Positions 1 to 64,000 of a DNA stretch of 64,000 nt are shown one piece after another. The position numbers and the translations under genes were made by a program. Position 1 is the first letter of the stretch, and every line of letters begins with the position of its first letter. The DNA comes from Nitrospirota bacterium. GTDB taxonomy: Bacteria; Nitrospirota; UBA9217. The notes beneath the pieces are model-generated. The model was not told where the DNA came from. It did not search any database and worked only from the letters and a program-made list of their open reading frames with translations. The DNA lies in assembly GCA_963818475.1 (NCBI GenBank), contig CAWFSF010000006.1, forward strand, positions 544,001-608,000, in the 5' to 3' direction.

Positions 1-4
1 GCTC

Positions 5-1156
5 GTGGCAGGGGCCTTCGTTCTGTCATCGCTCTACCATGTTTTCGGCATCAAACAGCTGAAGGACATGGCGCGCTTTGCGCTGGTATTCTCCTTCGCC
101 CTGCTGTTTGTGGCGCCCATGCCCATCATGCTCCACCTCCAGTTCCCGTTCCGCGGCATGGAGATCTTCATGACACCGCACTTCACCTCGGCCATTGCCG
201 CTTTTGGCGTGGTGTTCTTCGCCTACGGAGCGATCGTGGCGTCGGAGCTCTGGTTCCTTTACCGGAAGCATTTTGTCGAGGTGTCGCTTAAGCTTAGGGA
301 AAAGCAGGACAAAACCCTGACTGAGTGGCTTCAGTATTTGATCTTCTGCTCACTGACCCTGGGTGTGTATGATGTCAGCGAAGAAGCGCTTCACCGGGAC
401 GAAAAGGCCATCAAGATCCTGGCCGGCATCGGTATCCCGGTGGCCTGCTTCCTTCACGGCTATGCCGGGTTCATCTTCGGATCTGTCAAGGCAAATGCGC
501 TCTGGATGACGCCGCTCATGCCGGTCATCTTCATCATGTCAGCGGTCGTATCGGGCATTGCGCTCTGCATGCTCACCTACATCGTCACCATGGAGTTCAA
601 GAAGTTTCTCGCCTCGCGCAGGAATGAGGCACGCGGCGCTTTCCGGTCAAAAGAGGAGATCATCGGCGTTGAGGTCAACGTCATCCGGATGACCGCCAAA
701 TACCTCGTTTTTTTCCTGGTCGCCGCCATCAGCCTTGAACTTCTTGATCTGATCTTCCGCACCTATACGGCGGTCAAGTCCTGGGACGTGCTGCGCAGTG
801 TTATTTATGAACGGGATTTCTACGATATCTTCATCATGCAGTACGGCATCGGGAACCTCGTGCCGCTCATCCTGTTCCTGATCCCGGGCCTGACGATCAG
901 AAGGGCCGTTCTCGCCGTTCTCCTCGTGCTCTTCGGCGTGTTCATGATGCGATGGAACGTGGTGATCGGCGGCCAGGCGTTCTCGCTCTCCTTTGCCGGC
1001 TATATGCACTACCACCTGCCGATCATCCCGCATGACTGGGAGACGTTCAAGGAAGGGTTGTTCGGTGCGCTCGGCATCTTCATCATGCCCTTCATCTTGT
1101 TCTGGGTGATCGCCAAAATATTCCCTGTTTTCCCCGAAAGGGAACAGTCGTCGTAA
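5..1156 (+). CDS. NrfD/PsrC-family polytopic membrane anchor subunit (5'-truncated at window edge)
   Basis: Many hydrophobic helices; NrfD-like motifs LHGYAGFIFG, W-TPLMPVIFIMSAVVSG and MRWNVVIGGQ; next to multiheme cytochromes. Confidence 0.8.
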   Translation: MAGAFVLSSLYHVFGIKQLKDMARFALVFSFALLFVAPMPIMLHLQFPFRGMEIFMTPHFTSAIAAFGVVFFAYGAIVASELWFLYRKHFVEVSLKLREKQDKTLTEWLQYLIFCSLTLGVYDVSEEALHRDEKAIKILAGIGIPVACFLHGYAGFIFGSVKANALWMTPLMPVIFIMSAVVSGIALCMLTYIVTMEFKKFLASRRNEARGAFRSKEEIIGVEVNVIRMTAKYLVFFLVAAISLELLDLIFRTYTAVKSWDVLRSVIYERDFYDIFIMQYGIGNLVPLILFLIPGLTIRRAVLAVLLVLFGVFMMRWNVVIGGQAFSLSFAGYMHYHLPIIPHDWETFKEGLFGALGIFIMPFILFWVIAKIFPVFPEREQSS

Positions 1157-1173
1157 CGATGGACTCTACCGTA

Positions 1174-1201
1174 GCGGCGGGGCGCAATGCCCCGCCGTTT
1201 T
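1174..1201 (+). terminator. Rho-independent terminator
   Basis: GCGGCGGGGC-gcaat-GCCCCGCCGT hairpin followed by a short T-run just after the NrfD stop. Confidence 0.75.
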
Positions 1202-1205
1202 ATAT

Positions 1206-1315
1206 TATTGTGTCACACAATATCTTGCCGAACTAAACCGCTTTCCGCTGTGTAATTCCATGAAAAAATCATCACTGATAAAGATATTGACATCATTTTC
1301 GAGCTATGTTATAAA
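1206..1315 (+). promoter_or_regulatory. Sigma70 promoter with upstream palindromic operator
   Basis: Palindrome TATTGTGT-C-ACACAATA (1206-1222); TTGACA (1287-1292)-N17-TATAAA (1310-1315) with an extended -10 TG. Confidence 0.6.
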
Positions 1316-1367
1316 AGCTCGCTTAGTGGTATAATTATCTAGGTGAAATGGATGGGGGATATATCAC

Positions 1368-2391
1368 GTGGGATGGGTCAAAGACAAAATTGTCGGGAAT
1401 TTTAACATGGTTAAGGAACGGCTGAAAGAGCCGCTCTCCTTAAAGGCAAAGTTATTGATCATCAGCCTAGCTGTTGATCATCGTTGGCGGCGGCGGGTTC
1501 ATCGCTTTCAAGTTTTACGATTTTACCCAGAACAATCCGAAGTTCTGCGTTGGCTGTCATTTGATGCAGCCGGCATACGACAGCTGGGCACAGAGCGAAC
1601 ATAAGCAGCTTAACTGTCATGACTGTCATCACCTGACCATCATAGAGCAGAACCAGCTGCTGATCAGCTTTGTGCTGAAGCGCCCGACTACAGTGCCCGA
1701 GCGCCACAAAGATCATGTCATCGTAAGTCAGAAATACTGCAATCAGTGCCATACGGCAGGTGGAAAGGGCGGCCAGATCAATAAATCGCTCTTCCATGCC
1801 AAGCATGTGTATATGGAGCAGATCGAGTGCACCCAGTGCCACGGCGAGGTGAAGGCCGATAAGTCCGGGCTCCACCATTTCCTGCCCACGGAAAAGTTCT
1901 GCCAGAAATGCCATCCGGGCAAAGCGGTGCATGGTGAAGGCATGGGCGGACTTGCCTGTCTTAACTGCCATACCGACCGGACCAAGGACCTCAGGCCGGG
2001 ACGGAAAAAGTGCCTCTACTGCCACAGTAATAACGAGAATATCCGCAAGGAACTGAAAGAAGACGCTACCATGGATGTTCGTTTCTTCGCACCCGATGCA
2101 GCGACCATCAAAAAAGCAAAGAAGATCTCGTTTGATGAAAAGGCACCTATGCAGTTCTACTGCTATGAATGCCACAAGCCTCATACGGCGGGCAAGGTGA
2201 AGCCGAGTAACGAGGACTGCCTGCGGTGCCATATGGGCGTGTCCAAGATCGGCAAACACAAGGTCCATCTCAATATGGACATGCAGTGCAAGGATTGCCA
2301 CAAGCCGCATATCTGGAAAGTGACCGAGGCTTCGGCCAAGAAGGACTGCGTCCAGTGCCATGAGTACCGGAGCCCGAAAACGTTTCTCTAG
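1368..2391 (+). CDS. Membrane-anchored 11-heme cytochrome c (NapC/NirT-like N-terminus), +1 frameshift near 1470
   Basis: 11 CxxCH motifs in 1474..2391. The ORF starting at GTG 1368 supplies the N-terminus (LKAKLLIISL) and joins the TM helix (LIIVGGGGFIAF) if one base is removed near 1470. Confidence 0.85.
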
Positions 2392-2492
2392 GATCATCCC
2401 GGTGTCTTGACGGGCGGCAGCATGAATGGATTCCCAACTCGCGCCCGTGCAGTGTATAAATCATTCTATCGATGAAAGGAGGTGAAACTATA

Positions 2493-2813
2493 ATGAAAAA
2501 GCTTCTCGTAATCGCAATCGTCATGATCGTGACCTTCGTTCTTTCCGTTTCGGCATTCGCAGTTCCGGCGGGCAAGACCGTAGAGTTCGACGGCAAGGGC
2601 GGCGGCAAGGTGGTGTTTGACGGCAAGGCTCACGCCGACAAGGGCCTCAAGTGCGCTGATTGTCATCCGGGCAACTTCAAGATGAAGAAGGGCGATGCAG
2701 TGATCACCATGAAGGACATGGAGGCCGGCAAGAACTGTGGCGCATGCCACAACGGCACCAAGGCTTTCAGCGTGAAGGATGCAGCCAACTGTGCAAAGTG
2801 CCACAAGAAGTAA
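2493..2813 (+). CDS. Periplasmic triheme cytochrome c7/c3-like protein
   Basis: SD AGGAGGTG before ATG 2493; signal peptide MKKLLVIAIV...AFA; CADCH, CGACH, CAKCH; VFDGKAH distal His. Confidence 0.9.
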   Translation: MKKLLVIAIVMIVTFVLSVSAFAVPAGKTVEFDGKGGGKVVFDGKAHADKGLKCADCHPGNFKMKKGDAVITMKDMEAGKNCGACHNGTKAFSVKDAANCAKCHKK

Positions 2814-2836
2814 GTTGAATGTCTTTATCAGGCAAC

Positions 2837-2872
2837 AAAAAACCCTCACGAGCATATCGTGAGGGTTTTTTT
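2837..2872. terminator. Bidirectional intrinsic terminator
   Basis: A6-CCCTCACGA-gcata-TCGTGAGGG-T7 between the convergent cytochrome and tRNA-Sec genes. Confidence 0.85.
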
Positions 2873-2877
2873 ATGTG

Positions 2878-2976
2878 TGGCGGGAGAGCATGAGAATCGA
2901 ACTCACCTTTCCTGGCTCACGCCAGGAAACAGCGGATTTGAAGTCCGGGACGGGCACCAGCTCCGTAACCTCTCCC
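2878..2976 (-). tRNA. selC: tRNA-Sec (anticodon UCA)
   Basis: Minus strand: GGGAGAGG...GGA-CTTCAAA-TCC, long variable arm TTTCCTGGC-GTGA-GCCAGGAAA, T-arm GTGAG-TTCGATT-CTCAT, 3' GCCA; 99 nt. Confidence 0.9.
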
Positions 2977-3384
2977 ATGAGCAAAAAAAGTATACTTGAG
3001 ACATTGCCGGATGGCAAGCAAATTCAACAACACTGTAAGAGCATCGGTTCGTCATCGTGAAGCGTCTGTTCCTGCTTATTCCTCGTCAAAAGATGGACAC
3101 GAAACTCTCCGGGTTCTCTTCTGATAATGGCAGAAAAAAAGAGCTTATCCGACACTCTGCATTGTGGCCTGTCAATTTGGATTTTTTCAGGCTGAACGCA
3201 CGGTTATTGACAAATTAGACGATTTCTTGTATCGTGGCCTTGCATTGATCAACAAAATCTTTCTTGACTGCGGTACGCGGCGGACGCTTGGGAACGATCA
3301 CTCGGACGATGGTACGCTCCGGGTGAATTATCCATGATCCCGTCCACACTACGCATCTTGTTATAGTAACAGCGGAGACGAAGC

Positions 3385-4080
3385 GTGATACCGCTCAGGG
3401 ACATAAATCCAACAGAGCGCTTTGCAATTGTAACGCTGCTGCTGGTCATCGCGAACAGTGCGGTGTTTTTTTATGAATTGACGCTAGGCCGGACCGGTGG
3501 AGAACTGTTCTTGTCCTCCTACGCCCTGATCCCCGCGAGGCTCTTCTCTCCCGCGGTGCTCAACGACGGGTCGTTGCCGGCTGCCGCAACGATCATCACT
3601 TCAATGTTTCTGCACGGCGGAATCCCTCATATTGCCGGCAATATGCTCTACCTCTGGATATTTGGCAATAATATTGAGGACGCCATGGGCCGCTTGCGGT
3701 TCATTCTATTTTACCTGGTCTGCGGCACGGTGGCTGCGATGACCCATGCTTTCGCGAACACATCTTCGATCATTCCGATGATCGGAGCAAGTGGCGCTGT
3801 CTCCGGCGTGCTCGGTGCCTATGCGATCCTTTACCCGAGAGCCCGGGTCGTGACGCTGGTGTTCTTCGGTTTCTACATTCGGACCATGGAAATACCGGCA
3901 CTGTTTGTGCTGGGCTCCTGGTTCGTGATACAGTTTTTGAGCGCTCTGTCTGCATCTTCAGGTGGTGGGATTGCCTGGTATGCCCATGTCGGCGGATTTG
4001 TGACGGGGATGATCCTGATCGGTCTATTTAAGCGAAGCGAAGTTCCCTATGGCGGTGGAAGGAGATCTCACTCCCTATGA
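3385..4080 (+). CDS. Rhomboid-family intramembrane serine protease
   Basis: SMFLHGG..H..GNM, GASGAVSG (catalytic Ser), AHVGGF (catalytic His). Confidence 0.95.
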   Translation: MIPLRDINPTERFAIVTLLLVIANSAVFFYELTLGRTGGELFLSSYALIPARLFSPAVLNDGSLPAAATIITSMFLHGGIPHIAGNMLYLWIFGNNIEDAMGRLRFILFYLVCGTVAAMTHAFANTSSIIPMIGASGAVSGVLGAYAILYPRARVVTLVFFGFYIRTMEIPALFVLGSWFVIQFLSALSASSGGGIAWYAHVGGFVTGMILIGLFKRSEVPYGGGRRSHSL

Positions 4081-5147
4081 TTGTTCCGTGCGAATGTGGT
4101 GCGAAGCTCAGGGTCGATGATGCTAAGGTCAAGGATAAAAGCGTAAAAGTGCGGTGTCCCCGGTGCGGCAATGTCCTGTTGGTGCATAAACAACCGGCAG
4201 AGCGCGTTAGCGGCCAGCCCGCCAAAACTGCTGCTCTCCGACCGTCGGGCGCTCCCCTGGTGCTTGTCGCACATGATAGTGAGGTTGTCAGAACCATGAT
4301 CACGGGAGTGCTTCAGGATGCGGATTTTACCGTGGACACGGCCTGCAACGGCCATGAAGCGCTTAAAAAGGCGATCAATTCAAGACCGCAGGCGATGGTT
4401 CTCGATGTAGGGTTGTCCGGCATCTACGGCTTTGAATTGTGTGAACGGCTTAAGGGTGATGTGCGGACGTCTGCAATGAAAATCGTGCTCTTGTCGTCGG
4501 TCTATGATATGCGGCGGTATAAACGGACACCGGTAAGTCTCTATGGAGCCGATGACTATATAGAAAAACACCATATTCCTGATTTTTTACCCATTAAGAT
4601 CCGCAAACTTATCCAACCGGGAGAAAACTGCGAGCCAAAGACGGCAAGTGTTTCCTGCGACGCCCCCCCGAAAAAAGAAGCCCCGTCCCGAGAGTTCGAT
4701 CTCTCGTTATTCAAACCGGCAAGTTTAATGAATGCGGAGTCGGAATCGGCGGCTGTCGGTGCTGCGGTTTCAGCGCCAGGGTCCGTTACCGTTCGCGCTG
4801 ACACGCCTGATAGTTCTGCCATATCACCGGAGTCGCTTAGCCTTGAAGCGTCCATCTTTCAAAAAGAAGAGTGCGATATCCCGACCGTGGATGCAGCGGA
4901 CCCTGAAGCAACGGAAAAGGCCAGGCGTTTTGCAAGGATCATCGTGTCGGATATTGCGTTGTATAACCAGGATGCCGTTGTAGATGGTTTGCAAAACGGC
5001 ACCTTTTATGATTTGCTCAGGAACGATGTGACTGAGGGCAGGGAACTCTATGAAAAAAGGGTTCCAGCCGCGGTCAGGGCAAAAAAGGATTACTACCAGG
5101 AAGCATTTGATAATTTTATTAAGACACAAAAGAAGATTGTTCGTTGA
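4077..5147 (+). CDS. Response regulator with N-terminal zinc-ribbon (MJ0042-like) and conserved C-terminal domain
   Basis: CECG...CPRC zinc ribbon; REC domain (MVLDVGL, GADDYIEK); C-terminal ARRFARIIVSDIALYNQ segment; ATGA overlap with rhomboid. Confidence 0.8.
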   Translation: MIVPCECGAKLRVDDAKVKDKSVKVRCPRCGNVLLVHKQPAERVSGQPAKTAALRPSGAPLVLVAHDSEVVRTMITGVLQDADFTVDTACNGHEALKKAINSRPQAMVLDVGLSGIYGFELCERLKGDVRTSAMKIVLLSSVYDMRRYKRTPVSLYGADDYIEKHHIPDFLPIKIRKLIQPGENCEPKTASVSCDAPPKKEAPSREFDLSLFKPASLMNAESESAAVGAAVSAPGSVTVRADTPDSSAISPESLSLEASIFQKEECDIPTVDAADPEATEKARRFARIIVSDIALYNQDAVVDGLQNGTFYDLLRNDVTEGRELYEKRVPAAVRAKKDYYQEAFDNFIKTQKKIVR

Positions 5148-5172
5148 CAACTGAATTGACTTAGTATAGTAT
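5144..5172 (+). promoter_or_regulatory. Sigma70 promoter of tRNA-Pro
   Basis: TTGACA (5144-5149)-N17-TAGTAT (5167-5172). Confidence 0.6.
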
Positions 5173-5181
5173 ACGGGCTTG

Positions 5182-5259
<78 letters not shown>

Positions 5260-5728
5260 TTTTTTCCCATATAGTATCTTGCAGCAGAGACGATATTTAC
5301 GCTGAACATCGGGAGCCGATTCGCGATGCCCTTGTGCGGGCCTGTTCTCAATGCGTGACCACCGTGCTATTCAGAAGCGTGACCGGAGTCATTCAACAAT
5401 GCTTCCACAGGTCTTATTTCGATGTTCGGGTCGCGGGTTTCGCCCGGTTATTGCCTCCCCCCTGGTGTACAGCAGCCAACCATAATCATTTTTTACTGAT
5501 GACCGGATTTCAGGAGCAGGTTCATATCATGCTTGCTCAGACCTCGGTCAGACCGATGCTGCAGGATAGTAGGCAAAACATATCCTGCATGCCAATCAGG
5601 GTTGGCTTTGTTGCAAACCAGGTTTATTACCGGACAGGCGCTTCCGGTGTTGCCGCAGGTGGCGGACTTTCTGATGATATAAAAGGGGCATTGCTACATC
5701 CCTTTTTTTGCCACCCCAAGAGGTATTC

Positions 5729-6682
5729 ATGAGTGAGAGGGAAAAGTCGGTCGATGACATGATGGGTGAGGAACCCTATAGCGAGGAAATTGAAGAAAAA
5801 AATGAGGTAGAGAAAAAAAACAGCAGTGAGGCTGAAGAGAGCGCTTCGGGACGAGGCCTCGATGCCATCAAGTTTTACCTCAAGGAAATACGCAAGACGC
5901 CGCTCCTTAACTTCGATCAAGAACAAGAACTGGCAAAACGTATCGCCCAGGGAGATCAGAGTGCCCGCGCCAAGATGATCGAGGCCAATCTGCGTCTCGT
6001 TGTTGCCATCGGCAAGAAGTACATCAACCGGGGCCTTCAGTTCTCCGATATCATTGAAGAAGGGAATCTGGGGCTCATTCGGGCAGTTGAGAAATTTCAA
6101 TACGAACGCGGTTTCAAATTCAGCACCTATGCCTCATGGTGGATCAAGCAGTCCATCGAGCGGGCCATCGTGAACCAGACGAGGACCATCCGCCTTCCGG
6201 TCCACATTGCCGAGATCGTTAACTCGTATATGCGCGCCACGCGACAGTTGACGCAGTCCCTGGGGCGTGATCCGCAGATCGAAGAGATCGCGAAAAAAAT
6301 GGGAAAAACCGTCGAGAAGGTGCGAAGCATCTCGCAGGTGGTGCGGGAGACCTACTCCCTGGACATGCTGATCGGCGATCAGGAGGAAGATACCCTCAAG
6401 GACATCCTGCAGGACACCAACGCTCTCTCTCCCGCCAGTCTTTCAGATGATAAACGCAGACGAGAGCATATCGACGAATGGCTTACCAAACTTACCGTAT
6501 CCGAACGGAAGGTCGTCGAGATGCGCTTCGGTCTCGTGGACGGGGAGCCACAGACCCTGGACAGCATCGGGAAGGAATTTCACATCACCCGGGAGCGGGT
6601 CCGTCAGATCGAGACCCAGGCGCTCAAAAAATTGCGAGACATCACGAGGCGGAAAAAGATCGATTTTGAGGAGATGGTGTAA
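5729..6682 (+). CDS. rpoS: Group 2 sigma-70 factor, RpoS-like
   Basis: Region 1.2 (YLKEI..TPLL), region 2 ([28 protein letters not shown]), RTIRLPVH, region 4 TRERVRQIE; no region 1.1. Confidence 0.75.
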
Positions 6683-6775
6683 TAAATTCTGAATACGGAA
6701 TTGAGAATGCAGAATTATAATAAGACAAAACTACGGATTTTTTACTCCGCATTCGCTATTTCTCATTACAATACC

Positions 6776-6852
6776 GCCCCTGTAGCTCAGGTGGATAGAG
6801 CAACGGTTTCCTAAACCGTGTGCCGGAAGTTCGAATCTTCCCAGGGGCACCA
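6776..6852 (+). tRNA. tRNA-Arg (CCT); integration target
   Basis: Cloverleaf with ACGGT-TTCCTAA-ACCGT anticodon arm, GTTCGAATC and CCA end. Confidence 0.97.
6808..6852 (+). repeat. attL core (45 bp)
   Basis: TTCCTAAACCGTGTGCCGGAAGTTCGAATCTTCCCAGGGGCACCA, identical to 20631-20675. Confidence 0.95.
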
Positions 6853-6860
6853 ATTTTAAG

Positions 6861-8072
6861 TTATTTCAATGACTTGGATTTAGGAAAAGACAGCAGAACT
6901 TCTCTACCTGGGCCTGTACCTGTGCCTTTGGCAAGGTTTGCAGTCTCTTCTTTATGCTTCTGTTCCAGCTTTTCCCTTAGCTTCCGGTGATACTGCGTCA
7001 CCTTATCCGCAGCCTCTTTTAAATCTTCCTCGCTCGTGATGTTGTACCGGTCGAAGACTGACCGCGTTTTGTGACCGCTTACCCGCATCGCGGTTGTTTC
7101 GGGGACCCCGCTACGTATAAGGTTCCTGACCCCGGTCCTGCGAAGATCATGAAAGAGCTTTTCGCTTAACCCTGCCTGCTTGCACGCTGTTGTCCAGGCC
7201 TTACGGCCGTCCTGCTTGATCTTGTGACCGTCGCGGAAAAAAACATATTGGCAGTCCGGAAATTGCTGCTCATGTAGCGCATACTGATTTGAAATCGCCT
7301 CATAGAGCTCACCCGTGAGGTAAATGATACGCGACTCATCGGTCTTCGTGTTGTCCGCGTCAAGGGTGATCTTGCCTTCCTCGAGGCTTACGTTTTGCCA
7401 GGTAATGGACATGAGTTCACCCCGACGAACGCCTGTGTGATACGCTGTTATCAAAACGGGCTTCAGGTATTCCGGCAGCCTCTCGAGGAGCTTCACATAG
7501 TCGCTGTACTCGAAGAAGCCCTGCCGGGCATTGTTCTCCTTTAGCATGGCGATATGAGGGGGATTGATGACCGTCGGCGGGCTTTGACGGGCGCCCAAGT
7601 TGAACATGCGCCTCAACGCGCTGAGCTCCCGATTTATTGTTCCATTTTCGGCGTCTTCTTTTTGCCGCTTCCGGATGTAGCTGGATATCTGTCCGGACTG
7701 GATATCCGCAACTCTTCTCCCGCCGAAATGCTTTCTCAGGTTGTCTATCAGCGACTTGAGCCGCGATACGGATTTTCTCCCGTTCATCTCGTAGTCATCG
7801 ATCATGTATTGCGCGATGTCGTCAAAGGTGGTTTTCTTGACTGCCAAGCCGGGGAAGGTATTTGTCGCTACCTGTCCTTCCCGGAGTGCCAGGACTTTCC
7901 GCGCATGATCGTAAGACGTTGACTCCGTGCTTTCACGGTACGGTTTCCCGTCCCTGTAATACTTTATCCAGTACGTTTTACCTTCTCGGGTGACGGTCTT
8001 GCCGTTCGCGGCCTTAATGGGCTTACCGTCCGCGTCCTTGCATGCATGTTTACGCTTGAAGATGCTTCCCAT
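6861..8072 (-). CDS. int: Phage-type tyrosine integrase
   Basis: N-terminal arm-binding region ([16 protein letters not shown]); [24 protein letters not shown] catalytic set. Confidence 0.95.
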
Positions 8073-8073
8073 T

Positions 8074-8292
8074 CTATTTGCTCACCTCCTTACCCCTTGG
8101 CGGCCGGCCCCGGAGAGGCTTCTCAGTCCTCTTTTTCGTGCATGCAAGGGCAAGATGCAGAAAAGAGGGGATCTCTCTTTCTCCGTTTTCCCATCGGCTG
8201 ATGGTGACAACAGAGACTCCCAGGACTTTGGCAATCATACTTTGGCTATAGTTGTTTTTCTTTCGCCAAGTCTTGAGATCTTCGGGACTCAT
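8074..8292 (-). CDS. XRE-family HTH regulator, probably from a leaderless mRNA
   Basis: [32 protein letters not shown]; minus-strand TTGACA (8328-8323)-N18-TATACT (8304-8299) puts +1 near the ATG at 8292. Confidence 0.85.
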
Positions 8293-8336
8293 GGGGTAAG
8301 TATAATTCAAGCATTAACCAAATGTCAATAGATATT

Positions 8337-8597
8337 TTAGAAATGATTTACGGTCTTACGGCTCTCGATCCAACTGTCCATATCGCCTCGGTCTAGATGG
8401 ATACGCCGGCCGTCTTTGATGAAGGGAATCTTCCCGGCCCATAACATTTCACGGACAGCACAGACGGTCCGTCCCAGGTAGTGCGCTGCTTCCGGGATGC
8501 TAAAAAGCCGCTTCGGCAAGAAATCGTCAGTCGCTGCGTTCGTTTTCGTTACATTATCTTTCATCGTATTATTTGAGTTATCGAGTGAACCTTGCAT
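8337..8597 (-). CDS. Excisionase-like HTH protein
   Basis: LFSIPEAAHYLG......REML..GKIP..KDGRRI; close to the integrase. Confidence 0.85.
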   Translation of the reverse strand: MQGSLDNSNNTMKDNVTKTNAATDDFLPKRLFSIPEAAHYLGRTVCAVREMLWAGKIPFIKDGRRIHLDRGDMDSWIESRKTVNHF

Positions 8598-8604
8598 AAT
8601 TCGG

Positions 8605-10188
8605 CTACGCCGTTGATATCGTCAGCTGCACGTTCCGGTCGCCTGCCCGGTTAATCGCCGGGATGACCTCGTTCTCCATGAGGCTGTCCCAGTATTCCTT
8701 GGTTCCGAGTCCGTTCTGAACATTGATCGTGATCTGCTGTCCGCCTGCGGCCTTGCTGTCCGCTCCGGCGATCGGGGGCAGGCCCGTTCCCGGGGACACG
8801 GGGTAGGTGCCCACGCCTCCGCCAGCGGAGATGCTGCCGCCCCCGCCGCCTCCTCCGTCCATGCTTTGGGACCGGATGGCCTTGACCTGGGCCATGCCCA
8901 TGGCGATAGCCGCTGCGGCCGCCAGGGCGCCGAGCACGGGGCCGACGTAGGGGATGCTGGCCATGGAATCGAAGGCCTTGATGGCGGCAGAATAGGTGCT
9001 GATCAACGCTTGGGCCGTGGCCGTCGCCTTGTAGATGCTGAAATACTTCCGGGCATGCGCCCCGCCCTGCTCGGACATCATCTTGGCGGCGGTGACGAAG
9101 TTTGTGGCTGCGGCATTGGCGGCCGCGATCCGCATCAGCTTGGTCTTTTCTTCCTGCTGCGCCATCATGGCCTGGCGTGCCATGTCGCGGTTGGCGTACT
9201 CCTGGCTGATGGCGTCCTGCGCGGCCTTGGCATCTCCCCAGGTGGCGGTCTCCTGCTGCAGCCGGGCCATCTTAGCCTCTGCCTGCAGGTCGAACTGGGC
9301 CAGCTCCAGGTTGTCCATCTCCACCTGGCTGGCGCCCTTGGCGGCGATCATGGTTCTGAAGGAGTTTACATATTCGGCGTCTCCTGCGAGGCGGCCGGCG
9401 GCGGTTAACTTAGAAGGGTTATAGTTTTCATAGGTAATCTTATTACTTAATCCCGCACGGTATGTTTGGTCGGCGGCTATCTGCTGCTTCATAATTGCTA
9501 TTGATGCAATGGATTCCCTGTTTTGTTCGCGGATCTGACTGGTACGTTCCTGCTCCATGGCAGCAGTGATGCCATATTCGGCGTCGTACCCTTTCAGTGC
9601 CTCCGTGCTGTACTTTACAACATGAGTTTTGGTTTTAAGTGCATCCTCTAAATCATTGAGCGCTTTCTTCTCGTCCCGGAGTTGTTTATCCATCTCCAAC
9701 TTCAGTAGCTCGCGCTTTGCGAGGAGAAGATTGTATGTGGCTTTCTTAGATTCCTCGGACGCCCCGGAATGGGCATAGAGTTCCTGAACCGCACCACGAA
9801 GCGTTGTTACATTTCGTTGCGTCTGTTCTACATCATGCTTCTTGGCCGCGGCTAAGTGGTTATAAGCCATGACCGACGCGCCAATGATAATCGAGACCGC
9901 TCCAAAGGCAACGGCAAAGCGGCCTGCGCCGGCGACGACGTCTTCAACAACATTGCCGAGCATGCGTGCGGCCTGGCCGGTGATGCCAATTTTCCCCCCG
10001 GCAGTTTCGGCGACCTCGCCCAAGCCCCAAAAGGCAAGTCTTCCAGCAGTACCCGCCTTTTCCGTACGCTTGCCGGTATCCTCGGCCTTATCTCCCATAT
10101 CGCCGATATCGGCCTTGGCCTTACGGAGGGTATCCTCTGCCAGGTTCAACGCCCGGATGACTACCTTAATGTCGCGTTCACTTCCCAT
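8605..10188 (-). CDS. Short phage tail tape-measure protein (527 aa)
   Basis: Ala/Gly-rich helical protein; N-terminal IKVVIRA.N.A..TL; hydrophobic segment; C-terminal ASIPYVGPVLGALAAAAAIAMGMAQVKAIR and ITINVQ; directly after a G/T chaperone pair. Confidence 0.8.
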   Translation of the reverse strand: MGSERDIKVVIRALNLAEDTLRKAKADIGDMGDKAEDTGKRTEKAGTAGRLAFWGLGEVAETAGGKIGITGQAARMLGNVVEDVVAGAGRFAVAFGAVSIIIGASVMAYNHLAAAKKHDVEQTQRNVTTLRGAVQELYAHSGASEESKKATYNLLLAKRELLKLEMDKQLRDEKKALNDLEDALKTKTHVVKYSTEALKGYDAEYGITAAMEQERTSQIREQNRESIASIAIMKQQIAADQTYRAGLSNKITYENYNPSKLTAAGRLAGDAEYVNSFRTMIAAKGASQVEMDNLELAQFDLQAEAKMARLQQETATWGDAKAAQDAISQEYANRDMARQAMMAQQEEKTKLMRIAAANAAATNFVTAAKMMSEQGGAHARKYFSIYKATATAQALISTYSAAIKAFDSMASIPYVGPVLGALAAAAAIAMGMAQVKAIRSQSMDGGGGGGGSISAGGGVGTYPVSPGTGLPPIAGADSKAAGGQQITINVQNGLGTKEYWDSLMENEVIPAINRAGDRNVQLTISTA

Positions 10189-10609
10189 TCGGCACCTTTG
10201 GCATGTTCTTTTTCCGCCACTCTGCTATCTCTCGCTTGTATAACTCGAAGGCTTCAACGAACCAGCAGGGCTGGTCTATCCACGCGCCGGGAAAGGGCAG
10301 TATCCCGGTCTCTTCCACCAGAAAGCAGAACCGCATGAGCTCCGCCGTCTCCTGCGTGATCCAGTTGACAGGGCATTCATAGAGGCGGATATCTCCCAGG
10401 ATGAAGACCTTGTCGAACCCCTTCATTTCCTCTGCGATTTCTTTTCTTTGCTCCTCGGACATACCCCTGAACACAAAGGCTGTTTCGTCCATCTCTCGCA
10501 GGTTGCCACAGTTACGCTTTTCCTGTTGCCGGTCGGAACAATCGTTACAGTCGAATGGGGGCTTCTGGTCTCCGCTGTTCTTCAGCTGGTAGCGGATGCC
10601 CCCGCAGAG
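10178..10609 (-). CDS. Tail assembly chaperone T segment (probable frameshift extension of G)
   Basis: The frame of ORF 10178..10492 stays open upstream to the GAAAAAC site (LCGGIRYQ...FDCNDC...NCGNLREMDET); overlaps the tape-measure start. Confidence 0.6.
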   Translation of the reverse strand, partial: LCGGIRYQLKNSGDQKPPFDCNDCSDRQQEKRNCGNLREMDETAFVFRGMSEEQRKEIAEEMKGFDKVFILGDIRLYECPVNWITQETAELMRFCFLVEETGILPFPGAWIDQPCWFVEAFELYKREIAEWRKKNMPKVPNGK

Positions 10610-10997
10610 TTTTTCTCTGGCCCTCGGTAAGCCTGGAGCTGCTTTCCATTGCCATGATGATCTCGGTGATCAGATCGTTGTCCGCGGCGTCATAGAGCTC
10701 CGCAGCGGTGGTGATGGACTTGCCGTCGACCGAGTAGTTTTCGACGCCGACGACGTTCTCGACGAACTGTTGGCGCTGGACCTCGCGCGCGACCCGGGTC
10801 TTGAGTTCGACGCGTTTGTTCACGTCCTTTATCCCCCGAATGTCCTCGCCTACCTTGCGTTCAATAATGTTCGCATAGTGCTGAACACGGGCGAAGCTTA
10901 CAAACTTTGTCTTGATGACACAGGGGTTGTCTGATCCCCGCTCGGATTCGGGGGTGTACTCGATGATAGTATCCTGTGAAAAAGAACTTATGGCCAT
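10545..10997 (-). CDS. Tail assembly chaperone G-like protein
   Basis: SD CAGGAGG; position upstream of the tape measure; ends ...LTEGQRK at an A-run slippery-like site. Confidence 0.6.
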   Translation of the reverse strand: MAISSFSQDTIIEYTPESERGSDNPCVIKTKFVSFARVQHYANIIERKVGEDIRGIKDVNKRVELKTRVAREVQRQQFVENVVGVENYSVDGKSITTAAELYDAADNDLITEIIMAMESSSRLTEGQRKTLRGHPLPAEEQRRPEAPIRL

Positions 10998-11158
10998 GGT
11001 GAATCCTCCTGTCTTGTTGAGTGCAATTTGACCTGTGCTTCTGAGACTGCCGAGGTCGAGTTCTTAAAATCGACGACCGCAAAAACGGGGGACCCCGCCT
11101 GCTTTTTTTTCAGTGTATCGATGGCCAGTTCATTTGCGCTGATGACGGCTGTTACCAT
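10988..11158 (-). CDS. Small hypothetical protein (56 aa, MVTAVISANELAIDTLKKKQ...)
   Basis: Strong SD GAGGAGG; fills the gap in the operon and overlaps the chaperone start; below the ORF-track cutoff. Confidence 0.45.
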   Translation of the reverse strand: MVTAVISANELAIDTLKKKQAGSPVFAVVDFKNSTSAVSEAQVKLHSTRQEDSPWP

Positions 11159-11217
11159 TAGACCTCCTCATAGTGGTTCATTCACCCAGTTGCCGAATCC
11201 CGTCCTGGGTATGACCT

Positions 11218-11745
11218 TTATTTGTTCTTGTTAATTTCCTTTGATATTTCATCTTCGATGACACGCTGAATCTGCGCGCCCTGGTTAAAATGGTTGAGCG
11301 CATCACGCAACGCGTCACGCGGGCCGAACTTGGCGGAGCTGCCGAGGCCGAGGAAGATGGCCCGGGCGTAGGATGCGGAGTTGAAGACCACGACCTCGTC
11401 GGGACCGGCATCGAAGCTGCCGGCGTCTCCGGATTTCGATTCTCCAGGATTGAGCCAGGCGAGACTCGATCGTAGATGACCCGTTACTCTCGGGACAGGA
11501 TATCCACCGGGCCGAGCCGTCAATAAATCAGATTGACCGCGCAATCTCGATTTTTTATGCTTGTCCGTATCCCGCAGACGCACCTGGGACTGAGCGCCGC
11601 CGGTTAACCATCGAAAGGCTTCTGCGTATATCCCGCCGCCGATGCGCGTGAGCCCCCTCCGAACCGCCCCTGGCAGTGCTTCGGATAGATGGTCTAAGTT
11701 AAAGATGACGTTTTTGTTTTCAACGGTGACTTTAACATCAATCAC
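11218..11745 (-). CDS. HK97 gp10-like tail-completion/neck protein
   Basis: P..TGHLRSS...VVVFNSASYA..I..G pattern; in the tail operon. Confidence 0.6.
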   Translation of the reverse strand: MIDVKVTVENKNVIFNLDHLSEALPGAVRRGLTRIGGGIYAEAFRWLTGGAQSQVRLRDTDKHKKSRLRGQSDLLTARPGGYPVPRVTGHLRSSLAWLNPGESKSGDAGSFDAGPDEVVVFNSASYARAIFLGLGSSAKFGPRDALRDALNHFNQGAQIQRVIEDEISKEINKNK

Positions 11746-12593
11746 TTGCGATCCCCCTGATCCCCCACAATACCGGTGCCGCTGGACTGCTGGCGGTCCT
11801 GGATGCTGCCGGCGGTCGCTTGCTCGGAATCACGCATGGCTTCAATCGAGAAGGGCGAGCCCTTCATGAAATCAACAAGAACAGGTTTTTCCCTCGGCAT
11901 GGGAGGCTGAAAAACAACTTCCCCGTCCCCGCCGGTGATGACTTCCGATCCGTGGGCCTCTTCCGTGGCGACGCCATGGTCGTAGCCGGTGCCGCTGGCG
12001 GTCGCTTGCTCGGAATCAGCCGGTTCAAGCAGGCCTTCGATCTCTTTTACGGCCTGCGATATTTCAGCCTTCGACGGCCCGCCGAACTCCAGCGTCCGTA
12101 AAAAGATATCCCAATCAAACGTACTTCCCACAGAATTTCCGTTCGCCGCGGAAAGATAAATATATGCCCGCCTGATGAGCGGCAGGTGTCTCCGAAGCGC
12201 GTCACGCTCCTCTTCGTACGCCGCCCGGTAGACGGCTGCACGGGCGGCCTCAACGGGATGGGCTCTGCTCGGATCATACAGCGATTCTAACTTTGTTATC
12301 TCCTTTCCGATCGCCGAAATCATCAATTCAGTTGTAGCCAAGGCCTGAGCAGCTGTCGTTCTCTGCGCATTTATCTGATCGAGCTCCTGAGGAGACACTT
12401 CGCCAAGGACAATTTTCACGCCTATTTCATCGGCTTTAGCTTCGACTGCAGAAAGAGCATTCCTTAGCAGGGGCACATTTTCCTGTAGCTCCGCCTGTTT
12501 GTCATGATACTTGACGACTTTTGCTGTCCTTGCTTTATCAGCTTCAAAAACTTTTTGAAACACTGTGATTGCACCCTGCCTCAACTTAGTCAT
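11742..12593 (-). CDS. Hypothetical coiled-coil protein
   Basis: SD AAGGAGG; long helical N-terminus; disordered tail with DSEQATA twice; ATGA overlap with the next gene. Confidence 0.7.
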   Translation of the reverse strand: MTKLRQGAITVFQKVFEADKARTAKVVKYHDKQAELQENVPLLRNALSAVEAKADEIGVKIVLGEVSPQELDQINAQRTTAAQALATTELMISAIGKEITKLESLYDPSRAHPVEAARAAVYRAAYEEERDALRRHLPLIRRAYIYLSAANGNSVGSTFDWDIFLRTLEFGGPSKAEISQAVKEIEGLLEPADSEQATASGTGYDHGVATEEAHGSEVITGGDGEVVFQPPMPREKPVLVDFMKGSPFSIEAMRDSEQATAGSIQDRQQSSGTGIVGDQGDRK

Positions 12594-12608
12594 ATTATTC
12601 CTCCTTCG

Positions 12609-12749
12609 TTATTTCTTCGGCGCCAGCAGGCTCGGCCTCTTATCGACTTCCTTTTTCTTTTCCCTCGGCGCCAGCAGGCTCGGCCTCTTATCGACTTCCT
12701 TTTTCTTTTCCCTCGGCGCCAGCAGGCTCGGCCTCTTATTTGTGCTCAT
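12609..12749 (-). CDS. 46-aa basic repeat peptide MSTNKRPSLLAPREKKKEVDKRPSLLAPREKKKEVDKRPSLLAPKK
   Basis: SD AAGGAGGGG, ATG at 12749, TAA at 12609; built from an in-frame 48-bp repeat. Confidence 0.6.
   Translation of the reverse strand: MSTNKRPSLLAPREKKKEVDKRPSLLAPREKKKEVDKRPSLLAPKK
12617..12739. repeat. 48-bp tandem repeat, about 2.6 copies
   Basis: Units start at 12617, 12665 and 12713 (TCGGCGCCAGCAGGCTCGGCCTCTTAT...). Confidence 0.95.
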
Positions 12750-12809
12750 AACGGGTTTCCCCTCCTTTTTATTGCTACCTGTATTTTACTGAGTGCCTAT
12801 CTCCTGTCG

Positions 12810-13097
12810 TCAAACTGCCTCATGGTTGAGTGTATCTTTCATTGCTCGACGCAATGTCATGACGCGGTCCTTCAACTCCTTCAAGCAGTGATTAAAATCG
12901 CCAATAGGAATCGGCACGTTTGCTCGATATGCCGCCATGGAAGCACGCACCTCCTGTGTATCAAAAAACATTATCCGGAACCGACCGCTATCGTTCGGGA
13001 TGATCCCGTATCGGCAATTTCGATTAATTGCAATGACAGCTGCCGCCTCAGAAAGGTCTTCGGTTTCCACGATTTTTGCTGCTGCTTCTTTTTTCAT
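12810..13097 (-). CDS. Small phage protein (DUF5659-like)
   Basis: T.DL..AA.....G.F...F....V...Y......F...LKELK pattern recalled from prophage DUF5659 proteins; first gene of the tail operon. Confidence 0.45.
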   Translation of the reverse strand: MKKEAAAKIVETEDLSEAAAVIAINRNCRYGIIPNDSGRFRIMFFDTQEVRASMAAYRANVPIPIGDFNHCLKELKDRVMTLRRAMKDTLNHEAV

Positions 13098-13594
13098 TTT
13101 CTACTACCCCCAAAAGTAACGGGCTCCGCCAGGACCAGGCAACCGGACATGGGATGTACGGAAGTTTCCCGACTTCCGTAACCAGGAGGTACCAGCTTCC
13201 TGGTCCTGGCGAAGCCCGCTATTCATTGAATCACGTCGAGACCGGAGCGGAACTTGAGAAGTCGGGAGGGAAAAGCTCCCGCTTGAAGGAGAAGAACCGC
13301 CCCGGTCTCGACGTGATTCAATGCAGCACATGCGTTTCAAAAAACAAAAAACCGGAGTCCGTAACAGTTCCGCTTGCGCGGTTGCCATGGGGGCTCCGGT
13401 TCCAAAACCTACGCAGAAGACTGCGTCAGGCAATATTAAATATGATGTTGTTTTGTCGTTTCGCATAATTCGCTCGGTAAACTAATCTGCCGAAAAATTA
13501 GCACACGACTTGGGAATTGTATATCGGAAGTTGAGGTATCAGTTTGAAACTGATACCAAGGCATGGCAGGGGAACAGGTGATGAAGCAGAAAGA

Positions 13595-14653
13595 TCAGCT
13601 TTTTCGTTCACGCTCTAATAGTTTTCTGATTGACTCGATCTGCTCGGGTTTATTGCCTGATAATAAAAAATCGGTCAGTAATTCCTGCTCGATAAATTTC
13701 CGCGGATCCCCTAGAAGAATGTGTAGAGTATCTTTCTTTATGAGCGGTATGAGGCGATGATCTATCGGATGGATTTTCTTTTCCCAATTCGGCGTATTTA
13801 TCGTTATGGTTTCTTTGGGGAAGGCTTCTCTGTAGTTACGATGCATGCTCCAAGCAATCGGCAGGAGAAAATGTACAAGGCCGGAGATATATAGTGTTTC
13901 AGGAATTTCACTTTGCTTGACAGCTGCACGGTTTTTATAAACAGAATCAACGAATCGGGCTGCGTCTTTCTTTTCTTTTAATGTTCCATGAAACATTTGA
14001 ATATATCTTTTTTCAAAGTGCTTTCTTAATAATATTATGCCAGGTTTTCGCGACTGAAAAAACGTCTGCATACTTCGAAGAGCTTTTGTGACTATGAGGT
14101 CCATCCTGTCGGAATGACGTTTTAAAAAAGCTGGTGATGCACGTTTGCCGAGGTAATCAAGATCGTCTTGTAAAGATAGTGCTTCAAAATCAGAAAAGCT
14201 CGCACCGTCAATATATTTCCCATTATTGATTTCCTCCTGGACGCGGTCCAGAACTTGTTTAAAACTTAACTGTTCATCATACTTTGTTTTTCCATCGACT
14301 ATGAATATAAAGAACTTATCTTCGTTTCGATGTTTGGTTCTTTTTTCCCTAAACCCATATCGCTTAAATTCAAAACAGTGACTTTTCCCGGTCAATGGGT
14401 ATGCTATAAAAACGCCACCGTGGGGAAAATGTTTTTTATCGGAACTGTCTTTGAAAAAGGGATATCTTATATTAAAGCTCTTGTCAAAAAGATCCCTTGT
14501 ACTTCTGCTTTCTTCTTCTAGCTGGGCTATCCAGTCGTATCCAAGGCAATCAGGCGGGATTTCATTGCGGGCACGCTCGGCGAGTATAAGATCCTCTTCA
14601 AGGGTATCTGGATTGCGTCCATATCGATCCTCTACAGCCTTATCCTCTCTCAT
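13595..14653 (-). CDS. Hypothetical AT-rich cargo protein (352 aa)
   Basis: Long ORF, visibly more AT-rich than its flanks; no family recognised. Confidence 0.7.
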   Translation of the reverse strand: MREDKAVEDRYGRNPDTLEEDLILAERARNEIPPDCLGYDWIAQLEEESRSTRDLFDKSFNIRYPFFKDSSDKKHFPHGGVFIAYPLTGKSHCFEFKRYGFREKRTKHRNEDKFFIFIVDGKTKYDEQLSFKQVLDRVQEEINNGKYIDGASFSDFEALSLQDDLDYLGKRASPAFLKRHSDRMDLIVTKALRSMQTFFQSRKPGIILLRKHFEKRYIQMFHGTLKEKKDAARFVDSVYKNRAAVKQSEIPETLYISGLVHFLLPIAWSMHRNYREAFPKETITINTPNWEKKIHPIDHRLIPLIKKDTLHILLGDPRKFIEQELLTDFLLSGNKPEQIESIRKLLERERKS

Positions 14654-14774
14654 CTCATCCGCCCTCCGGGTGCGGCCTCCGAAAGATGGAACAGGGGGAA
14701 GCCGATCGGAGTATCGGTTTTCGCCCGGGGTTCGACGCCCGGGCTATCCCCCTAGTGCAACGCTTAACACCTTT

Positions 14775-15014
14775 TCATCTGGACGTTTTGCTGCGTCTTG
14801 ATCCGGATCCCGGGGCCGGGATCGGCCAGCCTTCTTCCTTGAATACTGCGAGCACGGCGGCAAGTGCCTTTTTGCCGTCTTCAAGGGCTTCTTCCTCGGT
14901 TTCGCCGTCGCCTATACACACGTCGAAATCAGGATAACTGATCAGGAAGCCGCCGCCTTCTTCCTGGGTAAGCGGACGGATCTCGTAAGGATATTCGGGG
15001 ATATCTATCGGCAT
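14775..15014 (-). CDS. HicB-like antitoxin domain protein
   Basis: YPY.I..L..EEGGGFLISYPDF..C..DGET.EEAL.....AL. Confidence 0.85.
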   Translation of the reverse strand: MPIDIPEYPYEIRPLTQEEGGGFLISYPDFDVCIGDGETEEEALEDGKKALAAVLAVFKEEGWPIPAPGSGSRRSKTSR

Positions 15015-15274
15015 TATCGATACACGTCCTTCCTATGGCCGATCTTCTCGACATAGACGGTCTCATCCCGGTCATCGATCCGGTATATGACCCGGTATGG
15101 CCGGACGTACATCTTCCACAGGCCTTTGTATTTACCCTTGAGCGGCTCACCGCTCTTGCGCGGGGCGCCGGCGAGCGTGGTCATGACGGCGTCCAGGATG
15201 CGTTTTCGCTGAACGGCGTCGATGCGCTTCAGGTCCTTTTCAATTCGCTCATGGTAGACGATGTTATACGCCAA
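15014..15274 (-). CDS. relE: RelE/ParE-family toxin
   Basis: KDLKRID...GEPLKG...GLWK..V.PYRVIY.I....V.V.KIGHRKDVYR. Confidence 0.9.
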   Translation of the reverse strand: MAYNIVYHERIEKDLKRIDAVQRKRILDAVMTTLAGAPRKSGEPLKGKYKGLWKMYVRPYRVIYRIDDRDETVYVEKIGHRKDVYR

Positions 15275-15473
15275 GACGCTTCCTCATATCCTTGTCCGTG
15301 ACATACTTCGCGTTGGGGTTTCGGCTGCGCTCGAGGGCTTCCTCGTAATCCGCGATCTCCTCGAGGTGCAGTTCCAGTGCCTCGCGCGCGAAGTAGCTTT
15401 TTGACCGCCGGTACTTCTTTGCCAGCTCCGCCAGTCGCTTGTCCAGTTTTTCGTCTATTCTCACGCCCAACAT
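15264..15473 (-). CDS. Ribbon-helix-helix antitoxin (RelB-like)
   Basis: LGVRIDEKLDKRLAELAKKYRRSKSYFAREAL...acidic tail; overlaps relE. Confidence 0.85.
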   Translation of the reverse strand: MLGVRIDEKLDKRLAELAKKYRRSKSYFAREALELHLEEIADYEEALERSRNPNAKYVTDKDMRKRLGV

Positions 15474-15530
15474 GTAAAACCTCCATTTCGCGGTCCCGCG
15501 TCGATCGTTGAGACCGTCTTTTGTTTAGTC

Positions 15531-15559
15531 ATGTTAAGCTATGTTTAACATATTGTCAA
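15531..15559 (-). promoter_or_regulatory. TA operon promoter with overlapping operator
   Basis: Minus-strand TTGACA-N17-TAACAT overlapped by the inverted repeat ATGTTAA-N7-TTAACAT (15531-15551). Confidence 0.65.
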
Positions 15560-15646
15560 GCCGTTTTAAGATGGTCGTGAGCGTGACAGGCGTTACGCAG
15601 CGTGACCACCTGTAACGCGGTTCATTCGGCTTCATCCTGTGACGCT

Positions 15647-16297
15647 TCACCGGCCAAAGATAGCCGGTGTCCTATGTAGGCGTATATCATGATAATGCAC
15701 GTTATCAAAAGTTAAGTCCGCCCGAAAGCTCATATCTAAAGGTTCCGCATCGTCCGATCGTTTGAACACGATAGCGACTTGGAATGGACTGCCCGTGACT
15801 TTCAGCAATCGTGACATTTTCCCAATTTCTATAGCATCGGGCTGAATACCAAGATGGAAGAACTTTGGATGAGACGAATAAACGGGCTCGCCGGCGTCAA
15901 TACGACAATGATCTCGGATATGAGGTGCATTCGCCCATCTCGATGAATCCATAACAACATGGCCGCGCGTAATGACGAGTGCTTTCCCGTCCCCCAGATG
16001 ACATCTTAATATCCCTAAAAAACGTAAATTATTACCTGACCAGAAATGCCGGACCATGTTTTTTTCATCCAGCCCAACGGCAGATCCAGTGCACATGATT
16101 TCATTGGAATCATCACAAGAAAAAATTTCAAACCTGTGTTTAGGCCCTATCTCGTTCACGCTGCCGATACGCCAGCCGTGAAATTCCTTTATCTGTGTAA
16201 CCGATTCTAGGAGATTCAGCTCAGGTAGTAACTCGATATCTCCAATTTTTATAAGATAAGGATCAATAAAATCGTCCATGTCTTTCCCCCGTACCAA
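15647..16297 (-). CDS. Hypothetical AT-rich cargo protein
   Basis: 216-aa ORF, AT-richer than flanks; no family recognised. Confidence 0.6.
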   Translation of the reverse strand: MVRGKDMDDFIDPYLIKIGDIELLPELNLLESVTQIKEFHGWRIGSVNEIGPKHRFEIFSCDDSNEIMCTGSAVGLDEKNMVRHFWSGNNLRFLGILRCHLGDGKALVITRGHVVMDSSRWANAPHIRDHCRIDAGEPVYSSHPKFFHLGIQPDAIEIGKMSRLLKVTGSPFQVAIVFKRSDDAEPLDMSFRADLTFDNVHYHDIRLHRTPAIFGR

Positions 16298-16354
16298 TTC
16301 TGATGTCGAAAACTTGGCTACGTGACGCGCGTGACTTGACCGTGACGTAGTTAT

Positions 16355-16807
16355 TCATCCCTGCTCTATGATATTATTGATTTGGGTTACGCTCAACTTA
16401 AAGCGGAGTGCGATTTCTTTATGATTGGTCCCGTTGTAAATAGCACAGATCTTCAAGTTTCTTTCCATGCGATAGAGCGTTTCAATATCCGGGAACCAGA
16501 TCCGGCGGCCTCCGAGCTCGCAGACGATCTTGTGCATGATCGCGCGGCCGGAAGCCTGGCCTAACTCCTGGCAAGTGGTCATCCAGAGTCTCCTGAAGCA
16601 TGCGCTGCAGCCGTGCAGCGGATCGTTGCTGAGCGAGGCATGCTGATTGAGCCCCGGGTTGTTTGTTGGAACGCGGATACGCTGCCCTCCGGCATGGGAC
16701 ACAAGGTGCTCGATAATCTTTTTGCCGGCGGCTTCGCCATAATCTTTGACAAAACCCTGAAACAGCCGCGTGACAATCACGCGGTTTTGCCGGCGAGTAT
16801 CATTCAT
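16355..16807 (-). CDS. Mor/C-family transcription activator with duplicated N-terminal domain
   Basis: Two ...GG.RI..P segments and a C-terminal RNLKI...YNG.N..EIA.RF.LS...I..II HTH; ATG 16807 overlaps the upstream recombinase stop. Confidence 0.75.
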   Translation of the reverse strand: MNDTRRQNRVIVTRLFQGFVKDYGEAAGKKIIEHLVSHAGGQRIRVPTNNPGLNQHASLSNDPLHGCSACFRRLWMTTCQELGQASGRAIMHKIVCELGGRRIWFPDIETLYRMERNLKICAIYNGTNHKEIALRFKLSVTQINNIIEQG

Positions 16808-17771
16808 CAGCCACGCATTTTCGTGACATCGACATTTTATTAAAATCCACCCAGTAATCAGAAAGCGATTCATTTTTCTGGATGCTTGTATCGCGTTGAG
16901 TGAAGTATCGAGCAACGGAGTCGAGACGAACAAATCCCATCCGCTTCATGATCTCCTGCACGTCGAAACCGTGGATACACTGCAGGTCCAGGACATGCCT
17001 TGCCCTGAGCATGTGAGTCGAGGCCATAGGTTTCTGCATCCCGGCACGGCCGGCTAGGTTGATCACGAGATTGTAACAGGCTTTTGCAGTCAGGCGCTGG
17101 TTGCCCCTGGGCTGTCCGTTTTTCTTGTAGCTCACCAGGAGCGGGTCGCCTTTCTTGGCGCCCTGGACCAGGCGAGCGCTCAGAAGCGATCGTACGATCG
17201 TACTTGGTTCCTCCCACAGGGCTACTGTACGGTTACCGCCCGTATTGTTTTTGACGATATTCAGGCTGACGCAGCGCCCATCGTCCGCTATTTGCCCCGT
17301 GTTGAGATCCGTTATCTCTGCAACCCGTAGGCCGGCGAAGACGCCCATGACCAGAAAGACGACGTCGCGGAGGCCCTTCTCCGTTGAGCTGTCGATCGCG
17401 CTGAACAGCTGCAGGACCTCGGCCCGCGTGAAGCTGTACAAGGGGTCGTTGCCGGAGTCCGGGCGGTCGATACCCGCGGTTGGGTCGAGCGCGATGATCC
17501 TGGAATGGATCAGGTACCTGAAAAAGGCCTGAAGCGCGCAAAGTTTAAAGTTGCGCCGCTGATTGCCATTTCCAAGGGCCTTGCAGGCCTGCAGGTAGAG
17601 TCTTACGTCTCGCTCCGTTGTTTCCAATACAGGGCCGTCCTGCGAAGCCTGGGCACGCCAATTGGAGAACTGGCGGATGCAGGTCAGATACCGTTTGCAG
17701 GACGATGGTTTCAATCCCCGAAATTCCATCAGCCATCGTTCGAAGAGATTCAAATCAAGATTTATATTCAT
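16800..17771 (-). CDS. XerC/D-like tyrosine recombinase (possibly degenerate)
   Basis: SAM-like N-domain; GLRVAEI, THMLR, then MGF in place of LGH, ARY. Confidence 0.8.
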   Translation of the reverse strand: MNINLDLNLFERWLMEFRGLKPSSCKRYLTCIRQFSNWRAQASQDGPVLETTERDVRLYLQACKALGNGNQRRNFKLCALQAFFRYLIHSRIIALDPTAGIDRPDSGNDPLYSFTRAEVLQLFSAIDSSTEKGLRDVVFLVMGVFAGLRVAEITDLNTGQIADDGRCVSLNIVKNNTGGNRTVALWEEPSTIVRSLLSARLVQGAKKGDPLLVSYKKNGQPRGNQRLTAKACYNLVINLAGRAGMQKPMASTHMLRARHVLDLQCIHGFDVQEIMKRMGFVRLDSVARYFTQRDTSIQKNESLSDYWVDFNKMSMSRKCVADE

Positions 17772-18257
17772 GCGCTCCCCCGTGCCCCCACTTTTTCACG
17801 ATTCACAATTCAAAATCTATCAAACGAAGATCACTTTCAGCCAATAACAAAAAGGCTTTTAGACTACACCCCAATTTATAAGCAGCAATGAGGGTCGTAA
17901 TCGCGACTGAGACTGATATTTTCCAAGGGGGGTAGGCTACCCCATGTGCTGATCACTGTCTGGATTTAATTTGTACTTCACCTTTCAATAGGTTCATCAC
18001 GTTTCTACCATTGATTCTATTAATGTTTATCACTGTATTGCTTACGGCAATGGCGCTTATTGTAGAAAAGTGCCATTGAGTTCGGCTGTAATCCGGCTGT
18101 ATTACCCGTCACGAAACGACCCATACGCCACAGACCGACCACACAGACAAAACGGAGAATAGACTTTAACCAACAACCACGGACTTAGAATCAACATATC
18201 AACCTCAAAACTACTTAGAATAAAATCACCCTGTAGAATCCTTTTTTCATTCGATGA

Positions 18258-19055
18258 TCAGGCAGTCGTGGCCTTGCCCTCGAAGCTGGCAATCTCAAGA
18301 ACTGTGTACCGAGTGACGAACTCTTTACGCAGCTGGTCTCTATCTTGTCCATAAAGCTCCCTGATCCGGTCTGAACCACCCAGGTCAAAGAATATCTTTT
18401 GAGACAGAGCGTCTCTGACAATTAACTTCTGACCAGGCGGCACATTCAAATCCTCCTCGAATTGCTTCCATGCATTATCAGCTTTTTCGTAGGAAATAAG
18501 CTTCCGTGGCGAATGATTCACCTCCCTCCCTTTAGAAGGTAAAGGCTGGGGTAAAGGCTGGGGCAAAGGCTGGGGCAAAGGCTGGGGAGTATTAGAATTA
18601 GTATTATGATCGGATACAGGTGGTATACTACCTGTATCCTTATTATCTGGTTGTTCTTTTGGGGTTTTCTTGCGTTTCTCGGTTTTCCAACGTTTTGCGA
18701 TGTTCTCCCGCGCCACCTTAGACCGCACGTCAGAATAGAAAACCCATCCCTGGTGTTTGCTCCAATTGTGAATCAAAGTTCGCCCTTTTTTGTCCTTATT
18801 GAGGAAGTTCATACCAGGTGTATACAGGTCGTTTACAAAGGCCATACAATCTGAATCACGGCCTGTGGCAATTTTCCATTCAGTCTCATCGAAGTCGGTC
18901 AGGTTTCCTTTCCGTGCATGCTCTGCCGCATACGCCCAGAGACGGAGAATGGAAAAGGCGCCATCGGTCCCGTACTTTGCAATGATCCTTCTCGTTTTAA
19001 TGTGGTCGAAAAACGACAACTTCACGCGGATATCATCTGGCATAGAGAAAACCAC
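18258..19055 (-). CDS. Phage replication initiator / replisome-organizer-like protein
   Basis: N-terminal F.DH.KT..I...G....LRLW.YA...I HNW..HQ; low-complexity linker with (PQPL)4. Confidence 0.6.
   Translation of the reverse strand: MVFSMPDDIRVKLSFFDHIKTRRIIAKYGTDGAFSILRLWAYAAEHARKGNLTDFDETEWKIATGRDSDCMAFVNDLYTPGMNFLNKDKKGRTLIHNWSKHQGWVFYSDVRSKVARENIAKRWKTEKRKKTPKEQPDNKDTGSIPPVSDHNTNSNTPQPLPQPLPQPLPQPLPSKGREVNHSPRKLISYEKADNAWKQFEEDLNVPPGQKLIVRDALSQKIFFDLGGSDRIRELYGQDRDQLRKEFVTRYTVLEIASFEGKATTA
18538..18587. repeat. 12-bp tandem repeat x4 (GGYAAAGGCTGG) encoding PQPL
   Basis: Directly visible in the sequence. Confidence 0.9.
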
Positions 19056-19124
19056 TCCTTAAAGAGTACTGCTCCAGGTGGTTGCCCTTCGTGGCATGGT
19101 CACCACCTGGAGCAGTCAAATTAC

Positions 19125-19751
19125 TCATAGGGCTTTCAACAACCCCTCGGCTCGAGCCGCTCCGATCGTGAGCACATGTACTGCTTGCTCCATCTCCTGG
19201 TCCGTGGCCTCCGTATAGATCCCCGTTGAGGCCAGTGAGGAGTGACCGAGAAGCTTCTGGATCGTGGTGATAGGTACGCCCCGCTCCTGCATCCTTTTGG
19301 CGAAGGTGTGCCGTAGTGAGTGCGTTGATTTATTCGCGACAATCTTTCCCTTACGCGTGGTTGTGATGCCGGCCTTGATCATCCATTTCTCGACCAGGTG
19401 CTGGAGCGATCGTTTCTCTATCCGCCCACCCAGGCGAGAAACGAACAGCGGGGCCAAATCCTCGATGCTCTCTTGCAGAGTATTCATCTTGTATGCAATC
19501 CACTTATGCAAGATGTCCTGGATCCGGATGTTTAGATTGATGTCCCTTCCTCGGCCGTTCTTCATGTCTTCCTGTCGCACATGGAGCTGTTTCTTATTAC
19601 GAACATCGGACACAAGGACGGCAACCAGCTCGCTGGCCCGCAGCCCCGTATTCAGGAGCAGCTCGATAATCACATGGTCACGTTCGGCACCCTTTGTTTC
19701 CCGGACTGTTTTTAGGAGCTGCTTTTCCTCAGATGGAGTAAGATATTTCAT
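19125..19751 (-). CDS. Small catalytic-domain-only tyrosine recombinase (208 aa)
   Basis: KYLT..E, TGLRASEL, K, HSLRHTFA, LGH....T.IY all intact; no N-terminal binding domain. Confidence 0.9.
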   Translation of the reverse strand: MKYLTPSEEKQLLKTVRETKGAERDHVIIELLLNTGLRASELVAVLVSDVRNKKQLHVRQEDMKNGRGRDINLNIRIQDILHKWIAYKMNTLQESIEDLAPLFVSRLGGRIEKRSLQHLVEKWMIKAGITTTRKGKIVANKSTHSLRHTFAKRMQERGVPITTIQKLLGHSSLASTGIYTEATDQEMEQAVHVLTIGAARAEGLLKAL

Positions 19752-19839
19752 GACTATTTCTCCTTACGCGGAGGGCCATACACTTTGCCCTCGATGTCGA
19801 TCCGGATACTGACCAAGAAATCCTGTTTGGCCTGCTGCT

Positions 19840-20166
19840 CTATGCGCCAGTTCTTAGCTTTTGATTATGCTTCCACTTTTCATCGATGATTGTTTTGACC
19901 ATCTTCTGGAGATCATCGAATCTTTCTTCAAAAAGATACATCGTTGATCCGACGTGTTCTCTATAGAACGATTCATCGTACAGGTCCGCCTCGAGGGCCG
20001 CATGAACAACGCGGATGAGCGAACGAATTTCAGTTAACCGAAGCGGAATTTCGTTCAGCAAGTCAGGGTCTGTGTGGTCTTTTCTTACCCCGCGGAGCAG
20101 CACCTCAACTGCATTTTCATTCTTCTTCTGATTTCCAACCCGTTTTACCATCTGACGTGCATTCAT
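19840..20166 (-). CDS. Hypothetical protein
   Basis: SD GAGGAG, 108 aa, same strand as the rest of the element. Confidence 0.55.
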   Translation of the reverse strand: MNARQMVKRVGNQKKNENAVEVLLRGVRKDHTDPDLLNEIPLRLTEIRSLIRVVHAALEADLYDESFYREHVGSTMYLFEERFDDLQKMVKTIIDEKWKHNQKLRTGA

Positions 20167-20240
20167 GTGTGTTCTCCTCTCTCTCTGGCCGTTCCGGCCA
20201 TCTCCTTAAGGTTGGCCCCCGGTCTCCCGGGGGCCCGGTA

Positions 20241-20459
20241 TCATGCAGCCTGTTCCTTACTTTGTCGCCAAATCAAATGGCCCGCGTCGACGCCGGCGAA
20301 GAAAGCGTCCGCTGCAGCGGTCCCGACGCGGTATGGTAGAACAATCTTCTTGCTCTCCAGCCGAAATGCGAGCGCCGCGCGTACCCCGCCCCAATACTCG
20401 GCGCTTCTCGGTGTTCGTGGAACGTTGAAATTTTTATTGAACAGCTCTTCGACGGTCAT
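20241..20459 (-). CDS. Small hypothetical phage protein
   Basis: SD GGAGGG before MTVEELF...; LPYRVGTAAADAFFAGVDAG; followed by a GGCCCCCGG/CCGGGGGCC hairpin near 20214-20235. Confidence 0.55.
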   Translation of the reverse strand: MTVEELFNKNFNVPRTPRSAEYWGGVRAALAFRLESKKIVLPYRVGTAAADAFFAGVDAGHLIWRQSKEQAA

Positions 20460-20630
20460 GGCAAATCCCTCCATTCTTACCTGTACCCTTAACTGTGCCT
20501 GCGAGGCTTAATCTCTGTCTGATTCGTGCTGACTCCATCTGACATAGAGAATACCAATACCCTTTAGAAAACAGCTTTTACCGCGTAATATCAGCGGCTT
20601 TGAATATGTGTAAAAAGTACCTTTAAAGTA

Positions 20631-20675
20631 TTCCTAAACCGTGTGCCGGAAGTTCGAATCTTCCCAGGGGCACCA
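20631..20675 (+). repeat. attR core (3' half of tRNA-Arg)
   Basis: Identical to 6808-6852; followed by the displaced tRNA terminator GGCCGGTC-gtttt-GACCGGTC-T-run near 20691-20718. Confidence 0.95.
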
Positions 20676-20826
20676 TAAATCAAGTATTTAGGCCGGTCGT
20701 TTTGACCGGTCTTTTTTATTGCCCAGGGTTCGTATCCTATTGACAACTTTAGTGAGAATTACAAAAATTTCGTTGTTTTCAGCTATAATCATGTTATAAT
20801 ATATATACAACTAAAGGAGGACAGTT

Positions 20827-23622
20827 ATGGTGTGCTCCAAGCGTATTGGTTTTTGTGTTGCTCATAAAAGTTCTTTTCCCCTCCTGGTTGTTTTCATAGC
20901 CACTATTGTTCTCCTCATCTCTTCCCTGTCGTACGGCATGGCTCTTTCCTTTGGCGGAGGGACTACTGCTGCCACGACGCTAGCTGCCGCAACTTACCTC
21001 ACATCATTACCAACAAACATCGGTGAGCCCGCACGAATCGCAATTGACAGCATGGGTTTTCTTTATGTATCGGTCCCTGAGGGTGGAAAAATCCTCAAAT
21101 TCTCACCTGATGGAAGTCAGATCGATAGCATCGGGGGATTTCAGGAGCCGTTTTCTCTTGCCGTCGACAGTACCCTGAACAGGGTATACGTTGGAGATGC
21201 CAAGGATGGCCGCGTCGGGGTCGTCAACGCTGAAGGAGCGCTCCTGTTCAATCTGGGCAAGGGCAGGGGGGAGTTCGGCATACCCGGGGATATAGCGGTT
21301 GCGTCTGACGGCTCCGTGTATGTGACCGACAGCCCCAACGACGTGGTCAAAGTATATAATCCAGACGGGAGTTTCAGGATTTCTTTCGGCGGCACCGGTA
21401 TCTATGCCGGCCAGATGGTCTTCCCGACAGGCATTGCAGTTGACGATTCCAATCAGGAAATCTATGTTGTTGATCATTCCAATGCTCGCGTAGAAGTTTT
21501 CGATTTTTCAGGAAGTTTTAAAAGGAGCTTTTCTCGTTTCGGCGGCGGCTCAGGGAATCTGACGCGGCCACAAGGCATTTGGGTCTCGAAAGGACGTGTA
21601 TACGTTGCCGATTCCTTTCAGGGCAGCGTGGCGGTTTTTAACGCGAACGGGACCTTTATTGCGAATATCGGGCAGTTCGGAAGCGATGACGGAAAACTTC
21701 GGATTCCCAAGGATGTGGCCATATGCGGCACGAAGCTCTTTGTTACCAATGCCGGGAACCGGCGCATCGAGGTCTTCACTATTTCTGATACGCTGGGATT
21801 GAATGCTGAACCATCAGGCATCGCATTCACCCAGGGGGCCATCGTAGCACCTGCTTCTCAGGTCATCCAATTGACGCCGCAGGTCTCCGGCGCAATTGTC
21901 CCCTGGACAGCGACCGTATCAGCGCCCTTTACGCTTCTGCTCAGCCAGACCGCAGGAACCACCCCTTCATCGATAACGGTGACGGCAACCGCGGGCAATC
22001 TTGCCCCTGGAACCTATTTTGGAGGCATCATTGTTCGTGCCAATGACACTGATTATCCGGTCAGCGTGAGCATGACCGTTGTACCGCAGCTTTCTGTTTT
22101 TCCGGCCAGTTTGTCCATGCTCTATCAGGTTGGCGGCGACCTCACCGCAAAATCGCTGGCTGTTTCCAGCTCCGGCACACTGTCATGGACAGCGGCGACG
22201 AATGTTCCCTGGCTTGCTCTGTCTCCGGCGTCAGGCTCTACACCGGGCAGCATTGCGGTTGCCGTGAACCAGAGTGTTAAAAACCTTTCGGAAGGATTAT
22301 TTCCCGCTGCTGTCACCGTAAGCTCCTCCGGCGGCGTGGGAAGCACTTCGGTCATTCCCGTAACGCTGAAGGTGGCGAGGGCGGGAACCATCATGGTGAA
22401 TACGAACCTCGACTCGGCGTCCGTAACCATCACCGGTCCGGAAACATATACTGGCTCGGGAAAGATGTGGCGGACCGATGAGGCCAGGCCCGGGACCTAT
22501 TCCATTCAGTATGGTCAGGTGAAGGGCTTCAGAAAGCCTCCGTCAGGCACTTTCGTGATAAAGACGGGCCAGACGGTGGTTCTCGACGGCCGGTATCGGC
22601 CTCTCGTGGCGGCGAACGTCATTGTTGCTGCAAAAGGACCTGATCCAGGGAACGACGCGCTGGTACAATTGCTTGATCTCACAGGCATTCCCATCGCTCA
22701 GTTCAGGGCTTTTGATGCCACCCATGGGGCGCAGGTGGCAATGGGAGATATTGATGGTGACGGTTCCGGCGAGATCGTTGCTGCTCCGGGCCCCGGTCCG
22801 AAAAATGAGGCCCGCATCAGTGTCTTTCGTCCCGACGGAACCTCCCTTGCTTCGACGGCACCCATGGCGGGCACGAAATACGGCGCGCATGTGGCGGTGG
22901 GCGACATTGACGGCCGTGGCAAAAGCGCGATAGCCATGAGCATGATCGATAAACACAGCGGCATCGATACGATCGTACTCTACTTGCTGGACGATGACCG
23001 GACATTAGTTGAGAAATCACGAATAGTCGTCGGTACTGATCCCCAAAGCGATCGCGGCAATGCCGGCAAAAGAATCATTGGCAACGACAATCCGCAGGCA
23101 GAACACTATCCCGCATCAATTGCTTTTGGAGACGTTAATCGCGACGGCAGTCTCGAGCTTATTGTGGTGACATCCGGGAGGATCGAGGTCTATGGCTTTG
23201 ACAATGCACTTGCCGCCTCGCTGCTCGCCGCGGGAACGCTCCCGTTCGAGGTCGCGAAATCTGCTTACAAAACCCAGTTGACCGTCACGTCGGGCGATCT
23301 TGACGGGGACGATACCGATGAAATAATCGTCGGTTATGAAATGGGCCAGGATTCGTTCATCCGGGCTTTCAAGGGCGACCTCACGGCTTCAGGGTTCCTG
23401 CTCAAGGCATTTGAAAAAGGGAAGTCAACGCCAACCCTGTCCGCCCAGGACTGGGACGGCGATGGCCTCGCCGAGATACTTGCGGGACAGGGGGCCAATC
23501 CCGACAATGATGGTGTATTGCGGATCTATGTGCCCCACCAAGGCGACCTCCTCCGAGAGGTCACGGCTTTTGGCGGTTCTCGATACGGTGTGGTTGCATC
23601 CTTCGGCACCGTCAAAAAATAA
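20827..23622 (+). CDS. Secreted NHL beta-propeller protein with BACON-like and FG-GAP/VCBS repeats
   Basis: Signal peptide; six P.GIAVD..G.VYV.D repeats; W....PWL..SP.SG.TP repeats; GDIDGDG motifs. Confidence 0.85.
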   Translation: MVCSKRIGFCVAHKSSFPLLVVFIATIVLLISSLSYGMALSFGGGTTAATTLAAATYLTSLPTNIGEPARIAIDSMGFLYVSVPEGGKILKFSPDGSQIDSIGGFQEPFSLAVDSTLNRVYVGDAKDGRVGVVNAEGALLFNLGKGRGEFGIPGDIAVASDGSVYVTDSPNDVVKVYNPDGSFRISFGGTGIYAGQMVFPTGIAVDDSNQEIYVVDHSNARVEVFDFSGSFKRSFSRFGGGSGNLTRPQGIWVSKGRVYVADSFQGSVAVFNANGTFIANIGQFGSDDGKLRIPKDVAICGTKLFVTNAGNRRIEVFTISDTLGLNAEPSGIAFTQGAIVAPASQVIQLTPQVSGAIVPWTATVSAPFTLLLSQTAGTTPSSITVTATAGNLAPGTYFGGIIVRANDTDYPVSVSMTVVPQLSVFPASLSMLYQVGGDLTAKSLAVSSSGTLSWTAATNVPWLALSPASGSTPGSIAVAVNQSVKNLSEGLFPAAVTVSSSGGVGSTSVIPVTLKVARAGTIMVNTNLDSASVTITGPETYTGSGKMWRTDEARPGTYSIQYGQVKGFRKPPSGTFVIKTGQTVVLDGRYRPLVAANVIVAAKGPDPGNDALVQLLDLTGIPIAQFRAFDATHGAQVAMGDIDGDGSGEIVAAPGPGPKNEARISVFRPDGTSLASTAPMAGTKYGAHVAVGDIDGRGKSAIAMSMIDKHSGIDTIVLYLLDDDRTLVEKSRIVVGTDPQSDRGNAGKRIIGNDNPQAEHYPASIAFGDVNRDGSLELIVVTSGRIEVYGFDNALAASLLAAGTLPFEVAKSAYKTQLTVTSGDLDGDDTDEIIVGYEMGQDSFIRAFKGDLTASGFLLKAFEKGKSTPTLSAQDWDGDGLAEILAGQGANPDNDGVLRIYVPHQGDLLREVTAFGGSRYGVVASFGTVKK

Positions 23623-23636
23623 GAGGGGAACGTATC

Positions 23637-24718
23637 ATGATTGCCAAGCGGATAGTAAGCGGAATGGTCGGACTCGGCTTCCTTCTCATCGGGGGGACGG
23701 CATGGGCTATTGACCCGCCGCACAGCGGTCCGAAAAATCCTCAGACCTGCATGGCCTGCCATGTGGCCCACTCTGCGGCAGGGGTATCACTCACTACGGT
23801 AAATGGAAACGCAAACCTCTGCATCAGCTGCCATACCAGCGGCGGCACTGCATCCAACAAGCCCTTTTCAAGCACGATGCAGGCAGTACCGGGAGTGTCC
23901 GGCAGTTCGCACCGATGGGACGGCGCCATGCCTGCTGTATCAAGCCCAAGCAACACCTACGGACTGCGGCCTGCATCAAGCGTTACGACCACGGTCATTC
24001 GAAATAAGCTCACGAATAAGTTCAGCGGGGTAGCTGTATGCTCCGTGTGCCATAACCCCCATAGCTCGGCAAGTGCCGCGTGGGACGTCTTCTCGGGCTC
24101 CTTATACCGGCCTCAAGGGCGGAGATTCAGGTGCGGCAAGCGCTTCCGGCACCACCGACGACGATCATCGACTCCACCAAATCGACCTTCTGGACCGTGA
24201 ACGCGTGGCAAAATTATTTCGTGAGGATCGTTTCATCGGGAGCGGCGAACAATATTGGACAGGTAAGGATCATTTCCAGCAATACAACCACACGGCTCAC
24301 CGTTGCTTCAGCCTATCCCGCGGCTGTCCAGTCGGGCGACAAATATGAGATCGTCGGCAGACATTTTCAGATCACGGCCGATGACGTCAACCAGATGTGC
24401 GAAGACTGCCACTACTACCGGGTCCAGAACCACTCGCGCGTCGAGGGTGGGGATGCGGCCTATCCTGCCGATGGGATCAACGTCTTCAGCCATCCCGTGG
24501 GACAGGCGCTGAACGGCAACGGAAAGAGCTATGACCGGTCGGCGCCCCTTGACGTGAACGGCGTTGCCCAGAGCGGCGCCCGGTTTGCCTCCGGAGGGGA
24601 ATCACCCGACAACGTTGCAAATAATCTCGTTTTGGACAGCGGTAATGCAGTACGCTGCCTCACCTGTCATAGAGTACACTACACTGACTCAAATGGTCTG
24701 TCGAACGGGTTGCCGTGA
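23637..24718 (+). CDS. Secreted pentaheme cytochrome c (paired CxxCHxxH type), two +1 frameshifts near 24100 and 24156
   Basis: Signal peptide; CMACHVAH, LCISCH, CSVCHNPH, MCEDCH, CLTCHRVH; a continuous protein reads across three successive frames. Confidence 0.8.
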
Positions 24719-24731
24719 TGAGGAGAAGAGC

Positions 24732-27028
24732 ATGAATCGGCGGAATACTTATTTGAAGAAGTGCGCGTTCGCTATGATCCTTCAATTGGCGGTTTTTGCG
24801 CTTGCTGCGCAAGTCCTTGCCGCTGATGGAAAACCTCCGACCGTAAGCATCCTGAACCCGAAACCCGGTACGGCCTTGGCGCCGACAATCGTCAGCCTTC
24901 GTCCCTCGTCCAACGATTTCAAGGTCCAGATCCAGGTGTGGGACGACGTTGCCATCACCGCCAACACCATCCAGGCAGGATACTATACGGGCGCAACGCC
25001 CGACTCCGGGACGTTTACGTTTGTGACCGCAACGCTCAATACGAATTACAACTGCGGCGCTAACTGCGTCGTGTACGAGGCGATCCTGAGCGGCCTTACG
25101 CCGGGCGTTGATTACTTCCTCTATGCGCGGGCGTCATCAACGGACGGGACTGGTGAGTCACGCCAGAACCGTACGGGAAACGATGCGCGGTATACCGCTA
25201 TACGGGTCGTTGCCGCGAAAGCGGGAACCGGAATGCTTCTGGCACGGGATTCATCGAGCCAGCTCTGTCTCGATTGTCATAACCTCCCATCCCATTCCAG
25301 CCAGGCGCTGGGAGTGAAGTATCAGAATTGGCAGACGGTCTGTCTCGATTGCCACACGCCGCACAGCACGAGAAATCTCTATCTCGTGAAAGAATCCGTC
25401 ATAACGCCCAATAGCGGGGCTAAAAACGTCACGCTCTACAAGACCACAGGCGACGCCGTGAACAGTTATGTCACCTCAACGGCAAGCGCCTCCACGAAAG
25501 GCATTTGCCAGGTCTGTCACACACAGACTAAAAACCAGTCCACGCTGGCCACACGATGGACCAACACCGGCAACGCCGACGCGACCCACTACCAGACAAC
25601 GAGCACCAAGCGATGCACGGAATGCCACAGCCACACCAGCGGGTTTCGCGCCTTCAGGCGCATGTAAAAGCTGCCACAATGTTGCGCGGGGAAGCAGGAG
25701 GCAGATCGTAGAGTTAACGTCCGGGCGATGGGACAGGAGATTTTGTGAAATCATCGAGGCACGTCAGCAACGGAACAACAAACGAGATCGTGACGGATTT
25801 CGACTGCATCGTCTGTCACGCCGAGGGCGACACGGGTTCGAGCGGCACGAACATCAAGGCCATTGGAAGTCTGCATCCATCATCCAGTTCACCGGTCAAA
25901 CTGAGGAACGTGGACAATGTGGCGGCTCCCGGCTCGGCCGGGACTCTTGGCAGTAACTACTGGGCCTGGCCGGGGACCTCCTCCGCAACGGACACGGACC
26001 GGAGCAATATGGACAGGTTCTGCCTGAACTGCCATGATTACGATGGTGCCAGCGGAATCAATGTTAAGTCCTCTGATGACGGTCTGAACCTCGACGCAAC
26101 GCGGAAGACCACTCCGTTCAACAGTAAGGACACCTTGACGAACAACAGAGATAAACTTACGAGGACCAGGATCACGGACGTTAAAAGCCAGTTTTATGCC
26201 GGCACCGGCGGATCGGGCACGGGGTACAACGGAAATCCTTCTCAGCATGGCCTTGTCGCTCTGGGCACGGGCTACGATACCGGGCCGAGATATTCAACTC
26301 AGAATTCGACCTGGGCCACCGCATGGAACGGGACCCATACGCTCAGATCAGGAACGGCGATCAACAATGCGACGAACGGCAGAGAAAAAGCCACGCTTCA
26401 CTGCTCAGATTGTCACCTTATTGAGACAAATGCACACGGTGCAACCAATGCGTGGCATCTGCTTTTGTCGGGAACTGCGAGCAACTGGACCAGTGACAGC
26501 GTCATGGGCGGTCAGGCGAGCAGCGTTACGGCCGCGGTCGTATGCTACAAGTGCCATCTCCAGACAGTTTACGACACGAATGGAGCAAAAAGCGGAGCCA
26601 AACAGGCTGTAGGATCCAGAATCAATCACCTCGATATCGATTCGAACGTGCATGTTACGTATGGAAGCGCCGCGACCAATCCCGCAGGCGCAGGCGCTCA
26701 ACTTGGACCCTTCTGCCTCTTGTGCCATGCAGGCGACGGTTTCGGACGCATCCACGGCAGGGGGTCGGCGACAGACGGCGACAATACGCAATATAACCCC
26801 GCTGGAGATTCAGCAAACGGCACGTACACAAAGTATCGTTTCCTGCCCGGCGCGTGGATGACGTGGAAGCCAGGAACAGTCGGTGATAATACTGATTTTA
26901 CAGCAGTCAGATCGGGGACCTGTTACTTCCAGGCTGCGGGCCAGACGATGTCGAGTTGCAGTCATCATGCTGCGGGCGATAATGCGGCCGGACAGACCAC
27001 GAATTACGGACGCAACGTTACTTACTGA
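24732..27028 (+). CDS. Secreted multiheme cytochrome c (10 CxxCH plus one atypical motif), two +1 frameshifts near 25645 and 25735
   Basis: SD GAGGAG, ATG 24732, signal peptide, Ig/FnIII-like N-domain; CLDCH x2, CQVCH, CTECH, CKSCH, CIVCH, CLNCH, CSDCH, CYKCH, CLLCH, C-X11-CSH. Confidence 0.8.
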
Positions 27029-27119
27029 TGACAGCGTTGCTGCAGTTCTGAAAAGGGAAGGGGCGTACAAACTCCTTCCCTTCTTTGTTACTCATCAAGA
27101 TGCTTTCAACAAACTTCCC

Positions 27120-27677
27120 ATGAAAAAAAACGATATAGTATTGATCTTCTTCCTGAGTATGATTGCTGCTGTTGCGCTATCGACAGGGCAAAATCGGCAA
27201 ACTGGACTTGATGGACATTTGTTCTGGATGCTCCGGAACATGGAAAAACGTGATATCGAATCGATCAAGACCGCCGTCCATTATTATAACCAATACAGCT
27301 CGATGTTTTACAATACAGGCGGTGAGGTCATGGGACTGAACGAGATTCCGGCCGCGCCTCTGCTTAAACGGAGGTTGTTCAAGGATATCAGCATGCTGAA
27401 ACGCGACGGCCTGATCATGGTGTTCGACAGGGATGCGGAAGAGATAGTGAAAGTATATTTTCCATTACGGGGAGACGCTGTTGCCGAGACAAAGGAAACC
27501 TGGTTTATCACGCTGCAGGAATATGGGACCAGAAAGCCTGTGTATTCAATCAAGGCAGTGCCCTTGAAGGTCCGGTATCATCTGAAGAAGGAACCGCGAG
27601 GCTGGATCGTATACGAGACTGATGTCTATCCCGGATTAGAGGACATTCCTGTCCTGAATAGGCGGCAGGCCTTATGA
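27120..27677 (+). CDS. Hypothetical membrane-anchored protein
   Basis: MKKNDIVLIFFLSMIAAVAL N-terminal TM; overlaps the next gene. Confidence 0.65.
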   Translation: MKKNDIVLIFFLSMIAAVALSTGQNRQTGLDGHLFWMLRNMEKRDIESIKTAVHYYNQYSSMFYNTGGEVMGLNEIPAAPLLKRRLFKDISMLKRDGLIMVFDRDAEEIVKVYFPLRGDAVAETKETWFITLQEYGTRKPVYSIKAVPLKVRYHLKKEPRGWIVYETDVYPGLEDIPVLNRRQAL

Positions 27678-28702
27678 TCTGGATCTCGAATAACCTGACA
27701 GGCAGGACTGCTCGAAAAGGATTCTTTGTCGCCATATCGGGCACCGCTATTCTTTATCTGATTATCGAACGGATGGGCCTGTTCCGGATGGGACCGGCGT
27801 CTTTTCGCGAGGTCCTTCACTCTGTTCCGATGAGGGGGCTCAGCATCTTCTGCGCAGTATACGCTCTGGTCGCGATCGTACCAACGGTCCGGAAACAGTC
27901 CTCGCGTCGGGCTCGGGCCGGATCTATTCTTTTTTTCATATCCATCCTTGTATTCGTTGCGGCCTTGTGGACAAGCGTGTATACGCGGTTCGAGGGCAAA
28001 GCGATACGGATGGAAAACACCGTCTTCAACGCCTTTAAACAGGATTATGTCCCGCCTACGCTATTCATTGCAAAACATGCGAAGCTGCCCGAGGTTGGCG
28101 TTCATATAACTAAGATCAGGCCCGCACCAGCCGCTGATATGCAAAGCATGACGGCGATCCATGCGGATATCAAGTATGCGGGAAGAACGACTTCGGGGAT
28201 TTTGCCGGGAACGCTCAGCGCGTCATGGCCCTTGGTTTCGGACTGGACCATGGTGAGCATCACAGACTTCGGCTACGCGGCGAAATATACGCTGTTCGAT
28301 CTCCGGCAGCAGGAACTTGAGTCGAATACACTGTTCATGAACCTCTTTCCCGCTGGAGCGGAAGATTATTTTGAGACGATGTTCCTGGGGTATGTTTTTT
28401 ATCTCAGGCTGTATCCGGACAGCATTAAACACGACGGGATCTACGGCACTCGGTCATTGGAGCCGAAGGACCCTCTCTATACCATGAGGATTGTGAGGCA
28501 CAAGGATATTGTCTACAACGGCCCCCTGAAGTCCGGGAAAAAGCTCCAGTTCGACAATGTGGTCATTTCCCTTGGCGAGCCGAAGATGTGGGTCGAAATG
28601 AGCTTTGTCCGGGACTTGGGCGTTCCTCTTGCTCTCGTGGGCTGCCTGCTGATGACAGGGGCGATAGCGATCTTTCTTATCGACGGCCATGCGAGACGAT
28701 AG
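27674..28702 (+). CDS. ResB/Ccs1-like cytochrome c biogenesis membrane protein
   Basis: Three N-terminal TMs, RFEG, large periplasmic loop, VRDLG.PL...G C-terminal TM; next to multiheme genes. Confidence 0.55.
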   Translation: MIWISNNLTGRTARKGFFVAISGTAILYLIIERMGLFRMGPASFREVLHSVPMRGLSIFCAVYALVAIVPTVRKQSSRRARAGSILFFISILVFVAALWTSVYTRFEGKAIRMENTVFNAFKQDYVPPTLFIAKHAKLPEVGVHITKIRPAPAADMQSMTAIHADIKYAGRTTSGILPGTLSASWPLVSDWTMVSITDFGYAAKYTLFDLRQQELESNTLFMNLFPAGAEDYFETMFLGYVFYLRLYPDSIKHDGIYGTRSLEPKDPLYTMRIVRHKDIVYNGPLKSGKKLQFDNVVISLGEPKMWVEMSFVRDLGVPLALVGCLLMTGAIAIFLIDGHARR

Positions 28703-28725
28703 AACGAGATACTTCGTTTTTATTC

Positions 28726-28754
28726 TTGACAAACCCTCTGAAATTTCATACAAT
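28726..28754 (+). promoter_or_regulatory. Sigma70 promoter for tRNA-Val and thrS
   Basis: TTGACA-N17-TACAAT. Confidence 0.75.
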
Positions 28755-28780
28755 TCGCTCTCGTTTGGAAATCTGCGTAT

Positions 28781-28855
28781 AGGCTCGTAGCTCAGGGGGA
28801 GAGCGCTACCTTGACACGGTAGAGGTCGGCGGTTCGAAACCGCCCGGGCCTACCA
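28781..28855 (+). tRNA. tRNA-Val (GAC)
   Basis: CTACC-TTGACAC-GGTAG anticodon arm, GGTTCGAAA, CCA. Confidence 0.97.
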
Positions 28856-28906
28856 TTTTTTCGCAACATTGTGGTAGGACTATCATACAAACCGTGATTA
28901 CTTTCT

Positions 28907-30829
28907 ATGAATGAAATACACCTCAGGCTGCCTGACGGTTCGGAAAAAAAGTATGCCGCTGGCATCACCGGTCAGGAAGTTGCCGAGAAAATCGGCTCTC
29001 GCCTTGCAAAGGACGCGCTGGTTATCAAGATCAATGGCCAGTTGCAGGATCTAAAAACCCCCGTAGAACAGAATTCCTCGGTAGAGATCGTAACCTTTGA
29101 CGCCCAAGAGGGACAGTCCGTATACTGGCACAGCACAGCACACCTGTTGGCGCATGCGGTGAAGCAGCTGTATCCCCAAATAAAGCTTGCGATCGGTCCC
29201 GCGATCGAAGAGGGCTTTTACTACGACTTCGATTTCGAGCGGCCCTTTACGCCCGAGGACCTCTCAAAGATAGAAAAAAAGATGGCGGACCTGGCCAAAG
29301 CGGCAGCGCCGGTCGTCAGAAAAACACTTTCCAAGGCGGAAGCCCTGGCGTTCTTTCAAAACAGATCGGAAGACTACAAGGTAGAGCTTATCAACGAGCT
29401 CCCCGACGGCGACGTGATCTCGATCTACGAACAGGGCGATTTCGCCGACCTTTGCCGGGGGCCGCATGTTCCCTCAACGTCGAAGATCAAGGCCGTGAAG
29501 CTCCTCTCGGTGGCAGGCGCCTACTGGCGCGGCAGCGAGAAGAACAAGATGCTTCAGCGGATCTACGGCATCTCGTTCACGACCAAGGATGCGCTGGATG
29601 CCTATCTGACGAGGCTTGAGGAGATCAAGCGGCGCGACCACCGCAAGCTCGGCAAGGACCTGGACCTCTTCTCCGTGTCCGATGAGGTGGGCGGCGGGCT
29701 GGTCCTGTGGCATCCCCGGGGTGCGCTGATCAGGAAGACCATCGAGGATTTCTGGCGCGATGAACACCAGCGGAACGGCTACGATTTTGTCTATTCTCCC
29801 CATGTGGGCCGCGCCAATCTGTGGGAGACGTCGGGCCATCTCGGATTTTACCGGGAGAACATGTATTCCTCCATGGACGTGGAAGGGCAGGAGTATTATG
29901 TAAAACCGATGAACTGCCCGTTCCACATCATGATCTACAAGAACAAGCTCCGGTCGTACCGCGAGCTGCCGCTGCGCTACGCTGAGCTCGGCACCGTCTA
30001 CCGGTTCGAGCGCTCGGGCGTGTTGCACGGTCTGCTGCGCGTGCGTGGCTTTACGCAGGATGACGCCCATATCTTCGTGGCGCCGGAGGATATGGAAACA
30101 GAGGTTATCCGGGTCATCGGTTTTGTCGTAAAGATGCTCAGGACCTTCGGATTCGAGGATTTCAAGGCCTATATCGCGACCCGGCCGGAAAAGTCTGTCG
30201 GTGATAACGCAGTGTGGGATCAGGCAACGCAAGCACTTAAGGTTGCCGCTGAAAAGGTTAATCTCGGATACGAAATCGATGAAGGCGGCGGAGCATTCTA
30301 CGGCCCCAAGATCGATATCAAGATCAAGGATGCGCTGGGCAGGCTTTGGCAGTGCTCCACGGTCCAATTCGACTTCAACATGTCGGAGCGATTCGACATG
30401 AGCTTTACTGGCGTTGATAATCAGGCGCATCGACCCTATATGATCCATCGGGCGCTTTTAGGATCTATTGAACGCTTCTTCGGCATGCTGATCGAGCACT
30501 ATGCCGGGGCGTTCCCAGCCTGGCTGGCGCCGGTGCAGGCGAAAGTGATGTCCATCACGGACAAGCAGTTCGAGTATGCGAAGAGCGTGCGGGACCAGCT
30601 CCTTGCCGCGGGGATCCGGGCGGAGCTTGACTCCCGCTCGGAAAAGATCGGGTTCAAGATCCGGGAAGCGGCCATGGAAAAAGTCCCTTATATTCTTGTG
30701 GTCGGAGAAAAAGAAGTGGAGCAGAACGCTGTTGCGGTGCGCGAGCGCGGAGGCAAGGACCTCGGCGCCATGCCGCTTAATGAACTCATTTCGATCCTGC
30801 AGGAAAAGATCAGGAATAAAAGCAACTAA
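28907..30829 (+). CDS. thrS: Threonine--tRNA ligase
   Basis: TGS domain, HSTAH, DLCRGPH, RDHRKLG, KPMNCP, RVRGFTQDDAH, GAFYGPKID. Confidence 0.99.
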   Translation: MNEIHLRLPDGSEKKYAAGITGQEVAEKIGSRLAKDALVIKINGQLQDLKTPVEQNSSVEIVTFDAQEGQSVYWHSTAHLLAHAVKQLYPQIKLAIGPAIEEGFYYDFDFERPFTPEDLSKIEKKMADLAKAAAPVVRKTLSKAEALAFFQNRSEDYKVELINELPDGDVISIYEQGDFADLCRGPHVPSTSKIKAVKLLSVAGAYWRGSEKNKMLQRIYGISFTTKDALDAYLTRLEEIKRRDHRKLGKDLDLFSVSDEVGGGLVLWHPRGALIRKTIEDFWRDEHQRNGYDFVYSPHVGRANLWETSGHLGFYRENMYSSMDVEGQEYYVKPMNCPFHIMIYKNKLRSYRELPLRYAELGTVYRFERSGVLHGLLRVRGFTQDDAHIFVAPEDMETEVIRVIGFVVKMLRTFGFEDFKAYIATRPEKSVGDNAVWDQATQALKVAAEKVNLGYEIDEGGGAFYGPKIDIKIKDALGRLWQCSTVQFDFNMSERFDMSFTGVDNQAHRPYMIHRALLGSIERFFGMLIEHYAGAFPAWLAPVQAKVMSITDKQFEYAKSVRDQLLAAGIRAELDSRSEKIGFKIREAAMEKVPYILVVGEKEVEQNAVAVRERGGKDLGAMPLNELISILQEKIRNKSN

Positions 30830-30852
30830 ACAATCCGAGGGGGTGATTACGT

Positions 30853-31371
30853 ATCAGTAAAATTACAACAAGAATCAACTACATGATCAGAGTGAAGGAT
30901 GTTCGCGTTATTTCTTCCGAAGGCGAGCAGCTTGGGGTCATGCTCGTGCGGGATGCCATCAAGCAGGCCGAAGACCTGGGGCTGGATCTGGTCGAGGTTG
31001 CGCCGACGGCAAATCCTCCGGTCTGCCGCATCATGGATTTCGGAAAATATAAGTACGAAATGGCCAAAAAAGCGGCCGAATCCAGGAAGCACCAGACCGT
31101 CATCATCGTAAAGGAGATCAAGCTCCGGCCGAGGACGGACGATCATGATGTAGAGTTTAAGACCAATAATATCAAACGCTTCCTCGCAGAAGGCAATAAG
31201 GTCAAGGTGACCATCATGTTCCGCGGCCGGGAAATGGCCCACACCTCCTACGGCAGGGCGGTCTTGGACCGCATCCTGAAGGAGCTTGAGTCCGAGGCGA
31301 TTGTAGAACAGAACATTCGCATGGAAGGCAAGAACATGACACTGCTGCTCGGTCCCAAGACCAAGGTGTAA
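30853..31371 (+). CDS. infC: Translation initiation factor IF-3 (non-canonical ATC start)
   Basis: SD GAGGGGGTG then in-frame ATC AGT AAA...RINYMIR; LDLVEV, PPVCRIMDFGKY, KVTIMFRGRE. Confidence 0.95.
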   Translation: MSKITTRINYMIRVKDVRVISSEGEQLGVMLVRDAIKQAEDLGLDLVEVAPTANPPVCRIMDFGKYKYEMAKKAAESRKHQTVIIVKEIKLRPRTDDHDVEFKTNNIKRFLAEGNKVKVTIMFRGREMAHTSYGRAVLDRILKELESEAIVEQNIRMEGKNMTLLLGPKTKV

Positions 31372-31490
31372 GAACGCGGGTGAGCTCGAATCATTCATAG
31401 GACATAGGAACAGAGAAGCATATCCTTCTCTGTCAATTATTCAAGAGACCCTGGTGGCAGATACCACGCAGATGTCGGAAAGGAAAGATC

Positions 31491-31697
31491 ATGGCTAAGC
31501 AGAAACTGAAGACCAACCGCAGCGCAGCCAAGCGGATGAAGGTGACCGCCTCGGGAAAAGTGAAGAGAGGCCAGGCCGGAAAGCGGCACCTCCTCACCTC
31601 GAAAGGCCCGTCGCGCAAGGGCAGCCTGAAAAAAAGCGTTCTTGTCGCCCCGGAGAATATGAAGAACGTAAGGCGGATGATGCCCTACGGGTTTTAA
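31491..31697 (+). CDS. rpmI: 50S ribosomal protein L35
   Basis: KLKTNRSAAKRMKVTASGKVKR...HLLTSK; between infC and rplT. Confidence 0.97.
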   Translation: MAKQKLKTNRSAAKRMKVTASGKVKRGQAGKRHLLTSKGPSRKGSLKKSVLVAPENMKNVRRMMPYGF

Positions 31698-31805
31698 GGG
31701 CAGGCAGCTGTCTGCACCATACAATTCAGATTAGGGATGCAGGATGTCCTGTCTGAAAAAACATGAATCACGCATTCTGTGCAATGATTCAAGGAGGGAG
31801 AAAAT

Positions 31806-32159
31806 ATGCCGAGAGCAAAAGGCGGCCCCAAAACGCGGGCCAGAAGAAAACGGGTGCTCAACCTGGCAGAGGGATTCTGGGGAGCAAAGTCCAAGCTGTA
31901 CCGCTCCGCAACCGAAGCCGTTGATCGTGCACTTAAGTACGCCTACAGAGACCGGAAAGCCCGGAAAAGGGATTTCCGCAGGCTCTGGATTGCGCGCATC
32001 AATGCTGCCGCAAGGCTGAACGGCCTGTCCTACAGCCGGTTCATCAACGGTCTTACCAAGTCGGGCATTGCCCTGGACAGGAAGATCCTTGCGGACATGG
32101 CAGTGACAGATCCTGCCAGCTTTACCAAGCTGGTAGACTCCGTAAAAGTTGCATCATAG
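31806..32159 (+). CDS. rplT: 50S ribosomal protein L20
   Basis: MPRAKGG...[26 protein letters not shown]. Confidence 0.99.
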
Positions 32160-32195
32160 CCTGATCAGTACCAGTTGATCGGACAACGTATTGAC

Positions 32196-32222
32196 GGCCC
32201 CGGATGATCGGGGCCTTTTTTT
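32196..32222 (+). terminator. Rho-independent terminator
   Basis: GGCCCCG-gatgat-CGGGGCC-T7. Confidence 0.85.
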
Positions 32223-32348
32223 ATTTGGTCTCAGTCTGCTTCCTCTTCCGGGCCCGGCTGGTTTACCGGACGGCCTGGCAAGTTTCTGCCGATGTTCTTT
32301 TTCATTGACTTATCAGCTCAATTCGGTTAAAAAAACAACAGGAATATT

Positions 32349-34193
32349 ATGATGATGACACGCGGCCGTTCATGTCTTGCGGCTTTTATGGCTAGCGCCA
32401 TCTCGCTTTTATTTGCCGCCTACGCTTACCCGTCCTATAACACCGAGGCCGGGCATAAGTATGCTGTCGCCTCTCAACGCCGTGCCGACCTGAAAAAATC
32501 CCCTAACAAAAAGAAGTATCGCTCCTATTGGATCGATTGCATACGGACCTTTGAGCTGGTAGAGAAGAACTATCCGAAAAGCCCGGATGCAGGCGATGCC
32601 TGTCTGGACCGGGCGGAATTGTATCGTGAGCTCTTCAAGTTCAGCAATTATCCCCGCGACCTGAACTCCTCGCTGCGAACCTATGCCGGTTGCCAGTCTT
32701 CCTATCCTCAGCACCAGAAAGCGCCTGAAGCGCTTTTTCAAGTGATCGACATCTCCCTTGCTCAGAAAAAAGACCGAGCCGCAGCGCTCAAGACGTATGA
32801 GCAGCTGGCGCAGACCTACGCCGGAAGTCCCTGGACCGGCAAGGCCAGGGCGCGGCTTGGCCTTGCCGGCAAGGTCAGTAAAAAAGACACGGAACTTCGT
32901 CCCATGCCGGTGCCTCGCATAGCTGCTCCGGGAGCTGCAAAGCGTGTCGGAGTAGTAACGAGCATCAGGCACAGGTCCGGTGGCGCTTATACCCGCATCG
33001 TGATCGATCAGACCGGTTCCGTGCGGTTTCAGGCCAGCGAACTCAAAAATCCCGACCGTCTGGTGTTCGACCTGGTCAATACCCGTATGGATATGGATGA
33101 TACCCTTAACTCTTACTCCCTCCCGGTGAACGACGGGATTCTGAAGCAGGTGCGGGCAAGCCAGCATGACCCTGATACGGTCCGCATCGTTCTTGACCTG
33201 GCGAGCCTTAAAAACTATGTAGCATTTCCGCTCCACAACCCTGAGCGCCTGGTGATCGATGTGACCGGCGAAAGCAGTGCAGCCGGTGCAGCCGGTTTCG
33301 GACAGCCCGAAACGACCACTACTGAGACCAACAGCCTGATACAGCAGACAGAACCATTACCGGGTGTACAACAGGAGCAGCCGAACCTTGCGGCCCCTGC
33401 CACGCGCCCCACGGATACGGCTCCGCGCCCCTCGCCGAACAGCAACGATGATATGAAACTGTCCCTGTCACGTCAACTCGGACTCAAGGTCAAGACTATC
33501 GCCATCGATGCAGGCCATGGCGGGCATGATCCGGGGGCCATGAGCAAAAATGGCCTCAAGGAAAAAACGATTACCCTCGATATTGCAAAGAGGCTCGCTG
33601 TCCTCGTGAAGGACCGGTTGGGGTGCGATGTGGTCATGACCCGTGACAAGGACGTGTTCATTCCGCTTGAAGATCGGCCGGCCATCGCCAAAACAAAAGG
33701 GGCTGACCTTTTTGTCTCCATCCACGTGAACGCGAACCGGAAGCGAAAGGCAAAAGGGGTCGAGACTTATATTCAGAGCCTCAGGGCCTCGGACCGCGAA
33801 GCCATGGTAACGGCCGCGCGCGAGAACGCCATGTCCACCAAAAATATGAGCGAACTCAAATCTGAGCTGGACAGGATATTTGCTGATCTGGCCAAGGATG
33901 ACAAGCTTGAAGAATCACTTCAGCTTGCCCATACGGTGCAGACCTCGCTGGTGGAGACCATGAAGCCAGTGCAGGGGCATGTGGTCAACCTGGGAGTGAA
34001 AAGAGCGTTCTTCTATGTGCTTATCAATACGGAGATGCCGAGCATCCTGGCGGAGGTGGGTTTCATCAGCAATCCTGATGAGGAAAAACTTCTTCGAACG
34101 GAGTCGTACCGACAGGCAATTGCCGAGGCGCTGTATCAAGGCGTGAGAAATTACGTTTCTGACCGGTCGCCCCAGATGATGGTGGGAATATGA
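32349..34193 (+). CDS. N-acetylmuramoyl-L-alanine amidase (TPR-like, AMIN and Amidase_3 domains)
   Basis: TRIVID, PDRLVFDL (AMIN); IDAGHGGHDPGA, FVSIHVN, SILAEVGFISN. Confidence 0.92.
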   Translation: MMMTRGRSCLAAFMASAISLLFAAYAYPSYNTEAGHKYAVASQRRADLKKSPNKKKYRSYWIDCIRTFELVEKNYPKSPDAGDACLDRAELYRELFKFSNYPRDLNSSLRTYAGCQSSYPQHQKAPEALFQVIDISLAQKKDRAAALKTYEQLAQTYAGSPWTGKARARLGLAGKVSKKDTELRPMPVPRIAAPGAAKRVGVVTSIRHRSGGAYTRIVIDQTGSVRFQASELKNPDRLVFDLVNTRMDMDDTLNSYSLPVNDGILKQVRASQHDPDTVRIVLDLASLKNYVAFPLHNPERLVIDVTGESSAAGAAGFGQPETTTTETNSLIQQTEPLPGVQQEQPNLAAPATRPTDTAPRPSPNSNDDMKLSLSRQLGLKVKTIAIDAGHGGHDPGAMSKNGLKEKTITLDIAKRLAVLVKDRLGCDVVMTRDKDVFIPLEDRPAIAKTKGADLFVSIHVNANRKRKAKGVETYIQSLRASDREAMVTAARENAMSTKNMSELKSELDRIFADLAKDDKLEESLQLAHTVQTSLVETMKPVQGHVVNLGVKRAFFYVLINTEMPSILAEVGFISNPDEEKLLRTESYRQAIAEALYQGVRNYVSDRSPQMMVGI

Positions 34194-34227
34194 TTTCAAA
34201 TGCGGATTGGGAATGAAAACAGAACGT

Positions 34228-34313
34228 CCTGAACCCTGAACCCTGAACCTGCTGAACCCTGAACCCTGAACCCTGAACCCTGAACCCTGAACCCTGAACC
34301 CTGAACCCTGAAC
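34228..34313. repeat. Heptamer tandem repeat (CCTGAAC) x12, one variant unit
   Basis: 3 units, then CTGCTGAAC, then 8 units, ending at the prfB stop codon. Confidence 0.95.
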
Positions 34314-35424
34314 CTATCCCTTCACCCCGCTGCTTGCAATCAAGAAGGCTTCGATGTACTGGTCGATATCGCCGTCCATGACGGCCGTGACGTTCCCGGA
34401 CTCAGCGCCGGTGCGGTGGTCCTTCACCATCTGGTAGGGCTGGAACACGTAGGACCGGATCTGGCTTCCCCAGGCAATATCCTTCTTTTCGCTCATGAGC
34501 TTTTCGACCTTCTCGTCCAGCTCTTTTTTCCGCACCTCATACAACCGCGACCGCAGCACCTTCATGGCTACGTTCTTGTTCTTGAGCTGAGAACGCTCGT
34601 TCTGGCACTGGACCACGATGTTGGTCGGCAGATGGGTGATGCGCACGGCAGAATCGGTCTTGTTCACATGCTGGCCGCCGGCGCTCGATGCGCGGTAGGT
34701 GTCGATGCGCAGGTCCTTCTCGTCGATGGTGATGTCGACGTCCTCCTCGACCTCGGGGTAGACGTGGACCGACGCGAAAGAGGTGTGCCGTCGTTTGTTG
34801 GCGTCAAAAGGGGATATGCGGACGAGGCGGTGAACGCCGGCCTCCGCCTTCATTCTGCCGTATGCGTAGTCGCCGAGGACCATGAACGTGACGGACTTGA
34901 CGCCCGCTTCGTCGCCGTTCTGATAGTCGAGGATCTCGGTCCCGTACCCGCGTTTCTCGGCCCAGCGCAGATACATGCGCATCAGCATCTCGGCCCAGTC
35001 CTGGGCCTCGGTGCCGCCCGCGCCGGGATGGATCGAGACGATGGCGTTTGACAGGTCCCGCTCACCCGACAGCAAGGCAGCCACTTCTGCTGTTGCGAGG
35101 TCCTTCTGCATGCCCACGATCTCGCGTTCCAGATCAGCGAGCAGGGCCTGACCGCCTTCTTCGGAGACCAGTTCGGCCATGGCCTCAAGATCGTTTACCC
35201 GCCGGGCAAACGTTCCCCAGTCCTTGAGCGCCCGCTCGATCGCTGCTTTTTCCTTCAAAACGACATTTGCTTTGTCGGAGTTGTTCCAGAAACCGGAGGT
35301 TTCGGTAAGGCTGGTGAGTTCGGCTAAGCGCGCTTCCTTGGCAGGGGTGTCAAAGATGCCTCCGCAGGGTCTCGACCCTGCCGTTTATTTTGTCCAATTC
35401 CTGCTTAGCGTCTTCTAAAAGCAT
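34314..35424 (-). CDS. prfB: Peptide chain release factor 2 with programmed +1 frameshift
   Basis: ATG 35424, 24 codons to CTT TGA C (35355-35349) with internal SD GGAGG; GGQ and SPF motifs in the downstream frame. Confidence 0.97.
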
Positions 35425-35640
35425 GCCGTTCTCCTGCCAGTGCGGTTAAAAACTGAAGCGGATTATACCATAGCCCGCAGCAACAAGCAAAGTTAAAGAT
35501 ACCATTTGGGTTTAAACCTGATGCATTAATGAGCTTCATTTACACCGGAATCATGTAGCCCTGGGTATAGTGAATGGAGATGCTCTTTTATTGAGGGATA
35601 GTGTTATTCTTTTACTCTTTGCAGCTCAAAAAAAAATACG

Positions 35641-35666
35641 GTCACCTGTCAGTTTTGACAGGTGAC
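35641..35666. promoter_or_regulatory. Perfect 11-bp inverted repeat in the divergent prfB / giant-gene intergenic region
   Basis: GTCACCTGTCA-gttt-TGACAGGTGAC. Confidence 0.5.
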
Positions 35667-36125
35667 ATGCGAGACGACTTAATAGTATACTGCCGGCACT
35701 TAAAATGGAATACTGATACAAAGTTATTCAAATGCTTTATTGGTGTTTGAAACGAAGAGTTTGTTAAATAAAAATAACCAAAAGATGATAATGGGAATGA
35801 ACTCTTATCTTAAGCGCCAACTGTTTTGACTATTTCGACTGCGCAAGCAAAATTTGTATCGCTGGAAGTCACATAATGCAACTTTCCGTCTATACCCTTA
35901 AAAGGGCCCGACATCAACTCTGGCCGCTGATAGCAATGCGATTATCATCGCCTTAACATTTTTTATAGTTCATGCCATGTAAAATTAGAATTTTAGGTTG
36001 AAAAACATTTTAAGTATGCTATAGTCACGCACTTTCATTTACAAATGATCACCATTACTAGAAGCATACCTGTCTGCTGCGAAAAGAAATCGGGCGAATC
36101 GTTTTATTATTGCTGAAAGGATCGA

Positions 36126-39100
36126 ATGACTTTGAGCGTACTTCACATAATCGGGCGTTCCCTGCGAAGTAAAAGACCAGGTACTACGATCATCATCGGT
36201 CTACTTTGTTCGCTGTTGTTCCTCTCCTCCCTGTCCTATGCTCTTATCGATCAAACCCTTTTCGGTCCCAAGCGCTACGATCGTCTCAAGGGCAAACCCA
36301 CGGTTTACACCGACACCTTCAAAGGCTGCAAGAACGGTCAGGCCGTCATCCGCATAACGAACGGCGACAGCAAGGACACGAGGATCACGGCGGCTGAGAT
36401 ATCCGTCAATAACCACCTTATTGCATGGGACAAGGATTTCAAGAAGCAAACCCCTTACTTCGAGAGAGTCGTTACCCTCGGGGACATCAATACTCTTACC
36501 GTAAAACTTAAAAGCGGCCGACACGAAGGATTCGATAAGCAGAACAACAATCATAAAAGCGACCTTAAAAAAGCATCCGCTTCCCGGGGCCATGAAAAAG
36601 TAGATGACCATGATCATCAGAGCGCTTCTTTCCTGATCATCGAGGTTCTCGGCAGGGGCTGCGGCGGAACTTCCGACAGCATTGCTCCGATCATATCGCA
36701 CCCTCAGCCCGCGGACGGAACGCTTCTGAACGGTACCGTTCCAGCCATTTCCGTAGAATACGCTGATGACCCGAACGGTTCGGGAATCGATATCGCCTCG
36801 GCCCGGCTCGCGATCGACAACGGAGATGTGACCGCGTCATCAGTAGTCACGCTCACGGGCATCAGTTACACGCCCTCGTCCAACCTGCCCGAAGGATTCC
36901 ATACGGCGACCGTCACCGTGTCGGACCTGTCGAAGAATCCCGCGAGCCTGACCTGGCACTTCACGACTGACACCGTGGCACCCGTTGCCACGATCACTTC
37001 CCATAAGAACAACCAGTACCTCAACACCCCGACGATCAGCATTTCCGGCAGCGTAGATGATCCCACCGCAACCGTGACCGTGAACAACACGAATGCCTCG
37101 GTCTCGGGAAACACATTCACGCTGTCTAATCTTGCATTGTCCGAAGGACAGAACACGATCACGGCAGTGGCCAAAGACACTGCGGGCAACAGCGGCAAGG
37201 ACAGCATCACGATCAATCTCGATAGCATTGCACCCGCCCCCCCGGTAATAACCCAGCCTGGTACTCCCACGAACGGCGGAAGCATTACCCTTAACGGTGC
37301 TGCCGAAGCCCTGTCGATTGTCAAGATCTACGCCGGGCAAGGCGGTGCTGCTCTTGTCGGAACGGTAGCAGCCGATGCCCAGGGAATGTTCACCCTGAGT
37401 AGCGTCACCCTCGCCGAGGGCGACAATGCTTTTATTGCCACGGCAACGGATGCAACAGGGAATACCGGCAACCCCTCCACGCAGGTCTCGGTCATGCTCG
37501 ACACCGCGGTCCCGATCGTAACCATAACAGCGCCCCAGGCCGATGCCTGGTTCAAGACGCCGGCCGTAACGGTCACGGGCACGGTCAATGAAACTGTTAC
37601 AACGATCACGGTTAACGGGATGCCTGCAACGATCACGGGAGCCGGCTTCAGCCTCGCCGGGGTCCAGCTCGCGGAAGGGCAGAACACCATCGCCGTCGTT
37701 GCAACCGACCTTGCCAATAACCCCGGCGCGGGCAGCGTTCCGGTAATGCTCGACACCATTGCTCCGGTAATTACCATCACGGCGCCGGTAAATGGTTCCT
37801 ACGTAAACACGCCTAAGATCACGGTCGCGGGCAGCATCATTGAACTCAATCCCCTGGAAGTCCGGGTCAATGGTACCCAGATCCCAATTCCGAACGGAGA
37901 TTTCAGCCTTCCGGACATTGCGCTTGCAGAAGGGTTGAACACTATCACCGTTAGCGCAAAGGACAAGGCCGGGAACGAGTCAACGACGTCGGTCACCCTT
38001 ACCCTCGACACCATCGTGCCCCAGATCACGATATCCTCTCCTGCACCGGGGTTGCTCACCCGTACCGCGCAGATCGCGGTCTCCGGTACGGTAAGCGAGG
38101 CCGGCACGGAGGTCACGGTAAACACCACCGCGGCGCTCGTGAGCGGCCAGACGTATAGTGTATTGTATACGCTCAGCGAGGAGCAGAACTCCCTTGTCGC
38201 AAGCGCGACAGACCGCGCCGGGAACACCGGCACAGCAAGCATCACCGTAACGCTCGACAGCACGCCGCCGTCGCCGCCGGTCATCACACCCCTTGCCACG
38301 CCTTCACCCACGCCGATCGTCGTGGTGAACGGCACGTCCGAGCCCGCTTCCACGGTGCACATATACATGACAACGGGCCAGACCACGGCCGTTCTTGCCG
38401 GCACGGTTACTGCAGACGCACAAGGGAGCTTTAGCCTCGCAGACGTAACGCTTGCCGAAGGGATCACCACCTTTACCGCAACTGCCACGGACTCCTTGGG
38501 CAACACCAGCGACACGTCTGCCCCGGTCTCCGTCGAAAAAGACACAACTCCCCCGGTCATCACGGTCGCGAGCCCGTCCAACAATTCCTACACGAGCATC
38601 GCGATAGTCCCGGTCAATGGTTCTCTGGACGACGCAACAGCGAAGCTCATGATCAAGGGGGCAGAGGTCCCGCTCGATGGCATGAACTTCGAGACAACCG
38701 TGACGATTACCGAAGGACTGAACAGTATTTTGTTTACTGCCGAAGATCCGTCGGCGAACACGTCAAGCAAAACACTATTCATTACCCTCGACACCGTGGT
38801 CCCCGCAGTTACGATTACGTCGCCGTTGAACAACGCCCTCGTAACTTCTTCGCAGGTGTCTGTTGGCGGAACGGTGAACGAAGCCGTCACTTCCGTGAGT
38901 GTCAACGGGACCAGTGCGCTGGTTTCGGGCTCGAGCTACAGCCTCTCCACCTACACCCTTTCTGAAGGACAAAACACGATCACGGTGGAGGCGGTCGACC
39001 GGGCAGGGAACAAGGGAACCGCGAGCGTGAACGTTACGCTCGACAGCATTGTCCCGACGGTGAGTCTCTCTGCCCCGGCCCAGGCCGCGGCAGGAGCTAA

Positions 39101-42100
39101 CGTCACGCTCTCGCTGGGCGCGTCGGACGCAGGCGGCCTTAAACTCGCGGAAGTGACCGTGAACAGCGCCTCGCTCTGGTCGTACACGCTGAACTCCGAA
39201 TTCAACACATCGAACTCGATTTCTTTCACTCTCTCCCCGGACCTTGCATCAGGCAGCGTGGTGAACCTTCAGGCACGCGCATACGATACAGCCGGGAACA
39301 TCGGCACGACGACTGCCCAGATACAGGTCAATCAGGGGCCGACCGGACCTGGATACATCCAGGGCGAGGTGTACGACGACAGTAAGGGCTTACGACTTTC
39401 AGGGGCAAAGATCTCTATTTATCCTGTGAGTTCGGCGACCTCTGCGGCGGAACTATCGACCCAGGATGACGGAGGATATTTCACCGAAGCTCCCAAAGGC
39501 GATTATCTCATCACCCTGTCAAAAGCGGGTTTTACTCCTGTTGAGCGCATCGTGAGCGTAACGCCCGAGAAGAAATCCATTGCAGTAGACGCGAGACTCA
39601 CACCGGTGAATGCTGCGCAGCACCTGGTCGACAGCGCTGGTGGAAAAATATCAGCCGCCCTCACACTGTCCTCTGCGCCAACGAACAGCAGCTCCCTCGA
39701 ACTTACGATAGCGGCCGGCGCGTTCACTAATCAGGTTGACCTGCGGGTGACTGCCGTGAGCAACCAGGGACTCATGGGATTATTGCCGATTGGCTGGTCG
39801 CCGATCGGAGTTATTGACATTCGTTCTTTTACCGCAGAGGGCGCGGAGATCACCGGGGGAACGTCATTTGGAGCGCAGGGAGCGGCATTGAGAGTGCCGA
39901 CAGTCTCAGGGATAACCCTCGCGCCGTCTTCAGCGATCACGTTCGTTATATATGACATATCAACGCATCAGTGGATCGTGCAGGCTTCAGGCACGGCAAG
40001 CGCGGACGGGTTGTTCATCAGCGCCCCGATCGGATCAACCGGCCAGTATGCATTGGTCTTGCCGGACTCAAACGCCGCTGCAATCCCGGGTTCTCCGCTT
40101 TCACCGCTCAGTTCCACATCCAGTACTCTGAGCTCGACGCCTACGGGAACAGGCAGTGTTGTTCCTGCCGCAGCGCCGCCATCCATCGGTCTCAAGGCAA
40201 TGGGTGAACTGGTTTTATCGCCTGACGCGTCAGCCGGCACGCCTGACGCTTATCTCACCTCCGGCATGATCGTGAACGCCACGGTGACCGAGCGCTTCGA
40301 CCTGTTCTCCGGCGATGCCGTGGCGCCCTCTGATTACGTGCAGGACCTTGTTCTGTACAGACAGCCGTGCATTACGAATTTCAATCCGAATTCCGAATTC
40401 AGCATTCCGAATTCCAGCGATGTGGGTTCCACGTTCCCCGTAACCCCTTCGCGCGAATACACCATCGTGGACCTGCTGATGGGCAAAGTCGGCATCTCCG
40501 TCACGCTGCCCGAGCCCGACGCGAGCGGCACGCTTGTCGGTGTTGACGGCGGCCGCATCCTCGACGCGGACGGGAACGTTATCGCGGTCCCGGCAGGTGC
40601 GCTCGCCCAGACCGTGCCGATCCAGACCAAGACCGTGCCTGCGTCGACGCTGACCGGGATCGTGGGACCGGATTTCAATCTCCTCCGGGCCATTGATGTG
40701 AACCTGACGGGCCAGACGCTCGCTTCCTCAGCAGAGCTTTCGATCCCCCTGCCCGTCGGCTTCAACGCAAACCTGCCGGTCGTCATTGCCAAGGCCATCG
40801 ACGTACGCGGCGCGCAGAAATTGAAGCTCGTGGCCATTGCGCGGTTATCAGGGTCCCTGATAACCTCCGGTTTAAACGGTGTAAGCGGTTTAAACGGAAT
40901 CTTGACCTCCGGTCAATACTTCTTCCTTCAGGCCAAAGCTCCCCTCGGGTTCGTGAAGGGGACCGTGACCGCGCTCTCGGGAGCGCCCGCCTCATCAGCT
41001 CTCGCAACCATCAGCACCTGCTCGCTTGTCGACCTGACCAATGCGACAGGAAGTTATCTGGTCGCTTCCACGGTAGCTCCATTCAATGTCGCGGCAACGG
41101 ACATTTACAAGAACGACGCGGGTACCGGGGGTGGCGTGATCCTCACGGCGAACCAAACCATTACCGTTGACATTTCGATCATGGTTACGCCGCCGAACGT
41201 GACATCACTCACACCCGGCGACAACGCCGTCAATGTAGAGCCGAATGCAGCCATCGTGATCACCTTCAGCGAGCCCGTGGACAAGGCAACTTTTACAGCT
41301 GCGAATATCACATTGAAAGACAGTGCGGGCACCGTGGTTGACGGAATATTCTCCGTGAACCCCGAAAGCACTGTCGTAACTCTCTATCCCTCGACCCTCC
41401 TCACGTCCGAGGCGCGGTATACGCTGGCCGTCTCGCGGAACATCAAAGACCTTCAGGGCTATACCATGACCGGGGATGTGAACGCCGCCTTCACTACCAG
41501 GGACACCACCCCGCCGCCCATGCCAGCAGCAGGCAGCATCACCGCGACGTTCCCCGATGCCGATGGTTACGTGACGATCACGGCGACCCAGGGTTCTGCC
41601 GAGGTGAGCGGCACGGTGTTGATCATCAATGACAATACCGGAGAGATCGTTGCCATAACACCGAATTCAAATGGTTCCTTTACCGGGAAGATCATGGCCC
41701 AGCTGGGAGACGACATCAAGCTCGTGTCCATGGACGCTGCCGGAAACCAGACCCTCATCTCCTATATAGCAATGAAGAGTCCTGACGGCAAATACCTTGT
41801 TTCCGCAAAAGGCGGCATCGTCGAAGGCGAGGGCGGCACCAAACTCATCATTCCCGAAGGGGCGCTCGACGGCCCCACGGTCATCAAGATCACGCCGGTG
41901 ACCGAGGACCAGCTTCCGCAGCCCGTACCCGAGAACGCCGGGTTCCTGGCTGCGGTAAACATCGACGCCGGAGGAGCAACGTTCAAGAAACCGGTGAAGT
42001 TGTCCGTTCCCGCGCCAACGAGGATCGCGGATATCCCGGCAGGCAGTATGCCTTTTGTGAGCCAGCCCTCTGAGCTGGTGAATGCCGACGGCACGATAGA

Positions 42101-45100
42101 GAAGGTCTACGTGGTCCACGACAGCGCCAAGGTGATCGACGGCAGGCTCACCACGGCCAGTCCGCCTTTTTACGGCATTGGTCTCGGCGGATATTTTGTT
42201 TTCGAATTCCCCTATTTTACGGTCGGCATCGTGGATGGCTATACGTACCGCGATATGGACGGTGTCTATGGTTACAAACCGGAGAATGGGGATCTCCCGG
42301 TCAAGAACGCTGTGATCCGGACGCCTGCTGCCTGGCACCATATTACCTACTCTCGGGAAAACGGCTTCTATGCGGCCTTTGCCGAGATCATCGGCAATGT
42401 GCCGGGCATGCCCGACCTGGAATTCAAGTTGACGGCCATCCATCCGTTAACGATGAAGCGCGTGGACATAACGTCTATTCTCAATGCTGAAAATAATATT
42501 GTCCACCTGCAGAACATCAAACTCGCCGGTCAGAGCGATATGCCGCCGGATACAGTGCCTCCGGCCATCAGTTTCAATCTGCAGGTAGCGCCGAACAGCG
42601 CACAGGACGCGAGCCATCAGAATGCCCGGTTCATGGCAGGCACCATATCGATCGGCACGAACCTTTTGACCTCGATCAGCATTATTGATCGGGACGTCGT
42701 GTCACCGACCTTGACGATCACCTGCAGCGGTGCGTGCACCCAGTCTCAGTATTCAGCAGTGCCGACCGTGACCGCGAGCACGGTGTACACGCCTGTCAGC
42801 CAGGAGAACATGGTCGCAACAACGAAGTTTACTTATGCGCCTAACTTCGACTCCGCTATAAGCTCGAACGGAACATTCTTCACCCCCTCCGGAGCGGCCA
42901 CGTACACGCTTACTCTCGAAGCGTCCGATTCTGCAGGCAATCACAGCAGCAGAAGCCTCACCGTCCGCGCTGTTGACCCGGCATCCGTACCTACCGACGG
43001 AGTCAATGGCCGGCCCATCGTGGATGAAATCATCCCGACGGACAATTCGGGAGGCGTCAATGTCGATGCCAAGGTCGAGATCACCTTCAGCGAAATGATG
43101 CAGGAGAGCACCATCAACAACAACACTGTCTCGCTGACCAACCTCGCGACGGGCCTTAGTGAGCCAGTATCGATCGAGTTTGCCGTAGAAGGCAGCCGGA
43201 TGAAGACCATACTGCGGCCTCTGCATCTTTTGAATTTCGATACAACCTATGAAAGTCCTCGTGACACAAGGTGTCCGTGATCTTTTCCCGAATACGTCGC
43301 AGCCGGCAGGCCAGGTTGATGCGAACGGCACTATGGCACTGGATCATGATTATTACGCGGAATTCACGACCAAAGCGCCCCAGGCCTTCGACATCACCCA
43401 ATTGCCGGGCGATACCCCCCCATTCACGGGCAGCCGCGACATCGCGCTCTATACTACGACCGTCAACGATTCGGCCACGGGTACGGAAGAAGAGCGCACC
43501 TATGCCTATGTGCTGACCAGCGCCAACGGCTGGAGGGTCGTGGATGTCACCGATCCCACTAATGCCAGGGTTGTTTACAGTAATCCCTGGGGGCAAAACC
43601 AGGTCGGTCTGCGGAATGTGGCCGTAGACGAGGACCTAAAGATCATGGCCATGACCGAGCTCATCCGACAGACTGAGTTCACCGGTATGATCCGGTTCTA
43701 CGATCTCGCTTCCAACCCGGAGGCACCCCCTATCGTCGGCCATGAGTGGCTTGCGGAAGGTTCCAGCGGAGTGCCCGGCAGGATCGCAATGTCCGGGGGT
43801 TATGCCTACATTGCCACCGGCATGGTCGGCATCCAGGTCGTGGACATCAACGCGACCAGGTCGCTAGCCAGCAGGCCTCATGGAGATGCCATCGTGGGCG
43901 GCCTGCCGACTGTGGACCTGGGCTACGGAAGCCCGCTCGACATCGTCATTCATCGGGCCGGCAAGGGGCTCTTGACCACGACCACGGGATATCTGCTGAC
44001 ACTCGATATCAATCCCACGCAGCCGCAGATCCTGAAACCATACAAACCCGCAGGATTCAGCGCCTGGCGCGTGGCCGCAGCCTCTGACTTCGAATACATC
44101 GACGATCAGGGCAACACCCAGACCATGGACCTGGCGATCGTGAACGGCTTCGAGGGAAAGATCAGCACTGTCGATATCACCGACCCCTACAACCCGCAGC
44201 ACTACACGGTCAAGAACGACGCGGGCGTCGACCGCACCGACTTTTACGTCACTGATATCGTCATAAGCAAAAAAACGCGCCTTGCCTATGCCGCAGCAGG
44301 CGCATCCGTCCTCATCTTCGACCTGTCCAACCCCCGCATTCCCCGTCTGCTCGGGACGATCACGAGTGCTCCCACCGGGGGAGGGACGGGCGATACTTTG
44401 CTCGGCTACTCGATGGCTTTGATCGAGAAGGATGGGTGGGTGTATTTGGCAAACAGTGATCGCGGAATGAGATTGTTGAACCTCACCGCTTTGCAGATCG
44501 AGGTAGATCCGAAATACATCATGCTTGACAACACCGGAAAGCCGGACACGACCAAAATCACCTATCGGCTCAGCCCACCGGATTATCAAGCAGCACCGGC
44601 AAAGGTTGTAGTTTACAAGGACGGAGTGGAATACAAGTCCATCCCTACGGCGGATATCGGTGGCGATGCTGCTACATTTGCGCAATCAGGAGAGTTATTC
44701 GACCTGAATAGTACCTATTATGCGCAAGTCGTGGTAAATGCAGGAATGATCGGAGCCAACGGAGAGAAACGAAGCCAAATCATACCGTTCCTCAAGGAAC
44801 CGCCGCTGGTAACGGATTACAACAGAGACAGAAAAATCGACAACGCGGACATGATGCGTGCAGCCAAGCAGGACACGTTTTATTTCTGGACAGGCTATTG
44901 GGGTGCGGCTGTTAATGGAACAAACGATCTGACTAATTATTTCCCTGTTTATCTTAATATTAAAGATTTGCTAAATATATACGATCCGGGAAAATTTACC
45001 TATCAATTGAAGTCAGCAAACCAAAACTTGATGTTTTTATTTACTGACCTGACTCCAAACACATCTGGAAATTACCTAACTGGCAACGCAACTAGCCTTG

Positions 45101-46542
45101 ATCAGGCTACGTCACTTGCTTACGCTTTCACGTACTCAATACCCAATATCGGACTTGTACTGAATAATAATGCGGCAAACCCCTCATTTTTACAACAGAT
45201 CAGGGATAATGGAAAAGGAATCATTTTAGTTAAAGGCACGTCAGCAGGCAATGCCCCTCTTGTTCTTGAAATTATCGACACGCAAACACATGCGCTGGTA
45301 TTTTTCTCGAATTTGAATATTAGCTTGGCGAGTGTTGAACAAATGTTTCGGCAAAAAAATCTTGTCAATCAAGGTGGGGGGCCTCTTCCCAATAGTGATC
45401 CGACTATGGGCGAAAAAGATCGTTTGAGTGAGCCCCTGAATTATCCTGACAAAGAATGCACCGGTGATCCTTCGGGTAACGGTAAGAATTTCGTTTTTGT
45501 TCACGGCTACAATGTCAATCCTCAGGAGGCCAGAGAATGGCATGCTGAAATGTTCAAGCGGCTGTTCTGGTCGGGGTCGAGAGCAAAATTCTGGGGAGTT
45601 ACATGGTATGGGTACGAGTCTCAAGTAGCAGGATATTGTCCAGAATATCATAATAACGTTGTGCATGCATTCGCAACATCTTCAGTGTTGGCGAATTTCC
45701 TGGCGCCTCTACAGGGCGAAATTACCATTGCGGCACATAGTTTGGGAAACGTGGTTGTAAGTTCAGCAATCGATCACGGCGCGAACGTGAAAAACTATTT
45801 TCTACTCAATGCAGCTGTTCCAGTGGAGGCTTTCTATGCAGGAGAGCCTGAATCGTCTGATATGTACCAGTTTGACTGGACAAACAATCCGTATGACCAT
45901 TTCCTTTGGGCAACAGAGTGGCATCGTCTGTTTTATGTGCCAGGAGCGCAGAATTTGGACGAGAGATCCAAACTGACCTGGAGAAATCGGTTTGCAAATG
46001 GAAACTCTGTTAGTTATTTTGATTTCTTTTCTCCCGGCGATGATGTATTAACTAGCATTTTTGCCATTCAAGAGAAAATGAAAGGTTCTACTGGTATCGA
46101 TGGATATAATGGGAGAAATTATGGGGGATGGGGCTTTAATTTCGCTGACTACTACGAAACTTATACAACTGGTGGCGGCGGATTAATGCTCTATGATAAG
46201 GCAAATACTTTAGATCCTGCCATCTTGAAAACGAAACCATTCTTCAAGAAAGACGGGCTAATTGATGCGGTTCTCATTCCAGGTCCGTCAGGCAGTGATG
46301 CTGCAAAAAACAATAGAGATCGTATGCTTGCTGAATCTTTCCCAGCGCTAACTCCAGCGGTCGGAACGAAGGGCGTTGGTTCTTTCCCTCAGAATTATAA
46401 TTTTAACATGCAAACGAATTTTGAGACTAACAATCAGTGGCCTCGATCTGATAATAAATGGCGGCATAGCGACATGAAGAATGTGCCCTATCTTTACGTG
46501 TATACTCTATTTGATAAATTTGTTAAGCTCGGAGGATTGTAG
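36126..46542 (+). CDS. Giant secreted Ig-repeat protein (about 3470 aa) with C-terminal alpha/beta-hydrolase domain; +1 frameshift near 43252
   Basis: N-terminal hydrophobic signal; many DT.AP.I.I..P...L.EG.N.I.V.A.D.AGN Ig repeats; LVIVD-like repeats; FVHGYN (45496) and AHSLG (45733); removing one A in GAAAGTC restores TTYEVLVTQGVRD. Confidence 0.8.
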
Positions 46543-46544
46543 CC

Positions 46545-47531
46545 ATGATACGAACCATTCCTTTAACTTTAACGTTCATGCTCATTTTTATTTTAATGAC
46601 AACCACTTCACACGCTAAGACGGAAATGGCAACAGCAGACTCAAAAATAAATTTCAAGATAGTTGATGAAGATGGAATCCCTGTTGAATTGGCCGACGTT
46701 GGAGTTGGATATATAATTTTGTCTTGGGGAATCAATAATAAAACCTTCGATGTAAAAGGTTATTCAGACGCAAATGGTTATTTTACTGCATATGCAAACG
46801 CTAGTGCGAAGATAGGTTTTACAGTTAAGAAAGAGGGTTATTACAGATCTTTTGGTCAATTTGAGTATAAGGAAATTAAGGATGGTAATTGGGAGCCAAG
46901 AAATCCAGAATTAATAGTAGTTTTGAGGAAAATAGTTAACCCTGTGCCGATGTATGCGCGAGATACAACAAAATCAGACTTGGAAATACCTGTAATAGGC
47001 AAGGAAATTGGTTTTGATCTTGTAGAATACGACTGGATAGCACCTTACGGCAAAGGCAAACATGCTGACCTTATCTTTAAAATTGATAAGCGATTTGCGA
47101 ACAATTATGATTTTGACACTACGTTAACAATTACTTTTTTAAATAAATTTGATGGGATTCAGCTTTTTAAAGAGGATCGTAGGAAAAATGGTAGCGAATT
47201 CAAATTACTTCGTACAGCTCCAGAAAAAGGATATCAGCACAAGTTAGTGCGCAATATCAGAAGTTCATCAGATAAACGCATTGAAAATGACTGTAGTGAT
47301 GATGATAATTATTTCTTTCGAATTCGATCAAAAGTGCTAAATGGGAAATTAGTGCAGGCCATGTACGGAAAAATTCAGGGAGGGATATGTCCTGAGCCAA
47401 GAAATTCGAAAAGTGCCCGAATCCTGTTCGCCTATTTTTTAAATCCTGATTATACGCGAAACCTTGAATACCGTCCTGGTGAAAACCTATTTAAAGATTT
47501 GCCAAGCACTGAACGAGTTGGGCTAGAATAG
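46545..47531 (+). CDS. AT-rich exported protein, candidate immunity protein
   Basis: Signal peptide MIRTIPLTLTFMLIFILMTTTSHA; starts 2 nt after the hydrolase-tipped gene; shares the tip's AT-rich composition. Confidence 0.6.
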   Translation: MIRTIPLTLTFMLIFILMTTTSHAKTEMATADSKINFKIVDEDGIPVELADVGVGYIILSWGINNKTFDVKGYSDANGYFTAYANASAKIGFTVKKEGYYRSFGQFEYKEIKDGNWEPRNPELIVVLRKIVNPVPMYARDTTKSDLEIPVIGKEIGFDLVEYDWIAPYGKGKHADLIFKIDKRFANNYDFDTTLTITFLNKFDGIQLFKEDRRKNGSEFKLLRTAPEKGYQHKLVRNIRSSSDKRIENDCSDDDNYFFRIRSKVLNGKLVQAMYGKIQGGICPEPRNSKSARILFAYFLNPDYTRNLEYRPGENLFKDLPSTERVGLE

Positions 47532-47698
47532 CGAGAGAAGTAATGAGGAACCATAACACTAACTGAGTGACGTTGTAGATTCTATATTGATTCAGACCCA
47601 TAGGGGAAAATTGTAGTTGAAGTTGCGTTGCGGATTTCTATGCGAGCTCGATTCCTTGGTTGGTTGAAAGGGTCAAGGCAATGATAGACAAAGGACCT

Positions 47699-50600
47699 AT
47701 GAAGAAACTTCTTTATATATTGTTAGCAGTGCTCCTGGCCTCAAGCCTTTGTGGCGTTTCGTTCGCCCAGCAGACCCCGACCCCCATCGCGAACATGACC
47801 TTCTCGATCGTGGGTATGACCATGCAGGCGGGTCCGGAGTACCAGGCCGTGCCCAAGGGCATCGCCTCCCAGGTGAACACGGGCTTTGAGAGCAATGGTG
47901 AGCCCATCTCCGCCGAACTTGCCGCCATGCTGCCGAAGGACTTCAAGGTCCAGGCTGAACTCACGGGCCCGACCTATGCTACGCCCCTTACGCTCACGAC
48001 CACGCCGGGCCAGCCTTTCCCCCTTCCGACGTTCCCCATGCTCGGCAAATATTCGCTTTCGAACATCCGGGTCGTGGACGGCGCAGGCAAGGCCTTCATG
48101 GCGGCCACGCCCCAGAGCGTGACCATCGAATCCATCAGCGACCCGCTCATCACAAGCGTGACCACCCGTCCGCTGACGCTCCAGGAGATCCAGGACCGGG
48201 GCGTGGTGGTGGACAGCACCAACTTTACGGTCTACGAGTTCACGGCTGCCATCGGCACCGAGAGCAACCAGCAGCCGCTCAACTTCCCCGTGCTCATCCC
48301 GAACCAGACCCAGGCCCAGAACGTCCAGGACCTCCCTCCGCCCACGGAGATCGGCCTGACTGAGCAGGAAGTGAACGTGCTCCCGCCCAATCTGAATCTG
48401 CCGGAGAACATCAGTATCTCCGGTTTCGTGATGGCCGCGGACGACGAGATGATGGATAAACTGGGAGGGTATGCGCTGCCTCCGATCCCGGGCGTCATCA
48501 TCATTCCGAACAACATCGGTTTTCTGAACCAGTACTTCAGCGCTCTCCTCATGGTGACGAACGGAGCGCCGGGCGCATCGAACCTTGTCGTGAAGGACCT
48601 GAAGGGTACCATTATCATGCCTGTCGGCGAGGACCAGACGCCGGGAACGGATGCAGCTCCCGGAGACGATCCGCTCCGCATGGCAAAGGGCGCGGACGCC
48701 TACTTCCCGAGGACCGCGGCGGTGATCAACGCAGGACCGGACGGCAAGATCGGCACCAGCGATGACACCGGTCTGCTTCGCCCCGCGGAAAGCGGCCAGG
48801 CGGATTTCACGATCGAAGGTCGCAGGGAAGGTACGCATAAGATCGATTTCAATATATCCGCGACCCTGGAGGGTCTTCCTATCGGGCCGATCACAATCAC
48901 GGGCAAGGCGACCGGCGCGGTCCTCGTCCGCAACCCGGACTTCAGCATCACTCTGGGACACCCCGCAACGGTGCGGGCAGGCGAGGAGTACGATCTTTTC
49001 ATCACCATCACCAATACGTCAAAGTCCATCGCGAACCTGGTGTCCACGCACATGGACCCTCGCGCTCTTTCGGGCGCCGTGATGGTTGCGGGCGAGGACC
49101 CGGACAAGCGGATCGATACGATCCTGCCCGGCTCGTCGGCAACGGTCAAGTACCGGCTCCTGTCGCAGCGCACGGGCAAAGTGACAGCCACGGCTTTTGT
49201 GGCTGACCCCAATGTGACCGGCAGGTTCGTGCTCCGCGTGGGTGTGGGAGAACTGGGCATCCCGCTTTCGCCGGATTCCCTGATCATCCCCTATACGGGC
49301 AGTTTGCCGCAGAACATCGTGGATGCGGCAGTGGGGCTCCTGGGCCAGGCATGGAGCGTTGCAACGGCGCCGACCGGCGCGCTTCCCTCCGATGTGCTGC
49401 CCATTAGCAGGCAGACCATCGTTTCCCGGGCGAACGATCTGTCCGAGGCGGGCCTCCGGATCCTCTACGGCGAGCAGGCGGTGAAGGCTGTGGAAGATCT
49501 GGCCTTCGATTTCATCGGCTCCGATAACGCCAATGTCGGTTTAGACAGTCTCAGAAGGAGATCGACCCAGGGCCAAAGCCTGAATGCGGCCATAGCAGGC
49601 GTGTTACAGTCAGAGGTCCAGTCTGTCGGGGCAATGGTGTTCCAGTCCGGTTTTGCGGATCTGATGACCTACCGGCCCGGCCATCTGTCGGTGATCACGA
49701 CCGAGGCGCCGGTCTTTGTGCAGGTGACCGAAGCAGGAGGAAAACGGGTCGGCGCGCTGGGGACCGGTGACCTCTACCGGGAAATATCCTATGCCGATCA
49801 ATTGACCTTGACCGAAGGTACGAACGGCCAGGGGCAGGGGACAAGAAGCACCTTGTCGCTGATAACAAAACTGGGGTCCGCAAGCTACCGGCTCGATGTC
49901 AAGGCTGCGGCTGATGCTTCCTTTGATATTGGTATTGTCGTACCGGGTGCGTCCACACTCCGGCAGGTTCGTTTCAGTAATCTATCACTTGCCGCGGAAA
50001 GCAATGCCTGGGTGGAACTCCTGCCGGGTACGGATACGGAGTATGTCCTGAATATCGACGTAAACGGTGACGGTGTTGCTGACCAGTCCGTTGTTTCCTC
50101 GATCTCGACCATTTTGGACCCGGGACCGCGGGTCGTTGCAGCCACCCAGATGACCCCGCTCGTTGGACCGGGAGGGGACAAGCACGGCCGGAACGTGGCA
50201 GTGCTCTTCTCGGAGCGCGTGAACAAGCTTGCTGCGGAGGACCTTGCAAACTATGCCGTGGAGGAGAATGCCGCCAGGCTCGTCAAGCTTCAGCCCAGCG
50301 GCAGGATGGCATTCGTTCTTCTTCGCGACGGCATCGGGCCCTTCTTCGGAAGTGCGGGTTCTGATGGGAAGTTCTACGGCAGGGCGATCACGGTATCGGG
50401 CCTGACCGACCGCCTTGGAAAGGCGATGGATGCTCCAGAGACCAGACCCATCGTGATCACGGCCATTGGACCTGCGGCGGTCGTATCGGGAACAGTGCGC
50501 ACTGCCCAGGGAACGCCCATTTCAGACGCCAGGATCCGGCTGCTCCAGCCGGTCTGGGTCGAACGTTATTTTGTGCGGGAGATCGAGTACCTTATTTTCA

Positions 50601-53600
50601 GCGAAAAACCGGTGAATGCCGATGGCACCTACCGTTTCGAATATGTTTTCAGGAATGACGATCCCGCCGGACCCTTCATGATCGAGGCGGTGAACGCGGC
50701 AACGAACGAAGCGGGCCAGATCACGGCAGCGGTCCAGGCGCATGGTCAGCGGCTTTCTCTCGATATTTTCATGAAGGCCAAGGGAAATGTGACCGGCGCA
50801 GTGCTTGACGAAAGCGGCAATGCGGTCGCCGGCGCCACGGTCCAGCTGGACACGCTGAACGACAGCCGGCAGTATTTCACCACGACCGACGCCACCGGCT
50901 CATTCTCGTTCTTGAATGTCCGGGTAGGCGCGTTCCGGCTAAAAGCGGTGAGCGTCGCCCTGTATGCCGAAGGGTTGATCATGGGCACGCTGTCCGAAGA
51001 CGGCGGCAATACTGTCCAGAACATAACGATCTACAAAGTTGCCGGTATTGCAAAGGGCGACGTGGCAGGCAAAGTGCTCGGCACGGACGGCAACCCCCGC
51101 TCCGGGGTGGTCGTCATTGTGCGAAGCGGTGAGCGCTATCAGAACTGGATGCGGAGCGGTCCTGACGGGAGCTTCAGCTTCACGGGTGTGACAGCCGGCA
51201 ATCTTACTCTGGATGCGCGGGACGATGCCACCGGTGAAACCGCCCGGGTGAGCGGGACCCTGGTTGAGAACACGACCGCAGTGTTCAACGTGCTCCTGAA
51301 AGGTATTGGCGCGTTCGAATGCCGGGTCATCCGTGAGGACGGGCTCTCGCTTGAGGGTTTTACCGTTATCGCGGAAGTGGGCTATACCAAGCAGGCCGCG
51401 CTCACAGATGCCAGCGGCATAGCCAGGTTCCAAAATATGCCGGTTGGCGACATCCGGGCGTCTCTCCCCGATCCTCGTAATCCCTCCGCGTCACCATTGG
51501 CTCAGGGCACGACGGTGCTCCAGGCGGCGGATGAGACAGCGTTCATAACGCTGTTCATTCCCTTTAAGGCAATGGCAACGGGAGGTATCCAGGGGAGCGT
51601 TTACCGGAGGACTGGCGAGATCTGGCCGAACGCAGAGGTGCGGCTTGTTACCGATCTTATGAGTCTCAAGTATAAACCCTACCGCTCAGATGCTCAGGGC
51701 CGCTTTGTGATCCCTGATCCGGACCCGACAAAGAACGACATTCTGCCGCTGGGCACCTATTATCTGATCGCTCGAGATGGAGCGGAGATCGCCAATGCCC
51801 ACGTTTCCCTCTGGTACGACGGACAGGTCAAGACGCAGGACCTCAGCGCCGCAGGCATGGGCTCCGTCAAGGGAACTATTTACGACCAAACGGGCGTGGA
51901 CCAGAACAACAACCCGGTGCTGATGCCGGCAGGCGCCGATGTGCTGCTCTTTTCCGTGAAGCCCTCTCTCGTGGGGTGGCTCCAGTTCGACTCAAGCACG
52001 CCAACAGCGGTCAAGAGCGATCCTCAGACGGGAAAATATTCCATTCCCGGCGTCTATGCAGGCAACGTCTCTGTCAGGGCATCCAATATATTCAAGCCTA
52101 CGCAGGTTCTCGCAAACGGGTCATTGACGCAGAACGGGCAGGCAGTGACGCTCGATCTGACGCTCAAAGACACGTTCGGTTCCATATCAGGCCACGTACT
52201 CCTTCCGGACGGATCGCCCGCTGGGCCGGGTATCGGCGTGACGATTACCTACGGCAATCCACCGGCGACGGTGACCGTCAGGACCGGAGACTCAGGCGAG
52301 TTCCAGTTCAGACCGGTTGTTCCCGCGGGAAGCTACCGCGTGCTTGTGGAAGACCCCATTTCGACCTTGAAGGCACAAACTTACGTTGCTGTTCCCGCTG
52401 GCAAGGACGTTCCCGTGGATATCCGGCTTCTGGGCAGGGGAGCGGTCATCGTGAATGTTGTTGATGCTGCGGGAGCCGTGGTATCTGGAGCAGAGATAAC
52501 GGTGAGCGGTTCCGGGTTCCCGCAGGATACCGCGGCAGGCACGACGGACCAGAGCGGATCGGCGGTGTTCCTCAATCTTACGGAGGGGAGTTATGCCGTT
52601 TCTGCGAAGGACGGCAATAACCTCGGCGGCAGGGCGCAGGGGAGCATCCCGGCAGACAACGCTTCGGTCACCGTGACCGTAACGCTTGCGCCGTCCGGCA
52701 CGGTGATCGGCCGGTTCCTCAAAGCCGACAACGCCACCCTCATTGCCGGAGGCCAGGTTAAGCTCATGAATTCCTCGCGGCAGGTTATCGCCTACAGTTC
52801 CAGTTCGTCCGAACCGGCGAATCCCGGCGTGTTCCGCTTCGAGTACGTGCCTTTGGGAGATTTTATCCTTGAAGGTTTTGATCCGCTTACGGACCGGAAA
52901 GGGATCGGCGGCGCTAGATTGACGTTCAACGGCCAGACCGTATCCGCGGATATCACGGTAACACCGCAGGGCGTGGTCAAGGGCACGGTATTGAACAACG
53001 CAGGCACGTCGCCCGTGGACGGGGCGCTGGTTTCCATCTCGGTAACCGGTGTGAGCACCTGGGCGTATAGCACGGTTACGGCGCCAGACGGCGGCTATCT
53101 GTTCGCCGGCGTTCCTGCCGGTAAGTTCACCATCAGCGTTACTGACCCCGCAACGAACCTCCGCGGCAGCGCCGCAGGAACGATCTCCTCCGAAAACGAG
53201 ATCGCTCGGGCCGATGTCAGGCTTCAGGCGAGCGGCGGCATTCAGGGCACGGTGTATCTGCCCGACGGCGTCACCCCCGCGCAGAACGTGGTCGTTTCCG
53301 TGACGCCGGGTTCGAAGACCGTCCAGACAAACGCGCAGGGATCCTTCGGATTCACCGGCCTTGTCGCGGGCGTTACCTATTCAATAACGGCAAGCGAGTT
53401 GGGAACTCACCGGGTTAGAAGGACGTCCGCTGTCATTACCTATGAAGGAGAAGTCGCCCAAGCGGACGTAACGCTGTACGGAGTAGGAACGGTGGAAGGC
53501 CTTGTTTACGATTCCGACGGCACGACAGTGCTGACGGGAGCAAAAGTGGACCTGCAGGCTTACGGGATCGGCAGCATTACCTCCCTTTCCGTCACCGTAT

Positions 53601-56600
53601 ATACCGATCTGGAAACGGGCCTGTTCCGGTTCTCCGATGTACCAGCCGGCACCTTTACGCTCAGGGCGACCTACCCGAACAAGTCTACGGCAGCATCGGG
53701 CTCCGGATCTGTTGCCGGCGAGGGCTCGGTCGTACCCATGAATCTTACACTTGGGCCTGTGGCAGAGGTCACGGGTAGAGTTCTCAAGGCCGATACTACA
53801 ACACCGGCTGCGGGCGGCGGGGTGCGGCTAACCTGCGGCTACAAGACGTTCAATACCATCATTGATTCCAGCGGATCGTTCCAGTTCTCCTCCATTCCGG
53901 TCCCCTGTACGCTGATGCTCTATATGGTCGACGCGGAAGGTCTGGGCATCGGCTATTATTCCGGATCGCTCTTGGCCACCGACAACGGCAAGACCGTGGA
54001 TATCGGGACCGTCACGCTCGATGACAAGGTGATCTCCGTGCTCGGCGTCAATCCTGACACCGGGGCAGTGGATGTCCCGGTGACCACGCAGACCGTGTCG
54101 ATAACCTTCTCCGAACCTGCCGATCCGGCCACGGTGAACAATTCCACGATCTACGTTCAGAAGGGGAGCACCCGGTACTGGTGGCCGGTCAGTTTGAACG
54201 CCGACCATACGATCGCATCGATCACGCCGCCCGTTCAGGGGCTCGACAGCTTCACGCTCTATACCGTGGTTGTGGCGGCCAGTGTCAAGGACCGTGTTGG
54301 GAGGACGCTGCCGAATCCCTTCAGCAGCACCTTTACGACGAGAGACACCCTGCCGCCCGCCGTACAGTCTGTGTCTCCGGCGAATGGAACCCTTCAGGCA
54401 GCCCTGGACAGCGTGATACGCGTTACCTTCTCCGAGAGCATCGCCCAGAATTCCACCGGCGGCTTCAGTCTTCTGGTGGGCGGAGCTTCCGTTGAGACGC
54501 GAGTCGACCTCGTCCAGGGAAACACCGTCGCGATCCTGACTCCGATAGCAGCTCTCTCACCCAACGCGACCTACATGGTCATGGTCAGTGGTGCAAAGGA
54601 CGCGGTCGGGAATGTGATGGCAGGGACGCATGTGTCGACCTTCGCAACCATAGATACCATCGTTCCGACCGTGACGAACCTCACGGTCACCGGCGATCTG
54701 ATCAAGGGGAACACGATATCCGCGGTTGCTACAGTGGCGGATACCGACATAGCCTTTGTCGATTTCTTCATGGATAATGTGCTTGTTGCAACAGACAGCA
54801 CCGCACCGTACACTCAGAACATAGTCCTTTCCAAGGAAGGCACCGTTTACCTCAGGGCCGTGGCTCAGGACAAGGTCGGCAACCGGGGCTTGTCATACCC
54901 CCAGCCGGCCATGGAACTGACCATTGCCCAGGACCAGGCCCCGGGTGTGTCCATAACCTCGCCCGCGAACAACAGCACGGTCAACACCGGCTCTTCGTTC
55001 AATGTCTCGGTCACGGCAACGGACGATCTCTTTGCCAAGGATATCACACTCACTTCTACAGGCGAGGTCATCGTTACCCAGACGAAGACCCAGAGCACCG
55101 GCAAGACTTTCCCCACGAACTTCAATGTTGCCGTGCCCCAGGGAGCATTGCCCGGAGGGACCATCACCCTCACGGCAGTTGCTAAAGACTCGGCAGGCCA
55201 GGCAAGTCTGCCTGCAACGATCAGCGTAACGGTTCACGACAATCTTGCGCCGGTGGTAAGCATTACGAGCCCTGGCGTTGCCACGAAGTACCTTCCCGGC
55301 GAGACCGGCACCGCAACGGTCGCCGTGAGCGATAATGCAGGAGTTGTTTCGATCTCCTGTACGGTTTCCGGCGCTGGTTCCGGAGGTCAGACGTTCACCA
55401 TCGCCCCGGCGCAGAAAACAACGTCCCAGAACTTCAATTTCACCGTGTCACCGTCAGCTGCGCCCTATGCAGGGATCACCCTCTCCTGCACTGCGGATGA
55501 CGCGAGCGGAAACCACGGTACTGCGAGCCTCGGCATGTCTGTAGCGGACATCGTGCCGCCGGTCGTGGCGACTACATCAATACCGGACAACGCCGTTAAT
55601 ATTCAGGCCCGGCCTGTTGTCGGTATCACGTTCAACGAAACCCTGCTCCCTGCCTCGGTCAACGGTGCTACTGTAAGCCTGAGCCAGGAAGGCGGCGCTA
55701 TGGTAACAGGTATTGTCGGACTTTCTGCGGACCGCAAGACCGTGAGCTTCACGCCGCAGCAGAACCTGATCATGGCAACGACCTATACGCTCACGATCTC
55801 CGCAGAGGTGAAGGACGAGGCAGGCAATGCGCTCGCAGCGGAATATGCCCTGCACTTTACGACAGACGGCACACCGCCGGCCCTGTCAGCTTCTTCCATC
55901 ACGGACAATGCCGTGGACGTGCCGGTTTCGGCCGCCATCACCGTGTCGTTCAACGAGGCCCTTGCCGTCGCAACAGTCAACGCCGGCTCAGTGGGCCTGG
56001 CCCTGAACGACGGGACCGGAGCTGCTGTTCCGGGCACGGTCGGGCTTTCAGCGGACCACAAGACCATCACGTTCACGCCGGGTTCGGACCTGGTCAAGGG
56101 CAAGACGTACCGGTTTACGATCACTTCGTCTGTCACGGATGAGATCGGGAATGCAATGTCAGGCACTATCATCATCCGGTTCACGACAGTCCTTCCGGAC
56201 ACTATGGCCCCGAAGGTCCAGTCCGTGACACCGGCGAATGGAACCCAGGGCGTTTCCGCCGCAACGGCGATCACCGTCAGCTTCGATGAACCCGTGGACC
56301 GGTCCACGGTCACGCAGGACAGCTTCATCCTGTCCTCGGCAACAGGCACCGTGCCGGGCATCATCACCTTCAACCAGAACAACACAGTCGCCACCTTCCG
56401 GCCGGCTGCGCAACTTTCGTTCATCACGAGTTATGCGGTTATGCTCAAGGCAGGGATTGCCGACCTTGTGGGGAATGCCACAACCGTCGACTACCAATCG
56501 AGCTTTATGACCGGCGGGTTCAGCATCACGAGCCCGCGCCAGAATGCCTACGTCATCCAGGGCAGGACCATTGCACTCACTGCTGCAGTGGAAGGGAGTC

Positions 56601-59600
56601 AGGGTATCTCGGCCGTGAAATTCTATGTGGACAATGTGCTGGTGGGGACAAAGACCGGCACGCCGTTCACCGTAGACTACCTCGTGCCGGTCTCGGGCGG
56701 CACCACCTATCCCGCTATTACCGCCGAGGGAGTGACTGCGGGTCCGAGCATCTGGGCTCCGGGCATTGCCGTGGTGGCGCTTGGAGAAGCGGATGCGATA
56801 GCGGACCCTGACGACGACGGGCTCACCAATGCAGAGGAGATAGAGCTCGGCACCGATCCCAACAAATTCGACAGCGATGGCGACGGGCTCTCCGACTTCG
56901 ATGAGGTTCGGACCCACCTGACAGACCCGCTCAATCCCGACACGGACGGCGACGGTCTCCTGGACGGATGGGAGATCATGTACCAGTACAACCCGATGGC
57001 CGCGGATAGCGACGGGAATGGGACGCCAGACGGCGAGGAAGATCCGGACGCAGACGGGCTCAGGAACAAGTGGGAACAATGCCTCGGCCTGAATCCCCGG
57101 GCGATCAGGACCGATGGCACGAACCTTGACGCGAACCGGGACGACGACCGCGACGGGTGGAAGAACATCGACGAGGTGAACATTTATCATACCAGCCCAT
57201 GCCAGGCAGATACGGACGGCGACGGCGTGGTCGACCCTGACGAGAAGAATATTCTCAATACGAACCCCAACGACCCGGCAGATCTGTACGGCACGGACTT
57301 CGTCTTGAGCGGAGGGAAAACGATAAGGATAGAGGGTCGTGCGTACTTCAACAGTCTGACGGTGACCGGCAATTCCACGATTGCGGCTTTAGCCGCCTCG
57401 ACAAAACAGGTTTCGAAAGTTGAGATAGAGGTAGCAGGGAGCCTGGCAATTGATGCGGGGTCCAAGATCGACGCTACGGGCAAGGGATATCTTGGCGGCT
57501 ATTCCGGCGGGAACGACAGTTACAACGGCCGGACGATCGGCAACACGACCACCGGCGGGAGCGCCTACTACAGCGGAGCGAGCTACGGCGGCTTGGGCGG
57601 TAAATACGGTACATACGCGGTGAATGCGGCGTATGGCGATCTGATGAACCCCGATGAGGTCGGCAGCGGCGGCGGCGCGTATTCCAGTTCAGCCAGTTAT
57701 GCAGGGGGGAACGGCGGCGGGTTGGTGAAGATCAAGGCCGGGACGCTGCATGTGGACGGAAGCATTTTGGCGGACGGCGAAAGCAAATTTAACGCATCCG
57801 GCTGGCTCATGAGCGGTGGGAGCGGCGGCGGGATAGTGATCAACGCGTCAACACTTTCCGGGACAGGAACGCTCAGCGCGAAAGGCGGTTCGACGTCCGC
57901 ATACAGTAATGGTACCGGAGGCGGCGGCGCGGGCGGCGGTGGGAGGATCGCAATTTACTATGATGTGCTTTCGCTTTCTACGACGAGCATCATAGCCTCG
58001 GGCGGAAAGAACGGCAACGGCACCACGGTCGCATACAACGGCGGGGCCGGGACCGTGTATCTCAAATCGAGCAGCCAGATGCAGGGTGATCTGGTTATAA
58101 ACAACAACGGTATAATCACCACGAATACGACTCCTGTCACCGGTGGGACGTATGAGAGCGTGAAGGTCAGTGGAGGAGCCACCGCATCAATGAACGGTAC
58201 GCTGGTCCCCGGCGGCGCTCTGGTCATCGCAGACAGCACCATGACCTTCGCGTCCGGATTCAGCGTAGGAGGCGATCTGCTGCTTAGCAACAGCCAGGTG
58301 ACGTTCTCCGGCGCAGTCTCCGTGCCAGGAAACCTTACGCTTGTTAAGAGCACCCTAACCTCGTTTGTTGCAATAAACGTTGCGGGCACGCTTACGCTTC
58401 AGGATCAGAGTGTCATAACCCATGCCGGAGCGACCACAACGAGCCAGTATATGCTCGATATCGAGGCTGCGCATATCACCATCGATTCAACCTCCCGGAT
58501 CGACGCTACGGGCAAGGGATATCTTGGCGGCTATTCCGGCGGGAACGACAGTTACAACGGCCGGACGATCGGCAACACGACCACCGGCGGGAGCGCCTAC
58601 TACAGCGGAGCGAGCTACGGCGGCTTGGGCGGTAAATACGGTACATACGCGGTGAATGCGGCGTATGGCGATCTGATGAACCCCGATGAGGTCGGCAGCG
58701 GCGGCGGCGCGTATTCCAGTTCAGCCAGTTATGCAGGGGGGAACGGCGGCGGGTTGGTGAAGATCAAGGCCGGGACGCTGCATGTGGACGGAAGCATTTT
58801 GGCGGACGGCGAAAGCAAATTTAACGCATCCGGCTGGCTCATGAGCGGTGGGAGCGGCGGCGGGATAGTGATCAACGCGTCAACACTTTCCGGGACAGGA
58901 ACGCTCAGCGCGAAAGGCGGTTCGACGTCCGCATACAGTAATGGTACCGGAGGCGGCGGCGCGGGCGGCGGTGGGAGGATCGCAATTTACTATGATGTGC
59001 TTTCGCTTTCTACGACGAGCATCATAGCCTCGGGCGGAAAGAACGGCAACGGCACCACGGTCGCATACAACGGCGGGGCCGGGACCGTGTATCTCAAATC
59101 GAGCAGCCAGATGCAGGGTGATCTGGTTATAAACAACAACGGTATAATCACCACGAATACGACTCCTGTCACCGGTGGGACGTATGAGAGCGTGAAGGTC
59201 AGTGGAGGAGCCACCGCATCAATGAACGGTACGCTGGTCCCCGGCGGCGCTCTGGTCATCGCAGACAGCACCATGACCTTCGCGTCCGGATTCAGCGTAG
59301 GAGGCGATCTGCTGCTTAGCAACAGCCAGGTGACGTTCTCCGGCGCAGTCTCCGTGCCAGGAAACCTTACGCTTGTTAAGAGCACCCTAACCTCGTTTGT
59401 TGCAATAAACGTTACGGGCACGCTTACGCTTCAGGATCAGAGTGTCATAACCCATGCCGGAGCGACCACAACGAGCCAGTATATGCTCGATATCGAGGCT
59501 GCGCATATCACCATCGATTCAACCTCCCGGATCGACGCTACGGGCAAGGGATATCTTGGCGGCTATTCCGGCGGGAACGACAGTTACAACGGCCGGACGA

Positions 59601-62311
59601 TCGGCAACACGACCACCGGCGGGAGCGCCTACTACAGCGGAGCGAGCTACGGCGGCTTGGGCGGTAAATACGGTACATACGCGGTGAATGCGGCGTATGG
59701 CGATCTGATGAACCCCGATGAGGTCGGCAGCGGCGGCGGCGCGTATTCCAGTTCAGCCAGTTATGCAGGGGGGAACGGCGGCGGGTTGGTGAAGATCAAG
59801 GCCGGGACGCTGCATGTGGACGGAAGCATTTTGGCGGACGGCGAAAGCAAATTTAACGCATCCGGCTGGCTCATGAGCGGTGGGAGCGGCGGCGGGATAG
59901 TGATCAACGCGTCAACACTTTCCGGGACAGGAACGCTCAGCGCGAAAGGCGGTTCGACGTCCGCATACAGTAATGGTACCGGAGGCGGCGGCGCGGGCGG
60001 CGGTGGGAGGATCGCAATTTACTATGATGTGCTTTCGCTTTCTACGACGAGCATCATAGCCTCGGGCGGAAAGAACGGCAACGGCACCACGGTCGCATAC
60101 AACGGCGGGGCCGGGACCGTGTATCTCAAATCGAGCAGCCAGATGCAGGGTGATCTGGTTATAAACAACAACGGTATAATCACCACGAATACGACTCCTG
60201 TCACCGGTGGGACGTATGAGAGCGTGAAGGTCAGTGGAGGAGCCACCGCATCAATGAACGGTACGCTGGTCCCCGGCGGCGCTCTGGTCATCGCAGACAG
60301 CACCATGACCTTCGCGTCCGGATTCAGCGTAGGAGGCGATCTGCTGCTTAGCAACAGCCAGGTGACGTTCTCCGGCGCAGTCTCCGTGCCAGGAAACCTT
60401 ACGCTTGTTAAGAGCACCCTAACCTCGTTTGTTGCAATAAACGTTGCGGGCACGCTTACGCTTCAGGATCAGAGTGTCATAACCCATGCCGGAGCGACCA
60501 CAACGAGCCAGTATATGCTCGATATCGAGGCTGCGCATATCACCATCGATTCAACCTCCCGGATCGACGCTACGGGCAAGGGATATCTTGGCGGCTATTC
60601 CGGCGGGAACGACAGTTACAACGGCCGGACGATCGGCAACACGACCACCGGCGGGAGCGCCTACTACAGCGGAGCGAGCTACGGCGGCTTGGGCGGTAAA
60701 TACGGTACATACGCGGTGAATGCGGCGTATGGCGATCTGATGAACCCCGATGAGGTCGGCAGCGGCGGCGGCGCGTATTCCAGTTCAGCCAGTTATGCAG
60801 GGGGGAACGGCGGCGGGTTGGTGAAGATCAAGGCCGGGACGCTGCATGTGGACGGAAGCATTTTGGCGGACGGCGAAAGCAAATTTAACGCATCCGGCTG
60901 GCTCATGAGCGGTGGGAGCGGCGGCGGGATAGTGATCAACGCGTCAACACTTTCCGGGACAGGAACGCTCAGCGCGAAAGGCGGTTCGACGTCCGCATAC
61001 AGTAATGGTACCGGAGGCGGCGGCGCGGGCGGCGGTGGGAGGATCGCAATTTACTATGATGTGCTTTCGCTTTCTACGACGAGCATCATAGCCTCGGGCG
61101 GAAAGAACGGCAACGGCACCACGGTCGCATACAACGGCGGGGCCGGGACCGTATATCTCAAATCGAGCAGCCAGATGCAGGGTGATCTGGTTATTGATAA
61201 TCAGGACTTGGATACTAATGATAACTCGACACCGTTGCTTTCGATTGGTTCCGGGATAGTATCAACGATCACGGCAACAAGCCTTACCAACGATTTAGCG
61301 GCCTGGACGCCAGGCTCGCTCAAGGGCGCCACGATCAATCCGAATGTCAATCAGGGAACTATTTTCACGGTTATCGATAATACCTCCACAACACTCTATG
61401 TCGACCCTGCAGATGGAGATCTGACTGCGGTTGCGACGGCCGGCAATACCTATTCCGGCGTTATACGGCTATATACGTTGACCCTTCGGGGAAAAGCCAA
61501 GGTCCTTTGCCTTGATCGCTTCGAGATCGATTCGGAATTGCATGCGGACAAAAGCAGCTTTACTGCGGTTCATCTTGCGGCAGTCAAGGCAACTCTGAGC
61601 AACGGAGCCCTGCTGACCCATCCGAATGCTTCGCTCACGAACGAATACAGGCTTGTAATGAACGTAACCGACGCCCTATCCATCGATACGAACTCTATAA
61701 TCGACGTCACGGGCAAGGGCTATCTTGGAGGGTATTCGGGAGGCAGTACCAGCATGACAGGCAGGACCGTGGGGAACACAACCGTCGGCGGGAGCACGTC
61801 GTACAATGGAGGAAGCTACGGAGGGAAAGGCGGTATCTACACCAGCGGCAGCTCGAACGCCATATATCCCGATCCGGCAAATCCAGAATCGGAAAAACAT
61901 CCTGAGCATGTGGGCAGCGGCGGCGGCGCTTATTCCAGCTCTGCCGCATACGCAGGCGGGAACGGCGGCGGTCTCATACAGATAACGGCCGGCTCGCTGC
62001 AACTGGATGGAAACATAACGGCTGACGGAGAGAATAGAATTAACACGAGCGGATATTACTATGGCGCCGGGAGCGGCGGCGGAATCCTGCTTGACGTAGG
62101 GATTCTTACCGGTGACATCACCGGAAGGGTCAGCGCCATGGGCGGGGCAAGCACGTACGGAGGCGCTGGTGGTGGCGGACGTATCGCAATCTACTATGCG
62201 GACAAGACCGGGTTTAATGGGACAGCATTATCGGATGGCGGCTTGAGTGGCAACGGGAGTACGCCTTCCAGGAACGGTGGGGCCGGAACCGTGTACTCTC
62301 AGCCAAAATAG
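47699..62311 (+). CDS. Giant secreted surface protein (about 4870 aa): carboxypeptidase-regulatory-like and Ig repeats, DxDxDG Ca-binding repeats, Gly-rich beta-helix-like repeats
   Basis: SD AAGGA then MKKLLYILLAVLLASSLCGVSFA; G.V.G.V...G.P repeats; F.EP.D..T Ig domains; DSDGDGL.D repeats; GGGSGG/GGGGRIAIYY repeats. Confidence 0.9.
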   Translation: MKKLLYILLAVLLASSLCGVSFAQQTPTPIANMTFSIVGMTMQAGPEYQAVPKGIASQVNTGFESNGEPISAELAAMLPKDFKVQAELTGPTYATPLTLTTTPGQPFPLPTFPMLGKYSLSNIRVVDGAGKAFMAATPQSVTIESISDPLITSVTTRPLTLQEIQDRGVVVDSTNFTVYEFTAAIGTESNQQPLNFPVLIPNQTQAQNVQDLPPPTEIGLTEQEVNVLPPNLNLPENISISGFVMAADDEMMDKLGGYALPPIPGVIIIPNNIGFLNQYFSALLMVTNGAPGASNLVVKDLKGTIIMPVGEDQTPGTDAAPGDDPLRMAKGADAYFPRTAAVINAGPDGKIGTSDDTGLLRPAESGQADFTIEGRREGTHKIDFNISATLEGLPIGPITITGKATGAVLVRNPDFSITLGHPATVRAGEEYDLFITITNTSKSIANLVSTHMDPRALSGAVMVAGEDPDKRIDTILPGSSATVKYRLLSQRTGKVTATAFVADPNVTGRFVLRVGVGELGIPLSPDSLIIPYTGSLPQNIVDAAVGLLGQAWSVATAPTGALPSDVLPISRQTIVSRANDLSEAGLRILYGEQAVKAVEDLAFDFIGSDNANVGLDSLRRRSTQGQSLNAAIAGVLQSEVQSVGAMVFQSGFADLMTYRPGHLSVITTEAPVFVQVTEAGGKRVGALGTGDLYREISYADQLTLTEGTNGQGQGTRSTLSLITKLGSASYRLDVKAAADASFDIGIVVPGASTLRQVRFSNLSLAAESNAWVELLPGTDTEYVLNIDVNGDGVADQSVVSSISTILDPGPRVVAATQMTPLVGPGGDKHGRNVAVLFSERVNKLAAEDLANYAVEENAARLVKLQPSGRMAFVLLRDGIGPFFGSAGSDGKFYGRAITVSGLTDRLGKAMDAPETRPIVITAIGPAAVVSGTVRTAQGTPISDARIRLLQPVWVERYFVREIEYLIFSEKPVNADGTYRFEYVFRNDDPAGPFMIEAVNAATNEAGQITAAVQAHGQRLSLDIFMKAKGNVTGAVLDESGNAVAGATVQLDTLNDSRQYFTTTDATGSFSFLNVRVGAFRLKAVSVALYAEGLIMGTLSEDGGNTVQNITIYKVAGIAKGDVAGKVLGTDGNPRSGVVVIVRSGERYQNWMRSGPDGSFSFTGVTAGNLTLDARDDATGETARVSGTLVENTTAVFNVLLKGIGAFECRVIREDGLSLEGFTVIAEVGYTKQAALTDASGIARFQNMPVGDIRASLPDPRNPSASPLAQGTTVLQAADETAFITLFIPFKAMATGGIQGSVYRRTGEIWPNAEVRLVTDLMSLKYKPYRSDAQGRFVIPDPDPTKNDILPLGTYYLIARDGAEIANAHVSLWYDGQVKTQDLSAAGMGSVKGTIYDQTGVDQNNNPVLMPAGADVLLFSVKPSLVGWLQFDSSTPTAVKSDPQTGKYSIPGVYAGNVSVRASNIFKPTQVLANGSLTQNGQAVTLDLTLKDTFGSISGHVLLPDGSPAGPGIGVTITYGNPPATVTVRTGDSGEFQFRPVVPAGSYRVLVEDPISTLKAQTYVAVPAGKDVPVDIRLLGRGAVIVNVVDAAGAVVSGAEITVSGSGFPQDTAAGTTDQSGSAVFLNLTEGSYAVSAKDGNNLGGRAQGSIPADNASVTVTVTLAPSGTVIGRFLKADNATLIAGGQVKLMNSSRQVIAYSSSSSEPANPGVFRFEYVPLGDFILEGFDPLTDRKGIGGARLTFNGQTVSADITVTPQGVVKGTVLNNAGTSPVDGALVSISVTGVSTWAYSTVTAPDGGYLFAGVPAGKFTISVTDPATNLRGSAAGTISSENEIARADVRLQASGGIQGTVYLPDGVTPAQNVVVSVTPGSKTVQTNAQGSFGFTGLVAGVTYSITASELGTHRVRRTSAVITYEGEVAQADVTLYGVGTVEGLVYDSDGTTVLTGAKVDLQAYGIGSITSLSVTVYTDLETGLFRFSDVPAGTFTLRATYPNKSTAASGSGSVAGEGSVVPMNLTLGPVAEVTGRVLKADTTTPAAGGGVRLTCGYKTFNTIIDSSGSFQFSSIPVPCTLMLYMVDAEGLGIGYYSGSLLATDNGKTVDIGTVTLDDKVISVLGVNPDTGAVDVPVTTQTVSITFSEPADPATVNNSTIYVQKGSTRYWWPVSLNADHTIASITPPVQGLDSFTLYTVVVAASVKDRVGRTLPNPFSSTFTTRDTLPPAVQSVSPANGTLQAALDSVIRVTFSESIAQNSTGGFSLLVGGASVETRVDLVQGNTVAILTPIAALSPNATYMVMVSGAKDAVGNVMAGTHVSTFATIDTIVPTVTNLTVTGDLIKGNTISAVATVADTDIAFVDFFMDNVLVATDSTAPYTQNIVLSKEGTVYLRAVAQDKVGNRGLSYPQPAMELTIAQDQAPGVSITSPANNSTVNTGSSFNVSVTATDDLFAKDITLTSTGEVIVTQTKTQSTGKTFPTNFNVAVPQGALPGGTITLTAVAKDSAGQASLPATISVTVHDNLAPVVSITSPGVATKYLPGETGTATVAVSDNAGVVSISCTVSGAGSGGQTFTIAPAQKTTSQNFNFTVSPSAAPYAGITLSCTADDASGNHGTASLGMSVADIVPPVVATTSIPDNAVNIQARPVVGITFNETLLPASVNGATVSLSQEGGAMVTGIVGLSADRKTVSFTPQQNLIMATTYTLTISAEVKDEAGNALAAEYALHFTTDGTPPALSASSITDNAVDVPVSAAITVSFNEALAVATVNAGSVGLALNDGTGAAVPGTVGLSADHKTITFTPGSDLVKGKTYRFTITSSVTDEIGNAMSGTIIIRFTTVLPDTMAPKVQSVTPANGTQGVSAATAITVSFDEPVDRSTVTQDSFILSSATGTVPGIITFNQNNTVATFRPAAQLSFITSYAVMLKAGIADLVGNATTVDYQSSFMTGGFSITSPRQNAYVIQGRTIALTAAVEGSQGISAVKFYVDNVLVGTKTGTPFTVDYLVPVSGGTTYPAITAEGVTAGPSIWAPGIAVVALGEADAIADPDDDGLTNAEEIELGTDPNKFDSDGDGLSDFDEVRTHLTDPLNPDTDGDGLLDGWEIMYQYNPMAADSDGNGTPDGEEDPDADGLRNKWEQCLGLNPRAIRTDGTNLDANRDDDRDGWKNIDEVNIYHTSPCQADTDGDGVVDPDEKNILNTNPNDPADLYGTDFVLSGGKTIRIEGRAYFNSLTVTGNSTIAALAASTKQVSKVEIEVAGSLAIDAGSKIDATGKGYLGGYSGGNDSYNGRTIGNTTTGGSAYYSGASYGGLGGKYGTYAVNAAYGDLMNPDEVGSGGGAYSSSASYAGGNGGGLVKIKAGTLHVDGSILADGESKFNASGWLMSGGSGGGIVINASTLSGTGTLSAKGGSTSAYSNGTGGGGAGGGGRIAIYYDVLSLSTTSIIASGGKNGNGTTVAYNGGAGTVYLKSSSQMQGDLVINNNGIITTNTTPVTGGTYESVKVSGGATASMNGTLVPGGALVIADSTMTFASGFSVGGDLLLSNSQVTFSGAVSVPGNLTLVKSTLTSFVAINVAGTLTLQDQSVITHAGATTTSQYMLDIEAAHITIDSTSRIDATGKGYLGGYSGGNDSYNGRTIGNTTTGGSAYYSGASYGGLGGKYGTYAVNAAYGDLMNPDEVGSGGGAYSSSASYAGGNGGGLVKIKAGTLHVDGSILADGESKFNASGWLMSGGSGGGIVINASTLSGTGTLSAKGGSTSAYSNGTGGGGAGGGGRIAIYYDVLSLSTTSIIASGGKNGNGTTVAYNGGAGTVYLKSSSQMQGDLVINNNGIITTNTTPVTGGTYESVKVSGGATASMNGTLVPGGALVIADSTMTFASGFSVGGDLLLSNSQVTFSGAVSVPGNLTLVKSTLTSFVAINVTGTLTLQDQSVITHAGATTTSQYMLDIEAAHITIDSTSRIDATGKGYLGGYSGGNDSYNGRTIGNTTTGGSAYYSGASYGGLGGKYGTYAVNAAYGDLMNPDEVGSGGGAYSSSASYAGGNGGGLVKIKAGTLHVDGSILADGESKFNASGWLMSGGSGGGIVINASTLSGTGTLSAKGGSTSAYSNGTGGGGAGGGGRIAIYYDVLSLSTTSIIASGGKNGNGTTVAYNGGAGTVYLKSSSQMQGDLVINNNGIITTNTTPVTGGTYESVKVSGGATASMNGTLVPGGALVIADSTMTFASGFSVGGDLLLSNSQVTFSGAVSVPGNLTLVKSTLTSFVAINVAGTLTLQDQSVITHAGATTTSQYMLDIEAAHITIDSTSRIDATGKGYLGGYSGGNDSYNGRTIGNTTTGGSAYYSGASYGGLGGKYGTYAVNAAYGDLMNPDEVGSGGGAYSSSASYAGGNGGGLVKIKAGTLHVDGSILADGESKFNASGWLMSGGSGGGIVINASTLSGTGTLSAKGGSTSAYSNGTGGGGAGGGGRIAIYYDVLSLSTTSIIASGGKNGNGTTVAYNGGAGTVYLKSSSQMQGDLVIDNQDLDTNDNSTPLLSIGSGIVSTITATSLTNDLAAWTPGSLKGATINPNVNQGTIFTVIDNTSTTLYVDPADGDLTAVATAGNTYSGVIRLYTLTLRGKAKVLCLDRFEIDSELHADKSSFTAVHLAAVKATLSNGALLTHPNASLTNEYRLVMNVTDALSIDTNSIIDVTGKGYLGGYSGGSTSMTGRTVGNTTVGGSTSYNGGSYGGKGGIYTSGSSNAIYPDPANPESEKHPEHVGSGGGAYSSSAAYAGGNGGGLIQITAGSLQLDGNITADGENRINTSGYYYGAGSGGGILLDVGILTGDITGRVSAMGGASTYGGAGGGGRIAIYYADKTGFNGTALSDGGLSGNGSTPSRNGGAGTVYSQPK
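57466..61194 (+). repeat. 1032-bp (344-aa) tandem repeat, about 3.6 near-identical copies
   Basis: Units start at 57466, 58498, 59530 and 60562; only two substitutions noticed (near 59414 and 61153); a diverged extra copy lies at about 61700-62300. Confidence 0.95.
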
Positions 62312-62444
62312 AAAAAATCCGAAGGAGTGGATCATTCAACAGGGGGTGTAATTTTTCAACGACTTACTAAGCCGAATTGAATGTGGAAGACCATTGTAGA
62401 AATTATTTTGACTTTGTCGTTTCTCCATGTTATAAAGCACCCAC

Positions 62445-62610
62445 ATATCGACCACATCCAGGCGAAGGGAATCCCGTTAAAATCGGGAGCGGACCCGCCG
62501 CTGTAATCCCGGCCCAGAAGCATCTGGGCCATACTTGCTGCCAGAACATGCCACTGACCTTTAATTTGGTTGGGAAGGCAGGCAGCGAGGGGAGAGCCAG
62601 AAGACCTGCA
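62445..62610 (+). ncRNA. Cobalamin riboswitch 1 (approximate bounds)
   Basis: AGGGAATCCCGTTAAAATCGGGAGCGGACCCGCCGCTGTAA...GCCACTG...GGGAAGGC...GAGCCAGAAGACCTGC. Confidence 0.88.
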
Positions 62611-62668
62611 TGGATGCTCTCGCACTGTCTTCGGCGTTAAGACCTGGTGTGGGTTAATAGCATCTATT

Positions 62669-62710
62669 AATCCCCCGTCTTCCTCATGAAGGCGGGGGAT
62701 TTTTGTTTTT
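62669..62710 (+). terminator. Riboswitch-associated intrinsic terminator
   Basis: AATCCCCCGTCTTC-ctcat-GAAGGCGGGGGATT followed by a T-rich tail. Confidence 0.8.
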
Positions 62711-62727
62711 GCTGTATGTACTTTTCG

Positions 62728-62868
62728 GAGGAATAAGAAAGCGGAAAGGGGTGAGATTCCCCTGCTGTCGCGCAACTGTGATGGAAACGAAAGCCGATTG
62801 TGCCACTGCCTACAGGGCGGGAAGGCCGGCGAGTAGGTTGTCCTAAGCCAGGAGACGTCTTATTCCGA
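62728..62868 (+). ncRNA. Cobalamin riboswitch 2 (approximate bounds)
   Basis: GGAAAGGGGTGAGATTCCCCTGCTGTCGCGCAACTGTGA...GCCACTG...GGGAAGGC...AAGCCAGGAGAC; closed by GAATAAGA/TCTTATTC. Confidence 0.85.
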
Positions 62869-63003
62869 TCCTCGCGTACAAGGAGAGATCATGACTATAC
62901 TATTTTCTCTGTTGTCATAGCTGCTGGGATGGTTCTGTTGGTCAGGAATCAACTGTGAGTACGGCAGGTGAAACCGTACCGAACAATCCCAGGGAGAAAA
63001 CCT

Positions 63004-64000
63004 ATGACAACCCAGATAGAGCTTGCCCGCAAAGGGCTTGTTACTCCGCAGATGGAGACAGTCGCTGCTGCGGAGGATGTTTCAACTGAGTATGTACGAA
63101 CCATGGTAGCAGAGGGAAAGATCGTCATTCCCGGAAACAGCATCAGACAGCCGAAAGTCGTCGGCATCGGCAAGGGGCTGCGCACCAAGGTGAATGCTTC
63201 GATCGGCACGTCGTCGGACATCGTCGATTATGCCGCGGAGGTACGGAAAGCGAAAATCGCCGAAGCCGCGGGCGCTGATACGCTCATGGAGCTCTCGGTG
63301 GGCGGCGACCTGGACCGCGTACGGCGCGAAGTGATCGCGGCGGTGGACCTGCCGGTCGGGAACGTCCCGCTGTACCAGGCCTTTTGCGAGGCAGGCAGGA
63401 AGTACGGCGATCCGAACAAGCTTGATGAGGAGATGCTGTTCGACCTGATCGAGCAGCAGTGCGCTGACGGCATCGCATTCATGGCGATCCACTGCGGCAT
63501 CAACCTCTACACCATCGAGCGGCTCAGAAAACAGGGATACCGCTACGGCGGACTGGTGAGCAAGGGCGGGGTCAGCATGGTCGCCTGGATGCTTGCCAAC
63601 AACCGGGAAAATCCGCTCTACGAGAAATTCGACCGCGTGGTCTCGATCCTGAAGAAATACGACGTGGTCCTCTCGCTCGGCAACGGCCTCCGGGCCGGGG
63701 CGATCCACGATTCTTCCGACCGGGCGCAGATACAGGAACTGCTCATCAACTGCGAACTGGCCGAGATCGGCCGGGACATGGGCTGCCAGATGCTGGTCGA
63801 AGGGCCGGGTCATGTGCCTCTGGACGAGATCGAGGGGAACATCCAGCTCCAGAAACGGATGAGCGGCGGCGCACCCTACTATATGCTCGGCCCCATATCC
63901 ACCGACGTGGCGCCGGGCTTCGACCATATCACTGCTGCCATCGGCGCTGCCCAGTCGAGCCGCTTCGGCGCGGACCTGATCTGCTATATCACGCCTGCCG
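63004..64000 (+). CDS. bzaF: ThiC-paralogue radical SAM enzyme, probably 5-hydroxybenzimidazole synthase (3'-truncated)
   Basis: MTTQIELARKG...KVNASIGTS, LMELSVGG, VSKGG, LGNGLRAG, EGPGH, PYYMLGP: ThiC fold with non-ThiC residues, under B12 rather than TPP riboswitches; absent from the ORF track because it runs off the window. Confidence 0.8.
   Translation, partial: MTTQIELARKGLVTPQMETVAAAEDVSTEYVRTMVAEGKIVIPGNSIRQPKVVGIGKGLRTKVNASIGTSSDIVDYAAEVRKAKIAEAAGADTLMELSVGGDLDRVRREVIAAVDLPVGNVPLYQAFCEAGRKYGDPNKLDEEMLFDLIEQQCADGIAFMAIHCGINLYTIERLRKQGYRYGGLVSKGGVSMVAWMLANNRENPLYEKFDRVVSILKKYDVVLSLGNGLRAGAIHDSSDRAQIQELLINCELAEIGRDMGCQMLVEGPGHVPLDEIEGNIQLQKRMSGGAPYYMLGPISTDVAPGFDHITAAIGAAQSSRFGADLICYITPA

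Follow-up and report, generated by a model that had tools for sequence, protein, structure and literature searches.

A tRNA-integrated Nitrospirota element with a phage tape-measure gene: a candidate helper-dependent satellite

What is an integrated element that carries a phage tape-measure protein (TMP) gene and no recognisable head gene? The question is raised by a locus in an uncultured Nitrospirota bacterium (G000), within a 64,000-nucleotide stretch of DNA, the window, to which all coordinates refer. A first-pass annotation had read the locus as a tail-hijacking satellite. The element is integrative, 13,868 bp long, and carries all of its genes on the minus strand. It is bounded by attL (6808–6852) and attR (20631–20675), 45-nt direct repeats that are exact (100% identity), as that annotation had stated. 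attL is the 3′ end of the integration target, a tRNA-Arg(CCT) gene on the plus strand (6776–6852; ARAGORN; Rfam tRNA, 66.8 bits). In the sister species G003, the flanks of the insertion site are 88–91% identical to those of G000, and the site itself holds 2.4 kb of unrelated genes. The full-length prophage that had been named as potential counter-evidence is thus not present there.

The integration genes comprise a 403-aa tyrosine integrase (6861–8072; PF00589, 3e-22; phrog_1, 6.6e-57), a 78-aa XRE-type helix-turn-helix (HTH) regulator (8074–8310; PF01381 (HTH_3), 2.8e-12) and an 86-aa xis-type (excisionase) HTH_17 protein (8337–8597; PF12728, 2.1e-9; phrog_66, 1.6e-6), all three as first proposed. 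The integrase is 48% identical to that of the G011 element. The XRE gene is preceded by a strong sigma-70-like promoter (8328–8299; TTGACA-18-TATACT, 11 of 12 matches). The xis gene starts 7 nt past the TMP stop and is therefore the last gene of the late operon.

The regulatory and replication genes also agree with the first-pass annotation, which had listed a toxin–antitoxin module, a Mor-like activator and a Rep-like gene. A cluster at 14775–15473 contains a HicB-like ORF (14775–15014), a ParE/RelE toxin (15014–15274) and an RHH antitoxin (15264–15473), assigned by Pfam and PHROG scans (PF01402, 1.5e-7; PF05016, 2.5e-13; phrog_497, 4e-13), with a promoter-like site nearby at 15559–15531. The Mor-family transcription activator (16355–16933; PF08765, 2.8e-16; phrog_532, 5e-15), which probably begins downstream of the TTG, is 48–52% identical to its copies in the G010 and G088 elements. 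It is paired with a 323-aa tyrosine recombinase (16800–17771; PF00589, 8.8e-15), and recombinases lie on either side of Mor in G010 and G088. A recombinase–Mor pair also stands ahead of the head genes in the phage locus L041, an arrangement that links the regulator of the element with late control in phages. The 265-aa Rep-like replication initiator (18258–19055) has phrog_9474 (7.1e-9) as its sole match in Pfam and PHROGs and is 39% identical to the G010 copy. A short, 208-aa tyrosine recombinase (19125–19751; PF00589, 3.7e-35) shares 45% identity with its G010 copy and 38% with its G088 copy.

The 527-aa ORF at 8605–10188 encodes a TMP homologue. It matches four PHROG tape-measure families (phrog_9483, 7.5e-17; phrog_3336, 1.3e-9; and two others) and no Pfam TMP domain. 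Residues 377–443 match 76 phage records, and among the matches listed, all annotated ones are TMP genes. Full-length homologues occur in the G010, G021, G011 and G064 elements and in the phage contig L062. The ORFs are intact at 452–527 aa and 27–42% identity, and have N- and C-terminal motifs in common. Judged by these matches and by the L062 gene context, the ORF is a member of the tape-measure protein family, long helical proteins with conserved hydrophobic and Gly-rich C-terminal motifs whose phage genes lie between those for the chaperone and the tail tip, and the first-pass placement of a 527-aa tape measure against xis stands.

Eight of the TMP loci gathered with profile A1 could be classified. 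Five are small tRNA-integrated elements (G000, G010, G011, G021 and G064) with the TMP gene close to int and no further recognised tail gene, a share biased by the relatives having been found mostly by TMP search. The other three (G087, G031 and L062) lie within tail modules. The L062 TMP is 491 aa long, shares 30–42% identity with the element TMPs and lies between minor tail proteins (phrog_290, 4e-16; phrog_1924, 1e-50), placing the family in a real phage tail module. The 110-aa gene upstream of it shares 47% identity with the ORF that immediately precedes the TMP in G064. The first-pass idea that the element TMP could be shorter than that of a helper finds no support here, the TMP of L062, the only genuine phage in which the family was seen, having 491 aa.

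Evolution has been faster among the element TMPs than in the phage homologue. The branch length in the TMP tree is 0.28 for the phage copy and 0.63–2.45 for the element copies (1.99 for G000), or 2 to 9 times as long. The long branches could reflect relaxed constraint, and the tail genes may thus be under relaxed selection, a counter-argument anticipated by the first-pass annotation; saturation at synonymous sites makes the TMP dN/dS of no use on this point. In G011, the TMP gene contains an in-frame TAG close to its start.

The late operon extends from a 95-aa ORF (12810–13097) to xis. Most of its ORFs follow an AGGAGG-type ribosome-binding site and overlap stop to start with their neighbours, which bears out the description of a compact, translationally coupled operon. 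A 46-aa ORF (12609–12749) with an AGGAGG ribosome-binding site 8 nt upstream encodes three 16-aa repeats (KRPSLLAPREKKKEVD); a 48-nt tandem repeat at 12612–12755 is its coding sequence. The first large gene of the cluster encodes a 283-aa coiled-coil protein (11742–12593), of which the N-terminal ~190 aa are kept in G010 and G088. This protein has five homologues of 168–203 aa among 1.84 billion representatives, tblastn matches in L011 and L030, and only weak, coiled-coil-type matches in the PDB.

The next gene encodes a 175-aa HK97-gp10-like tail-completion protein (11218–11745), a candidate member of PF04883 by way of its homologues. The ORF itself scores below the gathering cut-off (E=0.032; 15.6 versus 21.4 bits), and the first-pass assignment draws its support from relatives: 9 of 32 aligned homologues match PF04883 (E<=0.1; best, 1.6e-6), one bears a precomputed PF04883 annotation, and no other family is matched by more than one member of the set. 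A sequence search found no PDB relative. The gp10-like homologues lie directly after head genes in full morphogenesis modules at the five loci inspected (L031, L033, L037, L041 and L043). The nearest phage relatives of the TMP and of the gp10-like gene belong to different phage groups.

Between the gp10-like and TMP genes lie three small ORFs of 56 aa (10988–11158; GAGGAGG ribosome-binding site; no Pfam or PHROG match), 150 aa (10545–10997) and 104 aa (10178–10492; weak ribosome-binding site, 11-nt overlap with the TMP start). The last two, and the 95-aa ORF, match no Pfam, PHROG or PADLOC family. The 150-aa ORF, with one non-self homologue among 5.8 billion proteins, is a candidate tail-assembly chaperone solely because of where it lies and how long it is. 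The G/T chaperones named in the first-pass annotation are not supported by this pair of ORFs: the 104-aa ORF lies in the +1 and not the −1 frame of the 150-aa ORF, and their 122-nt overlap contains no XXXYYYZ slippery site.

Upstream of the late operon, a non-coding block of about 360 nt on the minus strand (13104–13466) is composed of long hairpins with arms at 13224–13255/13292–13323 and 13117–13146/13192–13221. The RNA fold of 13090–13600 has a free energy of −233.7 kcal/mol (z = −14.7). The block occurs once in the genome, is not conserved in relatives and has no Rfam match. An int-alpA RNA motif (RF02996) on the same strand at 14676–14754 (43.2 bits, with the gathering score at 35.8; E=2.9e-6) is found in the G064 element too. 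The hairpin block, this motif, the repeat-peptide gene and the two additional tyrosine recombinases are observations beyond the first-pass annotation.

The largest ORF that matches no family encodes a 352-aa protein (13595–14653), conserved in the G010 and G088 elements at 33–38% identity and giving no Pfam, PHROG, PADLOC or PDB match. Its G010 homologue is apparently interrupted, as a single HSP covers two ORFs. A 216-aa ORF (15647–16297) has no match in Pfam, PHROG or PADLOC. Of the 108-aa and 77-aa ORFs at 19840–20474, the former is conserved in G010 and G088 (42–49% identity).

In Pfam and PHROG scans (E<=0.01), no element ORF matches a capsid, portal, terminase, tube, sheath, baseplate or lysis family, in line with the first-pass claim, and the ten ORFs without an assigned family match none of these in Pfam even at E<=10. 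From its family matches, then, the element is without the genes for an autonomous virion. No capsid-acting gene or capsid-remodelling scaffold is recognised in it, and its ORFs match no relaxase or other conjugation family in Pfam or PHROGs.

Phage-derived elements of this kind form a small conserved family in Nitrospirota. Relatives with the same backbone and a similar size, which the first-pass annotation had suggested looking for, sit at other tRNA genes in other genera, in G010 (15.2 kb) and G088 (about 16 kb). The G010 element spans 15,170 bp between 50-nt repeats at tRNA-Gly(GCC) and contains, in the same order, the TMP (527 aa), the 283-aa and 352-aa proteins, recombinase–Mor–recombinase, Rep, the 208-aa recombinase and the 108-aa ORF, at 23–52% identity to their G000 homologues. 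The G088 element, at tRNA-Gly(CCC), has the same backbone and a gp10-like gene. A 650-aa protein without an assigned family occupies the TMP position in G088, which shows that not every family member has a TMP. The G021 element (11.3 kb, tRNA-SeC) has the same TMP family adjoining int, and the G064 element (10.2 kb, tRNA-Gly-CCC) has a Rep gene with 21-bp iterons. The G011 element reads int–XRE–xis–TerS-like–TMP up to the contig end. TerS-like genes adjoin the TMP in G021, G064 and G011, and only these three have TerS-like N-terminal domains (phrog_57, 6e-11 to 7e-13); the gene of G021 and G064 has a dN/dS of 0.17. An att-bounded, satellite-sized architecture is thus conserved in several hosts, each time at a tRNA gene (G010, G088, G021 and G064).

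The host genome was searched for a helper. G000, which is 91% complete, has no match to the Pfam families HK97 capsid, PhageMin_Tail, TerL_ATPase, Terminase_6N or Phage_portal, and no small terminase, pac or cos function is recognised in it. The element-specific genes have no paralogues elsewhere in G000, and homologues of structural ORFs from phage-like loci are limited there to the gp10-like gene and a cell-wall-hydrolase domain of a chromosomal gene. The helper prophage with homologous chaperone or gp10 genes that had been proposed does not appear elsewhere in this genome. Among five other host genomes, one (G064) has a TerL match, which is borderline at 22 bits. None of 51 CRISPR spacers links the element to any collected locus.

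The tail-hijacking satellite of the first-pass annotation is therefore upheld in its att boundaries, its tail-interior genes and its lack of head genes, is backed by conserved relatives, and is left without support for its chaperones and without a helper in G000. We see about even chances that the element is a helper-dependent phage satellite with its own TMP, by analogy to Vibrio PLEs and mycobacterial EPIPs. With no more than a handful of phage tail genes retained, the element would most likely spread in particles whose other parts come from a helper. Its family joins a backbone of integrase, XRE, xis, Rep-like protein, Mor and tyrosine recombinases to a short late operon that encodes only tail parts of the virion interior: the TMP, the gp10-like tail-completion protein and small unassigned proteins headed by the coiled-coil protein. 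Upon helper infection, a Mor-type late activator, its own or the helper's, would turn on this operon. Excision would be coupled to it because xis is its last gene. The Rep-like protein may then replicate the circle, helper capsids may package it, and helper tube and tip proteins may assemble around the element TMP into tails, as in Vibrio PLEs. Helper dependence, the activation route, packaging and TMP entry into chimeric tails are what we infer here.

A more specific version, which we regard as doubtful, takes the elements as Mor-controlled satellites of non-resident, possibly virulent Nitrospirota phages. The conserved late module would consist of the coiled-coil protein followed by an exchangeable tail-lumen or injection cassette: TMP and gp10-like protein in G000, TMP alone in G010, and gp10-like protein and the 650-aa protein in G088. 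Helper capsids, tubes and tips would be used and the first-ejected protein replaced, the TMP swap allowing escape from TMP-directed exclusion or defence. Excision would be set off directly by the late activator of the helper, xis being the final gene of the late operon, and the coiled-coil protein may represent a scaffold not yet described that redirects capsids or tails.

The same genes might serve interference alone. In a mobile defence island of this kind, the TMP and gp10-like copies would enter the tails of infecting phages as poison subunits and spoil their assembly, much as Tai, Tab or Rta do, and the element would not be packaged. Such an island would account for the lack of a recognised packaging gene or helper in G000, the absence of TerL matches in four of five other hosts, the long TMP branches and the toxin–antitoxin genes aboard; it is established that mobile elements can block tail assembly, as far as the accessible text of the sources goes (PMC11364771; PLE11 Rta, bioRxiv 10.1101/2025.01.29.635557). 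It is nevertheless unlikely. PADLOC defence models match 0 of 10 element proteins, TerS-like genes adjoin the TMP in three relatives, and xis in the late operon together with the Rep-like gene suggests that induction leads to excision and replication, as it does in transducing satellites. Interference and satellite roles also coexist in the PLE, where PLE11 Rta blocks tail assembly, according to the same portion of that preprint (bioRxiv 10.1101/2025.01.29.635557).

Decay is the other route to a small gene set: several deletions in a Mor-regulated temperate siphophage could have left a cryptic prophage whose tail genes no longer work. Full phage modules do hold gp10-like and TMP homologues, from different phage groups for the nearest relatives, and the long G000 TMP branch, the apparently interrupted 352-aa homologue in G010 and the in-frame TAG in G011 fit decay as well. 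We find this quite unlikely, since three syntenic elements of 13.9–16 kb, each from a different genus and at a different tRNA gene, with 38–52% identity among backbone proteins, are not expected from independent decay. The small architecture is conserved in relatives and hence not a recent deletion. The 1.5-kb TMP ORFs have stayed open although identity is down to about 30%, no prophage occupies the site in the sister species, and the G000 element retains exact att repeats, open reading in all ORFs, a coding fraction of 0.85, ribosome-binding sites and coupled starts. It is intact and not a one-off deletion remnant. Finally, an integrative, replicative element unrelated to virions might use a TMP-like membrane and coiled-coil protein in a non-tail role such as DNA transfer or membrane anchoring. 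Three tyrosine recombinases, the Rep-like gene, hydrophobic segments in the TMP and a cargo mostly without assigned function would suit it. It is very improbable against the four PHROG TMP families, the conserved motif matching annotated phage TMPs, the full-length L062 homologue inside a tail module (30–42% identity), the gp10-like gene in the same operon and the lack of any relaxase or conjugation match.

Among known satellites, PICIs (SaPI- and AlpA-type) and P4-like elements resemble the G000 element in size (10–16 kb), att sites, int and xis, and an own replication initiator. Heads and packaging are the targets of PICIs and P4, which are not known to carry a TMP. Mor presumably resembles Delta of P4 in function, as an element-borne late-gene activator. 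By its Rfam name, the int-alpA RNA motif is common to integrase- and AlpA-bearing elements. Of the Gram-negative PICI core int-alpA-pri/rep, int is present, the small HTH protein matches HTH_17 and not Phage_AlpA, and there is no primase; Pfam and PHROG scans of the G000 element matched no Phage_AlpA, primase, Sid, Psu or Cpm family and none of the P4-like set psu, delta, sid and alpha-primase. The packaging-redirecting genes of PICIs/SaPIs (small terminase, capsid-size) are not found in the G000 element, although a small-terminase-like gene is present in its relatives.

The hallmark of cf-PICIs and EPIPs is an own major capsid protein, with scaffold, connector and TerS; the G000 element has only the gp10-like connector or tail-completion gene. 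In the accessible part of their report, EPIPs of Mycolicibacterium aichiense are small satellites with a TMP and head–tail joining proteins and without tail tube or lysis genes, a likeness in gene set (PMC12822802). The serine integrase, small terminase, scaffold and major capsid protein described there are not recognised in the G000 element (PMC12822802), whereas G021, G064 and G011 do have a TerS-like gene. Putative E. coli satellites in a preprint by Barth et al., in the portion available, carry capsid, decoration, TMP and baseplate-hub genes (PMC10055350). Compared by description, these islands are likewise tRNA-integrated with a TMP and without most tail genes, but their genes include those for capsid and decoration proteins, and the phages to which they are linked are of other types (PMC10055350).

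Vibrio PLEs belong to a different phylum and are likened by gene content, not by sequence. The G000 element differs in using a tyrosine integrase at a tRNA gene and in having Mor, additional tyrosine recombinases and a gp10-like gene; no baseplate hub or capsid-remodelling scaffold is recognised in it, and its chaperone candidate rests on position and size. As far as the accessible text describes them, PLEs build their own TMP, tail-assembly chaperone and baseplate hub into chimeric tails (bioRxiv 10.1101/2025.01.29.635557). By the same text, the two share a satellite-sized integrated element with its own TMP and no tube, sheath or fibre genes, and a helper that need not reside in the host (bioRxiv 10.1101/2025.01.29.635557).

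The window spans positions 544001-608000 of contig C6 in the source genome, G000. The exact 45-nt att copies claimed by the first-pass annotation are present at 6808-6852 and 20631-20675. A tRNA-Arg(CCT) gene at 6776-6852 ends in the left copy. All genes between the two copies lie on the minus strand, and the coding fraction of the element is 0.85. Pfam and PHROG scans assign matching families to the proposed int, xis, XRE, Mor, Rep-like, and TA genes. In transcription order from attR, the element is composed of 77-aa and 108-aa ORFs without assignment, a 208-aa tyrosine recombinase, a Rep-like protein (phrog_9474, 7e-9), a 323-aa tyrosine recombinase, Mor (PF08765, 2.8e-16), a 216-aa ORF of no assigned function, RHH, ParE/RelE, and HicB-like ORFs, and a 352-aa ORF of no assigned function. 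The late cluster follows and sequentially encodes a 95-aa ORF, a 46-aa repeat peptide, a 283-aa coiled-coil protein, a 175-aa gp10-like protein, 56-aa, 150-aa, and 104-aa ORFs, the 527-aa tape-measure protein homologue (TMP), and xis (HTH_17). Its ORFs mostly carry AGGAGG-type ribosome-binding sites and have overlapping stops and starts; xis starts 7 nt past the TMP stop. XRE and the integrase are the final genes and have a separate strong sigma-70-like promoter. None of 10 element proteins matches defence-system models. The 46-aa peptide is basic and consists of three 16-aa repeats encoded by a 48-nt tandem repeat (12609-12749, minus strand); its gene has a good ribosome-binding site and directly precedes the coiled-coil gene.

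The identification of the 527-aa ORF as a tape measure is borne out. It matches four PHROG tape-measure families (best 7.5e-17), and residues 377-443 match 76 phage-collection records, with every annotated match among those listed being a tape-measure gene. Similarity to cultured phages is limited to a motif of 55-67 aa. The ORF matches no TMP domain in Pfam, and none of 61 pattern matches from an IMG/VR scan with the TMP profile was confirmed. The gene is single-copy in the source genome. At about 0.15 nm of tail per residue, 527 aa would correspond to about 79 nm; no result points to a tail shorter than the helper's, as the first-pass annotation had proposed.

The gp10-like assignment comes from the family; the ORF taken alone is below threshold for PF04883 (E=0.032). 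The ORF has 37 homologues at 39-70% identity. PF04883 is matched by nine of 32 aligned homologues, at best with 1.6e-6, and every other family by at most one of the 32. Among cultured phages, the gp10-like gene has one weak match. PDB sequence searches with profiles A1-A4, which include the TMP and gp10-like families, returned nothing meaningful.

The proposed G/T chaperones could not be substantiated. Neither the 150-aa nor the 104-aa ORF matches a family, even in Pfam at E<=10, or shows similarity to any of 18 ORFs adjoining TMP genes in phages and relatives. Among 5.8 billion proteins, the 150-aa ORF has a single homologue other than itself. In size and position, the two ORFs resemble the pairs upstream of full-phage TMP genes. 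A G/T frameshift was considered and rejected: the 104-aa ORF lies in the +1 frame, and a slippery heptamer is absent from the 122-nt overlap. The sole candidate for slippage is a run of A5 at about 10606-10610.

Two non-coding features were observed. A block of about 360 nt with long near-perfect hairpins (13104-13466, minus strand) separates the 352-aa gene from the late operon. The fold of 13090-13600 has a z of -14.7. The block is unique in the genome and no repeat element; relatives lack it, and Rfam gives no match. Possible roles are those of a regulatory RNA, a terminator set, or a packaging or replication site. An int-alpA RNA motif (RF02996) is found at 14676-14754 (minus strand) and also in the element of a relative, G064 (locus L027, 14512-14579, minus strand). 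Both copies exceed the gathering score, each upstream of a gene without assigned function. Elsewhere in the window, three very large plus-strand ORFs stand in a row at 36126-43280 (2384 aa), 43249-46542 (1097 aa), and 47660-62311 (4883 aa).

The element is a member of a family and not a one-off. A TMP homologue is found in three of 60 relatives, and profile A1, which represents the TMP, matches eight of 64 genomes of the family, the source genome included. The element of G010 comprises 15,170 bp between 50-nt repeats at tRNA-Gly(GCC) and has the same gene order: a TMP also of 527 aa, homologues of the 283-aa and 352-aa proteins, the recombinase-Mor-recombinase arrangement, Rep, the 208-aa recombinase, and the 108-aa ORF. 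A further element at tRNA-Gly(CCC) in G088, reached via the gp10-like gene and not via the TMP, shares the backbone and the gp10-like gene and has a 29-nt att copy at a distance of 16 kb; the 650-aa protein in its TMP position is not a TMP according to profile comparison. At tRNA-Leu in G011, int (48% identity), XRE (65-68%), xis (61%), a TerS-like ORF, and the TMP are followed by the contig end. A second type is represented by G021 (11.3 kb, tRNA-SeC) and G064 (10.2 kb, tRNA-Gly-CCC), which share int, a lambda-O-like Rep, a TerS-like protein (73% identical between them), and the TMP; Rep of G064 contains 21-bp iterons, and G021 encodes a DnaC-like loader. The G021 element (locus L010, 5851-17156) also contains a 173-aa ORF with a DNA-ligase-like match (phrog_114, 7e-11). 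All these elements measure 10-16 kb, and their hosts are Nitrospirota or Nitrospiraceae MAGs. Because most of them were reached by TMP searches, the count of elements with a TMP next to int is biased.

The coiled-coil protein was followed separately. Its profile matched five of 401 genomes of the phylum, including the source genome; the match in G074 has the same coordinates as G088. The protein is weakly matched in G021 (hhalign probability 72%, E=3.4e-5, 18% identity), a match on which we place no reliance, and is absent from G064 (hhalign probability 12%). A pattern scan of genomes with the coiled-coil family gave no match. An element at tRNA-Pro(TGG) in G361, about 8.2 kb long (locus L069, about 5477-13745; partial tRNA copy at 13695-13745), encodes int, a weak coiled-coil homologue (E=3e-6), and two ORFs of 530 aa and 308 aa.

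Several components have counterparts in phages. The phage contig L062, from a metagenome, encodes a TMP of 491 aa with 30-42% identity to those of the elements. The neighbours of this TMP are minor tail proteins (phrog_290; phrog_1924 at 1e-50) and, downstream, two large proteins. The 110-aa gene upstream of it shares 47% identity with the ORF immediately preceding the G064 TMP. More distant TMP homologues in two other genomes, G031 and G087, lie in long gene rows resembling tail modules. Homologues of the gp10-like protein in Deferribacteres, Geobacter, Methylococcaceae, and Thermodesulfovibrionales genomes directly follow terminase-, portal-, and capsid-sized genes, as judged by size and order only, and precede TMPs of 593-868 aa by 4-5 kb. 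In the Geobacteraceae phage-like locus L041, a tyrosine recombinase and Mor pair (40-1097) stands directly upstream of the head-gene row, so the recombinase-Mor module may be a unit of late control in phages. From the L062, gp10-like, and L041 contexts, we infer that the parts of the element are phage-derived and that its regulator is of the phage late-control kind. Outside the element, a 614-aa chromosomal protein (32349-34193, plus strand) contains an endolysin-type domain (phrog_435, 1.3e-38, residues 368-485) that resembles a gene adjoining the gp10-like gene in another phage-like locus, L043.

The reading we favour, at about even odds, is that the element is a helper-dependent satellite. 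Under this reading, XRE and int would be expressed constitutively from their own promoter, and a Mor-type activator would switch on the late operon. Because xis starts so close behind the TMP, it would be produced along with the late proteins, coupling excision to the late signal, and the Rep-like protein would multiply the circle. The TMP and gp10-like protein would then enter tails assembled from helper parts, by analogy with the Vibrio PLEs, the only satellites for which this step is known; their own TMP enters tails built from helper parts (bioRxiv 10.1101/2025.01.29.635557).

Three other readings were weighed. A decaying prophage is quite unlikely. The TMP tree counts against a working satellite: the branch of phage L062 is 0.28 and those of the element copies are 0.63-2.45 (1.99 for the source genome), within an unresolved clade, and the faster evolution in elements may reflect adaptation or relaxed constraint. 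The dN/dS between the G021 and G064 TMPs cannot separate the two, because synonymous sites are saturated and the value is unusable; the sole usable value is 0.17, for the TerS-like gene. In the sister species G003, both flanks are present at 88-91% identity, and the interval from tRNA-Arg to the right flank (locus L053, 14737-17123) is occupied by 2.4 kb of unrelated sequence encoding a response regulator and a HigB/HigA-like pair, along with gene fragments; it has no prophage. Simple deletion of a resident prophage, which the first-pass annotation had named as an outcome against its proposal, is thus unsupported. As G003 carries its own 2.4-kb insert there, the tRNA-Arg site resembles a hot spot for integration.

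An island acting by interference only is unlikely. In favour of this reading, and against a working satellite, no packaging gene was recognised in the source genome, and of five other hosts only G064 has a TerL match, a borderline one. The search for a helper in the source genome (91% complete), likewise a point against the satellite reading, came back empty: HK97 capsid, PhageMin_Tail, two large-terminase families, and Phage_portal are all without a match, and no element-specific gene occurs a second time. Structural ORFs of phage-like loci have no homologues there apart from the gp10-like gene and a hydrolase domain that is part of a chromosomal gene. A CRISPR array outside the window (G000:C6:1998506-2001425) contains 52 repeats of 29 nt, and none of 51 spacers matches the window or any fetched locus over >18 nt. 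That the element is another kind of mobile element is very improbable.

To our knowledge, satellites were believed before 2025 to target only the heads and the packaging of their helpers. TMP-bearing satellites are already published (PMC12822802; PMC10055350; bioRxiv 10.1101/2025.01.29.635557), and PLEs and the mycobacterial EPIPs (bioRxiv 10.1101/2025.01.29.635557; PMC12822802) establish that some satellites supply their own tape measure. A literature search combining 'phage satellite' and 'Nitrospirota' found no paper; supplementary tables of the cited papers could list further TMP-bearing satellites. If the satellite reading is true, the own-TMP strategy would reach an uncultured, environmentally important phylum, and tape-measure takeover would be a recurrent satellite solution rather than a Vibrio peculiarity. 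Two features would be new relative to the known cases, namely Mor-type regulation and a swappable tail-interior cassette. The family provides compact, comparable cases (10-16 kb) for the minimal gene set of tail takeover. The element fails the marker tests of PICI, cf-PICI, and P4; in its mode of working, as inferred here from genes, it is closest to PLE and EPIP.

What the first reader, a model, noticed from the sequence alone, without database searches (positions are those of the whole stretch)
36126..62311. Giant two-protein surface system with a lipase-like tip and an immunity-like gene: candidate uncharacterised polymorphic toxin system
Seen: a roughly 3470-aa secreted Ig/LVIVD-repeat protein. 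After a DYNRDRKID motif near 44815 its DNA turns visibly AT-richer and encodes an alpha/beta-hydrolase (FVHGYN, AHSLG, candidate Asp in DDVL and His in RHSD). An AT-rich exported 328-aa gene starts 2 nt later, then GC rises again for a roughly 4870-aa co-oriented secreted partner. No Rhs/YD core, VgrG, PAAR, haemagglutinin, TpsB, RTX or autotransporter barrel is visible. Established: a conserved stalk, a compositionally distinct toxin tip and an adjacent periplasmic immunity gene is the polymorphic-toxin pattern, and lipase effectors (Tle) have exported immunity proteins. Inference: a contact-dependent toxin system on a novel Ig scaffold, with the second giant as a structural or adhesive partner.
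Basis: partly seen in the sequence, partly recalled or inferred. Interest (0 to 1): 0.82.

Follow-up and report, generated by a model that had tools for sequence, protein, structure and literature searches.

The report
Swappable-tip toxin giant with partner giant
A very large secreted bacterial protein ends in an interchangeable enzyme tip (here a lipase-like one), is followed by a matching protective gene, and is inherited together with a second giant protein, which points to an undescribed form of bacterial neighbour-killing system in environmental bacteria.

Summary
Giant 1 (G1) is split by a frameshift near 43250, probably an assembly error: relatives read through it, and 15 of 82 conserved genes in this genome also shift frame. 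Its Ig/ZU5-like/LVIVD stalk is GC-rich; its alpha/beta-hydrolase tip (invariant Ser and His) and the exported 328-aa gene are AT-rich.

In relatives the same stalk carries at least eight other tip types: NlpC/P60, M74-like, lysozyme-like, PGAP1 lipase, phospholipase A2, phosphodiesterase, Rhs-toxin and unknown. Each tip type that could be checked has its own downstream gene family. This tip was followed by this gene family in 16 of 16 cases.

Giant 2 (G2) sits beside G1 in 17 loci and co-diverges with it (rho 0.87). One divergent subfamily has non-enzymatic tips and no immunity gene.

Verdict: a polymorphic toxin-immunity system on an undescribed two-giant platform, probably exported by Sec and T2SS. 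Toxicity, neutralisation, G1-G2 binding and the export route are inferred, not shown.

The parts
36126..43280 (+). G1, 5' ORF (2384 aa): signal-peptide-like start, about ten Ig domains, carboxypeptidase-regulatory-like domain, three ZU5-like repeats, Big_5 domains
   Evidence: Glucodextran_B, Big_13, Big_5; ZU5 hit at aa 1891-1962, E 1.2e-4; the other two ZU5-like repeats are my reading of the alignment
43247..43280 (+). Frame change between the two G1 ORFs, most likely an assembly indel
   Evidence: homologues continuous across it; 15 of 82 conserved genes in G000 shift frame
43249..44493 (+). End of a Big_5 domain plus the LVIVD beta-propeller: last conserved part of the stalk
44494..44814 (+). 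Ig-like adaptor segment, shared with giants of other scaffolds; contains the GC3 change point (44551-44587)
44815..46542 (+). Swappable tip: Dx-N-x-D motif, beta-sandwich domain, then DUF900-like alpha/beta-hydrolase. Ser 45739-45741, candidate acid 46039-46044, His 46465-46467
   Evidence: (pLDDT 95); swap point at the same motif in G487
46545..47531 (+). Candidate immunity protein (ImmA, 328 aa): signal peptide, transthyretin/prealbumin-like domain, HmuY-like domain
   Evidence: (pLDDT 94)
47699..62311 (+). G2, partner giant (4870 aa): signal peptide, about 1000-aa conserved region of no known family, carboxypeptidase-regulatory-like repeats, Big_5 domains, TSP3 repeats, Gly-rich repeats
57466..61194 (+). 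About 3.6 copies of a 1032-bp Gly-rich repeat in G2, 99.8-99.9% identical, weakly like the AgmC N-terminal domain
   Evidence: E 2e-7, far below the curated cut-off
35500..36125 (+). AT-rich upstream region with sigma70-like sites (8 found in 35400-36200 against 2.4 +/- 1.6 in shuffles; one 10/12 site with TG at 35998-36025)
   Evidence: consensus match only

Best explanation
This is a polymorphic antibacterial toxin-immunity locus built on a two-giant surface platform. G1 is exported by Sec (signal peptide seen) and probably through the outer membrane by the type II system (inferred). It forms a long Ig/ZU5-like stalk that ends in a beta-propeller and presents a C-terminal enzyme. Here the enzyme is a serine hydrolase that most likely attacks membrane lipids of neighbouring cells. 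The 328-aa exported protein binds and blocks it in the producer's periplasm during export and when kin attack (inferred). Recombination in the stalk end replaces the tip and its immunity gene together (shown by comparative genomics). G2 is a co-inherited non-catalytic partner with variable binding-type C-termini; most likely it anchors or assembles with G1, or binds the target surface (inferred).
For: Tip variation on one stalk: of 58 stalk hits taken from the 150 listed, 46 had at least 150 aa after the propeller. They fall into NlpC/P60-type (cluster of 17; 13 complete), M74-like (4), lysozyme-like by motif (4), PGAP1/DUF676 lipase (3 + 1 truncated), DUF900-like (3 + 2 truncated), phosphodiesterase (2), PLA2 (1), Rhs core (4 + 1 truncated; one ends in a TNT-family domain, E 4e-15) and 4 unassigned. 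Cognate pairing among fetched loci with room downstream: DUF900 tip to ImmA 16/16, NlpC/P60 to NHL-FN3 gene 3/3, PGAP1 to Big_2 gene 3/3, second DUF900 clade to a distant ImmA relative 2/2, M74 1/1 (hhalign). Of 19 ImmA copies, 16 follow the tip, 2 follow another ImmA, 1 is alone. Orphan cassettes: G487 (stalk end 98% identical, tips 49%, immunity 43%, swap at the DGNRDG motif), G103, L103, and the G401 array on another scaffold. Third-position GC falls from stalk to tip to next gene in 10 of 10 enzyme-tip or unknown-tip cases. Genes after envelope-acting tips have hydrophobic signal-like N-termini; the gene after the TNT-family tip has none. G1-G2 co-divergence over 16 pairs: rho 0.87, 0 of 2000 permutations reach it. 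T2SS genes present (GspD above its cut-off); no VipB found.
Against: No activity, toxicity, expression or binding was measured. A divergent subfamily (G471, G495, G551, G583) has the two giants with non-enzymatic ends, little or no GC drop, and either no intervening gene or a PpiC isomerase gene, so the platform does not need a toxin. G2's N-terminus was not found in 5 of 10 G1-positive fragmented genomes. G1's middle region was not found in 3 of 5 G2-positive ones, and 4 further G2-positive genomes showed neither a propeller match nor G1 nearby. Some pair counts are circular: several loci were fetched with ImmA, and query loci match themselves. NlpC/P60 and M74 labels reach Pfam in only one member each (E 3e-5 and 4e-4); the lysozyme label is by motif only. 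No membrane anchor or autoprotease motif was found, so surface retention and tip release are unexplained. The window copy is frameshifted as sequenced.
Confidence: 0.75

Rival explanations
1. A surface-displayed scavenging or matrix-remodelling enzyme platform. Tips digest lipids, cell-wall debris or nucleotides for nutrition or biofilm remodelling, and the downstream gene is a dedicated chaperone or product-binding protein.
For: Zhang et al. 2012 (PMC3482391, passage read) note ZU5 domains in large surface proteins with glycohydrolases, lipases and phosphodiesterases for degrading extracellular polymers. Phosphodiesterase tips exist. ImmA has a HmuY-like, ligand-binding-type fold (Z 9.9, rmsd 3.4 over 137 residues). 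A non-toxin subfamily exists.
Against: Rhs cores with a TNT-family domain on the same stalk. Orphan cassettes and extra immunity-like genes without an intact enzyme (G487 tandem ImmA, G401, G103:C13, G024). In G401 two tips 95% identical carry partners only 61% identical. A chaperone would not be expected to pile up without its client.
Confidence: 0.12
2. A predation or anti-eukaryote apparatus: giants attach to prey or grazers and digest their envelope, and the small gene only protects the producer.
For: Most tips attack peptidoglycan or lipids. Giant proteins with attachment and wall-degrading domains near T2SS genes are proposed for predatory Omnitrophota (10.1101/2023.11.21.568195, abstract and passages read).
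Against: Those giants are described with many transmembrane regions and SecA-like domains; G1 and G2 have no hydrophobic 19-residue window above 1.7 after the signal peptide. Tip-specific immunity and cassette swapping fit conflict among close relatives better. That paper does not mention LVIVD, Nitrospir- or Desulfo-.
Confidence: 0.08
3. The window copy itself is a dead pseudogene, or G2 is only a neighbouring adhesin with no functional tie to G1.
For: Frameshift near 43250. Several genomes show only one giant. Co-divergence can follow from simple physical linkage.
Against: About one conserved gene in five in this assembly is frameshifted (15 of 82), so a break in a 10-kb gene is expected. 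Adjacency is kept although gene order flips (G2 before G1 in G611 and G477) and across phyla. No full-length G2 with long flanks on both sides lacked G1 among the loci examined.
Confidence: 0.15

Closest known systems
Sec/T2SS-exported polymorphic toxin systems, including ZU5-containing ones (Zhang et al. 2012, PMC3482391; passages read)
   Same: Signal peptide, long presentation region, variable C-terminal toxin, toxin-immunity gene order, standalone cassettes; toxin classes NlpC/P60, alpha/beta-hydrolase and PLA2 are listed there.
   Different: There the ZU5 domain is N-terminal to an Rhs filament and tied to SpvB/TcdB-TcaC export. Here the stalk is Ig + three internal ZU5-like repeats + LVIVD propeller, Rhs is optional (fused, separate gene, or absent), no conserved His-containing cleavage motif was seen, and a second giant is co-inherited.
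T6SS lipase effector-immunity pairs Tle1-5/Tli1-5 (PMC6099711, passages read)
   Same: Serine-hydrolase fold with an adjacent exported partner; Tle3 is among the structural neighbours (Z 11.6, tied with many ordinary hydrolases). A PGAP1-like (Tle4-like) tip occurs on sister stalks.
   Different: Fused to a Sec-exported giant; no VipB in the genome. Only DUF900 and Abhydrolase_8 hit the tip. The partner fold is transthyretin-like plus HmuY-like.
CdiA/CdiB contact-dependent inhibition (definition from the Zhang 2012 table; the rest recalled)
   Same: Giant stalk, swappable C-terminus, cognate immunity, orphan cassettes.
   Different: No TpsA secretion domain, haemagglutinin repeats or CdiB porin gene. 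Tips are mostly envelope-acting with exported immunity. The partner is a 4870-aa soluble-type giant.
Giant Omnitrophota prey-adhesion proteins (10.1101/2023.11.21.568195, abstract and passages)
   Same: Very large proteins with attachment modules and wall-degrading enzymes, T2SS in the genome.
   Different: Much larger, multi-membrane-spanning, SecA-like domains; no immunity or polymorphism described in the passages searched.

Membership tests
Polymorphic toxin system (Zhang 2012 definition) | [quoted passage not shown] | tested here: met
Polymorphic toxin system (Zhang 2012 definition) | Cognate immunity-type gene directly after the toxin, changing with it | tested here: met
   (16/16, 3/3, 3/3, 2/2, 1/1); genomic pattern only
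Polymorphic toxin system (Zhang 2012 definition) | Standalone toxin-immunity cassettes and strings of immunity genes | tested here: met
   In relatives G487, G103, L103, G161; none in the window's own genome
Polymorphic toxin system (Zhang 2012 definition) | N-terminal trafficking signal | tested here: met
   Signal-peptide-like N-terminus by eye and hydropathy; no dedicated predictor available
Polymorphic toxin system (Zhang 2012 definition) | C-terminal domain is toxic and is neutralised by the downstream protein | not testable with these tools
   Needs bench assay; catalytic Ser and His are invariant
T6SS Tle1-5 lipase effectors | Delivery by a type VI system | tested here: not met
   VipB family not found in G000 (91% complete); no VgrG, PAAR or Hcp hit in the locus proteins; Sec-type signal present
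T6SS Tle1-5 lipase effectors | Sequence membership of a Tle family model (DUF2235, Lipase_3, DUF3274, PGAP1, PLD; family-to-Pfam mapping recalled) | tested here: not met
   Window tip hits only DUF900 (E 1e-4) and Abhydrolase_8 at E <= 0.05
T6SS Tle1-5 lipase effectors | Serine-hydrolase fold with a GxSxG-type nucleophile elbow | tested here: met
   AHSLG; alpha/beta-hydrolase matches Z 11-14
CdiA/CdiB (T5SS) | TpsA secretion domain, haemagglutinin repeats, adjacent CdiB porin | tested here: not met
Rhs/YD toxins | YD-repeat core before the toxin domain | tested here: not met
   Absent from the window proteins; present in some stalk homologues
ZU5-autoprocessed toxins of the TcdB/TcaC route | N-terminal ZU5 with autopeptidase motif plus SpvB domain | tested here: not met
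   ZU5-like repeats are internal, no SpvB hit, no conserved His in the aligned region aa 1071-2060 (some proteins were represented by more than one row)
Known immunity-protein families | Match of ImmA to a curated immunity family or fold | tested here: inconclusive
   113 members hit only Ig or prealbumin-like Pfam families; fold matches are per-domain only

The most novel reading that the evidence does not exclude
G1 and G2 form a dedicated two-protein extracellular machine, a contact-killing route distinct from CDI, T6SS and plain Rhs. It evolved from a non-toxic adhesion platform and can carry a fused envelope enzyme, a fused Rhs-caged cytoplasmic toxin, or a separately encoded Rhs protein docked on the propeller. 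It moves as a unit between Nitrospirota-like and deltaproteobacterial genomes, and G2 relatives extend to Acidobacteria, Myxococcota and Betaproteobacteria.
Probability: 0.3. Interest if true: 0.86.

Novelty: new variant of a known kind. Interest (0 to 1): 0.7.

Why it matters
It adds an undescribed scaffold, a lipase-like toxin clade (256 tip relatives) and an immunity family of unusual fold (267 relatives) to bacterial conflict systems, in environmental lineages. My literature searches found no description. How Sec-exported giant toxins cross the outer membrane, stay on the surface and reach a target is poorly understood, and a co-inherited second giant offers a concrete candidate. Named records show that a cultured non-pathogen, Geotalea uraniireducens, encodes a G2 homologue and two ImmA homologues, so the idea can be tested. 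The tip catalogue is also a source of new envelope-attacking enzymes with matched inhibitors.

Tried and rejected
Complex prediction of tip plus ImmA: no answer (score 0.00, folded without alignments); not used as evidence either way.

Sequencing runs: one DNA run with a 0.05 word share, short contigs of relatives only, no listed piece spanning the frameshift; no RNA holder listed.

Metagenome scan with the single stalk sequence found nothing; the alignment found 11 loci, four of them unrelated LVIVD proteins.

ESM Atlas for the G2 N-terminus and the G1 middle gave only scores <= 0.80. The PDB sequence search with the G2 N-terminal profile gave one chance-level hit. Foldseek gave no whole-protein match for the tip or ImmA. 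Tandem Repeats Finder found nothing because the G2 period exceeds its limit; BLAST found the repeat.

ZU5 autoproteolytic release was considered and is not supported. No paralogue of the tip or ImmA elsewhere in G000. The first frameshift count (23 of 80) included shadow frames and was replaced, which drops queries with in-frame stops. A Pfam scan of the whole tip alignment was not obtained.

Earlier-findings look-ups returned nothing. Literature searches returned zero papers; others listed nothing describing this system (listings only, apart from the three papers read in passages). The library lacks most subscription journals, and the supplements of Zhang 2012 were not examined and may list members of this family.

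Full report
OBSERVATION. The region lies between prfB (34314-35258, minus) and thiC (from 62968). It holds four co-oriented ORFs: 36126-43280 (2384 aa), 43249-46542 (1097 aa), 46545-47531 (328 aa) and 47660/47699-62311 (4883/4870 aa). Homologues in G103, G111, G487, G608 and others are continuous there. In this 7-contig assembly 15 of 82 conserved genes tested (92 kb) also change frame, so an assembly indel is the likely cause; no reads were available to prove it. Third-position GC is 0.69 in the stalk, 0.41 in the tip, 0.30 in the small gene and 0.71 in G2. The change point is 44551-44587, far above shuffles. The names of the best named hits suggest a Nitrospirota host (inference).

G1 ANATOMY. 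Signal-peptide-like start, about ten Ig domains, a carboxypeptidase-regulatory-like domain, ZU5-like repeats (one Pfam hit, two by inspection), Big_5 domains and an LVIVD propeller. No transmembrane-like segment follows the signal peptide. The tip models with pLDDT 95 as a beta-sandwich plus alpha/beta-hydrolase; its structural neighbours are lipases and esterases at Z 11-14 with none standing out. Ser316 and His558 are invariant in 81 sequences, and the DDVL acidic positions are conserved. The substrate is therefore inferred, not shown.

THE SMALL GENE. It has 267 relatives, no curated family beyond Ig or prealbumin-like hits, and an all-beta model (pLDDT 94). The model has a transthyretin-like N-domain and a HmuY-like C-domain (Z 9.9, rmsd 3.4, 137 residues).

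DOES THE TIP VARY? Yes. A phmmer search with the propeller region gave 54 representatives at E <= 1e-30. I took 58 of the 150 listed (those matching as a stalk rather than as generic LVIVD repeats); 46 had at least 150 aa downstream. Tips: NlpC/P60-type (cluster of 17, 13 complete), M74-like (4), lysozyme-like by motif (4), PGAP1/DUF676 lipase (3 + 1 truncated), DUF900-like as in the window (3 + 2 truncated), phosphodiesterase (2), PLA2 (1), Rhs core with variable end (4 + 1 truncated; one TNT-family) and 4 unassigned. G111, of the same family, has the G1 N-terminal part beside prfB and the amidase gene as in the window, and on another contig an NlpC/P60-type tip, a different small gene and G2 (the join between contigs is inferred). 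In four loci G1 stops just after the propeller and a separate Rhs gene follows (L105, G477, G751, G523).

DOES THE PARTNER GENE FOLLOW THE TIP? Among distinct tip ends with at least 400 nt downstream: DUF900 to ImmA 16/16, NlpC/P60 to an NHL-FN3 gene 3/3, PGAP1 to a Big_2 gene 3/3, a second DUF900 clade to a distant ImmA relative 2/2 (hhalign probability 90), M74 to one gene 1/1; two ends lacked room. Of 19 ImmA copies with upstream room, 16 follow the tip, 2 follow another ImmA and 1 is alone. Part of this is circular, because some loci were fetched with ImmA and query loci match themselves; those fetched by tip or stalk show the same. The tip-ImmA pair also sits on unrelated scaffolds (L001, G401, G169, G238), so it is a mobile cassette. 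Partners of envelope-acting tips have hydrophobic N-termini; the partner of the TNT-family tip does not.

CASSETTES. G487, a single-contig genome, has full G1, a partner gene, a duplicated stalk end (98% identical) with a 49% identical tip and its own partner, a tip fragment followed by two ImmA genes, then G2. G103 (M74 tip, then NlpC/P60 tip) and L103 (DUF900 tip, then PGAP1 tip) show similar arrays. This matches the template in Zhang et al. 2012 (PMC3482391, passages).

G2. It has 110 full-length relatives, with names from Geobacteraceae, Desulfuromonadales, Acidobacteria, Myxococcota and Betaproteobacteria. The N-terminal part is conserved, while the C-termini fall into 20 clusters whose listed Pfam families are binding or structural types; one relative ends in a tip fragment. 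G1 or its tip lies directly upstream in 15 loci, and G2 lies upstream of G1 in 2. In 7 loci housekeeping genes precede G2 and the contig ends at or within it; 4 are truncated relics. Against strict linkage, G2 was not found in 5 of 10 G1-positive fragmented genomes and G1 not in 3 of 5 G2-positive ones. Across 16 pairs the two giants co-diverge (rho 0.87, 0 of 2000 permutations; kin are not independent), and the window's pair is closer to deltaproteobacterial pairs than to that of a same-genus genome, G254. The system is patchy: G2 in 12 of 401 genomes of the phylum and 18 of 371 in the class of G401; the G1 propeller in 12 of 391 there.

A NON-TOXIC BRANCH. In G471, G495, G551 and G583 G1 ends in PKD, LTD or unassigned modules, with little or no GC drop, and is followed directly by G2 or by a PpiC gene. 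An immunity-like gene thus appears where the tip is an enzyme, which fits the toxin reading, but it also shows that the two-giant platform has a role of its own.

MECHANISM. Shown: modular architecture, tip exchange, cognate pairing, cassettes, co-inheritance. Inferred: Sec export, then T2SS (GspD, F, G and K present; VipB not found); surface display helped by G2; lipid hydrolysis in a neighbour's envelope; periplasmic neutralisation by ImmA. Anchoring and release are unexplained. It works like a Tle/Tli pair on a CdiA-like stalk but is a member of neither family.

VERDICT. A new variant of polymorphic toxin systems, confidence 0.75, interest 0.70. Papers seen: PMC3482391 (passages), PMC6099711 (passages), 10.1101/2023.11.21.568195 (abstract and passages); all others as search listings only.

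Noticed in passing
G000:C5:179000-202000 and C5:627000-644000; also C1 ~305000-313600, C6 ~822000-830000, C5 ~750000-757000, C6 ~900000: The same genome has several Rhs loci. The two mapped show an Ig-rich giant (1396 and 1750 aa), a small gene with a Cys-rich end, an Rhs gene, then strings of orphan Rhs ends with AT-rich small genes: a second 'partner giant plus toxin array' design.
   Followed up: partly
L055/L056 (G230), L057/L058 (G202), L059 (G200), L051/L052 (G169), L141/L003/L142 (G401): A parallel family of 1600-2300-aa proteins (transglutaminase-like domain in the two scanned) shares the adaptor segment and carries phosphodiesterase or DUF900 tips with their own partner genes and cassettes. 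In G230, G202, G169 and G401 a different large giant follows.
   Followed up: partly
L088 (G103:C13:20000-34000): A cluster of orphan immunity-like genes and short G1 and G2 fragments among transposase-like genes, apart from the main locus.
   Followed up: partly
L044, L126, L003, L137, L129: Y1/IS200-like (REP-associated-type) transposase genes sit repeatedly between cassettes in these loci (one confirmed by Pfam) and may take part in cassette turnover.
   Followed up: no
L003:2801-13032 (G401): Two tips 95% identical differ mainly in the last 120 aa (81%), while their immunity genes are only 61% identical; this may mark the binding surface.
   Followed up: partly
L147 and L149 (G471, G551): G1 relatives of the non-toxic branch carry an internal Peptidase_C70 papain-like domain (E about 1e-26) before the propeller.
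   Followed up: no
P0410: A G2 relative ends in the last 87 aa of the DUF900 tip: a deletion fusion or an assembly chimera.
   Followed up: no
P0122 and L132:10457-12711 (G587): An AT-rich tip of no Pfam family, followed by an AT-rich 183-aa gene: a candidate new toxin domain.
   Followed up: partly
window 20827-28702: An NHL/FG-GAP repeat protein followed by multiheme cytochromes and a ResB-like gene, a possible extracellular electron-transfer cluster.
   Followed up: no
window 35258-35424 (minus strand): The prfB ORF lacks the first part of the PCRF domain, as expected for the usual programmed frameshift of this gene (recalled).
   Followed up: no
L105:9672-11453: A reverse-transcriptase-like ORF (group II intron type, by motif) lies between the Rhs gene and G2.
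   Followed up: no
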